This document shows, piece after piece, positions 1 to 64,000 of a DNA stretch of 64,000 bases. Numbering within the stretch: the first letter of the stretch is position 1; every line of letters begins with the position of its first letter. The DNA comes from an uncultured Opitutaceae bacterium. Its GTDB lineage: Bacteria > Verrucomicrobiota > Verrucomicrobiia > Opitutales > Opitutaceae. The stretch covers positions 22-64,021 of the forward strand of contig CAYQOH010000001.1 of NCBI GenBank assembly GCA_964419075.1. Reading direction: 5' to 3'. The translations under genes were made by a program, and so were the position numbers. The notes beneath the pieces were generated by a model. It had not been told where the DNA came from, ran no database searches, and saw nothing but the letters and a program-made list of their open reading frames with translations.

Positions 1-21
1 TGTCGCGGTAGGACGGGAAGA

Positions 22-795
22 TCATGGGGGCGTGAGCGCCGCGCTCAGCGGCGGGCGGTTGCGGATGTCCGCGAGGAGCGATGCCAGCCGGCCCGCGGCG
101 GCGGCGAGGATCGCGGCTCCCTCGCCCCGCGCCTGCCCGAGGGGCACGGCCGGTCCCGGCAGCGGGCAGACGGACTCGTCCCCCCAGGGCCTCTCGGCAG
201 GTTCCGGCGCCCCCGGTTCGGATGGTTCCGGCTCGGCGCCGTAGAGGGCGGTCAGGAGCGTCTGAAGCGTGCGGCGGCTGCGGCTGCGGACGGGATGGAA
301 ATCCAGCCCGATCGCACTCAGGTGCACCAGGAACATGTGGAGCCCGCGCGAGAGCCGCAGGTCCCGGGCCGCGGCGCCGCAGAGCTCCTCGCTCCAGGGG
401 CTCGCGTTCACGATCGCGATCCTGCGGAACCCGGCCGCCGCGACCGAGGCGGCCACCTCGGCGATCATGGCGTGGGCCGTCGGCGGATCGACGGGGAAGG
501 CGCAGGAGGGATCGGCGCCGAAGGCGAAGCGCAGTGGAGGCAGGACCAGGAGCTTGCGGTCCGCGCCGGCCAGCCGGCAGGCGTCCCGGATCACGTGCGT
601 GAGCACGGTTTCCTCGGCGTCAAGCGGATGGCCGAGACCCCAGTCCGCCATGCCGGCAAGCGGCATGACGACCACCGTCCCCTCGCGTTCCGGCCACGCC
701 CCGATCGCGGGCGACGAGAGCCAGGGCCAGAACGTGGCGTCGTCCGCCACGCAGAGCGCCGGGGGGCCTGGGGGATGTGTGTCGGGCGCGGTCAC
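22..795 (-). CDS. creatininase-fold family protein (divergent)
   Basis: 257 aa ORF. Its layout resembles creatinine amidohydrolase/MftE-like proteins (VVVMPLAGMADWGLGHPLDAEE ... RRIAIVNAS), but the usual E-x-H-G and N-G-H-G-G-N motifs are not conserved. It is last in a minus-strand operon, 4 nt after the RidA stop. Confidence 0.45.
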   Translation of the reverse strand: MTAPDTHPPGPPALCVADDATFWPWLSSPAIGAWPEREGTVVVMPLAGMADWGLGHPLDAEETVLTHVIRDACRLAGADRKLLVLPPLRFAFGADPSCAFPVDPPTAHAMIAEVAASVAAAGFRRIAIVNASPWSEELCGAAARDLRLSRGLHMFLVHLSAIGLDFHPVRSRSRRTLQTLLTALYGAEPEPSEPGAPEPAERPWGDESVCPLPGPAVPLGQARGEGAAILAAAAGRLASLLADIRNRPPLSAALTPP

Positions 796-799
796 GGGT

Positions 800-1195
800 T
801 CACTTCACGGCGGTGACCTCGATCTCCACGCAGCATCCCTCCCGGGCGAGGCCCTTCACCTCGAGGAGCGTGCTCACGGGTCGCGAATCCGCGAAGAACC
901 GGTTCCTCACCGCGGAGAACTTCTCGAAGTCGGGCATGTGCGTAAGGAACGTCTGGACCTTGACGACGTCGCCGAAGTCCATCCCCGCCGCCCTGAGGAT
1001 GGAGCCGATGAGGCCGAAGACGTACTCCGTCTGCGCCGCCGCGTCGAATGGGGCCACCACCTTGCCCTCGGGGTCGACCGCGAGCTGCCCGGTCAGGTAG
1101 AGCGTGCTCGAGCCCCCGTGCTCCACGAGCAGGCCCGGGCTGTACGCGCCCCGCGGGGCCGGGTGGTTCGTCGGGTGGATGAGCGTCTTCTTCAT
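800..1195 (-). CDS. RidA/YjgF/L-PSP family reactive-intermediate deaminase
   Basis: 131 aa with typical RidA sequence (APRGAYSPGLLV..LYLTGQLAVDPEGKVV ... TLLEVKGLAREGCCVEIEVTAV). Confidence 0.85.
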   Translation of the reverse strand: MKKTLIHPTNHPAPRGAYSPGLLVEHGGSSTLYLTGQLAVDPEGKVVAPFDAAAQTEYVFGLIGSILRAAGMDFGDVVKVQTFLTHMPDFEKFSAVRNRFFADSRPVSTLLEVKGLAREGCCVEIEVTAVK

Positions 1196-1233
1196 CGGTG
1201 CGCGGAGGATTCAGCATTCCTGGGGGGGCGAGG

Positions 1234-2544
1234 TCAATCCGGCGCGCGGGCGGCGGTCGCCGGGCCGGGCATGGTCTCGATCCGCCCGAGCAGGAAGACG
1301 AACGCCAGGACGCCGACGACCAGGATCACCGCCGCCGCCAGGAACGCTCCGACGAACGAGTGCGTGGCGCTGACGATCAGGCCCGTAGCGATCGGGGCGG
1401 CGATCCCCATCAGGTTCACGGCAAAGTTCATGATCCCGCCCACGGCCCCGACGCCCCCCTTGGGGGCGATGAGGGAGGGCAGGGACCACCCGACGGGGGC
1501 CGCGGCGGCGAGACCGCCGAGCGAGATCGAGATCCAGAAGATCGCCCATGCCGGGCTCGCCGTGCGGGTTGCGCCGATGACCGCCAGGCCGAGCAGCATG
1601 CCGCAGATCAGGACGGTCTTGCGCACGCGGGTCTCGTCGGCGCCGCGCGCGATGAGGGCGTCGATGAGCCAGCCGCCGACCAGGAGGTCCGTCAGGGTCG
1701 CGACCGCCCAGGGCGTGGCCGTGTAGGCGGCCGACCTGAGGACGCTCATCCCGCTCGTGCTGACCAGGTAGGACGGCAGCCAGGTCAGGAAGAGGTAGAA
1801 GGAGTAGCCGTAGGCCCCGAAGCCGATCGCCAGGCCCCAGATCTTGGGCTGAGTGAGCAGGTAGCCCAGCATCTTGAGGGAGCCCTCCCCGGAGGGGCCC
1901 TCGGGCACGCCGCCCCCCGCAAGAATGTGCTCGTGCTCGGCGCGGCTCAGGCGGGCGTCGGCGCTCGGGTCCCTGTAGAGAACGTAGAACGCGATGAAGT
2001 AGACCAGGCTGATGGCCGAGCAGATGGCGAATCCCCACCGCCACCCGTACTTGACCACGGCGAAGGCGATCACGGGGATCCCGAGCACGTTCGAGAATTT
2101 CGCGGCGGCGTCGAAGATCGACGTTGCGCGGGCCCGCTCAGACCGCGGAAACCAGTGCCCGGTGGCCTTGGACACCGCGGGAAACGAGGGGGCCTCCGCG
2201 ATGCCGAGGAGGAACCTCGCGGCGACGATCCCCCAAAAGCCCCCCGCGACGGCCGTGAGCGCGGAGGTCAATGTCCAGAGCAGGGCGCCCCAGCGTCCCA
2301 CCCGGGTCACGCCGAGGCGGTCGACCACGAGTCCGATGGGGACCTGGAGGACCGTGTAGGTCCAGAGGTAGGCGCTAAGGAGGAACCCGAGGGCGTCCGG
2401 GCCTATGTTGAGCGCCTTCTCAAGCTGGGGCCCGGCGATCGACAGGTTGATCCGGTCGAGGAAGCTGACGAGGATGCCCGAGCCGAGGAGCACGCCGACG
2501 CCCCAGCGCCTCCGGGGGATTCGGCTTTCGCTAGGGATTGGCAC
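1234..2544 (-). CDS. MFS transporter (anion:cation symporter-like)
   Basis: Multi-TM ORF with MFS features (FLDRINLSIAGPQL, 12 predicted hydrophobic segments). The open frame runs to 2664. I place the start at the GTG at 2544 so it does not overlap the divergent gene; the start is uncertain. Confidence 0.75.
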   Translation of the reverse strand: MPIPSESRIPRRRWGVGVLLGSGILVSFLDRINLSIAGPQLEKALNIGPDALGFLLSAYLWTYTVLQVPIGLVVDRLGVTRVGRWGALLWTLTSALTAVAGGFWGIVAARFLLGIAEAPSFPAVSKATGHWFPRSERARATSIFDAAAKFSNVLGIPVIAFAVVKYGWRWGFAICSAISLVYFIAFYVLYRDPSADARLSRAEHEHILAGGGVPEGPSGEGSLKMLGYLLTQPKIWGLAIGFGAYGYSFYLFLTWLPSYLVSTSGMSVLRSAAYTATPWAVATLTDLLVGGWLIDALIARGADETRVRKTVLICGMLLGLAVIGATRTASPAWAIFWISISLGGLAAAAPVGWSLPSLIAPKGGVGAVGGIMNFAVNLMGIAAPIATGLIVSATHSFVGAFLAAAVILVVGVLAFVFLLGRIETMPGPATAARAPD

Positions 2545-2642
2545 GCAAGCGCAAGCCCATAGGGCGTGGGCGCCGTTTGCAAAGATTGTCTTTTGGAGGA
2601 TCCCCTGCGTGGACACCTCGGGGCGGCCAACTCCAGGCTCGC

Positions 2643-4667
2643 ATGGGGACCGCCTGGCAGGCAATTTTCATCGGGATGTCGCTGGTATTTCTTAGTTTGG
2701 CGATCGCCGGGCTTTGGATCAACCTCCTGGGCGCCGGTTTGGCCGCCCGGCGCTTCATTAGTGACTATGCGGTCGCCAGGCTGACCGGCGTGCTGGCGAT
2801 CTGCATGGTGTGCTTCTGCCTGGAGCATTTTGCCGGGTTTGGCCCGCGCCCTCCGCTGCTTCCGCTCACGACGGCCCTGTCGGTGTGGCTGATCTGGCGC
2901 GGGAGGTCCGCGCTTAAGGAGAACTGGGGGAACGAGGCCCTGTTCGCCGCAGGGTTCCTCTACTGCCTGCTGTGGCGCTACACCTTCCCGGACATCGACG
3001 CCAGCGAAGACAAGATGCCGAACTTCGGCCTTATCGAGGCCTACATGAGGGGCACGCGGCTGCCGGCCCCGGACCTCTGGCTGTCGCCCTTCCCCGCAAA
3101 CTGCTACTACAGCTTCCAGCACTACGGGGCGTCGCTGCTCGGACGCCTCCTCGGCGTCGGGCCCGGCATCAGCTACCATCTCGCCTTCTGCACGATGGTC
3201 GGGTTCCTGACCCTCCTGGCGGGCCGCTGCTTCGCGGCGTTCTGCGCATGGACGCCCGGGCGCTGCGTCGGAGTCCTCTCGCTTCTGCTCGGGGGGAGCG
3301 GCGCCTGCATCGCCGCGCACCTCCTTGTCAGGAATGCCTACGTGCTCGACATCGTGCGGTTCATCGGGGGGTCGATCGAGCACGGGGAGCTGACCCCGCT
3401 CGGCAGGCGGGTCGCCGCGTGGATGACGACCCCGGGCATCGCGCCCCGCGACCTTCCCATGGAGCCGCTCAGCTATTTCCTGATCAAGGGCGACTTTCAT
3501 CCGCCGCTGGCGGGCTTCCTTCTGCTGGCCTTCGCCGCGGCGCTGATCGCCGCGCAGGAGACGGGCGCCTCGGGGCGACAGCGCGCCCTCCACCACGCGC
3601 TCCTCGCCGCGACCCTTCCCCTCGCGCTGATCTCAAACGCGTGGATCCTGCCGCTGCAGCTCCTGCTGGTGGGCGGATGGTTTCTGTTCGCGGCCGTGCG
3701 CGGCGAGGAAGGCTACCTGGCCCCCGCGCTGGGGGGGCTCGCCGCCGCGGCGGCGCTCGAGTATCCCTTCCTCCTGCAGTTTACGCAGCAGGCCATCGGC
3801 AACAACGCCGCGATCGGCCTCACCGGTTCGGCCGACCACACGCCGTGGCTCGGCTGGCTGATCACCTTCTGGCCGGTGCTCGGGATCCTCGTGCTCGGCC
3901 CGTTCAACCGCGAGCGGCGGCCCCTGGCGCTCTTCCTCGTCGCGGTTTGGACCGTGGCGCTGATCGGGACGGAGTTCCTCTACAACCACGACATCTACGG
4001 GGCCCAGTGGAGCCGGTTCAACTCGACGCTCAAGTGGTGGCCCTGGGTGTACGCGGGGATCGTCGTGACGCTGGGTGCGCTCAACCTCGGCTCGAGGTCG
4101 CGGATCTGCAGGTACGGGACGCTGGCCCTGCTCGTTCCCAACCTGGCGTTCGCCTTCGACCTGGGCAGGCAGTACACCGGGGCCTACAACGATTCCAAGG
4201 CGTCGGTCGGGCACCTTTCCGGGGCGATGTGGATCGAGCGCGACGACGTGGTCCGGGACATGATCGTCGAGCTGTCGTCGCGGCCGGACGGCGTGACCCT
4301 TGAGAGCGGGCTCGCCATGAGGAACACCGAGTCGCCTGCGGTGACCCTTTTTGCCGGCAAGCAGAGCTTCCTCGGCTGGCCGTGGCTCGAGGAGGCATGG
4401 CGCGGGTCGTACCTGGAAATCAACCAGCGTTTTGTCCAGATGAACGCGCTGTACGAGGGGACCCTCCCGGACCCGCTCGGCTGGCTGCTTCACAACAATG
4501 TGAAGTACATCCTGTGGCTCCCTCGGGACAACGTGGACAAGAACGCCCGCTTCGCGCCCCTTCGGGAGCAGATCAAGCCGCGCTACTACTGGCACCACAT
4601 GTACGGAAACGACGGCGACTTTGCCGTCGGGTTCTGGGAGCGGTCGGACGGACCACCGGGCCCGTAG
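2643..4667 (+). CDS. DUF2298 (YYY-motif) large integral membrane protein, glycosyltransferase-39-like
   Basis: Many TM segments. The motif block EDKMPNFGLIEAYMRGTRLPAPDLWLSPFPANCYYSFQHYG matches the chlor_Arch_YYY/DUF2298 signature as I remember it. The ATG at 2643 is in frame with the ORF that opens at 2538. Confidence 0.55.
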   Translation: MGTAWQAIFIGMSLVFLSLAIAGLWINLLGAGLAARRFISDYAVARLTGVLAICMVCFCLEHFAGFGPRPPLLPLTTALSVWLIWRGRSALKENWGNEALFAAGFLYCLLWRYTFPDIDASEDKMPNFGLIEAYMRGTRLPAPDLWLSPFPANCYYSFQHYGASLLGRLLGVGPGISYHLAFCTMVGFLTLLAGRCFAAFCAWTPGRCVGVLSLLLGGSGACIAAHLLVRNAYVLDIVRFIGGSIEHGELTPLGRRVAAWMTTPGIAPRDLPMEPLSYFLIKGDFHPPLAGFLLLAFAAALIAAQETGASGRQRALHHALLAATLPLALISNAWILPLQLLLVGGWFLFAAVRGEEGYLAPALGGLAAAAALEYPFLLQFTQQAIGNNAAIGLTGSADHTPWLGWLITFWPVLGILVLGPFNRERRPLALFLVAVWTVALIGTEFLYNHDIYGAQWSRFNSTLKWWPWVYAGIVVTLGALNLGSRSRICRYGTLALLVPNLAFAFDLGRQYTGAYNDSKASVGHLSGAMWIERDDVVRDMIVELSSRPDGVTLESGLAMRNTESPAVTLFAGKQSFLGWPWLEEAWRGSYLEINQRFVQMNALYEGTLPDPLGWLLHNNVKYILWLPRDNVDKNARFAPLREQIKPRYYWHHMYGNDGDFAVGFWERSDGPPGP

Positions 4668-4753
4668 GGACGGGGTGCGCCGCGCGATGGCCGCGGGCAG
4701 CGTTGTGATTTGTGCCGATTCGTGTCAGGGTGGGGTGCATAGCCGGGAGAACC

Positions 4754-5722
4754 ATGCCGATCCAATACAAGGACTACTACGAGACCCTGGGCGTCGCGCG
4801 AACCGCCACGCCTGAGGAGATCAAGCAGGCTTTCCGCAAGCTGGCCCGCATCCACCATCCGGACGTCGCCAAGAACAAGACCGCGGGCGAGGCCAGGTTC
4901 AAGGAGATCAACGAGGCCTATGAGGTCCTGGGCGACCCGGAGAAACGGCGCCGGTACGACGAGCTTGGGCCCAATTGGCAGGACGACGGGGGCGGCAGGA
5001 CCGGTCAGCCGGGGGCGCGCCGGGGCCGCAGTCCCAGGGAGGCGGCCGACTTCGAGTTCGGCGGCACGGGGTTCAGCGACTTCTTCGAGTCATTCTTCGG
5101 CGGGAGCCGCGGCGCAAGGGGCGGGTTCGCCGAACCGGGGCCGTCCTTCGACTTCGGCGAAGAGCGCGCCGAGGCCGGCCGGGACGTCGAGGCCGACATC
5201 CTGGTGACGCTCGAGGAGGCCCTGCGGGGCTCGAAGCGAAAGGTCACCCTCCGGCGCCCGCAGGGCGACGGCGAGAAGACCGACACCTACCAGGTGCGCA
5301 TCCCGCCCGGGGTGCGCGAGGGCCAGAGGATCCGCCTTGCCGGCCAGGGGGGCGAGGGGTCCGGCGGGGGCCGGGCGGGCGACCTCTACCTGCGCGTGCG
5401 CCTCGCCCGCCACCCGGACCTGAGCGTGAAGGGCCCGGACCTCTACTATGACCTGGACCTCGCACCCTGGGAGGCCGTGCTCGGCATCCGGGCGAAGATC
5501 CCCACGCTCGACGGTGCGACGTCCCTGAAGGTTCCGCCCGGGACCGCGGCCGGCGGCCAGCTGCGGCTGCGCGGCCTTGGGCTTCCCCGCGAGGACGGAA
5601 GCCGCGGCGACCTTTATGCCGTCGTGCGGATCCAGGTGCCGTCCGTCGTGTCCGCGCAGGAACGCGCCCTCTGGGAGAAGCTGGCCGGCGCGTCGACGTT
5701 CAAGCCGAGAAAGTCGTCGTGA
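4754..5722 (+). CDS. cbpA: J-domain protein, CbpA-like (DnaJ family without zinc finger)
   Basis: N-terminal J domain DYYETLGV...[16 protein letters not shown] with the HPD motif, a G/F-rich linker and DnaJ C-terminal domains. There is no CxxCxGxG zinc-finger repeat. Confidence 0.8.
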
Positions 5723-5738
5723 GGAGTTCCCTTTACCG

Positions 5739-6608
5739 ATGAAGGTTCGACCTGAGGACTTCCGCGTCACTCCCGGGCGAAAGGTCAGGCTGAAAGCCTG
5801 GCCGACCGACATCAAGGCGCTGTACAAATCGGACAAACAGTACAAGGAGGCCCTGGCCGACGACGTGCACAACCTGAGCGCGCTCCAGCGCCTCCTGTAC
5901 GCCTCCGACAGCTACGCCCTGCTGCTCATCTTCCAGGCCATGGACGCCGCGGGCAAGGACGGCGCGATCAGCCACGTGTTGAGCGGCGTCAACCCACAGG
6001 GCTGCGAGGTGCACTCGTTCAAGCAGCCGAGCGCCGAGGAGGCCGAGCACGATTTCCTGTGGCGCACCACCTGTCGCCTGCCGGCTCGCGGGAGGCTCGG
6101 GGTCTTCAACCGGTCGTACTACGAGGAGGTGCTGGTGGTCCGCGTGCATCCCGAGATCCTGCAGTCCCAGGGGCTTCCGCAGAAGCTGATGGACCCAAAG
6201 ACGGTCTGGAAGGGCCGCTACCGCTCGATCGTGGAGTTCGAGGAGCACCTGCACCGCAACGGCACGCGGGTCCTCAAGTTCTTCCTGCACCTGTCCAAGG
6301 AGGAGCAGCGCAGACGGCTGCTCAAGCGCATTGACGTGCCGGAGAAGAACTGGAAGTTCAGCCTCGCGGACGTCAAGGAGCGGAAGTTCTGGGGCGACTA
6401 CATGGGGGCGTACGAGGACTGCCTGGGCGCCACCAGCACGAAGGAGGCGCCGTGGCACATCATCCCGGCCGACGACAAGCCCAATGCGCGGCTCATCGTC
6501 TCGCGGATCGTCATCGACGCCCTGAGGGGCCTCGACATGAGCTACCCGAGCGTCTCAAGGGCGAGGCGCGTGGAGCTCCGGTCGATTCGAAGGCAGCTCG
6601 CCGGCTAG
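5739..6608 (+). CDS. ppk2: polyphosphate kinase 2 family (polyphosphate:nucleotide phosphotransferase)
   Basis: [49 protein letters not shown] ... [15 protein letters not shown] is the PPK2 P-loop/lid signature. The ATG at 5739 lies 17 nt after the cbpA-like stop. Confidence 0.85.
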
Positions 6609-6678
6609 GGCCGAGCCTGCAGGACCGAGCCGCGCACGGCTGGCTATCGCCGGGGAAAGGGCTTAGCCTGCGCCGCCG

Positions 6679-7896
6679 ATGAAGCTGGCCCAACCAAGAC
6701 CCTCGCTCCTGGCCGTCAACGGCGGCTCGTCCAGCATCCGTTTCGCGCTGTACGAGACCGGCGCGCGCCTGCGCAGGATCCTCGATGGCAAGGTGGACCG
6801 GATAGGCCTGCCGGGGACCCGGCTAAGCTTCCACGACCGCCTGAAGGACAGTGAGGGCGGCCGTCGAATCACGGCGGCGGACCACCGCACCGCCGTCGGG
6901 GTCCTGCTGGACTGGCTCGAGGCCCGGCCCGCCTTTGCCGCGGTTCGCGCGGTCGGGCATCGGGTCGTGCACGGCATGGCGCATACGGAGCCCGAGCGGG
7001 TCACCCCGAAGCTGCTCGAGGAACTGAAGCGGATCACCCCCTTTGACCCCGACCACATGCCGCGCGAGCTGGAGCTGATCCACGCGTTCATGGAGCGCAA
7101 TCCGGCGCTGCCGCAGGTCGCGTGCTTTGACACCGCGTTCCACGGGACGATGCCGCGGGTGGCAAGGATGCTGCCCCTTCCGCGGCGCCTCGAGGCGAAG
7201 GGCGTCAGGCGCTACGGGTTCCACGGATTGTCCTACGCGTTCCTTATGGAGGAGCTTCGGCGCGTCGCCGGGGCCCGGGCCTCGCGTGGCAGGGTGGTCC
7301 TGGCCCACCTCGGCAACGGCGCGAGCATGGCGGCCGTCTGGAAGGGCAGAAGCATGGACACGACCATGGGGTTCACGCCCGCGGCCGGCCTGGTCATGAG
7401 CACCCGGTCGGGAGACCTCGATCCCGGGATCGTGGGCTTCCTTGCCCGCACGGAGGGCATGACCGCCCCGGAGTTCCAGAAGATGGTGAACCGCGACTCC
7501 GGGCTCCTCGGGGTCTCCGGGACGAGCTCCGACATGCGCGACCTGCTCGGGCGCGCATCGCGCGACATCCGGGCCGCCGAGGCTGTCGCCCTCTTCTGCT
7601 ACGCGGCCAAGAAATGGATCGGGGCGTACGCGGGCGCGCTTGGCGGACTGGACACGCTCGTCTTCTCGGGAGGAATCGGCGAGAACTCGCCGGCCGTGCG
7701 GGCGCGCATCTGCCGCGGCCTCGGGTTTCTCGGTGTCGCGCTGGACGCGAGGAGAAACGCGGCGAATGCGCCGGTGATCTCCAGGCCCGCGGCGCGCGTT
7801 GCCGTGCGGGTGATCCGCACGGACGAGGAGCTGATGATCGCGAGGTCCGTGGTGCGGACCCTCGGCCTTGGGCGGCGCGGCCCGATCCGGTCGTGA
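6679..7896 (+). CDS. ackA: acetate/propionate kinase
   Basis: LLAVNGGSSSIRFALY at the N terminus, GHRVVHG, FDTAFH, RRYGFHGLSY and IRTDEELMIA are all classical AckA motifs. Confidence 0.9.
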   Translation: MKLAQPRPSLLAVNGGSSSIRFALYETGARLRRILDGKVDRIGLPGTRLSFHDRLKDSEGGRRITAADHRTAVGVLLDWLEARPAFAAVRAVGHRVVHGMAHTEPERVTPKLLEELKRITPFDPDHMPRELELIHAFMERNPALPQVACFDTAFHGTMPRVARMLPLPRRLEAKGVRRYGFHGLSYAFLMEELRRVAGARASRGRVVLAHLGNGASMAAVWKGRSMDTTMGFTPAAGLVMSTRSGDLDPGIVGFLARTEGMTAPEFQKMVNRDSGLLGVSGTSSDMRDLLGRASRDIRAAEAVALFCYAAKKWIGAYAGALGGLDTLVFSGGIGENSPAVRARICRGLGFLGVALDARRNAANAPVISRPAARVAVRVIRTDEELMIARSVVRTLGLGRRGPIRS

Positions 7897-7980
7897 ACGG
7901 GAACGGCTCGACGCGGGGTGCGCCCAGGCTCCGCAAACGGGAAGTGGACCGGCACCGCGGGCCCGGCCTAGTCTGAAGCG

Positions 7981-8583
7981 ATGCTGCACCGCGTATTCAT
8001 TGCACGCCACGGCGAGACCAGCTGGTCGAAATCGGGCCGGCACACGGGGCGCACCGACCTCGAGCTCTCCCCTCAGGGGGAGGTGAACGCGCGCTTGCTC
8101 GCGGGCCCGATGGCCGGAGTCCGGTTCAGCGGGGTGTGGACGAGCCCCAGGCGCCGGGCCGTGCGCACCTGCGAGCTGGCCGGCCTCGGCGCCGCGGCCG
8201 AGGTCGTGGCCGACCTGGCGGAGTGGGACTACGGCGACTACGAGGGCCTGACGACGGCCGAGATCCTTGCGAGCCGGCCCGGGTGGAGGCTGTTCCGCGA
8301 CGGCTGCCCCGGGGGCGAATCGCCCGCCCAGGTGGGGGCGCGCGCCGACCGGCTCATCGCGCGGCTCCGGTCAATGGACGGGGATGTCGCGCTTTTTACC
8401 CACGGGCACTTCGGACGGGCGCTGGCCATCCGATGGATTGGCCTTCCCGTCGGCGACGGGGAGCGCCTGCTGCTCGATACCGCGTCCCTGGGCATCCTTG
8501 CGTACGAGCACGGCAGTCGCGCGGCGCCCGTGATCGCCCTTTGGAACTCGCATCCCTCGGCGGCGCCGGCCAACGGCCCATGA
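7981..8583 (+). CDS. histidine phosphatase family protein (phosphoglycerate mutase-like)
   Basis: N-terminal RHGETSWS (RHG catalytic motif) and a C-terminal THGHFGRAL block. Confidence 0.8.
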   Translation: MLHRVFIARHGETSWSKSGRHTGRTDLELSPQGEVNARLLAGPMAGVRFSGVWTSPRRRAVRTCELAGLGAAAEVVADLAEWDYGDYEGLTTAEILASRPGWRLFRDGCPGGESPAQVGARADRLIARLRSMDGDVALFTHGHFGRALAIRWIGLPVGDGERLLLDTASLGILAYEHGSRAAPVIALWNSHPSAAPANGP

Positions 8584-8679
8584 CCGACTGGGCGCCAAGG
8601 CCCCGGGACCCCTTGGGGCGGGCCTTAGCCATGTCGGCCCCGATGGGGGTCGGGACCTTCGCGGGCTTCCCGGAAGGGA

Positions 8680-9195
8680 TCAGGGGCCCGCGGCGGTGCG
8701 GCCCCCGTCCTTAATCGGGGTGGCGAACTTGTATTCGATGTCCCAGGGAAAGAAGATCCACTTGTTCTGCTTAAACTCCTTCACGCAGGTGTCGACGATG
8801 GGGCGGCCCAGCGGCTTTGCGTACAGGGTCGCAAAATGGGCCTTTGGGAGGAGCTGGCGCACGACCTGGGCCGTGCGCCCCGAATCCACGAGGTCGTCGA
8901 TCAGCAGGTAGCCTTCGCCGTCCCCTTCGACGCCCTTCAGGACCTTCACGTCCTCCCTTATCTGCTCCGCCCCGCCCGCGGCGGCCTTGGTGTAGCTCGT
9001 TACGCAGATCGTGTCCACCAGGCGGATGTCGAGTTCCCTCGCCACCAGCGCCGCGGGTATCAGTCCGCCTCGCGTGATCGCAATGATTCCCTTCCAGGAT
9101 CCCTTCGCGTGAAGCTGCTCCGAAAGGAAGCGCGCGTCGCGGTGAAGTTCGACCCAGGAGACGATGATTTCATCCTCATAATTTGAACGAGCCAT
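8680..9195 (-). CDS. gpt: xanthine-guanine phosphoribosyltransferase
   Basis: Close match along its length to E. coli Gpt as I recall it (WKGIIAITRGGLIPAALVARELDIR, GEGYLLIDDLVDSGRTA, KAHFATLYAKP). The start at 9195 (MARSNYEDEIIVSW) aligns with the E. coli MSEKYIVTW. An upstream ATG at 9219 is also open. Confidence 0.9.
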   Translation of the reverse strand: MARSNYEDEIIVSWVELHRDARFLSEQLHAKGSWKGIIAITRGGLIPAALVARELDIRLVDTICVTSYTKAAAGGAEQIREDVKVLKGVEGDGEGYLLIDDLVDSGRTAQVVRQLLPKAHFATLYAKPLGRPIVDTCVKEFKQNKWIFFPWDIEYKFATPIKDGGRTAAGP

Positions 9196-9210
9196 GGGGA
9201 ACGCTGGTGA

Positions 9211-9240
9211 ATCGGCCATGGCCGATCAACATTGATCGGC
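9211..9240. promoter_or_regulatory. overlapping perfect palindromes built from ATCGGC/GCCGAT half-sites just upstream of gpt
   Basis: ATCGGCCATGGCCGAT (9211-9226) and GCCGATCAACATTGATCGGC (9221-9240) are both perfect inverted repeats. They lie 16-45 nt upstream of the preferred gpt start. Confidence 0.25.
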
Positions 9241-9394
9241 GCCATCCTCCGCGGCCGCGAAGGGATATGGCAGTTCCCCATTCCATTGGCCCGAGGACTC
9301 TTGTCGGATACTTTCACCGAATGATGCGCCCAATCGCTTGCGGAACTTATATTCTCTATTAGATTGTGATGTGTAGCATACCAGAACTGCGAAC

Positions 9395-10132
9395 TTGACC
9401 AAGAACGACCAGGCGTCCGAGGCGGGTCCGAGTGTCCAGGCCAATCTCGGCACCGCGGTCCGGGCCTATAGGAAGCGGTTGGGGATCACACAGGACGAGC
9501 TCGCATGGCGGTCCAGCATGCACCGCACGTACATAGCGGACATCGAGCGGGGCGCGCGCAATGTGACGCTGAAGAGCATCCTCAATCTTGCGCAGGCGCT
9601 GCAGGTCACGGTGGGCAATCTCCTGACGTCGGCGACCGCGCCCGGCGGGGCGGGGCTTCGCGGGAGCCGTCGAGTGGCGGGAGGGCATTCGCACGATATC
9701 CTGCTCGTCGAGGACAGCGCGACCGACGCGGCCATGACGGAGCGGGCGTTCAGGCGCGCCCGGTTCACGAATCCGCTTCGAATCGTACGCAGCGCGGAAA
9801 GCGGGCTGGACTATCTGCTGGGAGGGGCGCGGCGGGGTGACCACGGGCCGGCACGTCCTCAGCTGATCCTGCTCGACATCAACCTGCCCGGGATGTCGGG
9901 CGTGGAATTTCTCCGCCGCATCAAGAGCGAGGAGCGCACGCGCGACATACCCGTGGTGGTGCTGACGGTCTCGGAAAGCGACCGGATGATCATCGAATGC
10001 GGCCGCCTTGGCGCCGAGAACTACATCGTGAAGCCGCTCGGCATCGAGAACCTGGTCAGGATCACGCCCCGGCTGAACCTCTATATTACCCTTGGGCCGC
10101 TGGATGCCGGTCGAAGACCGAGATCGGGCTAG
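9395..10132 (+). CDS. hybrid regulator: N-terminal XRE-type HTH domain plus C-terminal response-regulator receiver domain
   Basis: The N terminus LGTAVRAYRKRLGITQDELAWRSSMHRTYIADIERGARNVTLKSILNLAQAL is an HTH_XRE fold. The C-terminal half, ILLVEDSATD ... LILLDINLPGMSG ... VVLTVS ... NYIVKP, has all REC landmarks. Start is a TTG (9395), with no in-frame ATG nearby. Confidence 0.7.
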   Translation: MTKNDQASEAGPSVQANLGTAVRAYRKRLGITQDELAWRSSMHRTYIADIERGARNVTLKSILNLAQALQVTVGNLLTSATAPGGAGLRGSRRVAGGHSHDILLVEDSATDAAMTERAFRRARFTNPLRIVRSAESGLDYLLGGARRGDHGPARPQLILLDINLPGMSGVEFLRRIKSEERTRDIPVVVLTVSESDRMIIECGRLGAENYIVKPLGIENLVRITPRLNLYITLGPLDAGRRPRSG

Positions 10133-10231
10133 CGATCGCTCCGACCGGCGCGAAGGCCCCATTCGGCGCGCCGGACGCGTCCAGAGACCGACCCATAAAC
10201 GCTGACGCGCAACTCGAGGCGTCGCTCAAAG

Positions 10232-10931
10232 GTGCTCGCCGACCTGAAGAGGGCCCTCGACGAGCATGCGATCGTGGCGACGACCGATCCGCAGGGACGG
10301 ATCACCTACGTGAACGACAAGTTCTGCGAGATTTCCAAGTATTCGCGCGGGGAGCTGATTGGCCGGGATCACCGAATTGTGAACTCGGGGTTTCATTCGG
10401 CGGAGTACATCCGCGGCCTGTGGGCGACCATCGGGCGCGGGCGCGACGTTCCCTTTGTGTTTCCCGGCGCATTCAGGCGAGGCTGCGTCGGCCGCGGTTG
10501 CGCCCTGCGCCGTGCCGAGGGGTAACGGCGAGCGCATCCTCTACGTGGACGACGAGCCGGCGCTTGCAAGGCTTGGCCAGAGCGTCCTGGAACGGCTGGG
10601 CTATTCCGTCGACGCGCACGCCAAGGCTGCGGAGGCCCCCGGCGCATTGCTCCGTGACCCCGGCGCCTATCACCTCGTGGTGACGAACCAGATGATGCCG
10701 GAGCTGACGGGCACGGACCTTGCGCTGAAGATCCACGCGATTCGACCGGGTATCCCCATCATTCTCACAACGGGCTACACGGCCAGCCTCACGCCCTAGC
10801 GCCTCCAGCTGATGGGGATATCGAGGTTGCTAATGAAGCCCATTTCCGTCGAATCTCTCGGCACCCTCGTCCACACCGTGCTGACCGAAAACAAAGAAAA
10901 GGAGATCGATGCCTCGGATCCTGCTCGTTGA
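10232..10931 (+). pseudogene. remnant of a PAS-histidine kinase-receiver hybrid sensor (kinase core deleted, frame change, in-frame TAG in REC)
   Basis: Frame 2 encodes the first half of a PAS domain (LADLKRALDEHAIVATTDPQGRITYVNDKFCEISKYSRGELIGRDHRIVNSGFHSAEYIRGLWATIGRG) and then runs into nonsense. Frame 3 picks up a linker plus REC domain (PRGNGERILYVDDEP ... VVTNQMMPELTG ... IILTTGY). TAG at 10797-10799 interrupts it, and the same frame continues as RLQLMGISRLLMKPISVESLGTLVHTVL, the REC beta5/alpha5 with the conserved K. Confidence 0.6.
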
Positions 10932-11283
10932 TGACGACGATTCCTTCCGCAAGATGCTTCGGTTGTCTCTCGTGAGGCTGGGGCACGAGGTCGTCGAGGC
11001 CCGGGACGGCAAGGAGGCGGTGAGGCTGGTCAGGGAGGGGCCTCCCGACGTCATGGTGACGGACCTTGTGATGCCGGAAAAGGAGGGCCTGGAGACCATC
11101 GACGAGGTCAGGCGACAGTACCCGGGCCTGGAGATCATCGCGATGTCGGGCGGCGGGCGCGTGAACGCGTCGGACTACCTGAAGATTGCGCGCGCCATGG
11201 GCGCGGACCAGGTGCTCGCAAAGCCCTTCTCGATCGACGAGATCGCGGCGTCGCTATCGAGCGTCCTGGGCAAGCCCGCGTAG
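10909..11283 (+). CDS. single-domain response regulator (CheY-like)
   Basis: 124 aa with ILLVDDDD, VMVTDLVMPEKEG, IIAMSGG and LAKPF motifs. Confidence 0.85.
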   Translation: MPRILLVDDDDSFRKMLRLSLVRLGHEVVEARDGKEAVRLVREGPPDVMVTDLVMPEKEGLETIDEVRRQYPGLEIIAMSGGGRVNASDYLKIARAMGADQVLAKPFSIDEIAASLSSVLGKPA

Positions 11284-11464
11284 TTGCGCTGGGCTGGAGC
11301 CGGCCGGTCGGTGCGTGAAGGGCCCCATTTTGGCGTCGATCACGACCAACCCGGGGACTACGGTGGTTGGGCCGCCAAAGCGCGGCATGCGCGTTGGCGC
11401 CGACCCGCTGCCTGCGTTAGGACGCACGGCACCAGCCGCAAGATCAAGCATCCGCGAAAACCCC

Positions 11465-13504
11465 ATGAACACCCCCGCCGTCCCCATGCCCTGCAAGGTC
11501 CGCGTCCTCCCAGCCTGCGCGCTGATCGCGCTTCTGTTTGCGGCCGCCGGGGGCGGCGCCCTGGCCGCGCAAGGCGGGCCGCCAGTGGCCACACAGGAGG
11601 TAACGTCCCCGGACGGGCGCATCGCGGTGACGGTCAGCACCGGGGGCCCCTTGAGCTACCGGGTGGCCGTCGACGGCACCCCGGTCCTGAACGATTCGAG
11701 GCTCGGGCTGCGCCTTCGCGGGGGCATCGCGCTTGGCAGCGATGTCTCGCTCGTGGACGCGGCGCGCTCCGAGAGCGACACGCTCTGGTCCAACCCGCTC
11801 GGCAAGCGGCGCGAGGTGCGAGACCATTACCGGGAGCTTGCGGTCAAGCTGAGGGAGAAGGGCGGCGCGGGCGGGACGTTTTCATTGGTGGTGCGCGCCT
11901 ATGATGACGGAGTGGGCTTTCGCTACCTGCTCCCCGCTGGGGAGGGGGCGGCGGACATCATTATCGAGGAGGAGCTTACGGAGTTCGCGTTCACGACCGA
12001 CAGTGTGTGTTTCGCCGGCGACCACGTTGCGGTGCCGCCCGACGACTACGACTCGCGGGGAGGCTTCCACGGCTCCCAGGAATGGGAGTTTCGAAGGCAA
12101 CGGCTCTCGGACCTTCCCGTCGAAACCGTGACTGGCCTGCCGGTGCTCACCCACACGCCCGCCGCGTGGGTTGCGGTCACCGAGGCCGACCTTGTGGACT
12201 GGGCGGGACTCTGGCTGGCCCGCGAGCCCCAGGCGGCGGGAACGAGCGCGGTGACCCTGCGCAGCCGGCTTGCGCCGCGATGGGACGGGAACGGTTTGGT
12301 CCATGTCTCCCTGCCGCATCCGTCCCCGTGGCGAGTCCTCGTGATCGGCAGGGAGCCGGGACGACTGATTGAAAGCGACCTGGTGCTCAACCTAAGCACA
12401 CCGTGCCAGATCGCCGACCCGTCGTGGATCAAGCCGGGCATGATGGCCTGGGACCGCTGGTGGTCCGGGATAGGGACGATGGACACCGGCACGATGAAGG
12501 ACTTCATCCAATTCGCAGGCGAGATGGGCTGGCCCTATCAGCTTGTGGACGGAGGCTGGTACGTCGGCACGCGCAGTCCGAATTCCGACATCACCCAGAC
12601 GGTCCCCGAGGTGGACATGGCCGAACTCCGGCGATTCGCCGCCGAAAGGAACGTGCGCCTCTGGGTTTGGCTCTATTGGAGCGATGCCGACAGGGGGGAC
12701 GCCTACAAGCGGGCGTTCGCGCTCTACGAGAAATGGGGGCTCGCGGGGGTAAAGATCGATTTCATGGACCGGGACGACCAGGACATGGTGAACTGGTACG
12801 AGCGGGTGACGCGCTGCGCCGCCGAACATCACCTGCTTGTGGACTTCCACGGCGCCTACAAGCCGACGGGAATGATCCGCGCATGGCCGAACCAGATCAC
12901 GCGGGAGGGGGTTCTCGGCAACGAGTACAACAAGTGGAGCCGGCGCGTCACCCCGGAGCACCGGGTCACGCTGCCGTTCACGCGTTTCCTTGCAGGACCC
13001 GGCGACTTCACGCCCGGCGGGTTCGTGAACCGGACGGCGGAGCAGTTCCAGCCGCACGCCTCCCCGGCGCAGGTGCAGAGCACCCGCGCGGGCCAGCTCG
13101 CGCTTTTTGTCGCGTATGACAGCCCGGTTATGTGCGTGTGCGACCATCCGACGAACCTCCGGGGCCAGCCCGGCATCGACTTCCTGAGGCTCGTGCCGAC
13201 CGTGTGGGACGAGACCCGTGTCCTCTCGGGCGTCGTCGCCGAGCACCTGGTGGTCGCGCGGCGTTCCGGCGCGGACTGGTACCTGGGCGCGCTGAACAAC
13301 AGCACGAGCCGGGTGCGCACGATCAAACTCGACTTCCTAGGGGCGGGCAGGTGGCACCTGCGCTGGTGGCGCGACGCGCCCGACAGCTCCGAGAACGCCG
13401 AGCACATCGCCATTGACGAGCGCGACGTCACGGACGACGACACGATCGACCTGCGCATGGCGCCGGGCGGCGGGGCGGCCCTTCACTTCGTTCGGATTCC
13501 CTGA
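11465..13504 (+). CDS. glycoside hydrolase family 97 (alpha-glucosidase/alpha-galactosidase type), secreted
   Basis: Signal peptide, followed by VTSPDGRIAVTVSTGGPLSYRVAVDGTPVLNDSRLGL and GVKIDFMDRDDQDMVNWY blocks typical of GH97 (SusB-like). Confidence 0.8.
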   Translation: MNTPAVPMPCKVRVLPACALIALLFAAAGGGALAAQGGPPVATQEVTSPDGRIAVTVSTGGPLSYRVAVDGTPVLNDSRLGLRLRGGIALGSDVSLVDAARSESDTLWSNPLGKRREVRDHYRELAVKLREKGGAGGTFSLVVRAYDDGVGFRYLLPAGEGAADIIIEEELTEFAFTTDSVCFAGDHVAVPPDDYDSRGGFHGSQEWEFRRQRLSDLPVETVTGLPVLTHTPAAWVAVTEADLVDWAGLWLAREPQAAGTSAVTLRSRLAPRWDGNGLVHVSLPHPSPWRVLVIGREPGRLIESDLVLNLSTPCQIADPSWIKPGMMAWDRWWSGIGTMDTGTMKDFIQFAGEMGWPYQLVDGGWYVGTRSPNSDITQTVPEVDMAELRRFAAERNVRLWVWLYWSDADRGDAYKRAFALYEKWGLAGVKIDFMDRDDQDMVNWYERVTRCAAEHHLLVDFHGAYKPTGMIRAWPNQITREGVLGNEYNKWSRRVTPEHRVTLPFTRFLAGPGDFTPGGFVNRTAEQFQPHASPAQVQSTRAGQLALFVAYDSPVMCVCDHPTNLRGQPGIDFLRLVPTVWDETRVLSGVVAEHLVVARRSGADWYLGALNNSTSRVRTIKLDFLGAGRWHLRWWRDAPDSSENAEHIAIDERDVTDDDTIDLRMAPGGGAALHFVRIP

Positions 13505-13615
13505 CGCACCGTCAACGGCCCCTTGGGGCCGATCTGGCCAACCCCTGGGCTCGCTCACGCCCGGTCTGCCTTGCGTTGTCCGGAATACCAAAATAGAAAC
13601 AGGGACTCCCCCACC

Positions 13616-14038
13616 ATGACTAAATCACACAATCCTTACGCCTGCCCGACCCTCTGCAGGACCACCCTGCTCGCGCTGGGATGCGCCCTCGCCCTCGTCG
13701 CCGTCCCCTTCTCCACGCTCAGCGCCGCCGATGCCCCGGCCTCGCCGGCTGCGGCCGACAAGGCGCCGAGCCTGCCGCTCGTCCCGACGTTCGAGAAGGT
13801 CACGAGCGGCGAGAACGGACCCTACGTCCTGAACCTGAAGAACGTCTCGAAGGACGCCATCACGGCGAGCGCGCAGGTGATCCCGAGCGTGGCCATCCAC
13901 GCCACGGCCAAGACCCGTAGCCTTCCCGAGCGCGCCATCGACCCGGGTCAGGTCTGGACCATCTCCGAGCTCGCCGCGACCGACAAGGTCATCGTGAGCG
14001 CCAAGGGGTTCGCCCCCCTCGAGCTGACCGTACCCTAG
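13616..14038 (+). CDS. small secreted hypothetical protein
   Basis: 140 aa with an N-terminal hydrophobic signal-like segment (TTLLALGCALALVAVPFSTLSAADAP). No family recognised. It sits between GH97 and GH13. Confidence 0.45.
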   Translation: MTKSHNPYACPTLCRTTLLALGCALALVAVPFSTLSAADAPASPAAADKAPSLPLVPTFEKVTSGENGPYVLNLKNVSKDAITASAQVIPSVAIHATAKTRSLPERAIDPGQVWTISELAATDKVIVSAKGFAPLELTVP

Positions 14039-14226
14039 GCCCGGTTGAGCGGGCGGCCCGTGACGGGCCCGGACTGGCGACCTAGGATTCTTCGGGTCGT
14101 TCAAGGTAACCTCGTGGCCTTGTTCCTCGCGGCCTCGCGGCCGGCGGCCCAAGCTTTCCCGCTGCCACGACCCCGGCGCGGGAAGACTCGGACCCTGGCT
14201 CCGCCGGAGGCTTGGAACCCAAAGCC

Positions 14227-15621
14227 ATGAAGCACCCCCACCTGCACCGACGCGCGGCCGTCGCGCTCCTTCTCGCCTTCTCGTGCCTCCCGGCCCTCCG
14301 GGCCGCGGATCCGGTGGATTGGACGGCCGTCCAGGCCCGCCCGACCCCGGCGTGGATTCGCGAGTCGGTGGTCTACGAGGTGTTTCCCCGCCAGTTCTCG
14401 GCGAAGGGGGACTTCGCCGGGGTCACGGCGCGCATGGACGGCCTCAGGGCGCTCGGCGTGGACGTCCTGTGGCTGATGCCGATCCATCCGGTCGGCCACC
14501 TCAGGGCCAAGGGGGCCGTGGGCAGCCCCTATGCCGTCCAGGATTACTACGGCATCAACCCGGACTACGGGACCAAGGAGGACCTGCACCGCCTCGTCGA
14601 GGCGGCCCACGCCCGCGGGATGAAGGTCATCATCGACATCGTCCCGAACCACACGGCGTGGGACAGCGTGATGATGTCCAACCCGGGTTTCTACAAGCGC
14701 GACGCCGAGGGCCACATCATCCCGCCCCATCCGGAATGGGACGACGTCGCCGCGCTGAACTACGGCAACGCGGAGACGCGCCGGTACATGCGCGACATGC
14801 TCACGTACTGGGCGCGCGACTTCCAGCTCGACGGGATCCGCTGCGACGTGGCGAGCGAGGTGCCGACGGACTTCTGGGAGGACGTGCGCCAGGACCTCGA
14901 GAAGATCCGGCCCGGGTTCCTCATGCTGGCCGAGGCCAGCAAGCCCGAGCTCCTGGTGCACGCCTTCGACATGGACTATGCGTGGCCGATGCTGAGCACG
15001 CTCAACAAGGTGCTCATGGAGGGGGCGCCGGCCAGCGAGGTCCGGCGCACCTGGGAGGAGTCGGAGCAGGCGGCCTTCCCGCGCGGGTCCCTCCACCTGC
15101 GCATGTCGGACGACCACGACGAGGCCCGCGCCATCAGCCGCTTCGGGTGGACCGCGGCGCTCGCCGCGAGCGCGATGGAGTTCACCCTCGACGGCGTGCC
15201 GCTCCTCTACAACGGCATGGAGGTAGGGGACGCGACCGAGTCGGGCGACCCGGCGCTGTTCGAGAAGGTCCCCATCTTCTGGGAGCCCAAGGGACGCGGG
15301 TCCCTCCGGGAGACCTACGTCCGGCTGATCAGCCTGCGACACCTGCATCCCGCCCTGCAGGGCGGGTCGGTCGTCTGGCTCGACAACTCGGCGCCCCAGA
15401 ACGTCGTCTCCTTCCTGCGCCGCGGCGAGCGGGAGGAGTTCGTGACGGTCGTCAACTTCTCCAACCGGCCCCAAGCCGCCGTGGTCCGCGTGGACAACGC
15501 CCAGGAATTCGGCGTCGAGCTCCAGTCGGGCGCCGCGCAGAGCGGCGCGAAGGCCGGCCTGCCGGAGGTCTCCCTCGGGGCCTTCGCGTGGCGCATCTAC
15601 AGCCGGGCGCTCAAGCCCTGA
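14227..15621 (+). CDS. alpha-amylase family glycoside hydrolase (GH13), secreted
   Basis: All four GH13 regions are present: VIIDIVPNH, GIRCDVASEV, FLMLAEAS and MSDDHDE. Signal peptide at the N terminus. A TTG at 14212 is an alternative start. Confidence 0.85.
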   Translation: MKHPHLHRRAAVALLLAFSCLPALRAADPVDWTAVQARPTPAWIRESVVYEVFPRQFSAKGDFAGVTARMDGLRALGVDVLWLMPIHPVGHLRAKGAVGSPYAVQDYYGINPDYGTKEDLHRLVEAAHARGMKVIIDIVPNHTAWDSVMMSNPGFYKRDAEGHIIPPHPEWDDVAALNYGNAETRRYMRDMLTYWARDFQLDGIRCDVASEVPTDFWEDVRQDLEKIRPGFLMLAEASKPELLVHAFDMDYAWPMLSTLNKVLMEGAPASEVRRTWEESEQAAFPRGSLHLRMSDDHDEARAISRFGWTAALAASAMEFTLDGVPLLYNGMEVGDATESGDPALFEKVPIFWEPKGRGSLRETYVRLISLRHLHPALQGGSVVWLDNSAPQNVVSFLRRGEREEFVTVVNFSNRPQAAVVRVDNAQEFGVELQSGAAQSGAKAGLPEVSLGAFAWRIYSRALKP

Positions 15622-15635
15622 GCGGCGCGGGCGGG

Positions 15636-16520
15636 TCAGCCGCCGGCCGCCTTGGCGATCTCCGCCCATTCGGCCTTGGAAAGGCTGACGGCGGCGGCGC
15701 CCATGTTCTCCTCTAGGTGGGCCACGCTTGAGGTGCCCGGAATGGGCAGCATGACCGGCGAGCGCTGCAGCAGCCACGCAAGGGCAAGCTGGGAGACGGT
15801 TGCGCCGTGCCCGGCGGCGGCCCGGTCGAGCGCGCTGCCGGGGCGGGACATTTCGCCGCCACCAATCGGAAGCCAGGGGATGAACCCCATGCCGTGCTGG
15901 GCGCAGTAGTCGAGGACCGCCTCGCTCCGGCGGTTGGCGAGATTATAAAGGTTCTGCACGCTCACGATCGCTACGGTCTTTCGCGCCTGCTCGATCTCGG
16001 CCACCGACACCTCGGACAAGCCGACATGGCGGATCTTGCCTGCCTGCTGGAGGTCCCTGAGGGCGCCGAGCGTCTCGGCGGCCGGAACCTTGGGATCGAT
16101 GCGGTGGAGCTGGTAGAGGTCGATGCGGTCGACCTTGAGCCTGCGCAGGCTCATCTCGACGCACTGCCGGAGGTATTCCGGCCGGCCGACCGGCTCCCAT
16201 TCTCCCGGACCCGATCGGGTCAGGCCGCCCTTGGTCGCGATGACCAGCCCCTGGGGATAGGGGTGGAGGGCCTCGGCGATCAGGCGCTCGCTCACCTCGG
16301 GTCCGTAGGAGTCGGCGGTGTCGATCAGGGTCACGCCAAGCTCCACGGCCCGCCTCAGGACGCGGCGCGCCTCGGCGGGATCCTTGGGCTCGCCCCAGAC
16401 CCCCGGACCGGTCACCCGCATGGCGCCGTAGCCAAGGCGGTGGACCGGCAGGTCACCGCCTATTGAAAACACGCCGCTTGCCGCGGCGTTCGGGACCTTG
16501 GGAGCAGGCGTTGCATTCAC
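15636..16520 (-). CDS. aldo/keto reductase
   Basis: [10 protein letters not shown] ... LIDTADSYG ... [10 protein letters not shown] ... [10 protein letters not shown] are AKR family motifs. Start is a GTG at 16520. Confidence 0.85.
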
Positions 16521-16619
16521 GGAGCCCTCATCGTGGCCGGGAGCCGCGCGCTTGGCAAGGCGAGGCCCCGTTTTGCCCTGCGCGGAGATCCGGCGCGCCC
16601 TCCGCGGGCCGGCCCGCCG

Positions 16620-17078
16620 TCACGGACGGGCCGTCTTCTCCTCGGTCCACGTCGTCGAGCGGCCAAGCCAGGTGATGCCAAGGACGTATCCCTTCAGGAA
16701 CAGGGTCCCCGGCCTGTCCGGATCGCGCCACGCGAAGGCGTCGTAGGTCTTGCCGTTCTTCGGGTCGTAGATGGTCCCCCCCTCCCATCGCTTCGTCTCG
16801 TCGTTTGCCCTGAGTCCCCGGAGGATGACGAGCCCGAGGACACGGTCACCCTTTCTGCCGGGGTCGGGATTATTCTTGTCCAGCCTGTCCTTGTCATCCC
16901 TGAGCCAGATGATCGTGCCCGTGTAGGTTCCATCGGGCGCCTTGGTGACCCGGACCTGGGCTCCGCCGTCAACCGTGAGGTAGATCCCGGCCAAGCCCGC
17001 GCCCTGGGACTGCGCCTTTGCCGGAATGCAGACTGCCGCGAGAAGCAGGAGGGGGACTATCGCGTTCTTGAGGTTCAT
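16620..17078 (-). CDS. DUF2147 domain-containing secreted protein
   Basis: Signal peptide, then GTIIWLRDDKDRLDKNNPDPGRKGDRVLGLVIL ... WEGGTIYDPKNGKTY, the DUF2147 pattern. Confidence 0.75.
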   Translation of the reverse strand: MNLKNAIVPLLLLAAVCIPAKAQSQGAGLAGIYLTVDGGAQVRVTKAPDGTYTGTIIWLRDDKDRLDKNNPDPGRKGDRVLGLVILRGLRANDETKRWEGGTIYDPKNGKTYDAFAWRDPDRPGTLFLKGYVLGITWLGRSTTWTEEKTARP

Positions 17079-17238
17079 GGGAGGGGAGGAGCGTTCGCCG
17101 TGAGCAGGTTACGTCGGCAGGCATCGCGGGTCAACGGCGATGGCCGGCGGGCCCGCGGGAGCAGGCGCCACGTCGGGCCGCGAGGCAAACGGCTTCGGCC
17201 GACCCCATCCTTCGCTGCAGTCGCCAAGGATTCGGGCG

Positions 17239-17517
17239 ATGTTGAATCCGCTAACCCGCGCCATGACCCATCCCGACCCGATCATCTCCCTCGAAATCCC
17301 TGTGATCCAGAGGATCATCCAGGATGAGACCTGGCTCGAGGGCGAGCGGCGTGGCCGTCTTGTCGTGTCTTGGGATCCCGTGGTGCGGGAGCACGTTTGC
17401 GAGGTGGTCCTTCGCATCGGAATGGAGCTTAGGAGGAGGGTGACGCCTCAGGCTGCCTGCGATTCGGGATCGTCCGAGCCGCACGTTCACGGGCCCCCCC
17501 ACGACAGGGCGGCCTGA
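17239..17517 (+). CDS. hypothetical small protein
   Basis: ORF with an ATG at 17239 (the frame opens at 17140). The segment IIQDETWLEGERRGRLVVSWDPVVREHV faintly recalls the W..SE..G.DVG motif of DUF4032-type proteins, but I cannot confirm that. Confidence 0.3.
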   Translation: MLNPLTRAMTHPDPIISLEIPVIQRIIQDETWLEGERRGRLVVSWDPVVREHVCEVVLRIGMELRRRVTPQAACDSGSSEPHVHGPPHDRAA

Positions 17518-17621
17518 GAGGCGTTCAGGCCGGCGTTTCGCGGGCCCGAAGGACGGCCACGCGCCCCACAACGGGGGATGGGCAGGCGCCTGCGCGCCGC
17601 CCGGTCGGCGGTGAAGTCAAA

Positions 17622-17652
17622 GGCCCCCCGCCGGGTTCGCCGGCGGGGGGCC
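17622..17652 (-). terminator. perfect 13-bp GC-rich hairpin, terminator-like
   Basis: GGCCCCCCGCCGG-GTTCG-CCGGCGGGGGGCC. On the minus strand it is followed by TTTGACTT, and on the plus strand by GTGTGGCTT. It may also terminate the plus-strand ORF ending at 17517. Confidence 0.5.
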
Positions 17653-17939
17653 GTGTGGCTTGGATCTCAATCTGCGGGTTGCGCAGAGCGGCCACTCAGG
17701 CCGCTATAGCCGCCGGAGCACATCCCGCGCAAAGCAGCAGTGTGCTAGGGGGGAACAGTAGGGCATGAGCGGCGAGACTAAGCACGCTGTGCTGAGTCGG
17801 GTCTAGGAATGTCCAAGGAACAACTCCTATGATCGGAACAAGCGGACGTTTAGAAAGGGGAATTTGTTCGATTGGAGGACGCCGGGACGGCCCCGCACAT
17901 CGGAATTGACAGCCTTCCGGGTTCTTCTTCGCTCACCCC

Positions 17940-18386
17940 ATGGCCGGTCCGACCTCCCCCTCAACGAAGGCGCCGTGGCATCTGTGGGTCGTGGGAGCCG
18001 CTTCGCTGGTCTGGAATTCGTTTGGCGCGATGGATTTCATGATGACGGAGACGAGGAACCCGGCCTATCTGAAGGCCCTCACGCCCGCGCAGCTGGACTT
18101 CTTCCTGGGCTTTCCCGCCTGGGTCGTGACCACCTGGGGGATCGCGGTTTGGGGCGGGGTGCTGGGGTCGCTGCTGCTGCTGCTCCGCCGGCGCCAGGCG
18201 TTTCACCTCTTTCTCGCATCGGCCCTCTGCATCATCCTCACCGATCTCCACAATCTCGTCCTTTCCGACGGGATGAAGGTAATGGGCGGAGCGGGACAAC
18301 TGGTCTTCGCGGCCGTCATTCTCGCAGTCGGCGCCTTGCTGGTGGTTTACGCGCGCGGGTCAACCCAGCGGGGCGTGCTGAGGTGA
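17940..18386 (+). CDS. hypothetical integral membrane protein (about 4 TM)
   Basis: 148 aa with four hydrophobic segments. No family recognised. Confidence 0.55.
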   Translation: MAGPTSPSTKAPWHLWVVGAASLVWNSFGAMDFMMTETRNPAYLKALTPAQLDFFLGFPAWVVTTWGIAVWGGVLGSLLLLLRRRQAFHLFLASALCIILTDLHNLVLSDGMKVMGGAGQLVFAAVILAVGALLVVYARGSTQRGVLR

Positions 18387-18778
18387 TTGCCGGCGGGGCT
18401 GCGGCCGGCCTGGGAGTCGACGCGGGCGGACCCGGAACGGCGGGCGATCCGTCCCCCATCTATTCTTCTTGCGAACGGCCGGATTGGGGCGATTAGTCGT
18501 CTCAGGTCAGTCAGGTTTCATCTGCACGGCTTAGATCGTGAGTTGAGTCCGTCATCGAGACTGTGGAACGACTGCTAGGGGCTTCAGCCATCGGGTAGCA
18601 AGGCCCGGAATCGTCAGCGTGGTTCTCTGGGCCGGAGCCCGGGTGCGCACCGCGTTCGTCAGCGTCAAGGTTTGAGACCCTCGTTCCGCGCCCTGTCAGG
18701 TCCGCCGGTGATCTAAGCCGCAGGAGCAGGCCACCATCCAATCCATGTGCTATGCGAACAACTAAGGGAGGAACACCT

Positions 18779-19174
18779 ATGAAACTGTCCCATCTCATCT
18801 CGCGGCGGGAGGCTCTGCTGCGGCAGACCCATTTGGCGAACATGGCCTTTGCATACCAGCAGCTTGAGACGCTGGTCGCGCGGCTCGACCAATCAAAGCT
18901 TCGCGGACTTGTATGCCTCGAGCCGCGAGACCCCGCTGCTGATCGCTATTGGCCGGTGTTGGCGGCGCTGGAGGGCAATCAATCCGTGATCGAGGAGCAT
19001 TTCACCGACGGACACGTTGCCGATCTGGCGGACGTATTGGCCTTCAATACGGGCTGCGACGACGCCGTGATGAGTTTCAGATTGGAGGAGATAGGGGAGA
19101 AGTTCCTTGTGCCCCTTCGCGGCGAACTCCTTAAGGCTGGCGTGCAATTGGACCCTGGACCTCGCCCGAGATAA
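18779..19174 (+). CDS. hypothetical protein
   Basis: The ATG at 18779 is preceded by a strong Shine-Dalgarno sequence (AAGGGAGG at 18764-18771). No family recognised. Confidence 0.5.
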   Translation: MKLSHLISRREALLRQTHLANMAFAYQQLETLVARLDQSKLRGLVCLEPRDPAADRYWPVLAALEGNQSVIEEHFTDGHVADLADVLAFNTGCDDAVMSFRLEEIGEKFLVPLRGELLKAGVQLDPGPRPR

Positions 19175-19283
19175 GGGTCCAAACGAGGCGACTCACCCTA
19201 AGGGTGGCCGAAGCGATGGCCTCGCCCGAAGGGCCCGAGTATTCCTGCCGGGCGGGGCTTCCTCGACAAGCCCGCTCCTGCGC

Positions 19284-21395
19284 TCACCTGTCGGGAGAAG
19301 CGCCCCGGGGCTGACCGCCGCCCAAATCCGCGCGTTTCCTCTGAAGGGCGGTTCCCAGATTGCGTCGCGCCTCGGGGTAGTCGGGCCTGATCTCAAGGGC
19401 CCTTTGAAAGTGGGCGATGGCAGGGTCAAGCTGCCCCTTTTGAAGAAGGGCAAAGGCAAGGTTGTTGTGGGTGACGGCCGAATTCGGGTCCAAGCTTAGG
19501 GCCTTCTCATACCGGGCGATCGCCTCATCGAGGCGGCCTTGCTGCAGGCGGACGTTGCCGAGGTTGATCAGGGCCGTGGAGAAGTCCGGGTTTATGTCGA
19601 GGGCCCGTTGGAGCCGGGCGGCGGCCTGCTCCAACTGCCCCTTTTGTGCGAGAGCGATGCCGAGGTCGGCGAGCGTCGCACAATTCCCGGGATCGACCGC
19701 CAGGGCTTCGTTGAATTGAGTCACGGCTTCATCGATCCGGCCCTCCTGAAGATAGGCGGTGCCTAGACTTGCCCGCGCCTTGGCGAAGGAGGGCCTCGCC
19801 TCCAGGGCCTTTTGAAGGTGGGGGATGGCCTCCCGGATCCGTCCGAGCTGAAGCAACGCGGCGCCGAGATCGGTCTGCGTCGAGAGGTTGAGGGGATCTA
19901 GTTCGAGGGCCCTGCCGTAGTGGGCGAGCCCCTCCTCGGTCCGGCCCTGGCGCAGCAGCGCATCGGCCAGGTTTTCATGGGCCGAGGAATTGTTAGGCTC
20001 GAGATCGAGGGACGTTCGAAATTGCCTCACGGCCTCGTCGACCCGGCCGTCGTGCATCAGCTCCGCGCCAAGGTTGTTGTGGGCCATCCAGGCGCCGGGG
20101 TTATCCGCAACGGTGCTTCGCCACAGCGCCTCCGAGTCATGGTATTTCGGGCATTCCCTGGCGGTCAGCACGGCGAGCGCCGACAGGAGCGCGCCGCAGG
20201 CGCCCGCCGCGAGGACGGGCCAACCCTTCCACGGAAGGGCAAAGGCGCTTGCAATCGCGGCGCCCGCCAGGGCCAGCGGCCCGATGCCGGCCAGGTATTG
20301 GAAGTGATCGCCGACAAAGGAATAGCGCCAGAAGTACTGGTCGACGAGCCCCATGACCGGGAGCAGCGCCACCAGGTAGTAGGCAAAGCAGAAGAAGACG
20401 GGCCTGAGCCGCCCGTTGCGGTTCCACCACAGGAGAGCGAACACGGCGCACACCGCCGCCAAGGGGAGGTACGATGACGCGTGCGTCCCGTCGACGCGCC
20501 AGCGCGGGTAGATGAAGACAAGCGGGCTTGGCCAGAGGAGCTTGCCGATGTAGAACCAGACCACGTTGCCGGCGACCGCGATTCGTTCGGGCAGGGCGCG
20601 GGACCACATTGGATCGTTGGCCCCTTCAAGGTGCTGCGTCCACACCGACAGGGCGCTCGAGGCCATGGACATGAGAAAGACCGGCGAAAGGGCTAGGAGG
20701 TGGCGCCACCTCAGGCGCCCGGTCATCCACCAGGCGCAGGCGCACAGCGCCACGGGAAGGACGACAGCGGAGGACTTGCTGGCCATGGCCATCGCCGCGC
20801 TGACGAGCGCCAACGCGTAGCTCCACGGCCGCGAGCCCGAGGCCTCATCCCCCCCGGCCGAAAGCCACCGGACAAAGAAGAGGACGGCCAGCAGGTAGAA
20901 CAGGCACGATTGGGTGTTCTTGAGCTCGGTGATCCAAGCCACTGTCTCCGCCTGCACGGGGTGGAGCGCCCAGAGGGCGGCGCCCACCCAGGCGCCGCGG
21001 ACGCGCAGGCTCCCCAGCACCCGCCAGAGAAGGACCGCGCAGGCACCGTGCATGAGGACGTTGACGGCATGGTAGGGAAGCGGGTTGAGGCCCCAGAAGG
21101 CGTGCTCGAGCCAGAAGGTGGTCAGCGTCAGCGGGAAATACCGCGCCGCGCGGCTGGTCCAGATGTCCGACAGGCCCAGCGGCCCGATGATGGCGGGATT
21201 CTGGGTCACGTGCATCTCGTCGTCCCAGATGAAGCCCGCGTGGCGCACGCGCGCGTAGGTGATGAGCGTCACGGCCAGCAGCGCCAGCCCGGGCAGCCAT
21301 GGCCCTGTCCAGGACGGGGCGCCCGGAGCAGGCCCGGCGGCAGGATGTGCCGGCGCCGCGCCGAGATCGGCTTCCCTCTTTGGACTTCGACTCAT
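19284..21395 (-). CDS. TMTC/PMT_2-like multi-pass membrane domain fused to C-terminal TPR repeats
   Basis: The N-terminal half is polytopic with FIWDDEMHVTQNP and HAVNVLMHG motifs seen in TMTC-like O-mannosyltransferase-type proteins. The C-terminal half has about 9 TPR units (AxxxxxxALxxxP repeats). I start it at the ATG at 21395 because the open frame upstream overlaps the preceding gene. Confidence 0.75.
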   Translation of the reverse strand: MSRSPKREADLGAAPAHPAAGPAPGAPSWTGPWLPGLALLAVTLITYARVRHAGFIWDDEMHVTQNPAIIGPLGLSDIWTSRAARYFPLTLTTFWLEHAFWGLNPLPYHAVNVLMHGACAVLLWRVLGSLRVRGAWVGAALWALHPVQAETVAWITELKNTQSCLFYLLAVLFFVRWLSAGGDEASGSRPWSYALALVSAAMAMASKSSAVVLPVALCACAWWMTGRLRWRHLLALSPVFLMSMASSALSVWTQHLEGANDPMWSRALPERIAVAGNVVWFYIGKLLWPSPLVFIYPRWRVDGTHASSYLPLAAVCAVFALLWWNRNGRLRPVFFCFAYYLVALLPVMGLVDQYFWRYSFVGDHFQYLAGIGPLALAGAAIASAFALPWKGWPVLAAGACGALLSALAVLTARECPKYHDSEALWRSTVADNPGAWMAHNNLGAELMHDGRVDEAVRQFRTSLDLEPNNSSAHENLADALLRQGRTEEGLAHYGRALELDPLNLSTQTDLGAALLQLGRIREAIPHLQKALEARPSFAKARASLGTAYLQEGRIDEAVTQFNEALAVDPGNCATLADLGIALAQKGQLEQAAARLQRALDINPDFSTALINLGNVRLQQGRLDEAIARYEKALSLDPNSAVTHNNLAFALLQKGQLDPAIAHFQRALEIRPDYPEARRNLGTALQRKRADLGGGQPRGASPDR

Positions 21396-21474
21396 TCGGA
21401 TCCCGGTTGTTGCGACCCGCACAATATGCGATCGGAGGGGGGCTGCACGTTCCTTTGTCTGGAAGGGCGCCGCG

Positions 21475-23244
21475 TCATCGCGTCGTGCGGCGGAAAAGGT
21501 CGAAGAAGCTATGCGGATCAAGGACCTCGATCTGGGTCCCGGGCAGCTGTGAGCGCACGAGGTCAAGGGCGGCGGCGACCGTGGAGGGCCGCGTCCACAC
21601 GATCCTAAACAGGTAGAGGCCAGGCGCCTTCGCGCCGCGGACCTGGATGGCGCGGGCCATGCGCTCCGCGGTCTTTTGGGCGTCCGCGGGCTCCCCGGCA
21701 TCGTTGATCAGCTCCGTGACGGGCATGCCCTTCCAAACGTGGGGAACGGGCGGCTTTCCGCCACGGTTGTGAAAGTCGTAGATGATCGTCCCCATGCCCG
21801 CAGGCGCGAACTCCAGGAATGCGTCCTTCACGTCGGCGGACGGCTGGTCAAAGTCGAGGACCATAGGCGCAATTTCCATGTCCGCCTCCCTGAAGAACCT
21901 TTGGTTGTGGCGGATGAACAGAGGAAGGTCTTCGCGGGGCAGGCGGTTCGGGTTCGTGTAACCGGCCGCGCTCGCGTCGGCCGTGAACGTGTCCTGGCCG
22001 GACGCGGTCGAGTAGGCGTAGGCAATGATGTCCGGGTAGGTCTCGAGCAGGCTCGGGTTGATGCCCCACGCGAGCGGGAGCGAGCCGCGCCCCGGGTCCT
22101 CCCAGTTGTCGGGGAAGAAATCGTAGAGCGGCGTCGACGAGTCGTAGTCCGCCATGAGGATGCACAGGTAGGCCCTCCTCTCCAGTGCGACCCTTCGCGT
22201 CGCCGGGTGCTGCCTGAGCGCAAGCCTCGGTGCCTGGCTGTGGAGCGACTGGTTGAAGCAGTCGCTCGTGACCGTGTTCTGGTAGCAGCCGAAGGGCGTG
22301 ATGAGCCACACCGTCTCCCATTCGGTGGGCACGGGCTCGTGGGCGCTCCGGTTCCCGCCAACGTTGCTGTACTTGTTGAAGACAAAGAACCCGGCCAACT
22401 CCGTGGCCTGGCGTCCCGCCGCGTTGCGCCGCGCCGCCGCCAGGATCATGCGGTAGGTCTCGCAGTCCAGCCCGGGCCGCTGGCCCGCGTCGTCCGCCGG
22501 CGCCTCGTCGGACCAGGGCGAAAGGTCGAAGACAAAGGAGCGGTTGTAGACCGCCCAGTCTCGCGTCACCGCGTAGCCCAGGTCCCCCCGCGCGCGCGCG
22601 CTGAAGGCGTCCTCGTATAGGCACAACCGGTGCGCCGAGCACCGGCCCGTCTCGAGGTATTCGCGCAGGGCCCAGCGGTAGGCGTCGTTCTTGCGGCTTC
22701 CCGTCTCCGCGCCGCTGAACCGGCCGCGGAGGTCCAAGAGGACGCGCAGGTGCAGCCTCTGGGCCAGCTCCGGGCTGAGGGCGACCGCGTCCTCGACGCC
22801 CGCCGCGGTGGTCGCAACGTTGATCGTGGCGGGAACCCCAGGGTCCCAGACCACCGCACCCTTCAGGCGTGGGCCCGCGAGGCGCACGAGCGACTCGATG
22901 TCCGGCATCGCCTGGAACCGCCTACCCTCAAGCCAGCGGCCGCCTCTCGAGAACAGGTCGAGCCAGTAGCCCGGCCTTCGGTCCTTCTGGGACAGCACGT
23001 AGACACGGGGGCCGTCCCGGTTGACGACGCCCTGGAGGCAGGCGACGGCTACGGCCTCGTCGTAGGCCTGGGCGGAGCCGTCGGAGCCCAGGGTGTAGGT
23101 GTACAGCGGGTCTGCGCCGGCGCGGGCGGGCGCGGCGCACCACAGCGCCAGAGCGGCCGCAAGGGGAATAAAGCCGAAGCGGGGGCCGTGTCGGACGGGG
23201 GGGTGAAGGAGGTCCATCGAGATGGGTTGGTTCGGCTGCTCCAT
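21475..23244 (-). CDS. GxGYxYP-family putative glycoside hydrolase, secreted
   Basis: 589 aa with a signal-like N terminus. The overall pattern and the AAGYTNP motif resemble the GxGYxYP N/C domain family, recalled from memory. Confidence 0.5.
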   Translation of the reverse strand: MEQPNQPISMDLLHPPVRHGPRFGFIPLAAALALWCAAPARAGADPLYTYTLGSDGSAQAYDEAVAVACLQGVVNRDGPRVYVLSQKDRRPGYWLDLFSRGGRWLEGRRFQAMPDIESLVRLAGPRLKGAVVWDPGVPATINVATTAAGVEDAVALSPELAQRLHLRVLLDLRGRFSGAETGSRKNDAYRWALREYLETGRCSAHRLCLYEDAFSARARGDLGYAVTRDWAVYNRSFVFDLSPWSDEAPADDAGQRPGLDCETYRMILAAARRNAAGRQATELAGFFVFNKYSNVGGNRSAHEPVPTEWETVWLITPFGCYQNTVTSDCFNQSLHSQAPRLALRQHPATRRVALERRAYLCILMADYDSSTPLYDFFPDNWEDPGRGSLPLAWGINPSLLETYPDIIAYAYSTASGQDTFTADASAAGYTNPNRLPREDLPLFIRHNQRFFREADMEIAPMVLDFDQPSADVKDAFLEFAPAGMGTIIYDFHNRGGKPPVPHVWKGMPVTELINDAGEPADAQKTAERMARAIQVRGAKAPGLYLFRIVWTRPSTVAAALDLVRSQLPGTQIEVLDPHSFFDLFRRTTR

Positions 23245-23262
23245 CCCTTACTGGGGCCCCGC

Positions 23263-24975
23263 TCAACGGATCTCAAGGATCCGTCTCTGACCGGGCCCGA
23301 GCGCGTAGACGGGCAACCTGAGGCTGCCGTCCGCTTGCGCGTCCGCGGGCGCAGCCGATTGGGTCCGTGCATCGGGATTGAGTGTGTCCACGGTCGCCGC
23401 GTGACGGATGTTCACCTGGGGCCTTCCGGACCTCGGTTCCCGTGACGGATTGGAGAGGTACACGAAGGTCGTGGATCCGCACCGCACCGCGAGGCAGGTC
23501 AGGCCCTGGGCCGAGCAGGGTACTTCCGCGAACGCGCCGTCGCCCGCCTTCAGCATCCGGTCGCTCACTTCGCGAATCTGGGCCAGCGCGCCGGTCATGC
23601 CCCTTTCGTCAAAGAACTCCCACCACCAGCTCATCGGCATGACCGGGGTGGGGGAGAACAGGCCCAGCCAGGCGCCCTCCTTGAAGTCGTTGTCCATGTC
23701 CCATGCGAACGCATTGAAATCCTTGCTCCAGTCCCACTCAAAACCGAACTCGCCCACCACGCAGGGCTTGCCCTCGGCCTGCACGGACTGCCGAATCGCG
23801 GACGCAATCGTGCCGGTGCGCCTGTAGATGTGGAGCTGGTTGAAGTCGAAGGCCTCAATCTGGTTAAGGCCCTCGACGGGCCGGTGCGAGGTGCTGGTGG
23901 TGATGAGATGGCCGTACGGATCGAGGCCCTTGAGGTACGCGCCCATCTCCCGGTGCCATGCGGTCACGTCGGCGTCGGGTATGCGGTTCGGCTTCTGGCC
24001 GTACATGGCGTTGTCGACCTCGTTGAAGAACTCCCAGGCGGCGAGGTGCGTGCTGTAGCCCCAGCGAGCGACCACGTAGCGGAGGCGGTTCTTGAACTGA
24101 GCCTTCGCCGCCGCGTTCGTGAAGAAGTCCCCGGGCTCCGCGCAGGGCCCGCCGTTGAGCAGGTTGTAGTTGCTGCTGTCCCAGCCCGCGCCGAGAAGCG
24201 CGACATGGGACTCCAGCGTCAGCATCGCGTAGACGTCGGCCGCCTCGAGGGACTCGACCAGGCGGTCCATGCGGTCGATGGCCGATGGGTTGAAATGGCC
24301 GGGGTCATCCCTGTAGCGGTCCGTGTCCCGGGAGACCTTCCGCCATTCGAGCGGAAGGTTCCACGGGCACATCCAGATCCGTGTGAATTGGCCCCCGGCG
24401 GAGGCGAGCGCGCCCAGCATGTAGTCGTAGTTGAAGCGCTGGCTCTGCTGCAGGTCCTTGAAGTGCCTCGAGTCGTCAGTCGAGCGGGACTCCCAGCACA
24501 GGTTCTCACCCAGGCCGCGGAACGGCGTCCCGTCGTCGAAACGCAGCACCCAAGGTCCCGCGGCGTGGAGGAATCCCTTTGAGGGCGAGGTTGAGACGGC
24601 AAAGGAAATGGGGGCGGTCGCCCGGCCTCCTGCCCCGTCGACGAGCTCGAACGAGCCGCGGTAGCTGCCCACCTCGCCTGGGGCATAGCGCGCAGACCAG
24701 ACGGACGGCCGGCCGCTTGAGCCCCTCACGAGGAATGCGGGCACGATGACGGTCTTTTCGGAGGGCGATCGCAGGCGCATGTCGAGCCTTACGTCCTCCG
24801 ATCGGCAGGGGTCGCTCCAGTCTGCCGTGAGGACGACCACAAAGTCCGTGCGCTCGTACCGTGACGGCGATTGCGTCAAACGGATGACGCGCTCGATGTC
24901 GGCGCTGGCACGCATGGCCGAGCTCGCCATGGCGGTGCAGCCGATCAGGATCAGGCGCGTGACGGGCAGTCTCAT
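23263..24975 (-). CDS. DUF5060 domain plus GH5-like (cellulase superfamily) glycoside hydrolase, secreted
   Basis: Signal peptide from the ATG at 24975 and an N-terminal Ig-like DUF5060-type segment. It has a TIM-barrel region with WEFFNEVDN (acid/base NE) and VVGEFGFEW (nucleophile E). Confidence 0.6.
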   Translation of the reverse strand: MRLPVTRLILIGCTAMASSAMRASADIERVIRLTQSPSRYERTDFVVVLTADWSDPCRSEDVRLDMRLRSPSEKTVIVPAFLVRGSSGRPSVWSARYAPGEVGSYRGSFELVDGAGGRATAPISFAVSTSPSKGFLHAAGPWVLRFDDGTPFRGLGENLCWESRSTDDSRHFKDLQQSQRFNYDYMLGALASAGGQFTRIWMCPWNLPLEWRKVSRDTDRYRDDPGHFNPSAIDRMDRLVESLEAADVYAMLTLESHVALLGAGWDSSNYNLLNGGPCAEPGDFFTNAAAKAQFKNRLRYVVARWGYSTHLAAWEFFNEVDNAMYGQKPNRIPDADVTAWHREMGAYLKGLDPYGHLITTSTSHRPVEGLNQIEAFDFNQLHIYRRTGTIASAIRQSVQAEGKPCVVGEFGFEWDWSKDFNAFAWDMDNDFKEGAWLGLFSPTPVMPMSWWWEFFDERGMTGALAQIREVSDRMLKAGDGAFAEVPCSAQGLTCLAVRCGSTTFVYLSNPSREPRSGRPQVNIRHAATVDTLNPDARTQSAAPADAQADGSLRLPVYALGPGQRRILEIR

Positions 24976-25094
24976 GGGGTCCTTCTTGGGAACGCCCGGC
25001 CTCGCGGCGTCGGCCGCCCGTGGATTCCAAAGGACCATGGCGCCAGCTTCCTCAATTGGGTTCGGTGCTCACGCGGGTTCGCGGTGGGGATGGG

Positions 25095-26696
25095 TCACGG
25101 CAAGCGCTCGCGGATGGGGCCGGGAATCCAAGAGGCCTTCAAGCCAAGGTCGGCAAGAAGCACTTGGGCGGCGTTGTAGCCGGGAAGGCCCGTGATGTTG
25201 CCGCCGGGATGGCTGCTCGCGCCGCATAGGTAGAGTCCGGGAATGTGGGTGCGATAGTCGCCCGCGCCGGGGAAGGGGCGGTGGTATCCTATCTGTCCAT
25301 TTGCGAAGGCGCCCACGAGGAGGTCGCCTTCCCTCATGTTCGGGAAGCTCCGCTCGACGTCGAGGGCCGATCGGGTGAACGATGATATGACCGAGTCCCT
25401 CAGGTTTGGTGCGTGCTTCTGCCAGAGGCGGAGCATCTTTCGCCCGTGTCTTTCGCGTTCCGCGTCCCAGTTGAGGGGATCGCCGCGAAGGCGATAGGGA
25501 AGCTTCTCCCACATGAACGCCGTGTGGCATCCCGCGGGTGCCTGCGAGGGGTCGAATGCGGTTGGGCAGGCGCCCCACATGACCGTTCTCGGGATCGTGC
25601 CACGCTCGTGGTGGCGGATGATCTCCGAGAACTGGTCCACGTGGTCCAGGCCCATGATGACCATGAACGCGCGATCGAGCTCCGGGTATTGGGCCGCCGC
25701 CGAGTAGAGCGGGGCCTCGCGGAGGTTCAGGTTCAGGCTGAACAGGGGGGCGATGAGGTTGTAGCGGAATTGCTCCACCTTGTGCCTAACGTCGGCGGGG
25801 ACGAAGCGATCTTCCAGCAGATCGAGAAACGTCTGGTGCGGATTGAGCGACGAAACGACGAACTTCCGTGCCCTTATCAGCTCGCCGTCGCCGGTGACGA
25901 TTCCGGCGGCTCTCCCCCCCTCCACGACGATCCGCGAGGGGTTCACCAGCGTCCTGATCTTGCCCCCGGCCTCGCGCACGGCGCCCTCGAGGGCGCGCGC
26001 GAGCGCCGCCGAGCCCCCGCGCGACATCTGCGCCTTGACCGGCGACGCCAGCAACGCCGCGATGTGGTGGCCAAAGCCCCTGGCCCGGATGTCGACCTCC
26101 CTCAGCCCGTTGAAGAAGAGGAGCCCCGCCTTTATCGTCGGGTGCTCAAATTCACGGTGCACGAACTCGAGCGGCGTCATCTCCTGGAGCTCGAGGAGCC
26201 GGCGGCCCGCGGCGGTCCGTCCCAGGATGGCCCGACGCTCATCCGGCGGGAGCGGGGGCGACGCCGCCTCCACCGAAAGAATGTCCCGGACGATGGGCAC
26301 GAACTCGTCGCGCCACCTGCGCAGGGCCGCGGCGTCGCGGGCGCTGAAGCTTTCGAAGGACTTGACGGTCTTCTCGAAGTCGGTCCACCACTCGAGCACC
26401 CGTCCATCCGGAGTAAGCAGCGCAACGTTGAGCTCCGGCTCGATGTAGCGCGCGCCCTGCCGCTCCAGCTCGAGGTCCCGGTACCAGGGCATCGCGGTGA
26501 CGGCCCTTTGGAAGAAGGCGTGGGTGTTGTGGTAGAATCCGGGATATCCGGGGTCCTCGATTGTGCTCAGTCCGCCCCCGACCACGCTCTTGCGCTCGAC
26601 GAGGAGGACGTCGAGCCCCGACTTGCAGAGGTACGCCTGAAGGACGAGGGCGTTGTGCCCCCCTCCGAGGATGATTCCGTCGTAGCCGTCGGTCAT
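25095..26696 (-). CDS. phytoene desaturase (CrtI)-like NAD(P)/FAD-dependent oxidoreductase
   Basis: N-terminal dinucleotide-binding motif YDGIILGGGHNALVLQAYLCKSGLDVLLVERKSVVGGG, with length and C-terminal motifs typical of the CrtI-like family. Confidence 0.8.
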   Translation of the reverse strand: MTDGYDGIILGGGHNALVLQAYLCKSGLDVLLVERKSVVGGGLSTIEDPGYPGFYHNTHAFFQRAVTAMPWYRDLELERQGARYIEPELNVALLTPDGRVLEWWTDFEKTVKSFESFSARDAAALRRWRDEFVPIVRDILSVEAASPPLPPDERRAILGRTAAGRRLLELQEMTPLEFVHREFEHPTIKAGLLFFNGLREVDIRARGFGHHIAALLASPVKAQMSRGGSAALARALEGAVREAGGKIRTLVNPSRIVVEGGRAAGIVTGDGELIRARKFVVSSLNPHQTFLDLLEDRFVPADVRHKVEQFRYNLIAPLFSLNLNLREAPLYSAAAQYPELDRAFMVIMGLDHVDQFSEIIRHHERGTIPRTVMWGACPTAFDPSQAPAGCHTAFMWEKLPYRLRGDPLNWDAERERHGRKMLRLWQKHAPNLRDSVISSFTRSALDVERSFPNMREGDLLVGAFANGQIGYHRPFPGAGDYRTHIPGLYLCGASSHPGGNITGLPGYNAAQVLLADLGLKASWIPGPIRERLP

Positions 26697-26982
26697 GGTC
26701 GCCTACGGCGGGGCCTGGATCTGCGACAGCCAGGCTCGTTTCCGCAGGATGCGATCACCTCTCCCGTGAACCGGGCCGGGTTTGGCTGGAAAGGCAGTGC
26801 CATGGGGAGGGGATTCATCGCGGCTTCCGCGCGCCAATTGGTAACCAAATGAGGGACAATTGCCAGCGATGAGAGGTTGAATTCCCTCATCGCCGACCGC
26901 ACCGGGCCTTCCCGTCGCGCGATTGACGAGGCGGGCAGGTCACAGCGACCTCCCGGGCCCGCTCGATCATTCCGGTCAGGCC

Positions 26983-28038
26983 TCAGGCCTTTCGCAGGAG
27001 CGTGAGGCGCCCGATCGGCAGCCACTCGGCGACCAGGATGTCGCCGTTCTGCAGGAAGATGGCCGAGTGGGGCGTGATGAACTTGCCGGGCGTGAACTCC
27101 GAGCGCGACTGGCCGCGCCGGGAGCCGACCTTCCCGTTGATGGACTGTCCGTCCCCAAGCTGGGCCACCACGCGGTAGTCCCGGTCAAGGAGGCACACCT
27201 GGCTGTCGAGGTCCGGGCACACCATCAGGTCCCCGCGCGTGTGGAAGTAGCAGGGCATCCTCATGTGTTCCTCGTCCTTGACCGTCCGCAGGTGCGTGCC
27301 CTCGAGGTCAAAGACCTGAATCCGGCGGTTCCCGCGGTCGGCCACGACGAGCACGGGTTCCGACCCGCGCGTGTCGAGCCATTGGCCGTGGGGCGTGTCG
27401 AACTCGCCGTCCGCCTTGCCCGGCCTGCCGACCTCCCCGACGAAGGCCCCTGAGGAGGAGAAGCGGAGCATGTGGGACGAGCCGTAGCCGTCCCCGACAA
27501 AGAAGTCGCCGTTCGGGGCGAACGCGACGTTCGTCGGCACGAACTTGATGGGCGCGGCGGAATACGCCGGGTCCTCCGAGGGGTAGCCGTGCTCCCAGAG
27601 CACCTCGCCCTGAAGCGTCGTCTTCACGACCTTGCACCGGTTGATGTCGCAGTGGTAGAGGTGCTCGTCATTTCCCTCGCGGCGCAGGGTGAGCCCATGG
27701 GCGCCGTTCCGGAACTCGCCGCCGAACGCGCGGACGAAGCGGCCTCGGGCGTCGTAGACGACGACCGACTCGCTGCGGGCGCTCGCGCTGTTGACGGTGT
27801 GGGCGACGTAGAGGTTGCCGGAGGCGTCCTGGCAGAGGCCGTGCGTGTCGCCCCAGGCGAGGCCCTCGGGGGGAAGGAGCCAGTCGTGGACGCACTCGTA
27901 CGTGTGCTCTCCGGAACCGAGAACGGGCGGCGACGAGCCCGACTTGTCGGAGGCGCGGACGAAGAAGGTTGGAAGGGTCGATGCCGCCGAGGCGGCCAGG
28001 AACCGGGCGATGAAGGATCTGCGGGTCAGGGTATTCAT
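26983..28038 (-). CDS. NHL-repeat / six-bladed beta-propeller protein with Tat-type signal
   Basis: The N terminus TRRSFIARFLAASAAS resembles a twin-arginine signal. It has repeated blades such as FDTPHGQWLD...VLVVADRGNRRIQVFD (NHL-like). Its ATG overlaps the upstream stop as ATGA (28035-28038). Confidence 0.55.
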   Translation of the reverse strand: MNTLTRRSFIARFLAASAASTLPTFFVRASDKSGSSPPVLGSGEHTYECVHDWLLPPEGLAWGDTHGLCQDASGNLYVAHTVNSASARSESVVVYDARGRFVRAFGGEFRNGAHGLTLRREGNDEHLYHCDINRCKVVKTTLQGEVLWEHGYPSEDPAYSAAPIKFVPTNVAFAPNGDFFVGDGYGSSHMLRFSSSGAFVGEVGRPGKADGEFDTPHGQWLDTRGSEPVLVVADRGNRRIQVFDLEGTHLRTVKDEEHMRMPCYFHTRGDLMVCPDLDSQVCLLDRDYRVVAQLGDGQSINGKVGSRRGQSRSEFTPGKFITPHSAIFLQNGDILVAEWLPIGRLTLLRKA

Positions 28039-29531
28039 TTGGGTAAGGGCGACGGGGTCGTGGGGTTCGCGGATGCGGGCGGGGGGTCAATCCTCAGGGC
28101 CTCCCCGGTGTTGCCCTCGAAGTGTTCGGCATCGATCTCGCGTCCCAGCACATCGCGCTCGGCGTTCCAGCGCGAAATCTTCCGCGCGTCGACGAGCTGG
28201 CGGCCCAGCTCCTCAACGGCCGCGGGCGTGACCGCGGTCTGCCAGACGTAGAGGGAGCGCAGGCGGGGCATCCCGCGAAGGGCGGCGATCCCCGCGTCGG
28301 TGACGGCCGTCCCCCGCAGATTGAGATACGTCAGGCGGCGAAGACGGCCGAGCCGGCGGAGCCCCTCGTCGGTCACCTTGGTTCCGTCGAGGTGGAGGCG
28401 CTCGAGGCTGCGCATCGCCGCGACGGTCGCCATCCCTTTGTCCGACACGGACGTGCCGGCGACATCGAGCCACTGGACCGCGGAGGCCACGGGCGCCAGC
28501 CGGGCCAGCTCCGCGTCCCCGAACGCGCGCCCGGCCCTGCTGGCCGTCACGTCGATCCATGGTCCGTCGGGCGAAACCGACCGGACAAGGATCCCGAGCC
28601 TGCGGGCGATCTGTCGCGCCTGCTCCAGGGTCGCCGCGCGCGGGGGTGGCGCCTCTGGCTGGGGACCGCCGAGGCGCTGCCTCAGGACGTCCTCCACGGG
28701 AGGGGGTAGGTCCAGCGATGCGAGTGCGCGGTCCGGCGCGGCCCCGGATGAGGCCCACCACTCGAGCACCGCGAGCTCGTCGTCGGAGAGCTGCGGCCGG
28801 CCCCTGGGCGGCATGTGCTCCTTCTCGTCGCGCGGCAGGTCGATTCTCGACAGGAGCATTCCGCCCCCTGCGCTTCCGGGCTTCAGCACGGCCCCGTGCT
28901 TTCCGCCCTTGGACAGCGCCTCCCAGGAGTCGAGCCTGAGGCCGCCGTTGCTCTTTTCGGGGCCGTGGCAGCCCACGCATCGGTCGCGGAGGATCGGCTG
29001 CACGGCGTCCGCAAACACCGCGGCGTCGGCGAAGGTCCTGTCCCGGGGCTTCGCCGACGCCTGCCGCGGGGCGATTCCAAGGACCTTCGCGAGGGGTGCC
29101 GGCATGCGAGCCGTCAGGAAGTCACCGCCGTGGGTGATCGAACCGCCGGCATGGCCCGCGGCGGCGAGTAGCCCGAGCGAGACGGCAAGGACCGGGAGAT
29201 AGACCCGCGGAAGCCGGTGCACGGCGAGCGCCGCGAGGGCGGCGCCTGCCGCCGCGATCCCGAGCACCCTGTGGTGCGCGACGGCCGCCTGATCATAGTC
29301 CCCTGTCCGCGCGAGCATCCACCCGAGGAGCGCCGCGACGGCCGCGGCGAGGGCCCCGAGCGCGAGGACCAGGGCCCGCTGCCCCGGGCCGAGCGCGGGC
29401 AGGCGGGAGAGCCCGGGCAGCCGCGAGGCCAGCCCGACGAGCTCGAGAATGCCGAGCAGGACCAGGATCCCGATCGGTAGGTGGACCCAAAGGGGATGCA
29501 GGCGTCCAAGAAACGCGGGAAGGGTGTCCAC
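28035..29531 (-). CDS. DUF2231-like membrane anchor plus planctomycete cytochrome c (PSCyt1) domain plus leucine-rich repeats
   Basis: N-terminal TM segments (HPLWVHLPIGILVLLGILE), the heme-like motif RDRCVGCHGPEKSNGGLRLDS, and C-terminal LxxLxLxGTxVTDxG repeats. Confidence 0.7.
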   Translation of the reverse strand: MDTLPAFLGRLHPLWVHLPIGILVLLGILELVGLASRLPGLSRLPALGPGQRALVLALGALAAAVAALLGWMLARTGDYDQAAVAHHRVLGIAAAGAALAALAVHRLPRVYLPVLAVSLGLLAAAGHAGGSITHGGDFLTARMPAPLAKVLGIAPRQASAKPRDRTFADAAVFADAVQPILRDRCVGCHGPEKSNGGLRLDSWEALSKGGKHGAVLKPGSAGGGMLLSRIDLPRDEKEHMPPRGRPQLSDDELAVLEWWASSGAAPDRALASLDLPPPVEDVLRQRLGGPQPEAPPPRAATLEQARQIARRLGILVRSVSPDGPWIDVTASRAGRAFGDAELARLAPVASAVQWLDVAGTSVSDKGMATVAAMRSLERLHLDGTKVTDEGLRRLGRLRRLTYLNLRGTAVTDAGIAALRGMPRLRSLYVWQTAVTPAAVEELGRQLVDARKISRWNAERDVLGREIDAEHFEGNTGEALRIDPPPASANPTTPSPLPK

Positions 29532-29546
29532 GGGCGTGGGGGCCGT

Positions 29547-31019
29547 TCAGGCGAAGATTCCGCGGGCGATCTTGCCGTGGACGTCCGTCAGCCTGAAGTC
29601 ACGGCCCTGGAACCGGTAGGTGAGCCGCTCGTGGTCAATGCCAAAGGCCGCGAGCATCGTGGCGTGGAGGTCATGGACATGCATCTGCTGCGCGTCGTCG
29701 ATGTAGCGGTAGCCGAGCTCGTCCGTCGAACCCCAGCTGATCCCGCCGCGTATGCCGCCGCCCGCCATCCAGGCGGAGAACGCGTTGATGTGGTGGTCGC
29801 GGCCCGTGCCCTGGCCCATCGGGGTGCGCCCAAACTCGCCGCCCCAGAGCACGAGCGTGTCGTCCAGCATCCCGCGCTGCTTGAGGTCCTTCACCAGCGC
29901 CGCGCTTGCCTGGTCCACCCGCGTGCAGACGTCCTTGATGTCGGTGTCCAGGTTGCCGTGCTGGTCCCACCCCCGGTGGTACAGCTGGATGAACCGCACC
30001 CCGCGCTCGGCCATCCGGCGGGCCATGAGGCAGTTCGACGCGAACGACCCGTCCCCGGGCTCCTTCACCCCGTACATGTCGCGGACTGACTGGGGCTCGC
30101 TCGCGAGGTCGGTGAGCTCGGGCACGCTGGTCTGCATCTTGAACGCGAGCTCGTACTGCGCCACGCGCGTCTGGATCTCCGGGTCGAGGGTCTCCTCCTC
30201 GTGCACGCCATTCAGGCGCGCGATCTCATCGATCACCTGGCGCTGGGTGCTCTGGCAAACGCCGTCGGGGCTCCCCACGTAGTGGACCGGCATGCCCCGG
30301 CTCTGGAACTGGACGCCCTGGAAGCGGCCCGGAAGGAATCCGGCAGACCACTGGCGCGCCGAAACGGGTTGCTCGCCGCCTGAAGGCCCGTGGGACATGA
30401 GCACCACAAAGCCCGGAAGGTCGTCGGCCTCGGCCCCCAGGCCGTAGAGGAGCCAGGAGCCCATGCTTGGCCGGCCCTTCACCATGGAGCCCGCGTTCAT
30501 GAAGGCGTGGGCGGGATCATGGTTGATCTGCTCGGTGTGGAGCGAGCGGATGACGCAGATGTCGTCGGCGATCTGCTGGGTGTGCGGCAGGAGGTCCGAG
30601 ATCCACTGGCCGGAGAGCCCGCAGCGGCTGAAGTTGAACGTCGATCCCCGGGCGATGAGCTTCGTGTTCTGAAGCTGCGCCAGCTGCTGGCCGTTCGTGA
30701 ACGAGGCCGGGAAAGGCTGTCCGTGGATCCTCCGGAGCTCGGGCTTCGGGTCGAGAAGGTCGATGTGCGAGGGTCCCCCCGCCATGTAGAGGTGGATCAC
30801 CCGCTTCGCCCTCGGAGGGAAGTGAAGCGACGGCAGGCACCCCATCCATCGCCCGTCCGGGCCCGGGGCCGCCGATGCGCCAGCCCCAAGGAGGCGGGGG
30901 TTCAGGAGCGATCCCAGGGCGAGGGCGCCCAAGGCCTGGGCGGACTTGCCAAGGAAGGTGCGGCGGGACCATTCCACCTGGTGCTCGCGCAGTACCTTGG
31001 GGTCAAAGGGAAGGTTCAT
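29547..31019 (-). CDS. DUF1501 domain-containing (sulfatase-fold) protein
   Basis: Tat-like N terminus RRTFLGKSAQALGALALG. VIHLYMAGGPSHIDLLDPKPEL and GGEFGRTP are classical DUF1501 blocks. Confidence 0.85.
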   Translation of the reverse strand: MNLPFDPKVLREHQVEWSRRTFLGKSAQALGALALGSLLNPRLLGAGASAAPGPDGRWMGCLPSLHFPPRAKRVIHLYMAGGPSHIDLLDPKPELRRIHGQPFPASFTNGQQLAQLQNTKLIARGSTFNFSRCGLSGQWISDLLPHTQQIADDICVIRSLHTEQINHDPAHAFMNAGSMVKGRPSMGSWLLYGLGAEADDLPGFVVLMSHGPSGGEQPVSARQWSAGFLPGRFQGVQFQSRGMPVHYVGSPDGVCQSTQRQVIDEIARLNGVHEEETLDPEIQTRVAQYELAFKMQTSVPELTDLASEPQSVRDMYGVKEPGDGSFASNCLMARRMAERGVRFIQLYHRGWDQHGNLDTDIKDVCTRVDQASAALVKDLKQRGMLDDTLVLWGGEFGRTPMGQGTGRDHHINAFSAWMAGGGIRGGISWGSTDELGYRYIDDAQQMHVHDLHATMLAAFGIDHERLTYRFQGRDFRLTDVHGKIARGIFA

Positions 31020-31024
31020 GGGAC

Positions 31025-34000
31025 CTAGTAGCGCACGATGGCCTCGTTTAGGTTGATGAGGACCCGGGCGACGGACGTCCAGGCCGCGAGCATGGCCGGG
31101 TCGGCCGACGCCGGAGGGGAATGGATCCCGACGGAAAGGAGCTTCTTCGCCTCGTCCGGCCTGCCCGAATAATAGGCAAGCTGCTCCTTGAAGAAGCCCT
31201 CAAGGGAGCTCGCCTCCCTTGGCTCGGGCGGGCGCGAAAGGAGCCTCCGGAAGGCGACATCGAGGGAGGCCGAGAACGGCGCCGACGGGCCGGCGGCCAT
31301 GGCCTCCTCCGCCAGGCCCCGGGCAGCCTCCACGAACGTGGGGTCATTGAGCAGTGTCAGTGCCTGCTGCGGCGTGCTGGAGACGATGCGGGAGGCCGTG
31401 CACTCCTCGCGCGACGGCGCGTCGAAGTTCGCGAGCATCGGGTGAAGGAACGTGCGCTGCCAGTGCATGTAGACGCCCCGTCGGAATTCGCGCTCGTCGG
31501 TGTCCGCGACGTAGTCGCGGTCGGGGAACTGGAGGGCTGCATAGTAGCCCTCGGGCTGGTACGGGTGAACGCTGGGCCCGCCGACATCGAGGGTGATGAG
31601 TCCCGCGGCAGCGAGGGCGTTGTCCCTGACGAACTCGGCCTCGAGCCTTCGCGGCGTCTGGTGGGCCAGAAGGCGGTTGTTGGGGTCGATGTCGGCGAGC
31701 TCGGGGCGATACTGCGAGCTCTGCCGGTAGGTCCGCGAGGTGACGATCCGCCTGACCATCGCCTTTACGTCCCAGCCGCTGTCCATGAAGTCCACGGCGA
31801 GCCAGTCGAGGAGCTCAGGGTGGCTCGGGTATTCGCCCTGGAGCCCGAGATCGTCGACCACGGAGGAGATCCCCGTCCCGAAGTACTGCTTCCAGAGGCG
31901 GTTCATGAAGGCCCGCGCCGTGAGCGGGTTGTCGCGGGAGACGATCCAGTTGGCGAGGTCGAGCCTCGTGAGCCGGGCCGCGCCCGGTGAGGCGTGCAGA
32001 CCCGGCAGGAACGCGGGCGGCGAGGGCTGCACCACCTCGCCCGTCTCATCCTGCCAGTCGCCCCTGTGGAGGACGCGGGTCACAAGGGGCGTGGTGGCCT
32101 CCGTCACGAGGGTGAACGCCCTCCCGTCCCGGCATTCGGCGATGCCTCGGACGGTCGAGAGGAGCGAAGCGAACTCGGGTCGGTGGCCGGCTCCGGTCGA
32201 CCGGAAACACTCGGCGGCAAGGGGCAGGATGGCGTCGGCGCAGGAAGGCGTCCCCAGAAGGGCTAGCGCCTCACCGTCGGCCTTCGATCCTGGCAAGGGC
32301 ACGCCGAGGGGGGAGACCGAGAAGCGAACGCGGCCGACCTCCTCGCTCTTCACCTTTGCGACGACCTTGTCGCCGGCCTTGAGCACGAGCGGCTCGGCGA
32401 GGATGTAGTCGGCGGACTGGGCCTCGTGCACGCGCGAGGGATCGGACCGCCACTCCGCGACCACCGAAACCATCGCATGGCCGTTCTCGTAGCTCGTGGT
32501 GCGCTGGTTGGCGTAGGCGTCCGCCAACTTGATCGGCTCGGGCGTGCTGCTCCCTGCCCTCAGGACCGAGAGCTCAAGCTGGAGGGAGAAGAGATTGACG
32601 CTCGCGAAGAACCCGCCCGCGTTCTCGTTCGTGACCCGCCCGCCGAACTTAGCGTCGGGCAGGGCCTCGAGCCTCACCCGGGCGACCGGCCCCTCGCCCC
32701 CGGCGAGCGTCACGGTCGCGCTGTCGCCGGACCTGCTGGCGTTTGCGTCCCTCACGAACTCGATCCGCACGCTGTCGTCGGGAAGAATCGCGACGGGCGC
32801 CTTGGCGTTGAGCGAGGTGTCGGACCCTTCGTGGGCGGCGTGCGCCTCCACGGGGTGGAGGACGGGCCAGCCTGAGGGTCCCGAGGCTGCCTCGCGCGCG
32901 GCGGCCCGGGCCCAGTCGCGGACCGCCTGCGCGGCCGCCGGGTCCGAGGCCATGGCCCTCGCCATCTCGCTAACGATCGAGCGATATTTCACGACGAGCC
33001 GGTCCTGGCGCGCCTTCAGGTAGGGGCTGTCGACCTCGATCTCGGGCGGGAAAGGGGAGTCGTTCGTGTAGCCCGAGAGCTCGGGCTCCGGCGTGTAGTC
33101 GTAGTCGGCGTAGACGCCCCACTGCTTCACGTCGGCGAAGAACGCAGCCATGGCGTAGAAATCCCTCGACTTGAAGGGGTCGAACTTGTGGTCGTGGCAC
33201 TCGCAGCAGCCCATCGTCGAGCCGAGCCAGACGGTGGAGACCGTCCGCACTCGGTCGGCGGCGTACTTTGCCAGGTATTCCTTGGCCTGCGCGCCGCCCT
33301 CCCGGGTCACCATGTTCAGGCGGTTGAAGCCGCTCGCCGTCTTCTGCCTGTCGGTCGCGTTGGCAATCAGGTCTCCCGCGAGCTGCTCGCGGGTGAATTC
33401 GTCGAAGGGCTCGTTGCGGTTGAAGGCGTCGATCACGTAGTCGCGGAAAGGGAAGTCGTTGAACTGCTGGTCGCCGTGGAAGCCGACCGTGTCGGAGAAG
33501 CGCGCGAGGTCGAGCCAGGCGACGGCCATGCGCTCGCCGTAGTGGGGCGACTCGAGCAGGTGGTCGACCAGCCTGTCGTAGGCGTCCGGGCGGGCATCCC
33601 CGACAAAGGCCTCCGTCTCCCCCGGTGTGGGCGGAAGCCCCACAAGGTCGAGATAGAGCCTGCGGACAAGCGTGCGCTTGTCCGCCTCAGGGGAGGGGCT
33701 GACGCCCCGTTCGGCCAGCTCCTTGCGGATGAACGCGTCAATCGGGTTCGCCGGGTGGCCCGCGGAGTCCGGGGGCGCGAGCTTCCTCGGCGGGATGTAG
33801 GCCCAGTGCGGCTCATATTTCGCGCCCTGCGCAATCCAGAGTTTCAGGATCATGCGGTCGCGCTCGGAGAGAAGGTGCAGCGAGTCGGGAGGGGGCATGG
33901 CGACCGCGGGGTCCTTGGAGCTGATGCGCCTCCACACCTCTGAACCATCGGGTCTTCCCGGAACTATCGGCGTGTACTTCCTCCCGCTCTTGTCCGTCCG

Positions 34001-34213
34001 CTCCCTCGCTGCGTCGTCGGGGAGGTCGAGCCTCAAGTTCGCCTTGTTTGCCTTGGGATCGGGACCATGGCACTTGAAGCAAGTGTTTGCCATGATCGGC
34101 CGCACGTCGCGGTTGAATTGCACGGCAGCCGGCACCGACAAGTCGGCCGGCGATCCTCCCGCGAGCGCGGTGGCGGCCATACCGGAAGAAAGCACTACAC
34201 GAAGCCGGAGCAT
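31025..34213 (-). CDS. PSCyt2 / DUF1549 / DUF1553 (PSD1) domain protein
   Basis: CFKCHGPDPKANKANLRLD (PSCyt2), NPIDAFIRKELAERGVSPSPEADKRTLVRRLYLDLVGLPPT (DUF1549) and HPELLDWLAVDFMDSGWDVKAMVRRIVTSRTYRQSS (DUF1553). Start taken at the ATG at 34213; the frame is open to 34291. Confidence 0.9.
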   Translation of the reverse strand: MLRLRVVLSSGMAATALAGGSPADLSVPAAVQFNRDVRPIMANTCFKCHGPDPKANKANLRLDLPDDAARERTDKSGRKYTPIVPGRPDGSEVWRRISSKDPAVAMPPPDSLHLLSERDRMILKLWIAQGAKYEPHWAYIPPRKLAPPDSAGHPANPIDAFIRKELAERGVSPSPEADKRTLVRRLYLDLVGLPPTPGETEAFVGDARPDAYDRLVDHLLESPHYGERMAVAWLDLARFSDTVGFHGDQQFNDFPFRDYVIDAFNRNEPFDEFTREQLAGDLIANATDRQKTASGFNRLNMVTREGGAQAKEYLAKYAADRVRTVSTVWLGSTMGCCECHDHKFDPFKSRDFYAMAAFFADVKQWGVYADYDYTPEPELSGYTNDSPFPPEIEVDSPYLKARQDRLVVKYRSIVSEMARAMASDPAAAQAVRDWARAAAREAASGPSGWPVLHPVEAHAAHEGSDTSLNAKAPVAILPDDSVRIEFVRDANASRSGDSATVTLAGGEGPVARVRLEALPDAKFGGRVTNENAGGFFASVNLFSLQLELSVLRAGSSTPEPIKLADAYANQRTTSYENGHAMVSVVAEWRSDPSRVHEAQSADYILAEPLVLKAGDKVVAKVKSEEVGRVRFSVSPLGVPLPGSKADGEALALLGTPSCADAILPLAAECFRSTGAGHRPEFASLLSTVRGIAECRDGRAFTLVTEATTPLVTRVLHRGDWQDETGEVVQPSPPAFLPGLHASPGAARLTRLDLANWIVSRDNPLTARAFMNRLWKQYFGTGISSVVDDLGLQGEYPSHPELLDWLAVDFMDSGWDVKAMVRRIVTSRTYRQSSQYRPELADIDPNNRLLAHQTPRRLEAEFVRDNALAAAGLITLDVGGPSVHPYQPEGYYAALQFPDRDYVADTDEREFRRGVYMHWQRTFLHPMLANFDAPSREECTASRIVSSTPQQALTLLNDPTFVEAARGLAEEAMAAGPSAPFSASLDVAFRRLLSRPPEPREASSLEGFFKEQLAYYSGRPDEAKKLLSVGIHSPPASADPAMLAAWTSVARVLINLNEAIVRY

Positions 34214-34741
34214 AGGGGCGGATGCCCGAAAGGAATGCCGTATGATTCGAAGGCTGCTTGCGCCTACGGTGGCAATACGGTGGCCATGCATGGGCGTGAG
34301 CGCAACAGGCTGGGATCGACTTCCAAGTCAAATCGTCACCCACCCGTTGCAGCCCTGCCATGGGTCCGGCCCTTGCTGATCCCAAGCACTCCGCGAGCGG
34401 ATCCCCCGTTTCAAGCGGCCCCTTATGGCGGTCTCGGTGGATTTCCCTTGGGTCTGCGAGATTCGTCGTGCGCAAACCGAGCGGTCCTAGAGCTCTCTTC
34501 GGGTCATATCCAATTATACAACATATTGATCGACAGCGGCAAGGGCTGGGATCCCGACAAGGGACTCTTCAGCTGCCGACCGCATACCGATATATGGGGC
34601 TCGAATGAGCACGGGGGGAGATGCGGGATCTGCTGCTCGATGTTGCTCCATATTGCTCGTAGGTGCATATTCGAGATCACCCTTCCGACTCACATAAGTT
34701 GCGGATTAAAAATATCATCTGAGTGTTTCCAAGGATCTTGA

Positions 34742-34790
34742 TTTGGGTGTAGGGCTTGGATTTGTAGCAGCGGCCTTCAGGTTATGAGCC
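34742..34790 (-). repeat. decayed copy (A) of the 3' half of a tRNA-Met(CAU) gene
   Basis: About 49 nt aligns with copies B and C with roughly 8-9 mismatches or indels, counted by hand. This includes a perfect 17-nt match (CCTTCAGGTTATGAGCC) covering the anticodon loop CTCATAA in tRNA sense. The T-arm is degenerate and there is no 5' half. Confidence 0.55.
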
Positions 34791-35262
34791 GAGTCGTTCC
34801 ATATCCACATGTTGGCGTAATTATGAAGTGGCCGCCAGGAACCGACTGGGAGGAACAGGTACGGGGTCGAGAGGGGTAGCGGATGAGCCGTGTGAACCAT
34901 TACGGGGATTTGCGGTCCGGCGTTTGGTTTTGGGATCACTGCGCCTGATCGATTATTGGGTGGTCGTGTGCGCAGGAGCAGCCGGAGGGTTGCCAATCAT
35001 CCTATATTCAATGCCTATCATTCAGGCTTCGATTCCATTTCAACAACCGCCGGCTCATAGTTAAGGCGTCATTCGGGGCGCCTATGGCAGCGCTCCAGCA
35101 ACCCCGATTCAATTGATTCCCCGATCGCATAATCCATTGGACCACGCACTCCTTCGCGGATGATTCCGCCTAATCCAGCCACGACCCGGGAGAGGCGCGC
35201 AATCCGCAGATCCGGTCTGTTCATCGGATGATCTTACAGGGGCGGCCAAGCTTCCACGGTAG

Positions 35263-36123
35263 ATGAAATCGGAAAATAGGAAATCCAAGGAAATCAGGGT
35301 CGGAATCGCCCAGATCTTTGCGTTGGATGGCGACCGTTCAGGGAATTTCGCAAGGATTGAGAATGCCGTGGTCGAGGCCAAGGCGATGGGTGCTCAAATT
35401 GTGACGTTTCCCGAGTCTTGCATCCTCGGCTGGGAGAATCCCGCGGCGCATGTGCGCGCCCATGCCATTCCTGGGCCAGACTCCGATCGGTTATGCGCCT
35501 TGGCACGCCGACACCGAGTCTACCTCTGCGTCGGCCTCGATGAGAAGGACGGCGATCGGCTCTTTGGGGCGTGCATCTTGGTGGATGATCGCGGCGAGCT
35601 GCTCGCGAAGCACCGGAAGGTGAATGTGCTTCCGGAACTGATGACGCCGCCGTATTCGGTTGGGAGGGGGGCGAGCGTAGTCGAAACCCCTTTGGGAAGA
35701 ATCGGGATCCTGATCTGCGCCGACTCCTTTCTGGAGGAACTGCTTCAGGAGACGCGTGCGGCGCATCCCGATATCATGCTGATCCCATACGGCTGGGCGG
35801 CGCCTGAGGACAAGTGGCCCGAACACGGCAAGAATCTGTGTGACACGGTGATTTCGGTGGCCTCGAAGGTCGGATGCGTTGTGGTTGGGACCGACCTCGT
35901 CGGGTCGATCACGAACGGGCCGTGGTCCGGACAGGTTTACGGAGGGCAGAGCGTGGTGGCGGAGGAGGGCGGGAGGGTCCTGCATGTCTGCAGGGACAGG
36001 GACCGGGATGTCGTGGTGGTCGCGGTGAAGCCAGGCCGACGGTCAAGTACGGAGGAAGGACCACGAGATGCGCGGGACACTTTTCCTGCCGGAGAGACCA
36101 GCAACGCGGAGGTCTCGCGATGA
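35263..36123 (+). CDS. carbon-nitrogen hydrolase (nitrilase superfamily) protein
   Basis: Glu-Lys-Cys triad context: VTFPES, HRKVNV, ILICADS. The stop overlaps the next start as ATGA (36120-36123). Confidence 0.8.
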   Translation: MKSENRKSKEIRVGIAQIFALDGDRSGNFARIENAVVEAKAMGAQIVTFPESCILGWENPAAHVRAHAIPGPDSDRLCALARRHRVYLCVGLDEKDGDRLFGACILVDDRGELLAKHRKVNVLPELMTPPYSVGRGASVVETPLGRIGILICADSFLEELLQETRAAHPDIMLIPYGWAAPEDKWPEHGKNLCDTVISVASKVGCVVVGTDLVGSITNGPWSGQVYGGQSVVAEEGGRVLHVCRDRDRDVVVVAVKPGRRSSTEEGPRDARDTFPAGETSNAEVSR

Positions 36124-37553
36124 CCGATCAAGCAACCCGCTTTACAGATCCCGAGGACAGGCTGCCACGCCGCGAGAAGATAGCATACGGACTGGGCACC
36201 GCAAACGACACGTGGGGCCATTGGCTGTACCCGGGCGTGGCGTACGCGATCTTCAACATCTACCTAGGGCTTGGACCCAGCCTTGTGGGCCTTGCGCTCG
36301 CCCTTATCCGGCTTTTCGACGCCGTTTCTGACCCGGTGTTCGGCTGGCTTTCCGACAATGCCCGTAGCCGGTTCGGCAGGCGGCGGCCCTTTATCCTCGC
36401 AGGCTCCGTCATAGGGGGGATTGGCCTTCCCTTCCTGTTCCTCGTGCCCTCATCGATTCGCGGCTCGTCGCTGTTCTGGTGGATGCTGATCTCGAACCTG
36501 CTCTACCTGCCGCTCATCAGCTGTTTCAACATGGCCTATCAGAGTCTCGGCGCTGAGCTGACCCCGGATTACCACGAACGCACCAGCGTAAATGCATTCA
36601 AGGCGGCCATCTCGAAGATCTTCGAGGTCACGACATTCGCCGCCCTGCCGTTCACGAACCTCTGGTTCTTTAGGAGCGCGGTCGACGGGAAACAGAACAC
36701 CCTCCTCGGGATCCAGGTCTACGCGGCGATTCTCGGGATGCTGATGGCCGTGATCGGCGTGGTCATCTTCTTCAACGTGAAGGAACGTTACTATAAGAGC
36801 GTCGCGTCCCGCCATCAGGAGACGGTGTCCATCAGGGACTCGATCTACGCGGCGATGGGTTGCCGGCCCTTCAGGCTGATCCTCTTTATCAACCTTTCGT
36901 TCACGGTGGGGACCGGAATGCTCAGCACCCTCGGATACTACATGACGATCTACTACGTGAACCAAGGCAACACCGTCGCGGGCAACAATTGGAACGGGCT
37001 GATGGGGCTCTCCTACATGCTGCTGGGTTTCCTGGGTGCGCCGTCGCTCGCCTGGATCGGCCGGCGAACCGGGAAGCGGGCGGCCATGTTCTATGCTCTC
37101 GGCATCGCCCTTTTCGCCTTCGGCGGGAACTGGTTCTGGTACAGCCCAAGGTTCCCTTGGCTGCAGCTGGTCGGCTCGGGAGCGGGTGCCTTCGGAAGCG
37201 CGGGGATTTCCATGATTGTGGGCTCCATGGTGGCGGATGTGATGGACTATGACGAGTTGGGCACGGGAAAGAGGCGGGAGGGCGCATTCTCAGCCTGCAA
37301 TTCGTGGATCAACAAGGCCGGCGGCGCAGCCGGCTATTTCATTGCCGGCCAGATCCTCAACGTCATCGGGTTCCACGCCGGATCGGTGGGCCCGCAGTCG
37401 GCCCACACGTTGGCGCTGTTGCGGGCGGCGGTCATTGCCGGGCCGATCCTAGGGATTGGCCTGGGTGCATTTTTGCTTTTGCGGTTTCCGCTCACGCAGG
37501 AGAGCATGCACGCGATCCGTCTCGAACTTGAGGCGCGGCGGGGCAAAATCTAG
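36120..37553 (+). CDS. MFS transporter, glycoside-pentoside-hexuronide (GPH):cation symporter family
   Basis: LFDAVSDPVFGWLSDNARSRFGRRRPFIL is the GPH signature, with about 12 TM segments. Confidence 0.8.
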   Translation: MTDQATRFTDPEDRLPRREKIAYGLGTANDTWGHWLYPGVAYAIFNIYLGLGPSLVGLALALIRLFDAVSDPVFGWLSDNARSRFGRRRPFILAGSVIGGIGLPFLFLVPSSIRGSSLFWWMLISNLLYLPLISCFNMAYQSLGAELTPDYHERTSVNAFKAAISKIFEVTTFAALPFTNLWFFRSAVDGKQNTLLGIQVYAAILGMLMAVIGVVIFFNVKERYYKSVASRHQETVSIRDSIYAAMGCRPFRLILFINLSFTVGTGMLSTLGYYMTIYYVNQGNTVAGNNWNGLMGLSYMLLGFLGAPSLAWIGRRTGKRAAMFYALGIALFAFGGNWFWYSPRFPWLQLVGSGAGAFGSAGISMIVGSMVADVMDYDELGTGKRREGAFSACNSWINKAGGAAGYFIAGQILNVIGFHAGSVGPQSAHTLALLRAAVIAGPILGIGLGAFLLLRFPLTQESMHAIRLELEARRGKI

Positions 37554-37582
37554 GCGTCGGCCATCCAACAACACGCGCAACG

Positions 37583-39454
37583 ATGGGACTATGGAGTACT
37601 CTGGAGGAAGGGATCCTCCTTTTCCGAGACAGTTGCAACGTCTATGCCGTTCGGGGAACCAATGGGCGCTGGCTGATTGTCAATGCCGGAACGGGCGCAG
37701 CCGCGGCACACGTGTCCGAGCTCGGGGAGGTGCGCGGCGTGACGGTCCTATTGACCCACCACTTCAGGGACCATTCGGCGGGCGCCGCCCGATTCCTGTC
37801 GCAGGGGGCCGAAGTTGTGGCCCCTTATTGGGAGCGGGGCCACATGGGCGGCGCTCAGACCGAATCTCGCTCGGGCGACAACTGGCTGCTCTACAACCTC
37901 GCATGGGACAGGTTCGCCCCGATTGAACCCCTGCGCATCTCCCGCTGGGTGATGGACTATGAGACCACGGAGACAGCGGGTCTGAGCGTGCAGGTGGTCC
38001 CCGCGCCCGGGGTGACCATGGGCGCCGTCACCTACGTCGTTGATAGGCCGATGGGCCGCAGGGTTGCCTTCGTTGGCGAACTCATGTGCGCCGAAGGGAA
38101 GATCCCCCGGTTGTCGCCGCTTCAATACGAATACAATGACCTGATGGGAGGCCAGAACGTGCTGGCGTCGTTGAGCCGGGTGCTGGCATTGGGCCCCGCC
38201 GCTGCATACCCAAGCCTGGGTGATCCCATCGGCGACCTAGCGTCCGGGGCTGCGCGGCTTCGGGCCAATCTTGAGCGGTTCGATTCAATCCAGCCCGGCT
38301 ACGCGGCGCGGCTCAGAGGATCGGAGGACGGGATAGAGGAGGTGATTCCCAGGCTCTACCGAGCGAAATCATCGATTGCCGAGACCCATTTCATTCTAGG
38401 GCGCTCCGGCAGGGTGCTTGCGCTCGACTATGGCTATGCGACTGCCGGGGTCGCCCTGCCTCGCCGAGCGGCCTTCTCGACGCGAAGGACGCTTCTTCAC
38501 AGCGTGGAGGCGCTGGGACAGCTCACCGGACGGGCGCGCATCGACACCGTGGTCGCGTCCCATTACCACGACGACCACATAGGCGGCGTTGGGCTCCTCC
38601 AAAGGCTCTTCGGGACCGAGCTCTGGGCCGGGGAGAACTTTGCCGACCTGATCGAACGCCCCGCAGAGTTCAACCGTCCCTGTCTCTGGCCCGAGGCCAT
38701 CGGTGTGAACAAACGCCTCCCCTTGGGCGAGGCTGTAAGGTGGGAGGATGTCTCGATCACGCTGCACCCCATGGTCGGGCACACCGAGTTCTCGACGCTT
38801 CTGCTAATCGAGTTCGAGGGGCACCGCGTGGCCCACACCGGGGACCAGTATTTCTACCAAACGTCGTCCGGCCAGAACAGCGCGCCGCATGCCGGGGGCG
38901 CCGTCTTTACGAACCATGTTTACAGGAACGGCTTGGCGCTTGGCGGGTATGCCCACTGCCTGAGCCTGCTGCGGGCGTTTGAGCCCGAGCTGATCCTCAG
39001 CGGCCATGCGGTCCCGTACCGGCCGGATGCGGAAGCCTGGCGGCAGCTCGAGCGGGCTTCGGTTGAGTTCGACGCCATTCACAAGGCGCTCATGCCCATC
39101 GGCGAGGAAGAGGTGCATTTTGGCCCGGAGAGCCGGGCGGCGATGCTGCAACCCTACAGCCTCCACATGCCCGGCGCCGGGGGCACAGTGCGCATCCACG
39201 GATGGGTCCTGAACCCCTTCAACCGGAAGGTGCGGGCAAGGCTTCGCTTTGAGACACCCTACCCGGGATGGTCTGCGGCGCCCATCGAGCTGGCCCTGGG
39301 GGGCCGTCAGAAGTGCGCCTTCGAGGGCACGCTGGGCGTGCCACCCGGCACGCGTTGCCGGAGGTTACCCATAGCCCTCGACCTCGATGTGGACGGCAGG
39401 CCCTTTGGCCAGGTCGCGGAGGCATGGGTCACCGCCGGGTTCGATTCGTTCTAG
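37583..39454 (+). CDS. tandem metallo-beta-lactamase-fold protein
   Basis: The N-terminal domain has a degenerate motif, LLTHHFRDHSAG. The second domain has the canonical VVASHYHDDHIGG (HxHxDH). No signal peptide. Confidence 0.65.
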   Translation: MGLWSTLEEGILLFRDSCNVYAVRGTNGRWLIVNAGTGAAAAHVSELGEVRGVTVLLTHHFRDHSAGAARFLSQGAEVVAPYWERGHMGGAQTESRSGDNWLLYNLAWDRFAPIEPLRISRWVMDYETTETAGLSVQVVPAPGVTMGAVTYVVDRPMGRRVAFVGELMCAEGKIPRLSPLQYEYNDLMGGQNVLASLSRVLALGPAAAYPSLGDPIGDLASGAARLRANLERFDSIQPGYAARLRGSEDGIEEVIPRLYRAKSSIAETHFILGRSGRVLALDYGYATAGVALPRRAAFSTRRTLLHSVEALGQLTGRARIDTVVASHYHDDHIGGVGLLQRLFGTELWAGENFADLIERPAEFNRPCLWPEAIGVNKRLPLGEAVRWEDVSITLHPMVGHTEFSTLLLIEFEGHRVAHTGDQYFYQTSSGQNSAPHAGGAVFTNHVYRNGLALGGYAHCLSLLRAFEPELILSGHAVPYRPDAEAWRQLERASVEFDAIHKALMPIGEEEVHFGPESRAAMLQPYSLHMPGAGGTVRIHGWVLNPFNRKVRARLRFETPYPGWSAAPIELALGGRQKCAFEGTLGVPPGTRCRRLPIALDLDVDGRPFGQVAEAWVTAGFDSF

Positions 39455-39478
39455 GGGCGTAACCGCCGCACCCCTCCC

Positions 39479-41449
39479 GTGAGCATGGTCGAAACCTACG
39501 AGCAAGCCTTCACCGTGGAATTCCGCTCACCTGAGTCCGCGCGCAAGGCCGCGGTTCGCGTGGCGGGCCTTTACCACGATTTCAAAGCGGCCTTCTCCAC
39601 GAGAATGGACGACAACAACTCAAATGATATCCGTGTTGCCGAGGTGATGGCACGTTTCGGACAAAAGGGGACATTCTTCCTGAACGATCCGTGGGCCTGG
39701 TGGGAGGGAAACGCGGATCAGGGATCCGCGATGCCACATGAGCCCGGATCGGAGGTCCCTAGGGGCCTGCGTGCCGGTGGGCATTCCATCGGGGCTCACA
39801 CGCTGAGTCACGACTACCTGCCGGCGCTCTCAAAGAACGCTGCGTTCAAGGAGATCATGGGGTCCCGGATCGTCCTGGAGGTCCAATCGGGATCGCCCGT
39901 CTCCACCTTCACGTTTCCGTTCATGTATTGGCGCTCGCCGCTGAGGGAGGGTCTCGACCGCACGGACATCGAGGAGGTGCTGCGTCGCTCTGGGATCGTG
40001 CAACTTGCCGAGGACGGCTACAACGGGGGGCGCGACACGGGGCTGCAAGACGCCTGTTTCATCGTCGTCGACGGGAAGGCGGTCGGGGGCGGATCTGGCG
40101 AGTCCGTGATCGACCGCGAATGCCAGCGCGGCGGGCGACCCCTGTTCCTCGTGTCAATGCACGCCTGGCCGGAGCGCTGGGGAGGTCGTGGGTTTCCGAT
40201 TCTCGAGGAGGTCTATCGCAGGTGGGCGGGCAGGCAGGACTGGTGGTATTGCAACGCGAACGAATACGCCGCCTACCGGTACCAGGCATTGCACACGGTT
40301 CTGACCACCAGAGTCGATGGCCGGTCGGTCCGAGTGACGCTTGCGAGGCCGGACCCGCTTGATCTGGGAGACTGGGTTCCCTTGACGCTGGCGTTCGACG
40401 GCGTGGGTCCGGAAGAGGTGCTGTCCTTGTCAAGTGAAGGGGCGAAGATCGAGACTTCCGGGATCCCGGGCCTCTGTGCCGTCGACCTGAGCCATGACGG
40501 GGAATTCGGACCCGTTGCGGCCTACGGCCGATCCGACAATCCCGGAAACAGCGATCGATGGGATGATGTGGCCCCATTTTCGGGATTGAGGGCGCTCCTC
40601 CAGAGGCGACCCGACCACCTGGTGCTCCACCTGAAGAATGATGGAGAGGCCCCCCTGCGCCGCATCCGGGTGACCTTCAGGCTGCCCCTGCGCTGGCGCG
40701 AGGGCGTTGTCCGGCGGAACCTGGAGGCCTTGGGGCCCGGCTCGACGGCCACCCTGAAGATTGATCTCTCGGAGCGACCCGAAACCGATGGGTACGCGGA
40801 TGGCGTGGAGTACGACGTGGCTCAGGTGGATTTCGTCGGCGTGTCTCGAGCGCGGCTTTATGCGTTGTGTGAGGCGCATCGCGAGGATGCCCCTGCCCAT
40901 TTCTCCCGCGAGGGGTTTCTCGTGCTGGGCCCCGTTCCAGGAGACCTTGCCGAGCTGGATCCCCAGTTCTTCGGCGAGAACTTCCCCGTGAACCGCGCCG
41001 GGGAGCGGGCCTACACGGCGCCTTGGGGACGGAGCCTGTCCTGGCGGGCCGTTGCGGCTCCGCTCGCCGGTTTCCTGGATCCGGACATTGTCCCCACGTC
41101 GGCGCAGGCGAATACCCTCGACATCCACGGCTGGCATTCGTCCTCCGTCCATCCGCACACGAGGATGAATTACCTGCTTCGCGGCATGATTCACGCGCCT
41201 GTTGGGATGACGGTGCATGCTGTCTTTGATCGAACGCGGGTCGTTCGCGTCGAGCTCAACGGAGTGGGGGTTTCGGATGGATCCCTCGAACTCAGGGAGG
41301 GCGCCAACGAGCTACGAATCCTCTACCACTCGCTCCTCGCCTGCGATTCGCAGTTCAACGAAGGCAACTACGGCTGCTACTTCCGGCTTGTGGATGCGAA
41401 GGGCAGGCGGGCAAAGGGGGTCCGGTTCGAGAGACCCAAGCCGGCCTGA
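39479..41449 (+). CDS. polysaccharide deacetylase (CE4/NodB)-like domain with long C-terminal extension, cytoplasmic paralog
   Basis: NodB-like motifs FSTRMDD and GAHTLSH, with no signal peptide. It is clearly similar along its full length to the product of 43240-45351. Start is GTG 39479 or ATG 39485. Confidence 0.6.
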   Translation: MSMVETYEQAFTVEFRSPESARKAAVRVAGLYHDFKAAFSTRMDDNNSNDIRVAEVMARFGQKGTFFLNDPWAWWEGNADQGSAMPHEPGSEVPRGLRAGGHSIGAHTLSHDYLPALSKNAAFKEIMGSRIVLEVQSGSPVSTFTFPFMYWRSPLREGLDRTDIEEVLRRSGIVQLAEDGYNGGRDTGLQDACFIVVDGKAVGGGSGESVIDRECQRGGRPLFLVSMHAWPERWGGRGFPILEEVYRRWAGRQDWWYCNANEYAAYRYQALHTVLTTRVDGRSVRVTLARPDPLDLGDWVPLTLAFDGVGPEEVLSLSSEGAKIETSGIPGLCAVDLSHDGEFGPVAAYGRSDNPGNSDRWDDVAPFSGLRALLQRRPDHLVLHLKNDGEAPLRRIRVTFRLPLRWREGVVRRNLEALGPGSTATLKIDLSERPETDGYADGVEYDVAQVDFVGVSRARLYALCEAHREDAPAHFSREGFLVLGPVPGDLAELDPQFFGENFPVNRAGERAYTAPWGRSLSWRAVAAPLAGFLDPDIVPTSAQANTLDIHGWHSSSVHPHTRMNYLLRGMIHAPVGMTVHAVFDRTRVVRVELNGVGVSDGSLELREGANELRILYHSLLACDSQFNEGNYGCYFRLVDAKGRRAKGVRFERPKPA

Positions 41450-41504
41450 GCCGTAACGCGCCGCCGAGCGGAGTTCGGACCACGGTGCCCGCCGCGCGGG
41501 CGAA

Positions 41505-43232
41505 TCACCCCTTGGGGATCACGACCAGGGTCACGCTCTGCGCCGGCACGGTCTCAACGGCGCGACCGTCGCTTAGGATAAGGTCTCTCAGGCGGTCTAT
41601 CCTGTTTGCGGCCGTGAGCTGCCACACCTGCGCGGGCACCGCTTTGTTCAAGCCAGTCACCGTAAGCTCAATGGGGATTGGGTGATCGAGGGACTTTGCC
41701 ACGATCATCACGGTTCGCGCGCCATCGGAAGACCGCTCTGCTGCAAAGGCCGATAACTCGTCGACATTGGCGGAGTTGGTCAGGCGGATTCGGGTGTCCC
41801 CGAAGGTCGACCGATGGCCGTCGTAGTTGCGGTACATCTGGAAGGCTTTGTCCACGAGGGTGCTTCCGGGCGTTGGAGTCCATCGCCTGGCAAGGTCAAG
41901 ACCCTCGCGATCGTCAATGCCGTGAATCCCGACCTGTTCGCGTGTCGCGAGGAAGACCCCTTCGCGTCCGAGGATGCCGAGGATGTCGGCCTGGGCCGTC
42001 GCGCCGTTGATGTGATCGACGGCTCCCCAGTCATATTCCGTGATGCCGATGGCGAGGCCTGGATAGTTGGAGGCGACAAGTTCCTTCATCCTGGGAATCA
42101 GGCGGACTCTATCGTCAATCCAGGAAGGGTCGCGGTAATCCGGGTCCCAGAGCGTTCGCGTCGAACGGTTCCGGCGGAGCTGCATTTCACGGGACACGTC
42201 GTCGCTGAATTCACCGCCCGCCGGGTAGAAATGAAAGGTGAACACATCCAGCAGCTTCACCGCGGACTTCTCCTCCCTTTGGCGGAGCTCCCCGAGTAGC
42301 CAAGGGGTGTAGTCTGCTCCACCCCGTGCGGCCCGGTCGGGGAACGGGTCCGAAGGGCCCGGGAATCTTCCACTTTCCTTCTTTCGCTCCTCGCCCCATT
42401 GCTGGTCCAACCCGCTGAAGAAGAACGCATTCCAGCCCCACTCCTCGGGGCCGCCGACGAGTGCCCCGGGGTCCAGCCGGTGCACCATGGACGCGTAGCG
42501 TGTGATGGCGTCGCAGAGTTCCGAGGCAGAGGGTCCCCGCCGTATGACATCCCCATGGCTCGCCCACCAGATGCTGGGTTCGTTGTCCATCAGGTAGACA
42601 CGGACGCCTCCATCTGCAGCCTTTCCCCAGCGACGGACGAGGTGTTCAACAAGCCCTCGCTGGAAGTCCACCGAGGCAGCCTTATTGGCATCCCGCGGAT
42701 CGTTGTCCGTTATGGGCTCACCGCCGGGCGAGCGAAGGCCGTTGCCTGCATCCGAATACTCGCCGGAGCCGTGGGCCGTCTGGGCCCCGTATTTCGCGAC
42801 CGAGTAGCTCCAGAGCGGGCCTTGCCCCGGGCCCAGCCGTGCGGTCCAGCCGGAGATCGGAATCGTCACTATCGCACGGGCTCCCGCAGCTCGGCTGTTT
42901 TCGACAACGGCATCAAGAAGGCCGCAGGGCGATTCCCCGCCCGGCTCCGGCCGGCTCAGGTACCACGGCCTCGAATGGTTGCTGGCGTTGAGCTCCCAGT
43001 TGTAGAGCGTCGCGTAATTCCCCCCTTGCCGGTTCACGGTCGCATTGTTCGCCTCAAGGTCGGCGGCCGTGCCGAACATCATTCCGTAGATCTCGGGATG
43101 GATGGGTCGCCGGTCTGCGGCGGAATCGACCACGAGATGTACGGCCGGAGCCTCGGCGGCGAGCCGACTTGCGGAGCAAAGGGAGAGTGCCGCAGCGAGT
43201 CCCAGCGCAAGGCGTCGGCGGTGAGCAGGCAC
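41505..43232 (-). CDS. glycoside hydrolase family 44-like, secreted
   Basis: Signal peptide. NRQGGNYATLYNWELNASN, YLMDNEPSIW and GITEYDWG resemble the GH44 (endoglucanase/xyloglucanase) conserved blocks as I recall them. Confidence 0.6.
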   Translation of the reverse strand: MPAHRRRLALGLAAALSLCSASRLAAEAPAVHLVVDSAADRRPIHPEIYGMMFGTAADLEANNATVNRQGGNYATLYNWELNASNHSRPWYLSRPEPGGESPCGLLDAVVENSRAAGARAIVTIPISGWTARLGPGQGPLWSYSVAKYGAQTAHGSGEYSDAGNGLRSPGGEPITDNDPRDANKAASVDFQRGLVEHLVRRWGKAADGGVRVYLMDNEPSIWWASHGDVIRRGPSASELCDAITRYASMVHRLDPGALVGGPEEWGWNAFFFSGLDQQWGEERKKESGRFPGPSDPFPDRAARGGADYTPWLLGELRQREEKSAVKLLDVFTFHFYPAGGEFSDDVSREMQLRRNRSTRTLWDPDYRDPSWIDDRVRLIPRMKELVASNYPGLAIGITEYDWGAVDHINGATAQADILGILGREGVFLATREQVGIHGIDDREGLDLARRWTPTPGSTLVDKAFQMYRNYDGHRSTFGDTRIRLTNSANVDELSAFAAERSSDGARTVMIVAKSLDHPIPIELTVTGLNKAVPAQVWQLTAANRIDRLRDLILSDGRAVETVPAQSVTLVVIPKG

Positions 43233-43239
43233 GGTAGGC

Positions 43240-45351
43240 TTAGGGAGCTGGGGGCCTCTCGAACGTCACATCCTCCAACGGCCGGCCCTCGCGCGAGGCT
43301 AGTCTGAAATAGCATCCATAGTTCGCCGGGGAGAACGTCGATCCGATGCCGGGCGCCGGGGCGTAGAGGATGCAAATCGTGTTTTCCCCCTTGTGTAGAG
43401 GAAACTCGCCCCCGTCGACCACCCCGCCATTGACCGAGAGACTCCTGACGCAGTCTTTGCGGTACACGGCCCGTACGTTCCGCTCGAAAGGGCTCAGGAC
43501 GCGCCCATAGAGGAGGTAATGCACCCTCTTGTGGGGAGAATAGATGGCGGGATCCCAGACGTAGAAGCTAGGTATGTTGGATCTTCCGGTCGTTGGGATG
43601 ATATCGGGATCGAGGATGGACGCTCTTGCAGGATCAAGCGTCCTCCATGAGAGGCGGCCGCTCCAGTGCACCGCGTACTCCCTTTCCGGCTTGGCTCCCG
43701 AGAGCAGGGCACTTGAGAAGGCTAGCGGGTCGAAGTCGGGCTCGTCGCCTGCAAGGGGGCCCAGGATCCAGAAGCCGTCCCTGGCGAAACTGGAAGCGGG
43801 CGCCCCGGCCGCCGTCTCACAGGTGGCGTATACGCGGGCCCGCTCGGACCCACGGTAGTCGATCTGGGCGACATCATATTCACTGCCGTCGCAAAAATGC
43901 CCCGAGTCCTCCCGCTCGGAGAGTTGAATCTGAACCTGGGTGGAGGCGCCCTTCTCTAGGTCCCTGAGGGATTCACGGACTACTCCTGTCTTCCAGCGAA
44001 GCGGAAGCCGGAAGACCACCCGAATATCGCTCAGGTTGCACCCACCGCTGTTCTTTAGGATCAGGGTGAGGCGCTCTCCCCGGTGAAAAAGGAGCGCCTG
44101 CAGTCCTTCCGGACCCGCCTCGCCGTGACCGAGTTGATCGGTGTTCGTTGGGTTGCTTGACTCGTGGAAGGCGCCAATCGAGCCCCTCCGCGTGTCGTGG
44201 AACAGGTCGAATGAATAACTCGGGCCTATCTTCACAGGTTCCGTTACCGCCGCGGATGCAGTGACCGAAAGCACATCCTCCGGATGACATCCCTCCACCA
44301 GGAGCGTGAGGGGAACAGGGTCTCCCAGGTCCAGGGCATCTGGGCGAGTCAGGACCGCCCGGAGCGTGGATCCTTCGACAAACACGGACAGTCGAGAATG
44401 AAGGGCCTGGTACCGATACGCTGCGTATTGGCTTTGATTGCAATACCACCAGTCCGGCCGGCTTGCCCATCTTCGTTCCAGATCCGACAGCAGAGGGAAG
44501 TCCGGCGCCCCCCAGGCGCTTACAAGGGCATGCATCGTTACGAGGAAGAGCGGCCTTTCCGAAGGGGGAAGGGGCGCGGTCAGAACGGATTCAGAATACG
44601 TTCCCTCGTCGCCGCTATTGTCGACGGTGATAAAGACAGCATCTTGCAGTCCGCTGTCCCAGTCCGCGTTGTACCGGTGCTCCGCAAGCTGGAAATAGCC
44701 TGCTCGCCTTAGGATCTCCTCGAGGTCGGCGCGCTCGGACGCATTTCGAAGACCGGTCTCGATGTAGGACACAAAGGGATAGGTGAACGAGATGCAGGGA
44801 GAGGACGCGTGAGCCTCGATCGCCACACGGATCCCCATGATCTCCTTGAACGCGGCGTTCTTGGAGAGCACCGGCAGGTATTCGTGGTTGAGGGTGTGTC
44901 CGCCCAGGGAATGGCCGCCCGAAAGGAGCCGCCGCGGGATCTCGAGTCCGGGGTTTTTCGGGGCCTTGATGCCCGTCGCGGGGTTGTCCTGCCACCACGA
45001 CTCGGGGTTGTTGAGGTAGAATGTCCCTTTCTGGCCGAATTTCTCCAACACCTGCGCCACCATGAGGTCGTTCAGGTTTGAGTCGTCCATCCGCGTCGAG
45101 AACGCGGCTTTGAGGTCGTGGTACAGCGGGGCGATGTGCAGGTGCGCCGCATTTGCGGCAGCCTCCGAGCGAAACTGCACCACCACGGTTTGCGCGTAGG
45201 AGTCCATCCTCACGGGCCCGAGACTTGATGCAGGGTCCTCCCCGAATGTCGATGATGCGGCAGCGGCGAGCAGGAGGGCCGCGGAAGGGGCCCTTCCGGT
45301 CCGGAATCCACGTATCCTTGTCCCTGGGTCGATTGCAGGGTTTGATTTCAA
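43240..45351 (-). CDS. polysaccharide deacetylase (CE4/NodB)-like domain with long C-terminal extension, exported paralog
   Basis: Signal-like N terminus (APSAALLLAAAASSTFG), and the same FSTRMDD / GGHTLNH motifs and C-terminal NYGCYFRL block as its paralog. The TTG start overlaps the upstream TGA (45348-45351). Confidence 0.6.
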   Translation of the reverse strand: MKSNPAIDPGTRIRGFRTGRAPSAALLLAAAASSTFGEDPASSLGPVRMDSYAQTVVVQFRSEAAANAAHLHIAPLYHDLKAAFSTRMDDSNLNDLMVAQVLEKFGQKGTFYLNNPESWWQDNPATGIKAPKNPGLEIPRRLLSGGHSLGGHTLNHEYLPVLSKNAAFKEIMGIRVAIEAHASSPCISFTYPFVSYIETGLRNASERADLEEILRRAGYFQLAEHRYNADWDSGLQDAVFITVDNSGDEGTYSESVLTAPLPPSERPLFLVTMHALVSAWGAPDFPLLSDLERRWASRPDWWYCNQSQYAAYRYQALHSRLSVFVEGSTLRAVLTRPDALDLGDPVPLTLLVEGCHPEDVLSVTASAAVTEPVKIGPSYSFDLFHDTRRGSIGAFHESSNPTNTDQLGHGEAGPEGLQALLFHRGERLTLILKNSGGCNLSDIRVVFRLPLRWKTGVVRESLRDLEKGASTQVQIQLSEREDSGHFCDGSEYDVAQIDYRGSERARVYATCETAAGAPASSFARDGFWILGPLAGDEPDFDPLAFSSALLSGAKPEREYAVHWSGRLSWRTLDPARASILDPDIIPTTGRSNIPSFYVWDPAIYSPHKRVHYLLYGRVLSPFERNVRAVYRKDCVRSLSVNGGVVDGGEFPLHKGENTICILYAPAPGIGSTFSPANYGCYFRLASREGRPLEDVTFERPPAP

Positions 45352-46490
45352 GGACTCCTCGACTTGCTCGTTTCAGCGACGAGCGCCGCAGCAAGGATGG
45401 GTTGTATCTTCTCGACCATCCGCATCGTTCCGAGGTCGGTCGGATGCGTGCCGTCGACCGTTCCCTCGCCGTCTTCACCGATGAGGCCGTCCGTCGGGAC
45501 GTAGAAGAGAAGCGGGTCGTTGCGCCGAGCCTTCTCGTAGACGGCTCTCAGGGCCGCGTTGTCCTGGTCGCTCCACGCCCGCCTCGAGGCGATTAGCACG
45601 CCATCGGGGTATTCCGGCGCCTCGACTAGGACAATTGGGGTGGTGGGGTGACGGCTCCTGAGCGCGGCCACCAGCTTCTCCATGCGAGGCACTTCGTCGG
45701 ATCCCAGGTTGGGGAGGCAGTCGAGCACGTAGCATGCGGAGTCGACCGACGAGACGAGCTCGGCGATCTCGGGCTCCGCCTTGGCATTTCCGGAGAAGCC
45801 CAGATTCACGACAGGCATGTCCAGACGGCGGCCGAGCACGGCCGGATAGGCCATTCCCGGCCTTGCGACGCTGCCTCCCTGGGTAATCGAGGTGCCGTAG
45901 AACACGATGGGCTTTCCCTGCCGAACAACCGGGTCGATGCGGCTTCCCACCGGGAAACCCAGCTGGAGCGACTCGATCCCGTTGTAAAGGGGAAGGTAGA
46001 GCAGGTACTCCCGGTACCCGGCCGGCAAATCTTTGAAGAGGGTGGCTTCATTTGCCTTGTGGGAGGGCTCCGGCCTCGCGGCTGCAAGCCAGTGCCAATC
46101 CCGGCCAATCCTGACATAGAGGTCCAGCCCGCTTGCAGCGCTCGAGGCCAAATTGGGGAGGGCTAGCGAATCGCTGAGAAGGTCCCATCGGACCCGAAGC
46201 TCGCAAGCGTCGGTCGAAAAATGAACCAGCATGCCGGCTGAGTCATGGCTGAGATCCCAAACAGGCTGGCGAACACGACCCTCGGCTGAGCGGGGAAGGC
46301 GGTCGAACACAGCCTTTGTGTCGGCAAAGCCGCGGCCTTCTACGGAGAGCGTGGCTGCATCCCTCCAGGCGATCTGCAGGTCCGAGGCGGGCGGTTGGGC
46401 GCCGGCCAAGCCGATAGAGGCGATCCCTAGGAATGTGAGCGCCGAAGCGAGCGACCCACGGCAGAGGGTTCCGATCTGAGAGGGCGTCAT
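45348..46490 (-). CDS. SGNH/GDSL hydrolase with N-terminal accessory beta domain, secreted
   Basis: Block I FYGTSITQG, block II GFSGN, block V DGTHPTD. Signal-like N terminus. The ATG overlaps the upstream stop as ATGA (46487-46490). Confidence 0.8.
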   Translation of the reverse strand: MTPSQIGTLCRGSLASALTFLGIASIGLAGAQPPASDLQIAWRDAATLSVEGRGFADTKAVFDRLPRSAEGRVRQPVWDLSHDSAGMLVHFSTDACELRVRWDLLSDSLALPNLASSAASGLDLYVRIGRDWHWLAAARPEPSHKANEATLFKDLPAGYREYLLYLPLYNGIESLQLGFPVGSRIDPVVRQGKPIVFYGTSITQGGSVARPGMAYPAVLGRRLDMPVVNLGFSGNAKAEPEIAELVSSVDSACYVLDCLPNLGSDEVPRMEKLVAALRSRHPTTPIVLVEAPEYPDGVLIASRRAWSDQDNAALRAVYEKARRNDPLLFYVPTDGLIGEDGEGTVDGTHPTDLGTMRMVEKIQPILAAALVAETSKSRSP

Positions 46491-47959
46491 TTGGATGTGT
46501 TCCAGCGGTAAAGAAGCCGCATCTGTGGGATGCCCGAGAGCCTCGACGGGTAGGAGCTTCGGCACCCGGGATTCGTGCCTTCGGGCGGTGGCGCGAAAAG
46601 GCGAATTGGGAACGGTGTGTCCAGGGGCCATTGCTCCGTTGCCGGGGTGACATCGATCAGTTCGACACCGGGTTTCTTGTAATACCATGTGTGTCCTGCA
46701 CGGATCATCAGATTTTCTCCCTTGCCGAGCAGGAGTTCGAGGAAGATGGGGCGGTGCGCGAGCCTGATCTTCCAGCCGAGTCCGTCGGAGTCTTCGGAGG
46801 AGCGCCATTCGACGCCCAAATCTTGACCGTTTCGAGTCCAATGTTCCCCTGGCAGGAAATAGGGGTCTTGGATGAGTCTCTTGTAAACGGGGAGGAAGGG
46901 ACTCGGGTTACCGATCTCCCGGTTGTTTGGATCCTCCCTCTCCAGGCCCAGCCTGGCTCGATCCCGGAACTGATAGTAGGTGATCGCCTTGAGGAATGCG
47001 GGCTTTCCCCTGAGGATGTCCCTGTAGAAGGATCCGGCCCTTCGGGACTGGGCGTGGCGGCCGCCGACGCTGCCGTCGGCGTTGAATTCACAGAGTTCGA
47101 TCCCCTTGTCCTGGCCGGTGAGCGCGCAGAAGCGCCCGTGCGCGGTCTCAAGGAGCTTCCAGAGGTCGCGATTTGTGGAGATGGAGTAGGTCGTTCCTAG
47201 GTCTGATGGCTCGCATCGCCGAAACGGCCACCCAAAGTGCAGCGCGAGGTATCGGTCCGTTGCCCATACGTCTGCGGCTGCGAGGGTCGGTGAAAGATCG
47301 GCCTCATGGTCAAGGGACTTGGCCGTGTTGTTCGAATGGGCACCCCAAATCGTGTTCTGCGCCAGGGTGCCCCAGCAGGAGACCATGCGGATGTTAGGCG
47401 CCTCCTCATGGACGATCGTTGCGAATCTCACAAAGAAGCGCGCCACCTCTGTGTAGGAATAGCGGCGGTTGAACTGGAACCAGGTGCCGTCGCACTCGTG
47501 GTTGACGCGGAGCCGCAGGTTGCCGAACGGCTTCAGGTCACGGGCGATCGCGCGGATGTGGTCGTCTGTGAGTGCGCAGTCCGCCGTCAGCGTGAAGGTG
47601 ACGTCCTGGCCGTGTCGGCGGATTTCTCGAAGTTGCTCGAAAACCTCGGCGTCTGGGTCCCCTCCAAGGCCGCCTCTGTAGGGGAAATAGTCGTCATAAG
47701 GGTAACCCCAGATAAACCCACCCCTGTTCCTGAACACCTGCGAGACCCGATTGGGCCATCCCTTGTCAAAGGGGTAGTAGCAATAGATGATGTTTATTGC
47801 CCGGTGGGGGCGACCCAGCACGCCCAGGATGTAATCCTGGCTTACGAATTCCCCCCGTTCGCTTCCCACTCCAAGGTCGACGGAACACGCGGCAGGGCAC
47901 AGGGTAACCCTATGAATTCGTCCGCTCAGCGGCCTAAAGGACATGTCCTTGGGAACCAT
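46487..47959 (-). CDS. hypothetical protein, family not recognised (cytoplasmic)
   Basis: 491 aa from the ATG at 47959 (the frame is open to 48112 but overlaps araC). It has no signal peptide and no motif I can assign, and it is translationally coupled to the SGNH gene. Confidence 0.55.
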   Translation of the reverse strand: MVPKDMSFRPLSGRIHRVTLCPAACSVDLGVGSERGEFVSQDYILGVLGRPHRAINIIYCYYPFDKGWPNRVSQVFRNRGGFIWGYPYDDYFPYRGGLGGDPDAEVFEQLREIRRHGQDVTFTLTADCALTDDHIRAIARDLKPFGNLRLRVNHECDGTWFQFNRRYSYTEVARFFVRFATIVHEEAPNIRMVSCWGTLAQNTIWGAHSNNTAKSLDHEADLSPTLAAADVWATDRYLALHFGWPFRRCEPSDLGTTYSISTNRDLWKLLETAHGRFCALTGQDKGIELCEFNADGSVGGRHAQSRRAGSFYRDILRGKPAFLKAITYYQFRDRARLGLEREDPNNREIGNPSPFLPVYKRLIQDPYFLPGEHWTRNGQDLGVEWRSSEDSDGLGWKIRLAHRPIFLELLLGKGENLMIRAGHTWYYKKPGVELIDVTPATEQWPLDTPFPIRLFAPPPEGTNPGCRSSYPSRLSGIPQMRLLYRWNTSK

Positions 47960-48092
47960 TGTTTTTGTACGTCCGCTGGCTTGGAACACCCTGCCGGCAG
48001 GCTTCCATTCTGGGCCATTCCTCCTAAGAATAGAATCTACGGCCGGACGAAACGCCTGTAATATTGGATGGGGCCCTCGGGGAACCCGCGGC

Positions 48093-48998
48093 TCAACGCC
48101 GGGCCCGCACAAGGCCCCTGGTCGGCGGCCTCAGTTCCGGTGTCCAGTAACTGATGTCGCTTCCCAGCTTTCGGTTGGCGCCACGGTATGCCGTCGGGCT
48201 CAGCTCGAATCTCCGCTTGAACCGGGTGCAAAAATAGAAGGGATCCTCAAAGCCGACATTTGCGGCAATTTCCCCAATCGAGGCGGCGGTGGTCATCAAG
48301 TGGAAGCGGGCCAACTCCAAGCGGCGCTCCTCCATGTACTCCTGGGGCGAGCGCCCGAGGCCTGCGCGGAACAGCAGGCAGAACTGCGAACGGGAGAGGC
48401 CCGCGCAACGGGCCAGGGTGTCGATCGAGTGGCGCCTGCTGAAATCATTGTGGAAGAGCTCGATGGCACGCTCAATTCGGAGATCCACCCCGCCTCCGGC
48501 TGTGCCCGAGCGCTCGACCGCGCAGGCAACCCTGAGGAGCATGCCCTCGATAAGGCTTTCCATGAGCGCCGGCCTCAGCGGCATCTCCGGTGAGCGAAGG
48601 TTCACCTGAAACATCTCCTCGAGCGCGGCAATTGTCCTGTTGCGCGCCGTTGGGTCCCTGACCTCGAACGCCTGCAATCGGTCCGCGTCGAACCACGGCA
48701 GGGTCCCCTTTAGCTTCTTAGACGGCTGAAAATGCATGAAATAGAAGCCCCATCCCTCCTTCGGGTCAGCAACCCGGTAGCTTCGTTCCAGCTTCGGGGG
48801 AAGGATCATTAGTGATCCGACTTCCGATCGAAGCACATCCTTGCCGAAGTGTACCTCGCCTGCGCCTAGGAAGGTGAAATACAGGTTCCAGTTCTTTAGG
48901 TCATGCTCGGCCCAGGCAGCGCCCTCGTGCTCGTACCGCACGTAGCCGGTGCGCGGAAAGAGCGGATAAGAGGAGCCTATATTCTGCCTGCCCATCAT
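48093..48998 (-). CDS. AraC family transcriptional regulator
   Basis: The C terminus has two HTH units (IDTLARCAGLSRSQFCLLFRAGLGRSPQEY ... IGEIAANVGFEDPFYFCTRFKRRF). The N-terminal cupin-like sensor domain starts at the ATG at 48998. Confidence 0.85.
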   Translation of the reverse strand: MMGRQNIGSSYPLFPRTGYVRYEHEGAAWAEHDLKNWNLYFTFLGAGEVHFGKDVLRSEVGSLMILPPKLERSYRVADPKEGWGFYFMHFQPSKKLKGTLPWFDADRLQAFEVRDPTARNRTIAALEEMFQVNLRSPEMPLRPALMESLIEGMLLRVACAVERSGTAGGGVDLRIERAIELFHNDFSRRHSIDTLARCAGLSRSQFCLLFRAGLGRSPQEYMEERRLELARFHLMTTAASIGEIAANVGFEDPFYFCTRFKRRFELSPTAYRGANRKLGSDISYWTPELRPPTRGLVRARR

Positions 48999-49260
48999 CC
49001 TAAATTGAAGCTCCCCGACGGGGGCGCAATCCGAATGGCTTTGATTGCGGAATTCCGACGCCCGAGCACGGGCCCGTGCCCAAACGGGAGCGATCAGCCA
49101 ATATTGCAGGGAAATCGTCTGGCTGTGGATTCTGTTCCTGTGCGTCTTGGCGCATAGTGGAGGCCTTGACCCCGCTTTCGCATTCCTCCTCCGTTGCGTG
49201 CCATGCGCACGCGGCGGCCCACCGCAAGAGGTTGCCCCTTGGGGGGCCATGCCCTAGGCA

Positions 49261-50181
49261 GTGAATCTCATGGAGGATAGGCATACCGGCTCTTTCAGGC
49301 TGGCTCTCGCGCAGATGCGGGTGGTCGGCGCTGACAGGGACGGCAACCTCGGGCGCGCAGCCCGGATGGTTGCGGCCGGCGCCAGGGCTGGAGCGCAGGT
49401 CGTGCTCCTGCCGGAAGCGCTCGACCTCGGATGGACGAGTCCCAAGGCGCGCGAGCTCGCCGGGCCTATTCCTTCGGGCGCCGCGTACAGATCCCTGAGG
49501 GACGCGGCCAAGAAGGCCAGGGTCTACGTCTGCGCAGGATTGACCGAGCGATCGGGAATGCGGGTCTTTAACTCGGCCGTCCTGATTTCTCCTCAGGGTC
49601 GGCTCCTCCTGCACCACCGGAAGCTCAATGAGCTTGAGATTGCGCACCCGGCCTATGACCAAGGCGACCGCTTGGCGGTGGCCCGGACACCCCTGGGGAC
49701 ATTCGGCCTCATGATCTGCGCAGACGGAAGCGTGGCGGGTCAGGTGGTGAGCCGCTCGTTGGCACTCATGGGAGCCGACGTGATCCTCTCCCCGTCTGCG
49801 TGGGCCGTGAAACCAGCCTACGACAACGCGCGCACGCCGTACGGCGCAATGTGGCGCCGGTGCTACGGAGCTGTCGCCCGCGATTTTCGGATATGGATCG
49901 CGGCATGCAGCAATGTCGGCGTCATCGATGGAGGACCGTGGGATGGTTACTCATGCATCGGGCGCTCCCTCGTGGTTGATCCGCAGGGTAGGCCGGCCCT
50001 TACCGGCCCCTTTGGGCCAAGGGCCGAAGCGCTCCTGTCGATCGAAATTGAGCCCGAGGCCAGGCCGGCACGGGGCACAGGATGGGAAAGGCTTTGGGCC
50101 GACCGCGAAGCAGCGGCGCGGAAAGGCCGCGTCCGCAGCCATCACGCGTCCAACCTCCGAACAACTCGGCGGACAGCTTGA
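49261..50181 (+). CDS. carbon-nitrogen hydrolase (nitrilase superfamily) protein
   Basis: Triad context VLLPEA, HRKLNE, LMICADG. Start is GTG 49261 or ATG 49270. It is divergent from araC. Confidence 0.8.
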   Translation: MNLMEDRHTGSFRLALAQMRVVGADRDGNLGRAARMVAAGARAGAQVVLLPEALDLGWTSPKARELAGPIPSGAAYRSLRDAAKKARVYVCAGLTERSGMRVFNSAVLISPQGRLLLHHRKLNELEIAHPAYDQGDRLAVARTPLGTFGLMICADGSVAGQVVSRSLALMGADVILSPSAWAVKPAYDNARTPYGAMWRRCYGAVARDFRIWIAACSNVGVIDGGPWDGYSCIGRSLVVDPQGRPALTGPFGPRAEALLSIEIEPEARPARGTGWERLWADREAAARKGRVRSHHASNLRTTRRTA

Positions 50182-50187
50182 TCACCG

Positions 50188-52203
50188 ATGCGCTTCAGAC
50201 AACCGGTGAGGATCCTGGCAGGGCTTTCACTGGCCTGCCTGTCGGCAGCCCCGGCTCGATCGGCAGACCAATCGAGCGAGGGTGTGCCCAACGCTGAGCC
50301 GTTCTTCGTCTCCCCCTTCGGGAACGACAGTTGGTCGGGCAGGCTCATGGACCCGGCCCCAGGAGGTAAGGATGGGCCGTTTGCCACGCTGGCGCATGCG
50401 CGCGATGCAGCACGGTCTGCCAAGGAGCGCCTTGCGACGCTTGGGCAGCGCGTCTTGATCCGCGGCGGCGACTATTTCATGGACCGAACGCTCGACCTGT
50501 CGGTGGACGATTCGGGTCTGACCCTGGAAGCAGCCCCCGGGGAACGGCCGGTCATTTACGGGGGGAGGCCCATCGGCGGATGGCGGCCTGATGCCCATGG
50601 ATTCTGGTCGGCGGCCCTGCCTGAGGTGCTTGGGATTCCCTGGGATTTCCGGATGCTGGTGATCGACGGTCGGGTCGCGAGCCGCTCGCGCCTTCCCAAG
50701 CAGGGCGCCTTTGAGCACCTGAGCACATTCGATGGGACATGGACTGTAGGCAGAACCCATGGATGGGCGCGGCGTCCCACCGTTGAGCAGCTGACGACGC
50801 TCGTATGCCGGCCTCAGGATCTGGGAGCGTGGCTCGAACGTGGGAACGCAGAGCTCACCATCTACCACATGTGGAACGCATCGGTCGTTGGCCTATCGGC
50901 AATCGATTTGCCGAGACATGCGCTGAGGCTCTCGAACCCGTGCGACTACCCTCCCGGGGCCTTCGGCGTGAGGAAATATGTCGTATGGAACGAGACGGCG
51001 GGAATGACCGATCCAGGCCAATGGTATCTGGATCGGACGCTGCGACGCGTATACTATTGGCCGCTCCCTGGACAGGACATGCGCAAGGCGCAGGCCCTGG
51101 CTCCGCTCGTTGAGGCGGTGATTCGGATCCAGGGTTCGGAGGATGCGCCGGCTCACGATGTGGTGCTGCGTGGGCTTGGAATCTCAATCGCAAACGCGGC
51201 CGTGGGTGCATTGCCCACCGACTGGACCATCGGCGGATTCAACGGGACCAGCCGGCCCGGTGCGATTCAGGTGCGCATGGCAAATGACTGCACCTTCGAC
51301 CGGCTGGAGCTCTCGCGGGTGGTTGGCCAGGGGATCAAGGCGGTGGCGGTCAATAGGCTCATTGTCCGGGACTGTAGTTTAACGGATATTGGCGCAACCG
51401 GGATCGTGATTGACGGCAATCGCTGCACGCTGGTTGGCAACCATGTCCTACGCGCGGGCATCGTTTACGAAGAGGGCATGGGAATCGAGGCATCCGGGGA
51501 CAGGGCGGTTATCAGCCACAATGAGATTAGCCATACCTCCTACGATGGAATCATGGCTACAGGCGGAGGGCTTCTCATAGAAAGAAATCTCGTTCACCAC
51601 GTGATGGAGGGCCTTCATGACGGCGCCGGGATCTACGTGGCTGGAGCGGGGGAGGGCATGGTAATTCGCGGCAACTTTGTTCGAGACATAACGGACACTG
51701 GAGGGTATGGCGCGGCTGCCTATTACCTGGACGAGCTCTGCAGCCATGTCCTCGTTGAGGACAACCTCTCGTTGAACGTCGTGCGCGCCCTCAATTGCCA
51801 TATCGGAAATGGCAACCTCATCCGGAACAATTTCTTCATCAGCCAGGGTGATTTGGAGCTCCAGTTTCCCCGGTGCGTGGACCAGTGCATGGAGCACAAC
51901 GTGATCGTGGGCCGCACGACGATCTCGATCCACCCATTCAACGCGATTGGGCGAGCCTCCGGAAACGTGCTCTTTAGCGGAACGGGGGTGATCGTAGCGC
52001 GCGTGACCCCTGTTCTCGGAAATGTTCCCACAGCCTATGACTTGGTGGATGCGCCGTCCCCTGTGTCCGGCGCCCAGTGGACGCTGTCAGATCCCGGGAT
52101 ATTCCGATACGATAGCGGGCGGGTTGAACTCGCTCCGGATTCGCCCGCCCTTAGGCTTGGCATCCACTCGATTGACGTGAGCGGTGCCGGACCGGAGCCC
52201 TAG
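50188..52203 (+). CDS. right-handed parallel beta-helix repeat protein, secreted
   Basis: Signal peptide (ILAGLSLACLSAAPARSA), followed by many short repeats rich in G-x-x-I/V...N, typical of pectate-lyase-fold proteins. Confidence 0.7.
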   Translation: MRFRQPVRILAGLSLACLSAAPARSADQSSEGVPNAEPFFVSPFGNDSWSGRLMDPAPGGKDGPFATLAHARDAARSAKERLATLGQRVLIRGGDYFMDRTLDLSVDDSGLTLEAAPGERPVIYGGRPIGGWRPDAHGFWSAALPEVLGIPWDFRMLVIDGRVASRSRLPKQGAFEHLSTFDGTWTVGRTHGWARRPTVEQLTTLVCRPQDLGAWLERGNAELTIYHMWNASVVGLSAIDLPRHALRLSNPCDYPPGAFGVRKYVVWNETAGMTDPGQWYLDRTLRRVYYWPLPGQDMRKAQALAPLVEAVIRIQGSEDAPAHDVVLRGLGISIANAAVGALPTDWTIGGFNGTSRPGAIQVRMANDCTFDRLELSRVVGQGIKAVAVNRLIVRDCSLTDIGATGIVIDGNRCTLVGNHVLRAGIVYEEGMGIEASGDRAVISHNEISHTSYDGIMATGGGLLIERNLVHHVMEGLHDGAGIYVAGAGEGMVIRGNFVRDITDTGGYGAAAYYLDELCSHVLVEDNLSLNVVRALNCHIGNGNLIRNNFFISQGDLELQFPRCVDQCMEHNVIVGRTTISIHPFNAIGRASGNVLFSGTGVIVARVTPVLGNVPTAYDLVDAPSPVSGAQWTLSDPGIFRYDSGRVELAPDSPALRLGIHSIDVSGAGPEP

Positions 52204-52334
52204 TGCTTCCCGGTACCGGAATTCGAACGTGGATGAGGCCGCAGGCCGGTTTGAGTGCCGTTTAGGGCGGGTCGACGAGACTTGAGGCCTTACCTCAAGG
52301 GGACACTCTTGAGGGCCAGGGCGGAGGGGAGAAC

Positions 52335-55184
52335 TCAACTGATTTCCCAGCGCAGCGGGTTACCGGGACGACTCTCTCCCGCGAATCGGATCGACGGCCC
52401 CGGGTTCGTCTGGGCCTCGGCAGAGCCGTTGACCCTGACCTGGCGCGTTCGCGCCCCTTCGGGGCCGGAGAGTGTCAGTTCAATCTCCCAGCGTCCGGCC
52501 GCGGCAGGCGCGTACCATCCCGTGTAGCCGTTCCTGGCCTTCTTGAACCCGAGGAGGGGGGACGTGAATGCGTACTCCGCCATGGGAAGGTCCGGCTTGA
52601 AGCTGACGCCGCCCTCGTGGAACTCGAGTCCCAGCAGCTTGGCCGCGCTGTAGAGGGGCCAGGCGTGCGGGTGCATGTTCATGACCGGGAAGTCTGTCCA
52701 ATTGTATCCCCAATCGTCTTGCACCTGCAGTTCGGTCGACGGGTGTTCCGCAAACATGGTCTGGCCGGGATACCGCGACAACACGGAGTTGTAATAGTCG
52801 GGACCACTCCAGATTCCGTACCAAAGGTCCGGATAAGCCTCCGCGTGCTTCGCAAGCGAATTCTTCTTCCACTCGTCCCAAGCCAGCGCACCGTCTTCCG
52901 TGGCCAGCGCCCAGATCAGGGTTCCATTGATGGCGGACCAAACGCCCCCGTTGGACAGCGTGCCGACCGGTCGCTTGATGGTGCTCACGCCTGGGTTTTG
53001 CAAAAGGGCACCGATCGGCGAGGGCTTTCTCAGGGTCTCGTCAAGTGCGGCGACCAATGTCTTGCGCTGCTGTGCCGTTGCCGCGCCTCCGATGACGGCC
53101 CACGGCTGCGGCTCCAGCCAAAGATGGTCTTCGCCGATCCACCCAACCTTCGGGCCCAGCCAAGCGCGGCGGAACCACTGCCCCGCCCATTGCGCCTGGA
53201 CCGACCGTCGTTGCGCCTCAGCTCTTGCGCCTGCCTCGTCAGCGGCCTTGGAGTCCCCGGCATACGCGAGCATTCGCGCATAGTGCTCGAGGACATAGGA
53301 GGCCATCGCGGCATTGAGAACGCTTTCGCCTTCCTTGCGGATCTCCTCTCTCTGTTCTCGCGGGGCATATGCGACCACGACCTCGTCGTTCCAATCCCCG
53401 TTGGAAAGGCGCATCACGCCGTGCTTCCCCGAGCCAATGCCTTCGACAAGGTGTCTGAAGGAGCGCCCGAGAAGCTCGCGGACCGTGGGGTCTGCGGGGT
53501 TCGGCTCCTGCCGCGGATAGACGGGAATTCTCTCTTCGAGAAATGCCGTGTCGCGAGTTGCGAGCACATATTCGCTGGCCGTCCAGAGGAGCCACAGCTC
53601 CAAGTCGCTCGGAATGTAGAATGCAGGCATTGGAACACCGCTTCCCACGATGCCGTAGGGAATGGACCCGTCCGGCTGGATCTCCTTCAGGGTGTAGCGG
53701 ATTATTCCCCGGACAATCTCCGGTTTGCTGAAGACGAAGGGCAAGGTATGCTGCAGCGGATCGCGCGCCGCTCCCTGAAATCCCACGATGTACTGGTAGA
53801 CGTGGCCCTGCGAGAGCATGTGCTCACGGAAGAAGCTGTCATAGGTCAGGTTGCTGCGAAGGTAGTAGTTGTGCCAGGACGTCTCTCGTTCCACCCATGG
53901 CTCGAGCGGCGTGCTAAATCGAACACCGTCCCCCTTCCAGGCCGCGCTTGAGCGTGACCACAGCAACGCCGGGTCGGACGAGTATTTCGCCACAAGCTCG
54001 TTGACCTCGAAACCCTGCGGGACATAGCCATACAGAAAGCTGAGCGTTCGGCTCTCTTGGGGCTGGAGCCTGACGTCGCGTTCAAGCAGAAACGCGCTTT
54101 CCGGACCGGTGGAGCCAAGATCGTTGCCCAGCTTGGCCGAGAGCCCCGAAGGACGGTCGATTCCGCCTCCGCCGAAAAAGGCGGAGGCGTTCGTCGCAAA
54201 CCCGTCAATCGGGGCGTCCAACGAAACCAGAAACGTGGACGGTGGGTTGAGGTCCTCCATCGATGTCTGGGGCGATAGTTTCGGCAAAGACCCGCCTAGG
54301 AAGCCGGAAGGGTTCTTCTTCAGATACGCCTCCACGTCCTCCCACGCCCGGATGTCTTCGGGATCACGTCCAAGGAATCTCTGCGTCTCGACCAGGCCTG
54401 CGCCGTTCGCCATCGGCCGGAACTGGTGCGCAAAGCGCCGGGCGAACTGGCGGCGGCGATCCGCCGCATTGACCGCTTCGTTCGCCGTCGCCTGCATCGT
54501 CGAGCGGAAGGAAAACTGAATATTCTGGCAGCCCCAGTATTCGAGCCATCGGAGGTCCGCGACCTGGCTCGAATGGTTTGTGACCGTAACCATTGAGACC
54601 AAGACCGGATCGTCCCCGAAGGGTGCGAAGATCACCTGGTCGACCCCGTACTGGCGTCCCTTCACAGCCTTTTTGAAATAGCCTTCGCCCAGGATTCGCT
54701 CGAAGGACTCGCCATGTCCGGGATAGTAGGTGCTCAGCGTTTCGTCTCCACCGGTGAGGAATCCGACACCGGCCCCGTAGAGGCCAAGATCGGGGCAATA
54801 GTCGTTCAGGAATTTCGGCGAACCCTCGTCCTGGCGCACCTGCACGTATCCGTAATTTGAAACGGCGGCAACCAGGCGATCATTTCCCACCTGGTGCGTG
54901 TGGTCGGCGGCCGAGCGCCACTGCGGGTGGACCGGGCACCGGGCCTTGGCGTCGGTGAGCTGGTTGCAGGTGTACCGGTAGGCCGGCAGGCCGAACGGAT
55001 CGGTGATCCATTCGCCGAAGTGGCCCGACCCGTAGGCATTCCCTCCTCCGTCCCGAGCTCCGGGTCCGCTCATGGGTGCGCCGATGGCGGCGAGCAGGCG
55101 GCCGTTAAGGGAAGTGCCAGCATACACGGTGCCGGTCAGCGCTGCACTTTGGAGGAGAAACTTGCGTCGATTCATGGTCTTCAT
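52335..55184 (-). CDS. large (alpha/alpha)6-barrel glycoside hydrolase/phosphorylase-like protein (GH94-type GDWND motif) with Tat-type signal
   Basis: The N terminus MKTMNRRKFLLQSAALTG resembles a Tat signal. An internal SNGDWNDEV matches the catalytic DWND block of cellobiose/chitobiose-phosphorylase-like enzymes. About 950 aa. Confidence 0.55.
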   Translation of the reverse strand: MKTMNRRKFLLQSAALTGTVYAGTSLNGRLLAAIGAPMSGPGARDGGGNAYGSGHFGEWITDPFGLPAYRYTCNQLTDAKARCPVHPQWRSAADHTHQVGNDRLVAAVSNYGYVQVRQDEGSPKFLNDYCPDLGLYGAGVGFLTGGDETLSTYYPGHGESFERILGEGYFKKAVKGRQYGVDQVIFAPFGDDPVLVSMVTVTNHSSQVADLRWLEYWGCQNIQFSFRSTMQATANEAVNAADRRRQFARRFAHQFRPMANGAGLVETQRFLGRDPEDIRAWEDVEAYLKKNPSGFLGGSLPKLSPQTSMEDLNPPSTFLVSLDAPIDGFATNASAFFGGGGIDRPSGLSAKLGNDLGSTGPESAFLLERDVRLQPQESRTLSFLYGYVPQGFEVNELVAKYSSDPALLWSRSSAAWKGDGVRFSTPLEPWVERETSWHNYYLRSNLTYDSFFREHMLSQGHVYQYIVGFQGAARDPLQHTLPFVFSKPEIVRGIIRYTLKEIQPDGSIPYGIVGSGVPMPAFYIPSDLELWLLWTASEYVLATRDTAFLEERIPVYPRQEPNPADPTVRELLGRSFRHLVEGIGSGKHGVMRLSNGDWNDEVVVAYAPREQREEIRKEGESVLNAAMASYVLEHYARMLAYAGDSKAADEAGARAEAQRRSVQAQWAGQWFRRAWLGPKVGWIGEDHLWLEPQPWAVIGGAATAQQRKTLVAALDETLRKPSPIGALLQNPGVSTIKRPVGTLSNGGVWSAINGTLIWALATEDGALAWDEWKKNSLAKHAEAYPDLWYGIWSGPDYYNSVLSRYPGQTMFAEHPSTELQVQDDWGYNWTDFPVMNMHPHAWPLYSAAKLLGLEFHEGGVSFKPDLPMAEYAFTSPLLGFKKARNGYTGWYAPAAAGRWEIELTLSGPEGARTRQVRVNGSAEAQTNPGPSIRFAGESRPGNPLRWEIS

Positions 55185-55739
55185 GAGTTGAAAGCAGAGC
55201 TGACGTGAGCACGCTCTATTGAGCCGGGGTTGTGTTAGTTTGGGCGGGTTCGTGCCAACTACGAGCTCATAGGCAAAGATTAGAGCGATGAGGGGTGACA
55301 CTCCAAAGTTCCGAAGGAGTGCCGCCACGAACGAGAAGGAAAGCGGCAAGGAGGGGGAGCCCAGACGGCTTCATACATGACGACAAGAATCGTGCGGTGA
55401 GGCTGCACGGAGCCCCTTGGCATTCGTTCATAACCGATTCGTGCGTCCGAGAAGATCGAATCTGAAATTGGCTAGCTCCCCAACGCCTTTGGGCACTGAT
55501 TCTTCAAAGCAAACTCTTGATTCGAAGAATTGGTGATTTCGACAGTTCTTCATGCTCCTTTTGTTGAGAGGGTCCCGATCTTCTGGGCGCCCAAGGTGCA
55601 CGGGTCCTGCCGGGACACCTATGGTAAGCTTATCGCCCTGCAGCCCGGCCATCGCGCCCTGCAGAAGGGGTCCGCGGTCTGACTGAACAACTCAGCGCCC
55701 CGGGGCGTGGTCTCCCTTCTTCACCGCCAGAGTGGTCCG

Positions 55740-58208
55740 TCATTCGGCCCGCAGCGCCTCGAGCGGGCTGATGCGGCCGGCGCGCAGGGCAGGGACCAGG
55801 CATGCTAGCAAGGCGACACCAGCGAGCGCCGTCCCGACCGCCGTGAATGTCACGACATCGAATGCGCTGGTCTCAAAGAGCATGCTCTGAAGGATGCGCG
55901 ACAACGCGAGGGATCCGGCCAGCCCGGCGCCCAGGCCAATGAACACGATACGCATGCTTTGATTCACGATCAGCCGCACAATATCACCCTGCGTGGCACC
56001 CAGGGCGGTTCGGATGCCAAGCTCGCGGGCCCTCTGGGTCACGTTCCACGCCACAACCCCATAGATGCCGACCGCCGCCAGCACGCTCGCCACGGAGGCG
56101 AAGAGTCCCAGAAGCACGGTGCTGAAACGGTTCTGGCGCAGGCTCTGTGCGATTGTGATCTCCATCGTCGACAGTTCCCGGATCGGCTGGTTGGGATCGG
56201 CTGCCATCACGATCGCGCGGGCGGCAGCGGCAGCGAGCAGTGGATCGCCGTTCGTCCGCATGAGGACAATCATGCCGTTGCGGATGATCGGCGAGTCCCA
56301 GCTCTGGTCGACGGGCAGGTAGGCCGCCGGTGTTGGATCCGACTGAAGGCCGGAATGGCGCGAGCTCTGGACGACGCCGACGACGCGCGTCCACTGGAAT
56401 TTGTCCAAGCCCGGCGGGAGCAGGCCCGGCTTGATCAGGTTGGCGGGCAGCCCGAGCATGACCTTCTGGCCGAGCGGGTCCCGGCTGCCGAGGAATTGCT
56501 TAACCGCGGCCTCGTTCAGGATGATGACCGGCTCCGACCCGGCGCGGTCGGCCTCAGTGAAAGCCCTCCCCCGCAAGAGCCGCAGGCCCTGGGCGGTGAA
56601 GTAGGCGCCGGTCACGCAGCTGAACTGGACGCTCTGGAGATCGCTGAGGTTCGAATAGGTGCGCTCGGGCGTAATGAGCGGAAGATTATTGCTCCCAAGC
56701 AGCGGCGCGTTGCTCGAAGCAGCGGCGGCCCTGACCCCCGGCAGGTGAGTCGAGCGTGCGACCACCTCCGTGAAGAACCGTGTCGCCTGTTCGCCCGTCG
56801 GATAGCGGGATTGTGGAAGCTGGATCGTCATCACGAGCAGATTCTCGGGATTGAAGCCCGGGTCAACGGACTGGAGCCTCGCGAAGCTGCGGATGAGGAG
56901 GCCAGCGCCGATAAGCAGGATGAGGGAGAGGGCCACCTCGCCCACGATGAGGCCCGAGCGTACCATGGAGCTTCGCGGGCCGACTGTGCCACGTCCGCCT
57001 TCCTGAAGCGCGCCCGTAAGGCGGTCCCGGGATAGCTCGAGGGCTGGAAGCAGGGCAAAGACAAGCATGGTGCCCGTGCACACGGCGACGGAAAAGAGCA
57101 TGACCGGCAGATTCACAGTGATGGCCGCTTCGGACGGGATGACATCCGCGGGAAGAAGGGCGAGCAGGGCCCTGAGGCCCCACGCTCCCACGAGGATTCC
57201 GGCGCCGGCGCCAAACGCGGCGAGCGGGATGCTCTCGAGAAGGACCTGCCGGACGAGGCGGCCCCGGCCGGCTCCCAGCGCCGACCGGATCGCAAATTCG
57301 CGTTGGCGCGTGGTAGCGCGCGCGAGCAGGAGGTTGGCGACGTTGGCGCAGGCTATGAGCAGCACAAAACCGACGGCCCCCAGAAGCATGAGCAGCGGGT
57401 TGCGGATGGGTCCCGAAACCGAGTCCGACAGCATGACGGCGCCCACGCCGATATTCTTGTTCGAGTCGGGGAACTGGTCGGCAATCCTCTTTGCGATCAC
57501 GCCCAGTTCGGCCCTGCCGTCCTTCAGAGTGGCGGTTGGCTTCAGCTTTCCCACGACCCAAGTGTTCATCCGGAGGACGCGGCTTCGCATGAGATCCGTG
57601 TCCGCCTCCAAGCCCACCGGCAGCCAGACCTCCGCGCCCCAGAACTTGAAGCGCGGCGGCATCACGCCGACCACCGTATAGGCCTTTCCGTCGAGCATGA
57701 GCTCCTTCCCCACCACATCGGGGTTTCCCCCGAGGCGATTCATCCACATGGAGGCGCCGATAACGCAGACGGGATCCGCGCCCGGGCGGTCCTCCGCCTC
57801 GGTGAACGCGCGTCCCAGCATGGGCTTCATTCCGAGCAAAGGCCACGCCGAGGCGGAGATGAGCGCCCCCCTCAGGCTCGCGGGCTCCTTTACCTTCGTG
57901 AGCGTCAGCTCTCGGTTCCAGGCGTAGGCCAGAAAGTCGAACTCGCGGGCTTCCTTGCGCATTTCAAGGTAGTCGGGGTAGGTGACCGGCATCTGGCCGC
58001 TCTGTCCCACGGGCGCGGAGCTGATGAAGGTGATGCGTTCGGGGTCCGTGTAGGGAAACGGGTGAAGCAGCACGGCGTGGATCACGCTGAAGATGGCCGT
58101 GTTGGCGCCGACGCCCAGGGCCAGCACCGCCGTGACCGTGACCGTGAATCCGGGGGACTTTCGTAGGAGGTGCAAGGAGTGAAGCAGGTCGGAGAGAATT
58201 GAGTTCAT
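55740..58208 (-). CDS. ADOP-family duplicated FtsX/MacB-like ABC transporter permease
   Basis: N-terminal LLRKSPGFTVTVTAVLALGVGANTAIFSV and two MacB_PCD/FtsX modules in one 822-aa chain. Confidence 0.85.
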   Translation of the reverse strand: MNSILSDLLHSLHLLRKSPGFTVTVTAVLALGVGANTAIFSVIHAVLLHPFPYTDPERITFISSAPVGQSGQMPVTYPDYLEMRKEAREFDFLAYAWNRELTLTKVKEPASLRGALISASAWPLLGMKPMLGRAFTEAEDRPGADPVCVIGASMWMNRLGGNPDVVGKELMLDGKAYTVVGVMPPRFKFWGAEVWLPVGLEADTDLMRSRVLRMNTWVVGKLKPTATLKDGRAELGVIAKRIADQFPDSNKNIGVGAVMLSDSVSGPIRNPLLMLLGAVGFVLLIACANVANLLLARATTRQREFAIRSALGAGRGRLVRQVLLESIPLAAFGAGAGILVGAWGLRALLALLPADVIPSEAAITVNLPVMLFSVAVCTGTMLVFALLPALELSRDRLTGALQEGGRGTVGPRSSMVRSGLIVGEVALSLILLIGAGLLIRSFARLQSVDPGFNPENLLVMTIQLPQSRYPTGEQATRFFTEVVARSTHLPGVRAAAASSNAPLLGSNNLPLITPERTYSNLSDLQSVQFSCVTGAYFTAQGLRLLRGRAFTEADRAGSEPVIILNEAAVKQFLGSRDPLGQKVMLGLPANLIKPGLLPPGLDKFQWTRVVGVVQSSRHSGLQSDPTPAAYLPVDQSWDSPIIRNGMIVLMRTNGDPLLAAAAARAIVMAADPNQPIRELSTMEITIAQSLRQNRFSTVLLGLFASVASVLAAVGIYGVVAWNVTQRARELGIRTALGATQGDIVRLIVNQSMRIVFIGLGAGLAGSLALSRILQSMLFETSAFDVVTFTAVGTALAGVALLACLVPALRAGRISPLEALRAE

Positions 58209-58747
58209 TCAGTTCGTGGAGGGCTCACATCGGTGGACGAAAACTAATGGGCCCTATTAGAGCAATGCCGATGCCAAGCCTTGAGCGTATTTTAAAGTAA
58301 TACGGAACAATAACTAACGAATCAGCTGTCGGTTCTTCACGGACATGAATTGACCGAATGTGGGAAGCGGACGTCCCGGATCTGGGATCACCGCCGGGGG
58401 TTCCTTGTGTCGCAGCGCGACGATGGAGATGCGGGCCTGCGGCGGCCGGGTGGGCATGCGGCGGAATCCCCTTTGGCGCAGTGAACTCTCAGGAAGAGGT
58501 CACAAGATCGGCAACCTGCGGGAAATCGCTTCGGTGGCCTGGCAATGCGACCCCGAGGCGGTGGCCGTCACTCTCGAGGATCTCTCTCCTCGGTCCCCGT
58601 CCTTGAGCGGCCCAGCCCGGCGATGCCGACCACGTGTCCCCTTAGGCAAAGCTTTTCCGACCGGTCCGGGGCACGCATGAATGACCCATGGGCATAGACG
58701 GGTAACGAGGCATTTACTTCATCCTCGAATGGCCGTTAGCTTGCGTG

Positions 58748-60325
58748 ATGGCGAACCTACTACCGGATCCGGGGCTCGCGCCTGTCACTTCGGCGAAGCA
58801 ACCGCATGCGGTCATCTCACTTTGCCGACTGTTGGCTGCGGCGGCCTTGCTCCTGCTGCTGCCGAGGGCCGCGCGGGCCGAGCCCATCCGCCCCTATCCG
58901 GCGAATCCCCACTACTTCATGCGTGACGGTAAGCCTATAGTATTGGCGACCTCCGATCACCACTACGGCGCGGTCATCGACGCGAACTTCGATTTTGCGC
59001 GCTTCCTCGATTACCTCGCGGCGAGCGGCATGAACCTTACCCGCATCTATCCGGGCGGCATGTTCGAGCCCCCTGACAAGTACGTCGCGGGCAATCCGCT
59101 GGGGCCGCGACCCGGCCACCAGATCCTGCCGTGGATGCGCTCGGGCGAGGCGGGGGCAAATGCCTCGCTTGCGGAGCCGGGCAAGGCGTCGCTCAAGTTC
59201 GATCTGGATCGGTGGAATCCCGACTATTTCGCGCGCCTGAGGGCCTTCGTCGATCTCGCTCGAAAGAAGGGCATCGTGGTCGAGGTCGCTTTCTTCAACG
59301 GCATGTATGCAGATTGCTGGCCGCTGATGGCGCTCTATCACGCCAACAACATCCAGGGTGTCGGGCGCTATGAAGCCGCGGAATGCGGGCTCTTCACGAC
59401 GTGCAACCCCCGCAACGAGGATGTTCTCCGCTACCAGCGCGCCTACGTCGCCAAGATAACCGCTGAACTGAACGAGTACGACAACGTGATCTTCGATATC
59501 TGCGACGAGCCCCTTCTGCAGGGGCTTCCCGGCGGCAAGGTTGTCTTCATGCCGGAAAGCGACGTGATTCCTTGGCTTCACGAGCTAAAGAACGCGTTCT
59601 TCGAGGCGCAGTCCAAGCTCCCCAAGGTGCACGTGCTCGGGCAGACGGTACAAAGCGCCTCCCCGGATCTCTCCGCTGAATCCTGGTGCGACTGGCTCCC
59701 CACCGAGTATGTTCGCGCCGCCGCGGAGGCCCTCAAGAAGAACTACGCCGCCTGCAAGCCGATCGTCGATGTGGAGTCGGACTACTTCGGAGGCGCCCTC
59801 GTAAGGCCATACACTACGGAGGACGTGCGGATTGAGGGTTGGTGGTTCCTGCTAAACGGGGGTGCCGGAAACACCAACCTCAACGGGGAGTACTTTGCCG
59901 GGCGGGAAACTGGAGGCGCTGACACACATGGGAAGGTCGTACCGCAGAGGAGAATCCTGAAGGACTTTGTCGAGGGCCTTGACCTCAGGTCGATTGTGCG
60001 GTTCGAGGGCCTGGGCGGAGTCCCCGCCGGTACCCGTTCGGGAGCCCTTGCAATCCCGGGCGTGGAATATGCGGTATACGTCGCGCATGCCAAGGACGAT
60101 GGAGAATGGGGCGCACACTTCGTCGGCGTCCCCGGCGCCTACCGCGACACGTTTACACTGAAGGCTGTGCCCGAGGGTGCCTATCGGCTGGATTGGATTG
60201 AGCCGGAGACAGGCCTGGTCAGGGCGTCCGGGCGAATCGACTGGCGCGGAGGCGATCTTACCGTGACAACCCCTGCGTACGCGCTTGACGTGGCGCTCCA
60301 CATGCGCGCTGCGGCCGTCCACTGA
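58748..60325 (+). CDS. putative glycoside hydrolase, GH5-like TIM barrel, secreted
   Basis: Signal peptide. NPHYFMRDGKPIVL at the N terminus and NVIFDICDEP (NEP-like acid/base block) suggest a clan GH-A barrel. The family assignment is uncertain. Confidence 0.5.
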   Translation: MANLLPDPGLAPVTSAKQPHAVISLCRLLAAAALLLLLPRAARAEPIRPYPANPHYFMRDGKPIVLATSDHHYGAVIDANFDFARFLDYLAASGMNLTRIYPGGMFEPPDKYVAGNPLGPRPGHQILPWMRSGEAGANASLAEPGKASLKFDLDRWNPDYFARLRAFVDLARKKGIVVEVAFFNGMYADCWPLMALYHANNIQGVGRYEAAECGLFTTCNPRNEDVLRYQRAYVAKITAELNEYDNVIFDICDEPLLQGLPGGKVVFMPESDVIPWLHELKNAFFEAQSKLPKVHVLGQTVQSASPDLSAESWCDWLPTEYVRAAAEALKKNYAACKPIVDVESDYFGGALVRPYTTEDVRIEGWWFLLNGGAGNTNLNGEYFAGRETGGADTHGKVVPQRRILKDFVEGLDLRSIVRFEGLGGVPAGTRSGALAIPGVEYAVYVAHAKDDGEWGAHFVGVPGAYRDTFTLKAVPEGAYRLDWIEPETGLVRASGRIDWRGGDLTVTTPAYALDVALHMRAAAVH

Positions 60326-60675
60326 CCTTCCGCGCGACCCTACCAGTCTGACAGTGTGGCGCAGGATTGTGTCGTTGGCCCGAAGAATTCGAAGTCCAAC
60401 CACGAACTCTCCAGACAAATTGACTTTGGGATTCGGCCGGGAGCCGCCAAGTGCTCGAAGCCCAAAGGAGGGTGGGCGACAAGGTGGCGATTTGGCGCGA
60501 TTTTCGATGCCCTGCCCCCGAGGCAACGGCTCAAGAAGGTATAGGGTCATTTCTCGATCGGGCAGGGGATTGCCACTATCATTGCGTGCAGCCTCGACCA
60601 AGATAGGGGATGCCGGAGAAGGGACCTTATTTCTGGACGCTTGACGGAAATCGCTCGAGGTCCGGTAAGGGGTAT

Positions 60676-60714
60676 CCAAAAGCAAAATCCCCCGTAACCT
60701 TGCGGCTACGAGGG
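60676..60714 (-). terminator. rho-independent terminator immediately 3' of tRNA fragment B
   Basis: On the minus strand the sequence reads CCCTCGTAGCC-GCAA-GGTTACGGGGG (9 of 11 positions pair), followed by ATTTTGCTTTTGG. Confidence 0.6.
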
Positions 60715-60717
60715 ATT

Positions 60718-60769
60718 AGATTGGGTGCAGTGGCTGGATTTGAACCAGCGACCTTCAGGTTATGAGCCT
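60718..60769 (-). repeat. copy B of tRNA-Met(CAU) 3' half (att-like direct repeat)
   Basis: In tRNA sense it reads AGGCTCATAACCTGAAGGTCGCTGGTTCAAATCCAGCCACTGCACCCAATCT. This gives the anticodon loop CTCATAA, a 5-nt variable loop, the T arm GCTGG-TTCAAAT-CCAGC, the acceptor 3' strand and CCA. The matching acceptor 5' strand TGCAGTG and the D arm are absent upstream. Confidence 0.75.
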
Positions 60770-60843
60770 GGCTGGCTTTCTCCGAATTCGACGGCGAACA
60801 CGGTCAGCTTGACGCCGTAGCAAAATGCTACAAATTGATTCGC

Positions 60844-61230
60844 ATGAGCACTATTCCACTTCGCATAGACACGGATTTGGTCAACGTCGCCCGAGAATCG
60901 GCCGCTGTGATGGATCGGACGCCGACGGCCCAAATTGAGTTCTGGGCTAAACTTGGGCGAGTCATGGAGCAAGTCCTCACCCACGATGCCCTGGTGACGG
61001 TAAAAGAGGCTTCTCGGGTCAAACGCCTGGACGAGCTATTGGCAATGGTTGCGACGCCCAAGGGTAAGCAGAGGGCGCTGGCTGTGATTCGCCGTCACAA
61101 GGGACCGACTTACAGTGCGGACCCGACGAAACCAGGAGTGATCATTGAAACGCGGCCTGACGGCTCCAAGCGCCGCGGCAAATTCTCAAACCGCCATTTC
61201 ATGCCCTTGGTGGCAGTGAACTCGGAATGA
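60844..61230 (+). CDS. ParD-like type II antitoxin
   Basis: The N terminus MSTIPLRIDTDLVNVARESAAVMDRTPTAQIEFWAKLGRV matches the ParD-like (PF11903-type) pattern as I recall it. The stop overlaps the next ATG (ATGA at 61227-61230). Confidence 0.55.
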   Translation: MSTIPLRIDTDLVNVARESAAVMDRTPTAQIEFWAKLGRVMEQVLTHDALVTVKEASRVKRLDELLAMVATPKGKQRALAVIRRHKGPTYSADPTKPGVIIETRPDGSKRRGKFSNRHFMPLVAVNSE

Positions 61231-61787
61231 GCGCGCCTCACCTTGTTGTCTTGGCGGGACCCAATGGCGCAGGAAAGTCGACATTCTTCCGCGCTTTCCT
61301 TCGTGGGTCGGGCCTCAAATTCCTTAACGCCGACGACATTGCGGCCAAGCTCAGTCTCTCTGTTTCCGATGCCGCCCGCGCTGCTGACGCACTCCGGACT
61401 AAATTACTCGAGACCCGCGAGTCGTTTATAACAATGACCGTTTTTTCTGACCCGGTTGGGGCCAAGCTCCAGTTCATGAGGGAGGCCCTGGCGAAAGGTT
61501 TTTCTGTCACATTGATCTATATTGGATTGGCCGGACCGGACTTGTCTGAGGCGCGGGTCATACAGAGGGTAGGAGAAGGGGGACATGACGTTCCCTCGGA
61601 CCGGCTGTCTCGCCGCTACAAGCAGTCGCTCTTGAATCTTGTGGCTGCAATGGAGTTCGTTCCCACAGTGCGGGTTTATGATAATTCTTCGGATGAGGAT
61701 CCGTTCCGACTTGTGCTATCGGTGGACAGTGGCCGCAGGAGCGGATCGGACCGTCTTCCCGAATGGCTGGCCAATGCCCTGTCTTGA
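61227..61787 (+). CDS. zeta-toxin-like P-loop kinase / COG4185 ATPase
   Basis: Walker A LAGPNGAGKST, a NADDIA block, about 186 aa, and coupled to an upstream small antitoxin-like gene. Confidence 0.65.
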   Translation: MSAPHLVVLAGPNGAGKSTFFRAFLRGSGLKFLNADDIAAKLSLSVSDAARAADALRTKLLETRESFITMTVFSDPVGAKLQFMREALAKGFSVTLIYIGLAGPDLSEARVIQRVGEGGHDVPSDRLSRRYKQSLLNLVAAMEFVPTVRVYDNSSDEDPFRLVLSVDSGRRSGSDRLPEWLANALS

Positions 61788-61878
61788 GAATTCGCCGCCG
61801 AATATGTGCCAAACGCGTGCCCAAAATGCCTCATTTCATTGCACTCGGCTGCACTCTGCCGTCATTTCAGAAGACACG

Positions 61879-61914
61879 AAGGCCCGCTCGGAAGTGATTA
61901 TCCTAGCGGGCCTT
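61879..61914. terminator. perfect 10-bp hairpin between the zeta-like gene and repeat C
   Basis: AAGGCCCGCT-(16 nt loop)-AGCGGGCCTT. It lies directly 3' of tRNA fragment C in tRNA sense and about 90 nt 3' of the plus-strand zeta-like gene. Confidence 0.45.
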
Positions 61915-61924
61915 AGGGTATCTA

Positions 61925-61976
61925 AGATTGGGTGCAGGGGCTGGATTTGAACCAGCGACCTTCAGGTTATGAGCCT
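61925..61976 (-). repeat. copy C of tRNA-Met(CAU) 3' half (att-like direct repeat)
   Basis: It is identical to copy B at 51 of 52 positions (G versus T at 61938/60731, in the acceptor stem). The upstream sequence GTTTATAGGGAGCTATT cannot form a D arm or an acceptor 5' strand. Confidence 0.75.
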
Positions 61977-62017
61977 AATAGCTCCCTATAAACATCTTAA
62001 GTTCTCTCTGGTGTGAC

Positions 62018-62075
62018 GGACAGGGACCGACTGGGGCGGACAGGGACGGGGACAAAATGGACAGCGTTTGGACAG
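62018..62075. repeat. cluster of five GGACA(G/A) direct repeats next to repeat C
   Basis: GGACAGGGAC at 62018 and 62038, GGACAA at 62050, GGACAG at 62059 and 62070. Confidence 0.5.
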
Positions 62076-62222
62076 TATAACTTGGTCCGGATTTGCTTCA
62101 ACGGTCCTTCGAAATTGAGATGCTTTGCGCACCTCTCTCTATTGGGATAATGACAGAGGCCGTTAGCGTCGCTTTCGTCGTTCGTCTCTCCGGCTATCAA
62201 GCGCGATTGACGCCGTATCCAG

Positions 62223-63659
62223 GTGCAGAAACGCTCCGCTCATTGCCCGATGGATGGCCTCCCTGAGAGTAGCGAGATTCGTGCTGACCAGCTCACCACC
62301 TTTGGTGCAAAGCGACTGGCCAAGTTCATCCTCAAACTCGGAAGCGAGGTAGAGGGCCTGGACGAGAGGATCGAGGCGTTTCTGGTTTCCGACAAGAGCG
62401 AGGATGCGGCCCAGTTGGCGAAGCAACTCATGGCCTCGTTGCGGCGCTCGCGCCAGTTTTATGGTTATGCCCGTGCCTCTGAGCTTGCCGGTCGTTTGGC
62501 GCAGATTCTCGACGTCATCGACACCGCCGTCCTGACCGTTAGCCCGGCTGCGGCCCTGAAATTGATCGTTCGGTTTATGGAAGGGGAGGATCACGCGTTC
62601 GAGAGCGCCGATGATTCCGACGGAGTCATCGGTGACGTTTTCCGACGCGCCTGTGGATTGTTTGTTGAAGCGGCAAAGAGCCTTCCCTCGGCAGATACGT
62701 TACCGGTCCTGAAACAGCTTCTGGCTGAGGATCACTACGGAGTCCGCTATCATTTGCTTAAGGGGGTAGGGCAGTTTCTCGACAATGCGCACTTGGAGGC
62801 ATTTATCGGCGAAACCCAGGCCCTGTTGACGGCTGGCGGCGAGCCTGCTCGTGGGGCCCGTCTGCGTCTCTTGGCTATTGCGGAATCGATCCGGGATCCG
62901 GTGCTCTACGAACAGGCTACCTATGCCGGCTGCGAGCGGGGGATGCCGCCCAACATTGCAGTCGATGTGGGCCGCCACTACCTGGAAGCCGGGCGTCCTC
63001 GTGAAGCACTTGAAAGGCTTCCGGCCAACGCCGATGGCCTTCGCGCCTTCACGCACGACTATTTCGACATGCGGGTAAGAATTTTGGCGGAGCTCGGCGA
63101 TTCCGATGCGCTGCGTGCGGCACTTTGGGCGAGGTTTTTGTGCGCACCAGAGCGCGACACGTTTGAGGAAATGCTCGCGGCTGAACCTCTTGAAAACCGC
63201 GAGCCGCGCCGAATTTCGGCATTGGAGGAGGTCCGGGTCCGACTTCCGGTCCAAGAGCAGTCCGAATTCTTTGCCGAGATCGGAGATCTCGAGACATGCG
63301 CCTCAATCATCTTGAGCGCGCCGGAGAAACTGAATGGCGACCTCTATTTCTTCCTTGTGCCGATGGCCGAAAGGTTAGAGGCGGCGCATCCGTTGGCTGC
63401 CTATTTGGTGTACCGCGCTCTGCTTGAATCAATTCTTCGGCGTGCCGTTCCCAAGACCTATCACCACGCTGCCCGCTACTGGGAGATTCTCCGTTCGCTC
63501 GGGTCTCGCATAGAGGATTGGAAGGGACTTGAACCCCTTCAGACATTTCGGGGGCGAATCGGCCGTGAACATGCCAGAAAGAAGGCTTTTTGGGCGAAGG
63601 TAGAAATGGCTTCCTCTGAAAGCCGAAGTTCGCCCTTGAGCCCGAGCATAGGCGCTTGA
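62223..63659 (+). CDS. DUF6880-like all-helical protein
   Basis: 478 aa (GTG 62223, alternative ATG 62250). The blocks FGAKRLAKFILKL, LRRSRQFYGY and DDSDGVIGDVFRRACGLF resemble DUF6880 family proteins as I remember them. Confidence 0.5.
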   Translation: MQKRSAHCPMDGLPESSEIRADQLTTFGAKRLAKFILKLGSEVEGLDERIEAFLVSDKSEDAAQLAKQLMASLRRSRQFYGYARASELAGRLAQILDVIDTAVLTVSPAAALKLIVRFMEGEDHAFESADDSDGVIGDVFRRACGLFVEAAKSLPSADTLPVLKQLLAEDHYGVRYHLLKGVGQFLDNAHLEAFIGETQALLTAGGEPARGARLRLLAIAESIRDPVLYEQATYAGCERGMPPNIAVDVGRHYLEAGRPREALERLPANADGLRAFTHDYFDMRVRILAELGDSDALRAALWARFLCAPERDTFEEMLAAEPLENREPRRISALEEVRVRLPVQEQSEFFAEIGDLETCASIILSAPEKLNGDLYFFLVPMAERLEAAHPLAAYLVYRALLESILRRAVPKTYHHAARYWEILRSLGSRIEDWKGLEPLQTFRGRIGREHARKKAFWAKVEMASSESRSSPLSPSIGA

Positions 63660-63692
63660 CGCTTCGATCGGCCACCATCCCCATTCTGGACT

Positions 63693-64000
63693 ATGCCCCG
63701 TATCTTTGTCATTGGTGGACCTAACGGCGCCGGGAAAACCACGATTGCGGGCGGATTGTTGCCTGAAATTCTGGAGTGCGATGAGTACGTTAACGCCGAT
63801 GCGATTGCAAAGGCTCTTTCGCCTTTCGAGTCAGACAGGGCATCATTCAGGGCGGGTCGGGTGATGTTGGAGACGATCCACGACTTGGCAGACCGACAAA
63901 GAGATTTTGCCTTCGAAACCACGATGGCCTCTCGGAGCTTCGTTCCGTTTCTAGCCAGCTGCCGAGACCGTGGTTACGAGATCAACCTGCTGTTCCTCTG
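63693..64000 (+). CDS. zeta-toxin-like P-loop kinase / COG4185 ATPase (partial, runs off window)
   Basis: My own translation is MPRIFVIGGPNGAGKTTIAGGLLPEILECDEYVNADAIAKAL...FAFETTMASRSF...GYEINLLFL. It has a Walker A motif and the same block order as the 61227-61787 product. It is absent from the ORF track because no stop lies in the window. Confidence 0.65.
   Translation, partial: MPRIFVIGGPNGAGKTTIAGGLLPEILECDEYVNADAIAKALSPFESDRASFRAGRVMLETIHDLADRQRDFAFETTMASRSFVPFLASCRDRGYEINLLFL

Follow-up and report, generated by a model that had tools for sequence, protein, structure and literature searches.

Three tRNA-Met 3' copies delimit a tandem array of integrase-less segments, including a glycan-degradation island, in an Opitutaceae population

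Results

The window, as we call the whole 64,000-nt stretch of DNA analysed here, carries three segments, X, Y and Z, which form a tandem array bounded by copies of the 3' part of a tRNA-Met(CAU) gene. A repeat finder returned these copies as one direct repeat family with three members, all on the minus strand in the tRNA sense: fragment C (34740-34791), fragment A (60718-60769) and fragment B (61925-61976), in agreement with a preliminary description that had reported three same-strand copies of this 3' part. Taking A as the reference, B matches it at 51 of 52 positions (98%), which is the single difference noted before, and the decayed fragment C matches it at 79% without gaps, close to the roughly 80% estimated earlier; the 17-nt perfect core of C, GGCTCATAACCTGAAGG, was also confirmed. 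Two exact occurrences of the 37-mer GGCTCATAACCTGAAGGTCGCTGGTTCAAATCCAGCC are present in the window, where 100 shuffles give an expectation of 0. Compared with the intact gene described below, B has no mismatch over positions 30-77, A has one, located in the acceptor 3' strand, and C, which covers positions ~31-77, is ~13-21% diverged (87% identity over 47 nt, positions 31-77, when aligned with the full tRNA). Identity to the intact tRNA begins at position 30 in B, 29 in A and 31 in C, that is, in the 5' strand of the anticodon stem, and ends with the encoded CCA. Upstream of these starts no relatedness to a D arm was found in A, B or C, so that the unrelated 5' sequence described before holds for all three copies. 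As anticipated, the window contains no full tRNA: ARAGORN found zero tRNAs and Rfam nothing at the gathering score, while at relaxed thresholds RF00005 gave 27.6 bits for B and 23.2 bits for A, both below the gathering score of 29 bits. The similarity between C and B reaches 90 nt further into the element side, forming the direct repeat D1 (34743-34881 and 61928-62066, 139 nt at 73%). At fragment C, where the array meets the core chromosome on its outer side, GC drops from 0.68 to ~0.62.

A complete tRNA-Met gene lies ~0.6 kb past position 64000 on the same minus strand, to the right as had been proposed, and was read on the contigs L006 and L003; its position, 64611-64687, is taken from contigs ~99.9% identical to the window (L006, 99.945% over 1815 nt) and is hence called window-equivalent. 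Both ARAGORN and Rfam detect this gene (64.4 bits against RF00005), and its 3' part equals fragment B. It shares 89.5% identity with the three tandem tRNA-Met genes of E. coli between mltA and amiC, known as metZWV. Initiator tRNAs were judged by similarity to initiator genes, A11:U24, three anticodon-stem G:C pairs and no Watson-Crick pair at 1:72; the intact tRNA has A11:U24 and two of the three G:C pairs (A29:U41 is the exception), its 1:72 reads U:A and its discriminator is C. These features suggest an initiator-type tRNA-Met(CAU), and the gene belongs to Opitutaceae (Verrucomicrobiota). Beyond the tRNA, the 6.4 kb covered by L003 hold a conserved pseudopilin-like cluster. A tyrosine integrase had been thought probable next to the intact gene; this expectation failed, as none was found between fragment B and the tRNA nor in those 6.4 kb.

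Island X (34792-60717, ~25.9 kb) carries glycan-degradation cargo according to Pfam and to gene calls on population contigs: two CN_hydrolases, an MFS_2 sugar transporter, a metallo-beta-lactamase-fold protein, two polysaccharide deacetylases, a GH44, an SGNH esterase, an AraC regulator, a beta-helix/GH141-like protein, a GH94, a MacB/FtsX permease and an apiosidase-like hydrolase. GC content is a weak island signal here, the 0.627 of X being close to the 0.613 of the L003 core beyond the tRNA. The distal, attR-side arm of X (34792-34881, minus strand) is a decayed homologue of the distal arm of Z, to which it is related through D1, and decayed forms of the CAGTCGGTCCCTGTCCG repeats are visible in it. 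At the other side, the tRNA-proximal end of X (60350-60717, minus strand) is a decayed copy of that of Z, with 79% nucleotide identity to L003 3701-4131 over 434 nt. This end holds the remains of the C-terminus of the zeta-like gene and of an arm motif, now decayed; the 56-aa ORF of Z survives in it as a frameshifted pseudogene (60386-60538, 54% identity by tblastn). It finishes in a terminator-like hairpin (60686-60717), and compared with the hairpin that follows the intact tRNA this one shows a paired G:C to A:T change.

Module Y (60770-61924, plus strand, 1155 bp) contains a ParD-like antitoxin gene (60835-61230, plus strand; Pfam ParD_like, 34.4 bits, cut-off 23) and a gene for a zeta/AAA_33 toxin-like kinase (61227-61787, plus strand; Pfam Zeta_toxin, 36.4 bits, cut-off 22.3) that overlap by 4 nt, a pair that fits a predicted type II toxin-antitoxin system. 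Homologues of Y in L022 and L116, with 77-79% amino-acid identity, adjoin the same tRNA and bear an extra ~125-nt distal arm that is absent from the Y of the window, in which no arm-type repeats were found. Both X, with its proximal pseudogene, and Y, without its distal arm, show decay in situ.

Module Z extends over 2.65 kb from fragment B to the intact tRNA, and its only genes are those for DUF6880 and a zeta-like kinase and a 56-aa ORF. Its distal, attR-side arm (61977-62090, minus strand) contains the paired motif TGTCCA-N5-TGTCCA (62058-62074, minus-strand reading) and two CGGACAGGGAC repeats (62017-62027 and 62037-62047, plus strand); the distance from the start of the motif to the anticodon loop is exactly 101 nt, and it is the same in L065, L096, L105 and L121. 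The first gene (62250-63659, plus strand) encodes a DUF6880 protein of 469 aa (PF21810, 200.7 bits) that is present in exact form on 7 metagenome contigs and gave no match with PADLOC or NCBIfam. It is followed by a zeta-like/AAA_33 kinase gene (63693-64000, plus strand; tblastn 100%), cut by the window end after its N-terminal 102 codons. On the near-identical contigs (gene calls and Pfam on L002-L006), the 56-aa ORF, the proximal arm, the terminator hairpin and the intact tRNA-Met come 3' of this kinase, and the proximal arm reads CGTCCG-N5-TGTCCA and then CGTCCA, at +82.

Contigs from several samples, with unique flanks on both sides and 99.5-100% identity to the window, span the junctions X-A-Y-B-Z (L002), Y-A-X (L147), core-C-X (L134 and L135) and Y-B-Z (L004). 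The make-up of the array varies in close relatives, L003 reading Z-B'-other DNA and L001 Y-A'. The core-C-X junction is identical in every population contig that covers it, and no unoccupied site adjoining the left-hand core genes of the window was found among relatives. The Y-A-X junction is also invariant in the population contigs. In more than 119 genome stretches, every occurrence of the 52-mer belonged either to the tRNA gene or to a fragment located at a site of this kind, which disposes of the earlier concern that it might be a dispersed repeat.

Integrases were absent from the array, as already noted for the window: Pfam found no tyrosine recombinase among the main ORFs of 34.7-64 kb, tblastn of the window with three integrases from relatives gave a best E-value of 0.086, and the gene calls of L002-L006 contain no integrase up to the tRNA. 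No recognisable integrase remnant was seen in X, Y or Z, and the Pfam matches in the array include no recombinase, relaxase or type IV secretion genes. The same tRNA was then followed in Opitutales genomes with a 45-mer, which gave 88 intact genes and 29 fragments. A tyrosine integrase of ~550 aa (PF00589) lies 123-155 nt from 12 of these 29 fragments, and at that distance also in a provirus bounded by the tRNA and a fragment. A second family, of ~420 aa, begins 174-182 nt after the intact tRNA in L034, L084 and L122 and is accompanied by YGTCCR-N5-YGTCCR, placed +79 to +84 after the tRNA and, for fragments, at -101 before them. This paired motif is present in Z at both positions, +82 and -101, and X has decayed versions. 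The fragments of other genomes begin at tRNA positions 27-33. In related genomes the same tRNA serves as a hotspot for two tyrosine-integrase families. Small integrase-less modules bounded by the tRNA or its fragments recur in other Opitutaceae, with four toxin-antitoxin families (ParD/zeta, Gp49-HigB/HTH_3, RHH/PemK and AbiEi/AbiEii). One of the relatives (L070) has a truncated AbiEii, and in another (L103) the distal arm that Y has lost is retained, and by eye the sequence behind it resembles the N terminus of a truncated integrase.

Discussion

The most probable origin of this locus, and one in which we have considerable confidence, is serial site-specific integration at a site in the anticodon loop followed by loss of the integrases, giving a tandem array similar to those of cis-mobilisable elements (CIMEs). 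Three elements would have arrived one by one through tyrosine-integrase recombination at the 3' side of tRNA-Met, each attP carrying a tRNA copy that spans the anticodon stem through the CCA, with the crossover in or near the anticodon loop. Every insertion would then rebuild the gene with the 3' part of the element and displace the earlier 3' part outwards. In the direction of the tRNA the order would be intact tRNA, Z, B, Y, A, X, C and core chromosome, and of the resulting direct repeats C would be the oldest, then A, with B the youngest, assuming that each event used the intact tRNA and not a resident fragment. The starting registers of the copies and the intact gene support the earlier proposal that these are displaced 3' parts of one tRNA gene after repeated integration, and the mismatch counts (B 0, A 1, C ~13-21%) sustain the further idea of a tandem array of segments of different ages from 34.8 kb rightwards. 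The integrase genes would later have been lost, presumably by deletion, although the lack of any recognisable integrase remnant in X, Y and Z counts against this; what is left, remnants flanked by att sites, fits the CIME definition. Among these, X is a large island with cargo for glycan use that has become fixed in the population, and Y and Z are small modules around zeta-type toxin-antitoxin-like genes, probably retained because cells that lose an addiction module are selected against. Also weighing against serial integration are the weak GC contrast, the invariant X-C junction of the population and the failure to find a relative with an unoccupied site. What we infer from the present arrangement is the sequence of events, the loss of integrases through deletion and the role of addiction; the repeats and their register, the intact gene, the missing integrase, the arm-site architecture, the decay and the parallels in relatives are observed.

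A different history, which we find rather unlikely, is that Y and Z never had an integrase and are non-autonomous, att-flanked cassettes, for the most part toxin-antitoxin modules, that are inserted and excised in trans by an integrase of a neighbouring element or of another place in the genome. The tRNA-Met site would in that case resemble a cassette array in its working. This would fit the paired arm motif on both sides of Z, at the distances found in integrase-bearing elements, the recurrence of integrase-less modules with four toxin-antitoxin families, and the position of Z and Y beside different fragments in close relatives (B' in L003, A' in L001). Fragment B is also still identical to the tRNA, but 48 nt are a poor guide to the age of an event. 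Against cassettes moved in trans, decay is directly visible in the window, where Y lacks the arm of its homologues and X has a pseudogenised version of the end of Z, and it may be traced in the truncated AbiEii of L070 and the possible truncated integrase of L103. Vertical descent and a later insertion account for the HigBA module shared by L066 and L105, and neither a circular or attP junction nor a cognate integrase from the source genome was seen. In its broadest form, to which we give an equally small chance, the initiator-type tRNA-Met of Opitutaceae would be a cassette dock, where integrase-less modules with complete arm-site sets are shuffled in trans by co-resident tyrosine integrases; if true, the locus would parallel an integron array, with a tRNA gene as its base. 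The modules that such a dock would hold are mostly toxin-antitoxin pairs and also include the uncharacterised DUF6880/zeta-like/56-aa trio.

It is very improbable that the copies, instead of being integration scars, belong to a dispersed repeat derived from a tRNA or arose by segmental duplication or by homologous recombination between tRNA-Met paralogues. The stretches after fragment A and after the intact tRNA are indeed homologous over ~430 nt, and by itself this might point to a duplicated tRNA neighbourhood; however, every copy starts at the anticodon stem/loop and none includes the 5' half, the fragments of other genomes share this boundary with integrases directly adjoining, the window has just three copies in one orientation at one locus, and arm-type repeats stand at fixed distances in the element-side flanks. 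Least credible of all is an artefact of assembly or binning by misjoining of repeat-bounded contigs: short-read assemblies do break here (L001 is a repeat-bounded contig of 1330 bp, and L005 both begins and ends within the repeat), but independent contigs span every junction and the array is therefore not such an artefact.

Serial integration with later integrase loss places the array close to two known systems. Islands and prophages formed at tRNA and tmRNA genes by tyrosine integrases, the Islander principle and the class of attP centred on the anticodon are established (PMC4383910). As in Islander islands, an intact gene rebuilt by the element and a displaced 3' fragment in the same orientation at the far end are found here (the intact gene through near-identical contigs), the fragment begins at the anticodon stem/loop, the anticodon loop being, with the T loop, a known crossover point, and several elements are in tandem at one gene (PMC4383910). 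Relatives show the full version of this type, in which an integrase adjoins either the fragment or the tRNA, whereas no member of the present array has an integrase inside it. Islander filters demand an integrase and recognise tandem arrays only if each member has its own (PMC4383910), so this array would not be reported. Among 3919 Islander islands, only 4 arrays of at least 3 were found (PMC4383910).

In CIMEs, likewise an established concept, the genes for integration and transfer are lost while attL and attR are kept (PMC5704250). X, Y and Z each lie between two tRNA-derived core copies, with arm motifs on both sides of Z and the distal arm of Y lost, and by Pfam they have no integration or transfer genes. 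Like the CIMEs related to ICESt1/ICESt3 of Streptococcus thermophilus, and as described in reviews of IMEs, they are tandem remnants at the 3' end of a target gene, built up through later insertions at a resident att site. They differ in the phylum (Verrucomicrobiota), in the initiator-type tRNA-Met target and in the unrelated integrase families. Of the three remnants, two have shrunk to toxin-antitoxin-like modules, and no conjugation genes or ICE partner were seen, so that ICE/IME descent and any cis-mobilisation are at most possible.

Two further systems share single traits with the locus. Integron arrays, including the toxin-antitoxin cassettes of chromosomal superintegrons, are also rows of small, promoter-poor or self-contained modules, with several toxin-antitoxin pairs among them, between recombination sites at one chromosomal locus; here intI and attI are absent, the repeats are direct copies of the tRNA 3' part and not attC, and one member is a 26-kb multi-operon island, and an integron cassette array was rejected for lack of an integrase and for the nature of the repeats. 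In the split tRNA genes of Nanoarchaeota and some Crenarchaeota, tRNA halves likewise stand without an adjoining partner half. The present fragments overlap the anticodon loop instead of starting after position 37, the host is bacterial, and of the fragments one is decayed while a second carries a mismatch in the acceptor; a split gene was rejected, given the intact gene at the locus and the mutations in C and A.

The locus is a textbook integration hotspot, unusual only in its integrase-less segments, and the tRNA-Met array leaves current understanding unchanged. It exposes a blind spot of island finders that require an integrase, and two integrase families with their arm-site layouts are now defined for this tRNA-Met target. 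The recurrent remnants that consist of toxin-antitoxin genes alone agree with the view that addiction modules outlast all other parts of an island. For the Verrucomicrobiota, a phylum with few described mobile elements, the array offers a clean and fully delimited case of island accretion at a tRNA gene, in which the 26-kb glycan-degradation set of a soil Opitutaceae population very probably arrived as an integrative element.

Results

Three displaced 3' pieces of a tRNA-Met(CAU) gene lie as direct copies on the minus strand of the window, in agreement with the preliminary description, which is accurate. Fragment A (60718-60769) serves as the reference copy, fragment B (61925-61976) equals it at 51 of 52 positions and fragment C (34740-34791) is 79% identical to it in an ungapped alignment. 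A 37-nt core occurs exactly twice in the window and 0 times in 100 shuffles. The likeness between C and B reaches about 90 nt past the fragments into the adjoining DNA (139 nt, 73%). As anticipated, neither ARAGORN nor Rfam at its gathering score reported a full tRNA in the window; at a relaxed threshold the Rfam tRNA model gave 27.6 bits for B and 23.2 bits for A, both below the 29-bit cut-off.

The intact cognate gene had been predicted to the right of position 64000, and it is found there in the near-identical contigs L006 (99.945% identity to the window over 1815 nt) and L003 (98.6%). The DUF6880 protein encoded at 62250-63659 has an exact copy on seven metagenome contigs, and the window closes with 308 nt that are the first 102 codons of a zeta-like kinase. 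Beyond the window end, L006 and L003 continue through this kinase and a 56-aa ORF into a complete tRNA-Met(CAU) on the fragments' strand (ARAGORN call, Rfam 64.4 bits), which these contigs project to 64611-64687 in window coordinates. Fragment B matches positions 30-77 of the intact tRNA with no difference, A has one mismatch, and C agrees with it at 87% across positions 31-77. The intact tRNA is 89.5% identical to three tandem E. coli tRNA-Met genes between mltA and amiC, the initiator genes metZWV, and has the initiator-type A11:U24, but one of the three G:C pairs in the anticodon stem is missing and positions 1 and 72 pair as U:A, so that it appears initiator-type, short of a proven initiator. 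A 45-mer that takes in the acceptor strand and CCA was found in GTDB genomes in at least 119 stretches, almost exclusively from Opitutaceae/Opitutales (Verrucomicrobiota), the closest of these 119 loci being only 75-77% identical to the window, across ParD/zeta genes. The left part of the window codes for PSCyt1/PSCyt2/PSD1 and DUF1501 proteins, which are common in this superphylum; a PSCyt/PSD1 protein looked up with two start codons gave no match, and its neighbouring genes did give matches.

In the direction of the tRNA, the order is intact tRNA, segment Z, B, segment Y, A, segment X, C and core. Z (about 2.65 kb; window 62250-64000, continued in L003 1722-3904) is a compact operon of DUF6880 (469 aa), a zeta-like/AAA_33 kinase (190 aa) and the overlapping 56-aa ORF. 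PADLOC and NCBIfam gave no meaningful match for these three products, and scans of viral contigs found neither DUF6880 relatives nor the arm-plus-fragment pattern; the operon could be a toxin-antitoxin or defence module of three genes. Y (1155 bp) encodes a ParD-like antitoxin and a zeta/AAA_33 toxin in genes overlapping by 4 nt. X (25.9 kb) carries glycan-active and transport genes, including GH44, GH94, a GH141-like beta-helix protein, an apiosidase-like protein, two polysaccharide deacetylases, an SGNH esterase, an MFS_2 transporter, a MacB/FtsX permease, an AraC regulator and two CN_hydrolases. The core left of C has a GC content of 0.679, against 0.627 for X, 0.563 for Y and 0.57 for Z; these values support X as an island rather than prove it, because the core past the tRNA in L003 has 0.613.

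X also contains paralogues: GH44 lies between two oppositely oriented polysaccharide deacetylase genes, which form a 184-nt inverted repeat (39743-39926/44769-44952, 70% complementary), and the CN_hydrolase genes (35263-36123 and 49261-50181) form a second pair. A 92-nt direct repeat (75%) links the core (16637-16728) with 58585-58676, just upstream of the apiosidase-like gene of X, and could represent a coding or regulatory segment common to both places.

The array shows signs of decay. A pseudogenised copy of the end of the DUF6880 operon lies at 60350-60540, within the 370 nt past fragment A, which are a 79% copy of the DNA past the intact tRNA and hold the final zeta-like codons, the 56-aa ORF in frameshifted form (60386-60538) and a terminator-like hairpin; X therefore formerly bore a Z-like module at its tRNA-proximal end. 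Each tRNA copy has such a hairpin of 14 bp after it, borne by the element (window 60686-60717 and L003 4047-4078), and a paired change from G:C to A:T separates the two versions and leaves the stem intact.

The preliminary description also expected a tyrosine integrase beside the intact tRNA, and this is the one element of its interpretation that did not hold. No integrase was found in X, Y or Z, nor within 6.4 kb past the tRNA in L003, a stretch occupied by a pseudopilin-like cluster whose synteny extends to seven other Opitutaceae genomes, and tblastn with three integrases (E up to 50) returned no credible remnants in the window. In genome loci, the 45-mer has 121 exact matches, which are divided into 88 intact tRNAs, 29 fragments lacking the 5' half and 4 copies cut by contig ends. 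The fragment starts cluster at tRNA positions 27-33, which places the attachment site in the anticodon-centred class (PMC4383910). Two tyrosine-integrase families make use of it. Class 1 (about 550 aa, PF00589) was seen in twelve genome loci and in one provirus bounded by intact tRNA and fragment; its gene stands 123-155 nt from the fragment, with transcription leading away from it. Class 2 (about 420 aa) scores 25.4 bits with Phage_integrase, slightly below the Pfam cut-off of 27.1, and has weak XerC/XerD-like NCBIfam matches; in L034, L084 and L122 it begins 174-182 nt past the intact tRNA and is read in the direction of the tRNA.

The class 2 integrase is accompanied by a paired motif, YGTCCR-N5-YGTCCR, a candidate arm-type binding site, which stands at +79 to +84 past the tRNA core in L034, L084, L122, L026 and L103, and exactly 101 nt ahead of the fragment anticodon loop in L065, L096, L105 and L121. 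Z carries it at +82 past the intact tRNA and at -101 ahead of B (62058-62074), and X has decayed forms at both ends; from these motifs we infer that Z and X are derivatives of class-2-type elements with both arms kept and the integrase absent. In L103 the class-2 arm is kept and the next sequence resembles, by eye, the N terminus of an integrase cut short. Another pair, CCCCCAA-N4-TCCCCCAAAG, is found at one fragment in L046 and in the ParD/zeta modules of L022 and L116; these homologues of Y (77-79% amino-acid identity) have it in an additional arm of about 125 nt on the distal side, and the absence of this arm from the window's Y is a further sign of decay.

Relatives also have tandem arrays with integrases. 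A Nibricoccus genome has two fragments 6.8 kb apart with a class-1 integrase at each, and in SMAG_U5999 the distances of two fragments to the tRNA are about 150 kb and 152 kb. In other Opitutaceae genomes, modules of 0.7-3.1 kb that lack an integrase and are bounded by tRNA and fragment or by two fragments recur with different toxin-antitoxin families: ParD/zeta (1.2 kb, L022), Gp49-HigB with HTH_3 (1.0 kb, L066 and L105), RHH-like with PemK/MazF (0.7 kb, L110 and L132) and AbiEi with truncated AbiEii (3.1 kb, L070). The HigBA module abuts the intact tRNA in L066 and a larger element intervenes in L105, a difference that reads as the insertion polymorphism that a hotspot predicts.

Two further observations concern these loci. 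Copies of 18-26 nt of the extreme tRNA 3' end (positions 52/60-77), lying 0.1-1.9 kb from gene or fragment in L019, L040, L055, L086, L114, L126 and L130, may have been left by integration at a second attachment sublocation, in the T loop or at the 3' end. Also, the Opitutaceae-type fragment appears on contigs that binning assigned to Bryobacterales, a betaproteobacterium and Acidobacteria (L051, L069, L116), for which mis-binned island DNA is the likeliest source.

All the window junctions were recovered in contigs of several samples (L002, L004, L134, L135, L147), and misassembly is therefore ruled out. The C-X junction shows no variation in population contigs, and one metagenome scan for the Y-A junction gave the same arrangement throughout. 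Two variants were found: in L003, Z is followed by a decayed fragment B' (85% to the tRNA) and then unrelated DNA, and in L001, Y leads into a fragment A', whose differences from A are confined to the part 3' of the anticodon loop and whose flank is another one. Between L003 1398-1530 and window 61925-62060, which comprise the fragment and about 85 nt of adjacent arm, identity falls to roughly 70-85%, while across the remainder of Z the two lineages agree at 98.6-100%, which suggests a recombination breakpoint within that arm. The unoccupied site sought in relatives was not encountered: seven genomes share the gene order 5' of the tRNA, with the pseudopilin-like cluster, but in none of them do the core genes from the left of the window lie 3' of it.

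Discussion

The best-supported explanation for this array is serial tyrosine-integrase integration at an anticodon-loop site followed by loss of the integrases. Integrases would insert elements one by one, each insertion restoring the tRNA and shifting the earlier 3' part outward, and later deletion would remove the integrases and most backbone genes. A refinement of serial integration, in which co-resident integrases moved the Z-like and Y-like modules in trans, seems to us improbable. Dispersal of a tRNA-derived repeat and duplication are both contradicted by our tests. Split tRNA genes are rejected by the existence of an intact gene and the mutations in the fragments, and a strict integron array by the lack of intI and attC.

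Serial integration with later integrase loss agrees with the definition of cis-mobilizable elements (CIMEs) and with tandem accretion (PMC5704250), as well as with the principle of the island finder Islander (PMC4383910). Since the filters of Islander demand an integrase and recognise tandem arrays only with one per member (PMC4383910), the present array, in which no member has one, would go unreported. In this sense, the array constitutes a further case of a known type of island accretion, in an under-studied phylum.

Follow-up and report, generated by a model that had tools for sequence, protein, structure and literature searches.

The 64,000-nucleotide stretch of Opitutaceae DNA analysed here (the window) carries a real, mobile and co-regulated glycan locus. 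In the reading that we favour, with a probability of about 60%, a mosaic island acquired by horizontal transfer occupies a tRNA-Met integration hotspot, and its left 17 kb is an AraC-controlled regulon of three operons for the use of an acetylated beta-glycan. The gene identities, intact catalytic motifs, island features, conservation as a unit and common upstream motif on which this reading draws were all observed directly. Gene families were assigned with Pfam and NCBIfam profile searches, and all 14 genes that the first-pass annotation had listed were confirmed:

35263-36123, plus strand: CN-hydrolase 1, nitrilase superfamily type 1, cytoplasmic (PF00795, 112 bits)
36120-37553, plus strand: GPH-family sugar:cation symporter, MFS_2 (PF13347, 226 bits; TIGR00792, 193 bits)
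37583-39454, plus strand: tandem metallo-beta-lactamase (MBL)-fold protein with a C-terminal beta-sandwich (Pfam Lactamase_B, two stretches)
39479-41449, plus strand: long CE4-like deacetylase a, CE4a (PF01522 and NPCBM_assoc)
41505-43232, minus strand: exported GH44 endo-beta-glucanase/xyloglucanase (PF12891, 157 bits)
43240-45351, minus strand: long CE4-like deacetylase b, CE4b, with signal peptide (CE4 and NPCBM_assoc)
45348-46490, minus strand: exported GxDLY and SGNH esterase, 381 aa (PF14606, 192 bits; PF14607, 131 bits)
46487-47959, minus strand: clan GH-A-like glycosidase, 490 aa, cytoplasmic (predicted structure, no Pfam)
48093-48998, minus strand: AraC-family regulator, ~302 aa (HTH_18, HTH_AraC, AraC_binding)
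49261-50181, plus strand: CN-hydrolase 2, type 2 (PF00795, 117 bits)
50188-52203, plus strand: exported right-handed beta-helix protein, GH141-like (Beta_helix and GH141_M)
52335-55184, minus strand: GH94-superfamily barrel with Tat-type signal (PF17167, 98 bits)
55740-58208, minus strand: ADOP duplicated permease (TIGR03434, 878 bits)
58745-60325, plus strand: exported GH140/GH5-like barrel (weak Pfam matches: Apiosidase 6e-07, Cellulase 7e-03)

The motif that ties these genes together is a 36-bp operator-like site, present once before each of three operons (CN-hydrolase 1–GPH–MBL–CE4a; GH-A–SGNH–CE4b–GH44; CN-hydrolase 2–GH141) and each time oriented like the genes that it precedes:

35001-35036, plus strand: operator-like site 3, 226 nt upstream of CN-hydrolase 1 (PWM score 27.2)
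48032-48067, minus strand: operator-like site 1, upstream of the GH-A/SGNH/CE4b/GH44 operon (PWM score 49.8)
49098-49133, plus strand: operator-like site 2, in the divergent araC/CN-hydrolase 2 region (PWM score 41.7)

Sites 1 and 2 share 31 of 40 positions, and site 3 was left out when the PWM was built. Over the 6.9 million positions of the 3.5-Mb genome these sites have the three best scores, the runner-up scoring 11.9 within the window and 17.3 genome-wide. Site 1 has orthologues in loci L010 and L114, and the stretch around site 3 is conserved with L010, where the counterpart at 2535 scores 18.5. Sites that played no part in training, with scores of 23-28, lie upstream of homologous operons in L095, L096 and L114; in 1.67 Mb of unrelated loci the PWM score never exceeds 19.1. 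Loci of this type encode orthologues of the AraC regulator (66-77% identity), and the start of the latter was set by alignment to those in L010 (77%), L114 (70%) and L096 (66%). The first-pass annotation had placed the amidase and MBL genes within a glycan locus, and a motif that occurs genome-wide only before these three operons supports the view that they belong functionally with the glycan genes. The same annotation had treated the whole 25 kb as one unit, which does not hold: no PWM site lies upstream of the GH94-like, ADOP or GH140-like genes, so that the predicted functional unit comprises 11 genes at 35.0-52.2 kb and the GH94-like barrel would be island cargo outside the motif-defined regulon.

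Conservation in other genomes follows the same outline. The synteny search proposed by the first-pass annotation recovered the core as a unit: ten of the genes recur in unchanged order on the metagenome contig L010, with 69-90% amino acid identity, although CE4b and GH44 are truncated there, and the same modules and motif were found again in four other loci. Indeed, CN-hydrolase, tandem MBL and long CE4 genes co-occur repeatedly in related loci; in the MBL clade at ≥55% identity, the neighbours include a CN-hydrolase in 6/6 contexts, a long CE4 in 4/6 and a GPH symporter in 3/6. L160 retains a CE4L–GH44–CE4L set along with the GH-A and AraC genes. In a regulon variant seen in L114 and L160, genes for an aminotransferase, an Amidohydro_2/M19 fusion and M20, M24 and isochorismatase-family proteins replace the CN-hydrolase and MBL genes; L114 also encodes a Gfo/Idh/MocA oxidoreductase, and there the GH-A protein is accompanied by GH26 and a GPH symporter. 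Against the favoured reading, the tandem-MBL family beyond the close clade has GH38, GH172, GH84 and sugar kinases as neighbours and no CN-hydrolase, and distant CE4L relatives (~30% identity) have none of the partners seen here.

At the protein level the catalytic residues are intact. The three start/stop overlaps that the first-pass annotation had pointed out are present: ATGA at 36120 between the CN-hydrolase 1 stop and the symporter start, ATGA at 46487-46490 at the SGNH esterase start (46490), and TTGA at 45348-45351, where the TTG start of CE4b overlaps the SGNH stop. CN-hydrolase 1, with an invariant Glu51/Lys119/Cys152 triad, has no NCBIfam equivalog; CN-hydrolase 2 is ~31% identical to it, keeps the triad and has orthologues at 63-70% identity in L011, L095 and L096. 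In the tandem MBL protein, the C-terminal domain has the full metal site (canonical HxHxDH at H327-H332, with H400, D421 and H475) and the N-terminal domain a variant H-x-F-x-D-H; its AF2 model (pLDDT 84.8) retrieved solely generic B3-type MBL matches in Foldseek (TMq ≤0.29). The NodB motifs RMDD, HTLxH and MH are invariant in CE4a and in CE4b, which are 47% identical; CE4a is probably cytoplasmic since it lacks a signal peptide. GH44, with a signal-like N-terminus, matches the cellulase of PDB 3FW6/3II1 (E 1.9e-153), and the beta-helix protein matches BT_1002 (GH141) in the PDB (E 8.9e-22). The SGNH esterase noted by the first-pass annotation would be exported, judging from its N-terminal hydrophobic signal. 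That annotation had left a 491-aa protein uncharacterised. It has 490 residues and no Pfam, NCBIfam or PDB sequence matches, but its AF2 model (pLDDT 87, pTM 0.89) resembles GH26, GH39, GH79, GH51 and GH30 barrels in Foldseek (E 1e-10 to 1e-7), and N153-H154-E155 and E291 are invariant in a family of at least 1897 homologues; the predicted structure thus identifies it as a clan GH-A-like glycosidase. Among the remaining genes, the GH94-like protein resembles cellobiose phosphorylases (E 1e-19) and has a Tat-type signal sequence, MNRRKFLLQSAALTG, with an RRKFLL motif; the GH140/GH5-like barrel has no PDB sequence match.

The 26-kb block at the tRNA-Met hotspot is probably a horizontally acquired island. 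Its GC content is 0.626 versus 0.681 in the left 34 kb (0.68 in the whole genome), which is at about the 2nd percentile of the genome's 10-kb windows, and GC3 is 0.72-0.83 in 14/14 island genes versus 0.88 in the left neighbour. The hand counts of the first-pass annotation (31, 30 and 45 of 60) were exact, but the patchiness read from them was not, GC being uniformly lower across the block. The flanking tRNA fragments A and B that it reported are real, matching the 3' 48-49 nt of tRNA-Met(CAT), and the right end also holds an islet remnant:

34743-34790, minus strand: tRNA-Met(CAT) 3'-half fragment A, degenerate left att-like repeat
60350-60719, plus strand: islet-end remnant (3' end of a zeta-like gene, small ORF, hairpin)
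60720-60770, minus strand: tRNA-Met 3'-half fragment B, right att-like repeat

Fragment A, which includes the core CCTTCAGGTTATGAGCC, matches the intact tRNA-Met(CAT) of congeners at 87.5% over 48 nt, and fragment B matches the 3'-terminal 49 nt of that gene in three congeners at 98%; ARAGORN and Rfam made no tRNA calls within the window. Two extra copies lie at 61927-61976 (C) and at the contig end (D). The right flanks of A and C are alike (74% over 124 bp), and the islet remnant shares 78% identity over 420 bp with what precedes D. At the same site congeners have an intact tRNA-Met and islets of only 1.2-3.6 kb, the one in G021 being a homologous ParD/zeta pair, and the island ends look like those of a small (2-3-kb) toxin-antitoxin islet. 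As the left flank is non-syntenic in congeners, a clean empty site is lacking. Searches of 40 relatives (24 congeners and 16 other families of the order) found no tandem-MBL orthologue, and 400 genomes of the phylum gave no relative of CN-hydrolase 1 at E≤1e-40. One homologous cluster elsewhere adjoins a TrwC relaxase and coupling protein, and another adjoins IS21. The content is a mosaic: only ADOP and CN-hydrolase 2 have DNA matches in congeners, and ADOP, with 70-76% nucleotide identity to congeners and the highest GC3 of the island (0.83), is probably of local (genus) origin.

From this gene set we infer a substrate, an order of steps and targets for the CN-hydrolases and the MBL protein. 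Outside the cell, GH44 would cut the backbone of a polymer, probably of the beta-1,4-glucan, xyloglucan or glucomannan type, while the GH141-like protein, the SGNH esterase and CE4b would strip side groups and acetyl esters. The oligosaccharides would be imported by the GPH symporter; in the cytoplasm CE4a would take off the acetyl groups still present, whether O- or N-linked, the oligosaccharide would be cleaved by the new clan GH-A-like glycosidase, and the tandem MBL protein and both amidases may cleave a further non-sugar group, most likely an amide, another C-N or an ester-linked substituent, or a product released from it. AraC would sense an intermediate and activate the three promoters through the 36-bp site. 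A nitrogen-bearing substituent on the substrate is plausible, and de-N-acylation may follow import, but no glycan that GH44 cuts is known to have amide substituents, which counts against it. A literature search found no description of this gene combination, in agreement with the first-pass annotation. Plant-type glycan enzymes and three uncharacterised cytoplasmic hydrolase families under one motif make the locus a good, though not exceptional, starting point for finding a sugar-processing pathway that has not been described.

The same genes might instead make up a conventional hemicellulose locus (for acetylated glucomannan, xyloglucan or beta-glucan), in which the CN-hydrolases and MBL protein would be expressed alongside as helpers with small molecules rather than the glycan as substrates, for example detoxifying plant-released nitriles, lactones or aglycones, or serving metabolite repair of the Nit1 or glyoxalase-II kind. 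We consider this unlikely, though worth keeping in view: GH44 is about as close as possible to a characterised cellulase, the SGNH/GxDLY and CE4 enzymes suit O-acetyl removal, and the GH-A/GH26/GPH combination of L114 fits such a locus. The first-pass annotation had raised the matter of housekeeping orthologues; neither the CN-hydrolases nor the MBL protein qualified as equivalogs of a known housekeeping enzyme, but homologues of CN-hydrolase 1 (61% identity) and of the MBL protein (47%) lie in non-glycan contexts, and the former suggests that the target of the amidases may be a common small metabolite and not a glycan substituent. The weak NCBIfam similarities of the MBL N-terminal domain to GloB and of the CN-hydrolases to deaminated-glutathione amidase point the same way, but fall far under the family cut-offs. 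Translational coupling of CN-hydrolase 1 to the sugar symporter, the invariable pairing of CN-hydrolase and MBL genes in the close clade, often beside CE4L, and the many other nitrogen-handling enzymes in the L114 regulon argue against this alternative.

It is quite improbable that the target is a microbial or fungal amino-sugar glycan or glycopeptide (a chitosan-like polymer, exopolysaccharide or cell-wall material) rather than a plant polymer, with CE4a and CE4b as de-N-acetylases and the MBL protein and CN-hydrolases cleaving amide-linked acyl, amino-acid or carboxamide groups. The complete NodB motifs of both CE4 paralogs would suit it, as would the aminotransferase, oxidoreductase and M19, M20 and M24 peptidases of the L114 regulon and the Paenibacillus MBL relatives. 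The latter are flanked by GH84 and GH38 and accompanied by a DeoR regulator, kinases and an aldolase of the tagatose-bisphosphate type; the P0021 context repeats these last three components. However, Pfam found no GH18, GH19, GH20, GH46, GH75, NagA, NagB or muramidase in the window, and we know of no action of GH44, GH26 or GH141 on amino-sugar polymers, which counts against it. An accidental assemblage in a decayed mobile element, with no common function, is very improbable for the locus as a whole. The mosaic content, the seemingly genus-local ADOP, the motif-free right-hand genes and the failure to see an integrase or its remnant in the island by eye would agree with it, but motif sites common to exactly three operons, the gene order kept in L010 and the recurrence of modules and motif in four other loci already largely refute it for the left 17 kb; it is possible for the GH94-like, ADOP and GH140-like genes.

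Among known systems, the archaeal chitin pathway offers an analogy only: there a cytoplasmic deacetylase (CE14, here CE4-like) and then a clan GH-A exo-beta-glucosaminidase act on an imported oligosaccharide, whereas the window has no chitinase or evidence for GlcN metabolism. The island resembles other tRNA-integrated genomic islands in its direct repeats of a tRNA 3' half, deviating GC, tandem array at one tRNA and a marker, the tandem MBL, not found in the relatives searched; it differs in its mosaic content, in ends common to a 2-3-kb toxin-antitoxin islet and in the absence of any detected integrase or excisionase. The proposed flow is like the 'import then trim' pathways for mannan and cellodextrin, for example in Roseburia or Bacteroides fragilis (GH26 or GH5 endo-enzyme, GPH symporter, intracellular esterases, glycosidases/phosphorylases), where extracellular endo-cleavage is followed by symport and intracellular deacetylation and cleavage, and in a homologous cluster the GH-A protein indeed goes together with GH26 and GPH. 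Unlike them, this locus lacks GH130, epimerase, CE2 and CE17, has amidases and draws its intracellular glycosidase from a family without a Pfam model. The polysaccharide-utilisation clusters of non-Bacteroidota Gram-negatives (Cellvibrio, Xanthomonas, Verrucomicrobia), under AraC/LacI control and with MFS/GPH importers, share with it an endo-glycanase and esterases that are exported, a symporter in the inner membrane, exo-acting enzymes in the cytoplasm and an AraC regulator encoded in the cluster, with sites before each operon; in the window there is no SusC/SusD pair or TonB-dependent receptor. What sets the present cluster apart from these is that it rides on a mobile island and that its regulon includes two amidases of the nitrilase superfamily, a tandem-MBL hydrolase and CE4 proteins of unusual length.

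Fourteen genes make up the block at about 35-60 kb, and ORF listing together with Pfam and NCBIfam scans reproduced almost exactly the gene content that a first-pass annotation had proposed.

Genes of the block (coordinates, strand, assignment; from Pfam unless another source is named)
35263-36123, plus: CN_hydrolase (CN-hydrolase 1)
36120-37553, plus: GPH/MFS_2 symporter (Pfam/NCBIfam)
37583-39454, plus: two-domain MBL protein
39479-41449, plus: long CE4 with NPCBM_assoc (CE4a)
41505-43232, minus: GH44
43240-45351, minus: second long CE4 (CE4b)
45348-46490, minus: GxDLY plus SGNH esterase
46487-47959, minus: 490-aa protein without family match (Pfam/NCBIfam)
48093-48998, minus: AraC
49261-50181, plus: second CN_hydrolase (CN-hydrolase 2)
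50188-52203, plus: beta-helix/GH141-like
52335-55184, minus: GH94-like, with Tat motif
55740-58208, minus: ADOP permease (NCBIfam TIGR03434)
58745-60325, plus: GH140/GH5-like, weak

The start/stop overlaps previously claimed (ATGA, ATGA and TTGA) are seen in the sequence. The start of the SGNH gene is at 46490, and the encoded esterase carries a signal sequence; alignment to orthologues places the araC start at about 48998, leaving a divergent promoter region of 260 bp. AraC itself has a dual HTH (HTH_18, 74.5 bits; HTH_AraC, 65 bits) and an N-terminal ligand domain (AraC_binding, 20.9 bits).

Intergenic comparison with L010, a homologous locus on one metagenome contig, exposed a 36-bp element, CCAATATTnCAGGnnnnTC(G/A)TCnGGCnGTnGATTC. 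At up to three mismatches, a degenerate pattern built from two window sites matched nothing in the window or the rest of the 3.48-Mb assembly except those two. A position weight matrix (PWM) was then derived from five sites, two from the window and one each from the homologous loci L010, L095 and L114, and it placed one site before each of three operons, in every case in the orientation of the gene downstream.

Operator-like sites (position, strand, PWM score, location)
35001, plus: 27.2, outside the training set; 226 nt before CN-hydrolase 1
48032, minus: 49.8; before the 490-aa protein/SGNH/CE4b/GH44 operon
49098, plus: 41.7; before CN-hydrolase 2/GH141, divergent to araC

These are the top three scores genome-wide, the next best being 17.3 (6.9 million positions) and, within the window, 11.9; no score above 19.1 occurred in 1.67 Mb of unrelated loci. 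Sites that had played no part in training, scoring 23-28, also stand ahead of homologous operons in three other loci: before GPH-MBL-CN-hydrolase 2 in L096, before an Amidohydro_2-CN-hydrolase 1-GPH-MBL-CE4L operon in L095 (CE4L denoting long CE4-like proteins), and, in L114, before araC as well as before a peptidase/isochorismatase/GDSL operon. The motif is missing from L011 and L125, two loci without an AraC orthologue. For a single 11-gene regulon of three operons under AraC, acting through this putative operator, no stronger computational support is to be had. The GH94-like, ADOP and GH140-like genes lack a PWM site, and we regard them rather as island cargo with no link to the regulon. 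The operator-like site would offer a direct handle on the identity of the inducer, through reporter or binding assays.

The first-pass annotation had made its reading depend on the cluster being conserved as a unit in some relative. L010 carries ten genes in the window's order at 69-90% amino acid identity, namely CN-hydrolase 1, GPH, MBL, CE4a, GH44, CE4b, SGNH, the 490-aa protein, AraC and a beta-helix gene; its CE4b and GH44 are truncated gene calls, and its beta-helix gene has no similarity match to the window's GH141-like gene. In the clade of MBL proteins that share 55% identity or more, the gene has a CN-hydrolase next to it in 6/6 contexts, a long CE4 in 4/6 and GPH in 3/6. Both CN-hydrolase types occur in L095, as in the window, a CE4L-CN-hydrolase 2 pair is found in the congener G007, and L114/L160 combine AraC (70%), GH26, a 490-aa homologue (72%), GPH and CE4L-GH44-CE4L. 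By comparison, none of the window's partners was present at twenty loci of distant CE4L relatives. L011:1-6541, from an Opitutaceae MAG (GCA_028688225.1), has a corrinoid methyltransferase set (MtaB, a URO-D/MtaA-like protein, a B12-binding protein, a RACo activase and a PocR-AraC regulator) adjoining a GH28/MBL/GH29/CN-hydrolase/CE4L cluster, and this set may serve the demethylation of methylated sugars. An exported protein of 352-354 aa without family match precedes the MBL module at L011:8790-9848 and L095:5853-6917 (60% identical); the regulon motif lies ahead of it in L095, and the gene is missing from the window.

The block also has the marks of an island. At about 34 kb the GC content drops from 0.68 to 0.63, the island as a whole has 0.626 against 0.675±0.022, and GC3 is 0.72-0.83 in 14/14 genes against 0.88 in the neighbouring gene. 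Although the three hand counts of GC made earlier were exact on recount, the patchiness read from them gives way to a GC that is low uniformly over the block. The two tRNA fragments described at its borders are real; there are, however, four such repeats rather than two, all recognised solely through comparison with congeners.

tRNA-Met repeats (coordinates, identity)
34743-34790, minus: repeat A, 3' 48-49 nt of tRNA-Met(CAT); 87.5% identical to that part of the congeners' tRNA-Met
60720-60770, minus: repeat B, as A; 98% identical
61927-61976: repeat C, a further tRNA-Met 3'-half copy
contig end: repeat D, a further tRNA-Met 3'-half copy

No tRNA was found in the window by ARAGORN or Rfam, nor any tRNA-Met in the genome, which is 78.7% complete in 519 contigs and which its best hits place with Opitutaceae-like verrucomicrobia. 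Three congeners (G010, G021 and G023) have an intact tRNA-Met with one 3'-half fragment 1.2-3.6 kb downstream. In G021 the islet is a ParD/zeta pair with 75% DNA identity to the window's B-C islet. From 60720 to the end of the contig (C1, ending at 64668) there is a tandem array of repeats B, C and D, with a ParD/zeta islet and a DUF6880-like/zeta-like islet enclosed in it. The 26-kb block is similar at both ends to the ends of the C-D islet, on the left at 74% over 124 bp and on the right at 78% over 420 bp, including the 3' end of a zeta-like gene; the glycan genes thus lie inside, or have taken the place of the interior of, one member of this islet family. In congeners the tRNA-Met site is a hotspot with small islets, and the 3-9-kb genes are present in G021 as well, at a distance of about 5 kb. 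No clean empty site was found among the congeners examined via tRNA-Met; the left-flank gene (31025-34291) has orthologues at 63-70% identity, with no tRNA-Met upstream of them.

A tandem-MBL orthologue was absent from 40 relatives (24 congeners and 16 other families of the order), no close relative of CN-hydrolase 1 was found among 400 genomes of the phylum, and in a DNA-level comparison of 49261-60325 with 38 congeners only ADOP, a multi-copy family in the genus (70-76%), and CN-hydrolase 2, in two congeners, gave matches. A chimeric, mis-joined contig is an unlikely cause of the GC step, since repeat A at the junction is degenerate and the ADOP gene and toxin-antitoxin islet of the right half are 75-76% DNA-identical to congeners. 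Pfam detected no tyrosine or serine recombinase domain in any of the 14 genes, and inspection by eye of 34292-35262 revealed no long ORF and no recognisable integrase remnant; an integrase may lie further along, since the contig stops inside repeat D. Among the homologous clusters elsewhere, one stands beside a TrwC relaxase and a coupling protein and another beside IS21. Such neighbours, together with the island location, show that catabolic modules of this type move between Verrucomicrobia-type genomes. Upstream of L095 (L161:1-7736), a CN-hydrolase/GPH/MBL/CE4L cluster lies beside a TraG-like coupling protein, a TrwC relaxase, PRiA4_ORF3 and a DUF772 transposase, and so is part of a conjugative element or plasmid.

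Both CN-hydrolases are clear members of the superfamily (112 and 117 bits against a Pfam cut-off of 23.2) and keep the Glu-Lys-Cys triad (E51, K119, C152), invariant in 7 sequences. They belong to two separate subfamilies with about 31% identity between them, and have best PDB matches at E values of 7e-16 and 9e-19. Nitrilase, N-carbamoylputrescine amidase, omega-amidase/Nit, formamidase and Lnt were each considered and rejected, the best scores being 56 and 77 bits against NCBIfam cut-offs of 355-503. Both long CE4 paralogs score above the Pfam cut-off (38.9 and 31 bits against 23.1) and share with four homologues the invariant motifs RMDD (D44/D45), H107-x3-H111 and M-H228, so that both retain the full set of NodB catalytic motifs and are putative metal-dependent deacetylases. 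CE4b has a signal peptide and CE4a has none.

The MBL protein, 623 aa long, has two domains and is cytoplasmic. In its C-terminal domain the binuclear site is complete and invariant throughout (H327-Y-H329-D-D331-H332, H400, D421, H475), and a beta-sandwich follows this domain; the metal site of the N-terminal domain is degenerate (H59-x-F61-x-D63-H64). A true beta-lactamase of subclass B3 was rejected on score (44 bits against an NCBIfam cut-off of 240), on the two-domain, cytoplasmic architecture and on structure (Foldseek TMq at most 0.29); the Foldseek search of the model returned generic B3 matches only, with no solved structure of this architecture and no functional clue. The family gave 375 matches of about 620 aa, from Opitutaceae, Planctomycetota, Gemmatimonadota, Poribacteria, Latescibacterota, Armatimonadota, Chloroflexota, Actinomycetota and Paenibacillus. 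Across 80 loci surveyed, CN-hydrolase, CE4 and GPH partners were confined to the close clade, bar the Poribacteria locus L027; this partnership is therefore clade-specific rather than family-wide. Outside the clade the gene is almost never with a CN-hydrolase, its neighbours being DUF2961/GH172, GH38, GH84, sugar kinases and binding proteins, and its surroundings are sometimes unrelated. Across Firmicutes and Chloroflexota loci L066-L090, including L071 from Paenibacillus gansuensis, homologues at 30-35% lie between GH84 and GH38, in neighbourhoods with class II aldolases, an OtnK-like kinase, DeoR and ROK; DUF2961/GH172 lies downstream at L021, L029, L031 and L035 (Gemmatimonadota, Latescibacterota and unclassified MAGs). 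Over at least 10 phyla the family is consistently associated with carbohydrate genes.

The 490-aa protein has at least 1897 homologues, about 44% identical across phyla, and neither a Pfam family nor a solved structure detectable by sequence. AlphaFold predicts for it a (beta/alpha)8 barrel with a beta-sandwich (pLDDT 87), and Foldseek matches the fold to GH26, GH39, GH79, GH51 and GH30 (probability 1.0 and TM 0.41-0.69 for the first four). An invariant N153-H154-E155 follows strand 149-152 and an invariant E291 lies in strand 287-294; by position, E155 and E291 are candidates for the acid/base and the nucleophile of a clan GH-A enzyme. The protein is most likely a cytoplasmic retaining beta-glycosidase, and it stands for a large family of probable glycosidases without a family model. 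The family, to which P0121-P0240 belong, extends to Bacillota and Lentisphaerae and is a candidate unclassified glycoside hydrolase family.

GH44 (PF12891, 157 bits) matches 3FW6/3II1, a solved metagenomic cellulase, at E 1.9e-153 and Cel44 xyloglucanases at E 1e-50. The beta-helix protein matches GH141 BT_1002 over residues 35-325 (E 8.9e-22), with just 28.4 bits over 29 residues to GH141_M. The GH94-like protein has a catalytic-domain match of 98 bits and a Tat-type signal, and is distant from cellobiose phosphorylases (E 1e-19). The ADOP permease (TIGR03434, 878 bits against a cut-off of 622) has two MacB_PCD and two FtsX stretches. Short non-coding stretches flanking its gene (55562-55727 and 58548-58682) recur at 70-79% nucleotide identity in several congeners, one of them also at 16637-16721 of the window; no ORF accounts for them, and no PadR-type partner gene of ADOP was found.

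The make-up of the locus supports a scheme in three stages, which is itself inferred, as are the nature of the polymer and the targets of the amidases and MBL protein. Outside the cell, GH44, the GH141-like protein, SGNH and CE4b would carry out endo-cleavage and side-group removal; the GPH symporter would bring the products in; and trimming of the imports inside the cytoplasm would fall to CE4a, the two amidases, the GH-A protein (the 490-aa protein) and the MBL protein, with AraC in control of all three operons. We put the general model of island, regulon and import-and-trim at a probability of about 0.6. A specific de-N-acylation or deamidation step is more tentative, with the odds leaning against it. 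A nitrogen-containing substituent is favoured by the translational coupling of CN-hydrolase 1 to the symporter, by the lasting adjacency of CN-hydrolase, CE4L and MBL, and by the L114 regulon, in which an aminotransferase, an oxidoreductase and several amidohydrolases/peptidases replace CN-hydrolase and MBL. Housekeeping orthologues, which the first-pass annotation had named as fatal to its proposal, are not apparent for the CN-hydrolases, both of which fall below all NCBIfam equivalog cut-offs. Fairly close homologues of CN-hydrolase 1 and MBL occur outside glycan loci, which speaks against a nitrogen-containing substituent, as does the lack of any known GH44 substrate with amide decorations. 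The fullest version of the proposal we consider unlikely: a mobile, AraC-controlled, Opitutae-type pathway, not described before, for a beta-glycan with acetyl and amide-linked nitrogen substituents, in which the nitrilase-superfamily amidases, the tandem-MBL protein and the long cytoplasmic CE4 would be new families of carbohydrate de-substituting enzymes, with the 490-aa protein as founding member of a new family in clan GH-A.

The first-pass annotation knew of no described pathway with this composition, and the searchable literature indeed yielded no regulon in which nitrilase-superfamily amidases are combined with a tandem-MBL hydrolase and long CE4. Should the amidases and the MBL protein act on glycan-derived substrates, they would add enzyme classes that carbohydrate-enzyme catalogues omit and point to a natural glycan decoration ignored by current degradation models. 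Set beside known tRNA-integrated islands, the block has their repeats, composition and distribution, but no integrase was found with it. It differs from a Bacteroidota-type SusC/SusD PUL, as Pfam found no Plug, TonB_dep_Rec or SusD domain in its 14 proteins; the L095 and P0021 loci have a Plug-domain receptor, again without SusD. In its way of working the locus would instead resemble the CAZyme clusters outside Bacteroidota that are linked to a regulator and have an MFS importer.

Follow-up and report, generated by a model that had tools for sequence, protein, structure and literature searches.

CIMEs and their tandem accretion at att sites have been described by Pavlovic et al. 2004 and in a review (PMC5704250). 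They are bounded by attL and attR sites that copy the target's 3' end, lack integration and transfer genes, and lie in tandem at one site; the classical examples are kilobase-to-tens-of-kilobase remnants of streptococcal ICEs. Chromosomal (super)integrons contain short toxin-antitoxin cassettes, promoter-bearing units placed between conserved recombination sites, and mosAT of SXT (PMC2654960) is a toxin-antitoxin pair on an integrated element. Regarding the proteins, the zeta-type systems epsilon/zeta, PezAT and AvrRxo1-ORF1/ORF2 have epsilon, PezA and Arc1, respectively, as antitoxins. A non-canonical PezAT organisation, in which an RHH antitoxin lies upstream of a short zeta-like kinase without a UDP-GlcNAc site, is found in M. 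tuberculosis Rv0366c/Rv0367c and has been reported within Actinobacteria only (PMC6362051).

The locus studied here is a 1.2 kb islet in a window of 64,000 nucleotides (the whole stretch of DNA that was analysed) from an uncultured Opitutaceae bacterium (Verrucomicrobiota), whose own assembly is 79% complete. Its cargo is one toxin-antitoxin gene pair, and it is flanked by 3' halves of tRNA-Met. We class it as a CIME-type relic with a PezAT(Mtb)-like pair, both kinds being already known. In contrast to the classical CIMEs, the islet measures 1.2 kb, contains a toxin-antitoxin pair only and comes from Verrucomicrobiota, and it probably never was large; the CIME label is given by structural definition, and cis-mobilisation would be a prediction from it. 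The likeness to integron cassettes is limited too: integrons use attC hairpins, IntI and an attI platform, whereas this array has tRNA-derived att cores and arm repeats, without IntI or attI, and with tRNA halves as boundaries and no integron integrase at the array the islet is not an integron gene cassette. Unlike mosAT, the pair is the entire cargo of its element, so that nothing else on the islet is left for it to stabilise; the pair may plausibly help to stabilise the array, as with the (super)integron cassettes. The explanation of the whole that we regard as probable is an att-bounded islet without an integrase, a unit of a tRNA-Met array with PezAT-type cargo, which was integrated in trans and is now a relic.

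The earlier note had described two repeats, B and C, bracketing just two coupled genes in 1.2 kb, and all of these features are present (Table 1). The repeats are a direct observation: B and C are identical at 51 of 52 positions, and the window contains a 37-nt core of theirs exactly two times, against 0 occurrences expected (100 shuffles). The reference tRNA-Met(CAT) gene is 77 nt long, and the 12 intact copies that were read, taken from 12 genomes of the genus, are all identical. Wherever junctions were compared across the genus (more than 25, with unrelated flanks), the tRNA identity starts at CAGGCTCATAA and ends at CCA, which places the crossover at the anticodon loop; the repeats accordingly run from the anticodon stem-loop to the tRNA 3' end, as is characteristic of this type of tRNA integration. 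The 52-nt repeats would thus be the attL and attR cores left behind by tyrosine-integrase recombination, with the 3' end of the tRNA-Met(CAT) gene as the likely target. Between these direct repeats of the integration target there are no integrase, excisionase or transfer genes, and no supported gene other than the ParD-like and zeta-like ones. ARAGORN and Rfam report no tRNA in the window, because it holds tRNA halves only. The intact tRNA-Met and its upstream pilus-like genes are absent from the 79%-complete assembly, so the tRNA-proximal end of the array is out of view in this genome.

Table 1. Features of the islet and of the adjoining elements, in window coordinates.
Feature	Positions	Strand	Remarks
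Repeat A, tRNA-Met 3' half (degenerate), att scar farthest out in the array	34740..34791	-	79% to B
Arm adjoining A, GGACAG-type	34792..34881		73% to the arm adjoining C
Decayed end of left neighbour	60340..60675	+	3' tip of zeta2-like gene and broken copy of 56-aa ORF; ~78% to the DNA before D
Hairpin with T-rich tail, directly downstream of B in tRNA sense	60676..60717	-	tRNA-terminator-like end of left neighbour
Repeat B, att core, left islet boundary	60718..60769	-	tRNA-Met positions 29-77 (one mismatch) and 4 trailing nt
Islet arm remnant	60770..60807		in relatives ~190 nt with TTTGGGGGAnTTnTTGGGGG repeats; ~150 nt gone here
Conserved upstream block, putative promoter and operator	60808..60843	+	TTGACG at 60809-60814; perfect palindrome GTAGCA-AAA-TGCTAC at 60817-60831
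Antitoxin gene, 128 aa	60844..61230	+	N-terminal ParD-like RHH and conserved C-terminal domain
Toxin gene, 186 aa, short zeta-fold P-loop kinase	61227..61787	+	GPNGAGKS, Asp36, His120; Met70 in place of the family Glu
Right-hand end of the islet, including hairpin 61879-61914	61806..61924	-	87% to the end of the G042 islet, which has other cargo
Repeat C, att core, right islet boundary	61925..61976	-	tRNA-Met positions 30-77 (exact) and 4 trailing nt
Arm with GGACAG repeats, part of the next element (C to D)	61977..62075		same arm type at att copies of G042, G023 and G002
Next integrase-less islet, 2.7 kb	62223..64000	+	extends beyond the window; ends at att copy D

The islet is a unit of a tandem array with at least five att copies, located where tRNA-Met serves as an integration hotspot in an Opitutaceae genus. 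The GC content shifts from ~68% to ~62% at repeat A, and the contig end carries the fourth copy, D, 609-647 nt past the window. The likeness between the arms adjoining A and C assigns the 26-kb segment from A to B to the same family as the element to the right of C. The ends of this segment are visibly decayed, and its proteins have no homologues in the arrays of the relatives. The islet between C and D encodes a DUF6880 protein and a second zeta-like kinase, to which a 56-aa ORF is coupled. Each of the repeats B and C had been credited with its own hairpin, and both hairpins proved to be real and strong folds: the one at 60686-60717 reaches -24.1 kcal/mol (z -4.9), with the T-rich tail after it, and the one at 61879-61914 reaches -30.5 kcal/mol (z -7.4). 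Five elements have the arm motif TTTGGGGGAnTTnTTGGGGG at a constant spacing from the core. It is missing in this genome's copy, in which the residual arm start CGGCGAAC is still kept; ~150 nt of the TTGGGGG arm are deleted here. The right end of the islet is mosaic and is not common to the G021 islet described below.

The cargo is a putative toxin-antitoxin operon (type II, non-canonical PezAT), and the ATGA overlap at 61227-61230 suggests that its two genes are translationally coupled. As the earlier note had predicted, both proteins match toxin-antitoxin families: the antitoxin belongs to Pfam ParD_like (PF11903; E 2e-8, 34.5 bits vs a cut-off of 23) and is an RHH protein rather than an epsilon- or PezA-type antitoxin, and the toxin matches Zeta_toxin (PF06414; E 4.6e-9, 36.4 bits vs a cut-off of 22.3) as well as AAA_33 (E 3e-7), with GPNGAGKS as its Walker A motif. 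PDB sequence searches and PADLOC returned P-loop matches only, and NCBIfam gave nothing specific. The DNA homology with every other copy of the operon begins at the upstream block (60807/8) and ends by the toxin stop (within ~15-70 nt of it in contexts without tRNA halves); such contexts, at least three in number, show the same boundaries. A promoter scan made no call at the 60808-60843 block; we infer its function as promoter and operator, and the palindrome over the putative promoter would probably be used for autoregulation.

The structural model of the toxin (pLDDT 91.7) supports the family assignment. In Foldseek, the top PDB matches are AvrRxo1-ORF1, zeta and PezT (4z8t, 1gvn, 3q8x and 2p5t; E ~1e-7, TM-score 0.65-0.73 on the query), with which the toxin has the Walker A motif and the catalytic Asp in common, although it is ~90-140 residues shorter than these proteins and only 14-19% identical to them. 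Of 120 homologues, 119-120 retain GPNGAGKS and Asp36, and Asp36 is aligned with the VNRD Asp of polynucleotide kinase. The zeta counterparts are Lys46 for the Walker A lysine and Asp67 for the catalytic Asp. Position 70, in turn, is Glu in 119 of the 120 homologues and Met in this allele, so that the presumed nucleotide-site Glu is lacking; within the 90% cluster (n=11), Met occurs in nine members and Glu in two. Judging from the motif order (PMC6362051), this position would be the equivalent of zeta Glu116 and Rv0366c Glu75. The residues that follow it are TVFSDP, and the UDP-GlcNAc motif GTXR is thus absent, as it is from Rv0366c (PMC6362051). By the motif positions given in PMC6362051, the pair has the non-canonical organisation, that is, an RHH antitoxin upstream of a short zeta-like kinase without the UDP-GlcNAc site. 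Compared by published motifs only, Rv0366c agrees with the toxin in GPNGAGKS, Asp36, a His near 120 and the lack of GTXR, and its Glu after strand 3 is replaced by Met here. The family of short zeta-like kinases is widespread, with ~3,900 relatives found.

The earlier note had suggested a search of other genomes for the same two-gene cassette flanked by tRNA-Met 3' halves, and the cassette was found beside tRNA-Met sequences in two of them. In G021, a genome of another species, the cassette lies between a degenerate half and an intact tRNA-Met (75% nucleotide and 78-79% amino acid identity); in a third MAG, CAILBQ010000691, a perfect half is followed by the same long arm, the promoter and the antitoxin gene, after which the contig ends. 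The divergence of the cassette from G021 is close to that of the core genome (71%), so vertical inheritance with many losses may account for its distribution. Att-bounded islets with a toxin-antitoxin pair only are also found elsewhere, with RHH and PemK/MazF proteins (MazEF-like) in G006 and G050 (0.75-0.79 kb) and with RHH and PIN proteins (VapBC-like) in G042 (~1 kb). Furthermore, G042 has the same left half and right end (86-87%) around other cargo, a histidine-kinase-like gene. Variation is directly observed even between strains: contigs 99.5% identical to this one carry a different element and a different B half to the left of the islet, and in them a further element comes after D, which is a half. 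Synteny with the closest relative, G006, breaks down near the tRNA. Collectively, the islet is one integrase-less unit within a fast-changing row of small inserted elements. Elements of this kind are known, and the row illustrates them neatly with its tiny units that carry toxin-antitoxin pairs only.

No integrase gene was found between A and D. PF00589 has no matches on this contig, so the islet has no integrase beside the tRNA end, and the recombinases of the own assembly are XerC- and XerD-like only. Across the own genome and 10 relatives (searched exhaustively) and the whole genus (among the matches listed), an integrase on an array contig was found only on G042:C146. There, a 396-aa PF00589 integrase and a 127-aa HTH protein adjoin the terminal tRNA copy of the same array; this integrase, unique to that genome, is paired with the GGACAG arm type, which in G042 is part of the integrase-bearing element. 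For the TTGGGGG-arm family, no cognate integrase was found in any genome searched. The ~340-aa integrases near contig starts were considered as array-linked and rejected, as they adjoin dnaE and a different repeat instead of tRNA-Met. Neither empty-site nor circle junctions were found in exact-pattern scans (JGI metagenome contigs).

Two origins had been proposed in the earlier note. Of these, the in-situ decay of a large element fits less well than a small non-autonomous cassette that depends on an integrase acting in trans. The trans-served cassette is preferred because it is equally small in two further genomes (one complete, one cut by the contig end), and because toxin-antitoxin-only islets recur across species and one relative's array holds an integrase-bearing element. 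Decay in situ would have begun with a full-size integrase-bearing island between B and C, which then lost everything but its addiction module. CIMEs classically arise in this way, as set out in a published three-step model of integration, decay to CIME and accretion (PMC5704250), and signs of ongoing decay are present here in the arm deletion, the mosaic right end and the toxin substitution, as well as in the decayed ends of the adjoining A-to-B segment. Such a history is nevertheless unlikely, since in the equally small islets of G021 and CAILBQ010000691 the arm abuts the toxin-antitoxin promoter, and fragments of an integrase or of other genes are absent between the repeats. Moreover, separate islets of 0.75-1 kb with nothing but a toxin-antitoxin pair are conserved between species (G006 and G050), so that decay would have had to strip elements down to precisely such a pair, convergently and more than once. 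A larger relative of the islet (an ICE/IME ancestor) was not found in the genomes compared.

The att copies might instead belong to the neighbours or to an older frame, a mobile operon having entered the spacer by homologous or illegitimate recombination and not by an integrase. The homology limits from promoter to toxin stop, seen in four genomic contexts of which three lack tRNA halves, together with the different cargo enclosed by the left half and right end in G042, suggest that the cargo may have entered a pre-existing frame, and the difference of the right end from that of the G021 islet agrees with this. We see only a small chance that this is what happened: the junction that leads from the half across the proximal arm into the toxin-antitoxin promoter is common to G000, G021 and CAILBQ010000691, which implies that the operon moved, or was inherited, with the att arm at least in part, and the residual arm start remains in this genome. 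That B and C were produced by copying of a longer chromosomal segment, with no integration, is hardly credible. The DNA to the left of B does resemble that to the left of D (~78% over ~410 nt), and the DNA to the right of A that to the right of C (73% over 139 nt), but these A/C and B/D similarities lie far below the core identity (98%), and the likeness of B and C themselves stops at the 52-nt core, with different flanks on both sides. The same arm types occur at att junctions in other genomes, and they therefore mark related elements rather than a local copy. The flank comparison thus contradicts duplication, and the repeats are read as att-type tRNA-Met 3' halves.

Returning to the trans-served cassette, its ancestral form would be a non-autonomous element with TTGGGGG direct repeats in the arm, as kept in two other genomes (~1.25 kb where complete). 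We infer that these repeats act as arm-type integrase sites and that the integrase of another element integrates the cassette in trans. With the arm segment lost and the otherwise invariant Glu replaced, this islet copy is probably no longer mobile and its toxin allele may be non-toxic, which makes it most likely an immobilised and possibly a detoxified relic. The att cores that flank it probably still serve other elements as landing sites.

Beyond the islet itself, the tRNA-Met locus of the genus might tentatively be regarded as an integron-like cassette platform on tRNA-derived att sites, including its units, integrases in trans and toxin-antitoxin stabilisation; we consider this possible rather than probable. 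If it is true, many very short units without an integrase, made up of toxin-antitoxin pairs or of small genes for defence or regulation, would be captured, stacked and reshuffled there; every unit would have a tRNA-terminator hairpin of its own and an arm repeat belonging to one of three or more types, rare integrase-bearing elements would act in trans, and the toxin-antitoxin units would stabilise the array. The islet is a clean natural case of a minimal att-bounded element, with one toxin-antitoxin operon, one arm and one hairpin, and a single tRNA gene in a little-studied phylum gathers a row of such units that turns over between near-identical strains. This makes it testable whether a minimal cargo can be moved by integrases in trans, whether toxin-antitoxin units act as stabilisers of island arrays, and which substrate the short zeta-like kinase family phosphorylates, for which the natural Glu/Met polymorphism supplies a ready pair of alleles, one predicted to be active and one predicted to be inactive.

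The contig on which the window lies (positions 22-64021 of 64,668 nt) belongs to a MAG of 519 contigs and 79% completeness. The repeat pair B/C, which the earlier note placed around the islet, proved real: the two copies agree at 51 of 52 positions, their 37-nt core is present at exactly two places in the window and in none of 100 shuffles, and both are 3′ halves of tRNA-Met. On the minus strand they match positions 29/30-77 of a tRNA-Met(CAT) that is 77 nt long, followed by four trailing bases. Because only such halves are present, ARAGORN and Rfam detect no tRNA in the window. The tRNA-Met(CAT) sequence is identical in all 12 intact copies read (12 genomes of the same genus); the half pattern is found in 27 of the genus's 39 genomes, with two or more half copies on one contig in at least nine. 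More than 25 junctions across the genus, whose flanks are unrelated, show one and the same starting point of tRNA identity, CAGGCTCATAA in the anticodon stem-loop; from there the identity reaches the CCA end and the AAT(C/T)T after it. Identity over this stretch is the signature of those tyrosine integrases that cross over in the anticodon loop and restore the tRNA. Judged from this sequence pattern, the tRNA-Met halves are integration scars. The integration locus is an orthologous one throughout the genus: the same pilus-like genes precede the tRNA in three of the genomes examined, and in G021 a match was obtained for one of these two genes only. Furthermore, DNA of the window's DnaJ region shares a contig with the tRNA-Met array in four genomes (G006, G042, G021 and G023). 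A variant T-stem, GTTGG...CCAAC in place of GCTGG...CCAGC, occurs in several halves (G002:C1:144936, G002:C6:709809, G008:C3, G008:C68, G017:C121 and G054:C62), of which at least the G002:C1 one is not an intact tRNA; these halves seem to have been brought by elements from hosts with another tRNA-Met allele.

Features of the tRNA-Met array on this contig (window positions) and of islets between tRNA-Met halves in related genomes (sizes)
Feature	Position or size	Strand	Assignment
Repeat A	34740-34791		degenerate att copy
A-to-B segment	34740-60717		26 kb
Repeat B	60718-60769	minus (tRNA sense)	tRNA-Met half
Antitoxin gene	60844-61230		ParD_like, E 2e-8, above gathering score
Toxin gene	61227-61787		Zeta_toxin E 4.6e-9; AAA_33 E 3e-7; Walker A GPNGAGKS
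Repeat C	61925-61976	minus (tRNA sense)	tRNA-Met half
C-to-D element, 2.7 kb	62223-64000, on into the contig (C1 to 64668)		DUF6880 (E 6e-59), second zeta-like kinase and 56-aa ORF, coupled
Repeat D	609-647 nt past window		att copy, truncated at contig end
G006, G050 islet	0.75-0.79 kb		RHH + PemK/MazF
G042 islet	~1 kb		RHH + PIN
G042 second islet	2.06 kb		histidine-kinase-like gene
G010 islet	3.1 kb		AbiEi/AbiEii + IS fragment

Only two ORFs between B and C have family support, and they are coupled by the ATGA overlap described previously; the family profile searches then proposed were run and match both proteins. The hairpin attributed to each repeat is likewise confirmed, both being far stabler than shuffled sequence (z -4.9 for the first, which carries the T-rich tail, and -7.4). 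Every detail of the earlier observation held up. A perfect palindrome over the conserved upstream block, GTAGCA-AAA-TGCTAC, is kept in all copies and is likely an operator. The toxin gives a confident structure model (pLDDT 91.7); the folds closest to it in the PDB are those of AvrRxo1-ORF1, zeta and PezT (TM-score 0.65-0.73 on the query). The toxin was found to have ~3,900 relatives, while those of the antitoxin form 41 clusters. The toxin family is marked by GPNGAGKS, Asp36, Glu70 within an SFITETVFSDP block and His120, with no GTXR motif in the toxin sequence, and the antitoxin has an RHH. These motifs, the absent GTXR and the RHH antitoxin fit, as compared by description, the M. tuberculosis pair Rv0366c/Rv0367c, which is bacteriostatic and rescued by its antitoxin (PMC6362051). 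Residue 70 is Met in this genome versus Glu in 119 of 120 homologues; of the 11 toxin variants in public assemblies with 90% identity or more, nine carry Met and two Glu. By motif order, Glu70 would correspond to Glu116 of zeta, a nucleotide-site residue, and on this correspondence the Met70 allele may be attenuated.

Left to right, the contig runs from the chromosomal flank through A, a 26-kb element whose ends are decayed, B, the TA islet, C and a 2.7-kb element to D and onward, the GC content passing from ~68% left of A to ~62% between A and B and 56-58% past B. The DNA right of A and right of C is 73% identical, with GGACAG repeats in both; that left of B and left of D is ~78% identical, with a hairpin, a 56-aa ORF and a zeta-like gene tip in both, all three decayed on the B side. 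B and C have nothing in common beyond the core. The A-to-B segment encodes two CN-hydrolases (nitrilase-type), carbohydrate enzymes, an MFS transporter, MBL, two CE4 deacetylases, GH44, SGNH, an AraC regulator, and GH94-like, MacB-type permease and apiosidase-like genes. No recombinase gene was found in it, and the only tyrosine recombinases in the whole assembly are XerC-like and XerD-like; the segment has the appearance of a recombinase-free metabolic island between decayed att ends. In the C-to-D element, the second zeta-like kinase (190 aa, 32% identity to the islet kinase) could be partnered either by the downstream 56-aa ORF, which overlaps its stop by ATGA, or by the upstream DUF6880.

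One public 16.9-kb contig has the same arrangement at 99.8% identity. The loci L077-L081 match from inside B onward at 98.1-99.5% (99.5% for L077 and L078), and differ in the B half (three SNPs) and the left flank. In L077 this flank is a 2.6-kb GGACAG-arm element beginning with another half; L078 has the same left-flank DNA on a contig without the far end. L077 also extends past D and reveals D to be a half, beyond which comes another element; the arm of this element is 97% identical to one in G002. These contigs bring the att copies of the array to at least five and show that the element next to B has changed very recently. The B-half SNPs co-vary with the left flank, which would fit a crossover where the core meets the anticodon loop. 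Directly left of the islet, the 99.5%-identical strains carry the 2.6-kb element in place of the 26-kb A-to-B segment, which may lie elsewhere in them. Part of the 2.6-kb element (L077:1100-2035) is internally repetitive, has ~70% matches on many contigs of the present genome and is probably repeat-domain coding sequence. The element past D (L077:6580-6853) shows a third arm-repeat type, AAAACA(A/T)AGT(T/C)G x3, with 97% identity to the G002:C1 arm.

The search for the cassette beside tRNA-Met elsewhere returned two occurrences. In G021, whose core DNA is 71% identical to that of this genome, the operon is the sole element inserted at tRNA-Met, between a degenerate half and the intact tRNA, and its identity to the islet operon is 75% (nt) and 78-79% (aa). 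In CAILBQ010000691 a perfect half leads into the G021-type long arm, then the cassette promoter and the antitoxin gene, where the contig stops. This arm measures ~190 nt from core to TA promoter and contains TTTGGGGGAnTTnTTGGGGG, found at equal core distance in three elements with other cargo (one in G006, two in G007). The islet arm in this genome retains the first ~35 nt and misses ~150 nt, TTTGGGGGAnTTnTTGGGGG included. The operon also occurs in three contexts without any tRNA half, twice beside an Xre/RES pair and once beside AbiEii and Fic genes, with DNA homology from the promoter (60807/8) to the toxin stop or up to ~70 nt before it. The cassette is missing from G006, the nearest relative, with a core identity of 91% and a completeness of 98%. 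Two metagenome scans revealed no excision junctions. The islet copy in this genome is probably fixed and decaying. Set beside these occurrences, a cassette mobilised in trans is the better fit, and decay in situ of a larger element down to the islet fits less well. As a separate observation, in two chromosomal contexts that are unrelated to each other (L027-L030, L035-L037) the operon directly follows an Xre-HTH/RES gene pair of the ParST/MbcAT-like kind, and the four genes may travel together as a double TA block.

Cargo other than the ParD-like/zeta pair lies between tRNA-Met halves in related genomes. The 2.06-kb islet of G042 shares its left half and right end with the present TA islet at 86-87% identity, with different cargo, a mosaic in which cargo has been exchanged inside a common islet frame. 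Ahead of the last tRNA copy of the G042 array, at the contig end, lie the gene for a 396-aa PF00589 integrase and, upstream of int, that for a 127-aa HTH protein. The integrase is unique to G042 within the genus, and none was seen on other array contigs among the matches listed. Its 10.8-kb element (L070, G042:C146:34000-45795), with AbiJ (AbiJ_NTD3), DUF2130, SIR2 (SIR2_2), a MacB-type permease and a GGACAG arm, amounts to a small island of defence type. A ~340-aa tyrosine integrase is present near dnaE in some genomes of the genus (L057-L068, e.g. G020:C87:1-4000 and G050:C89:1-4000); contig breaks often fall at one common motif, GGCATAAACAACGTT(C)GG, a hint of a second site or array for integration, bounded by repeats and not connected with tRNA-Met.

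Taken as a whole, the earlier reading of an att-bounded TA islet stands: in structure the islet agrees with the CIME as defined in the literature (PMC5704250), within a tandem accretion and with PezAT(Mtb)-like cargo. The more interesting lead is the wider pattern, in which TA-only mini-islets with several families of arm stand in rows at a single tRNA.
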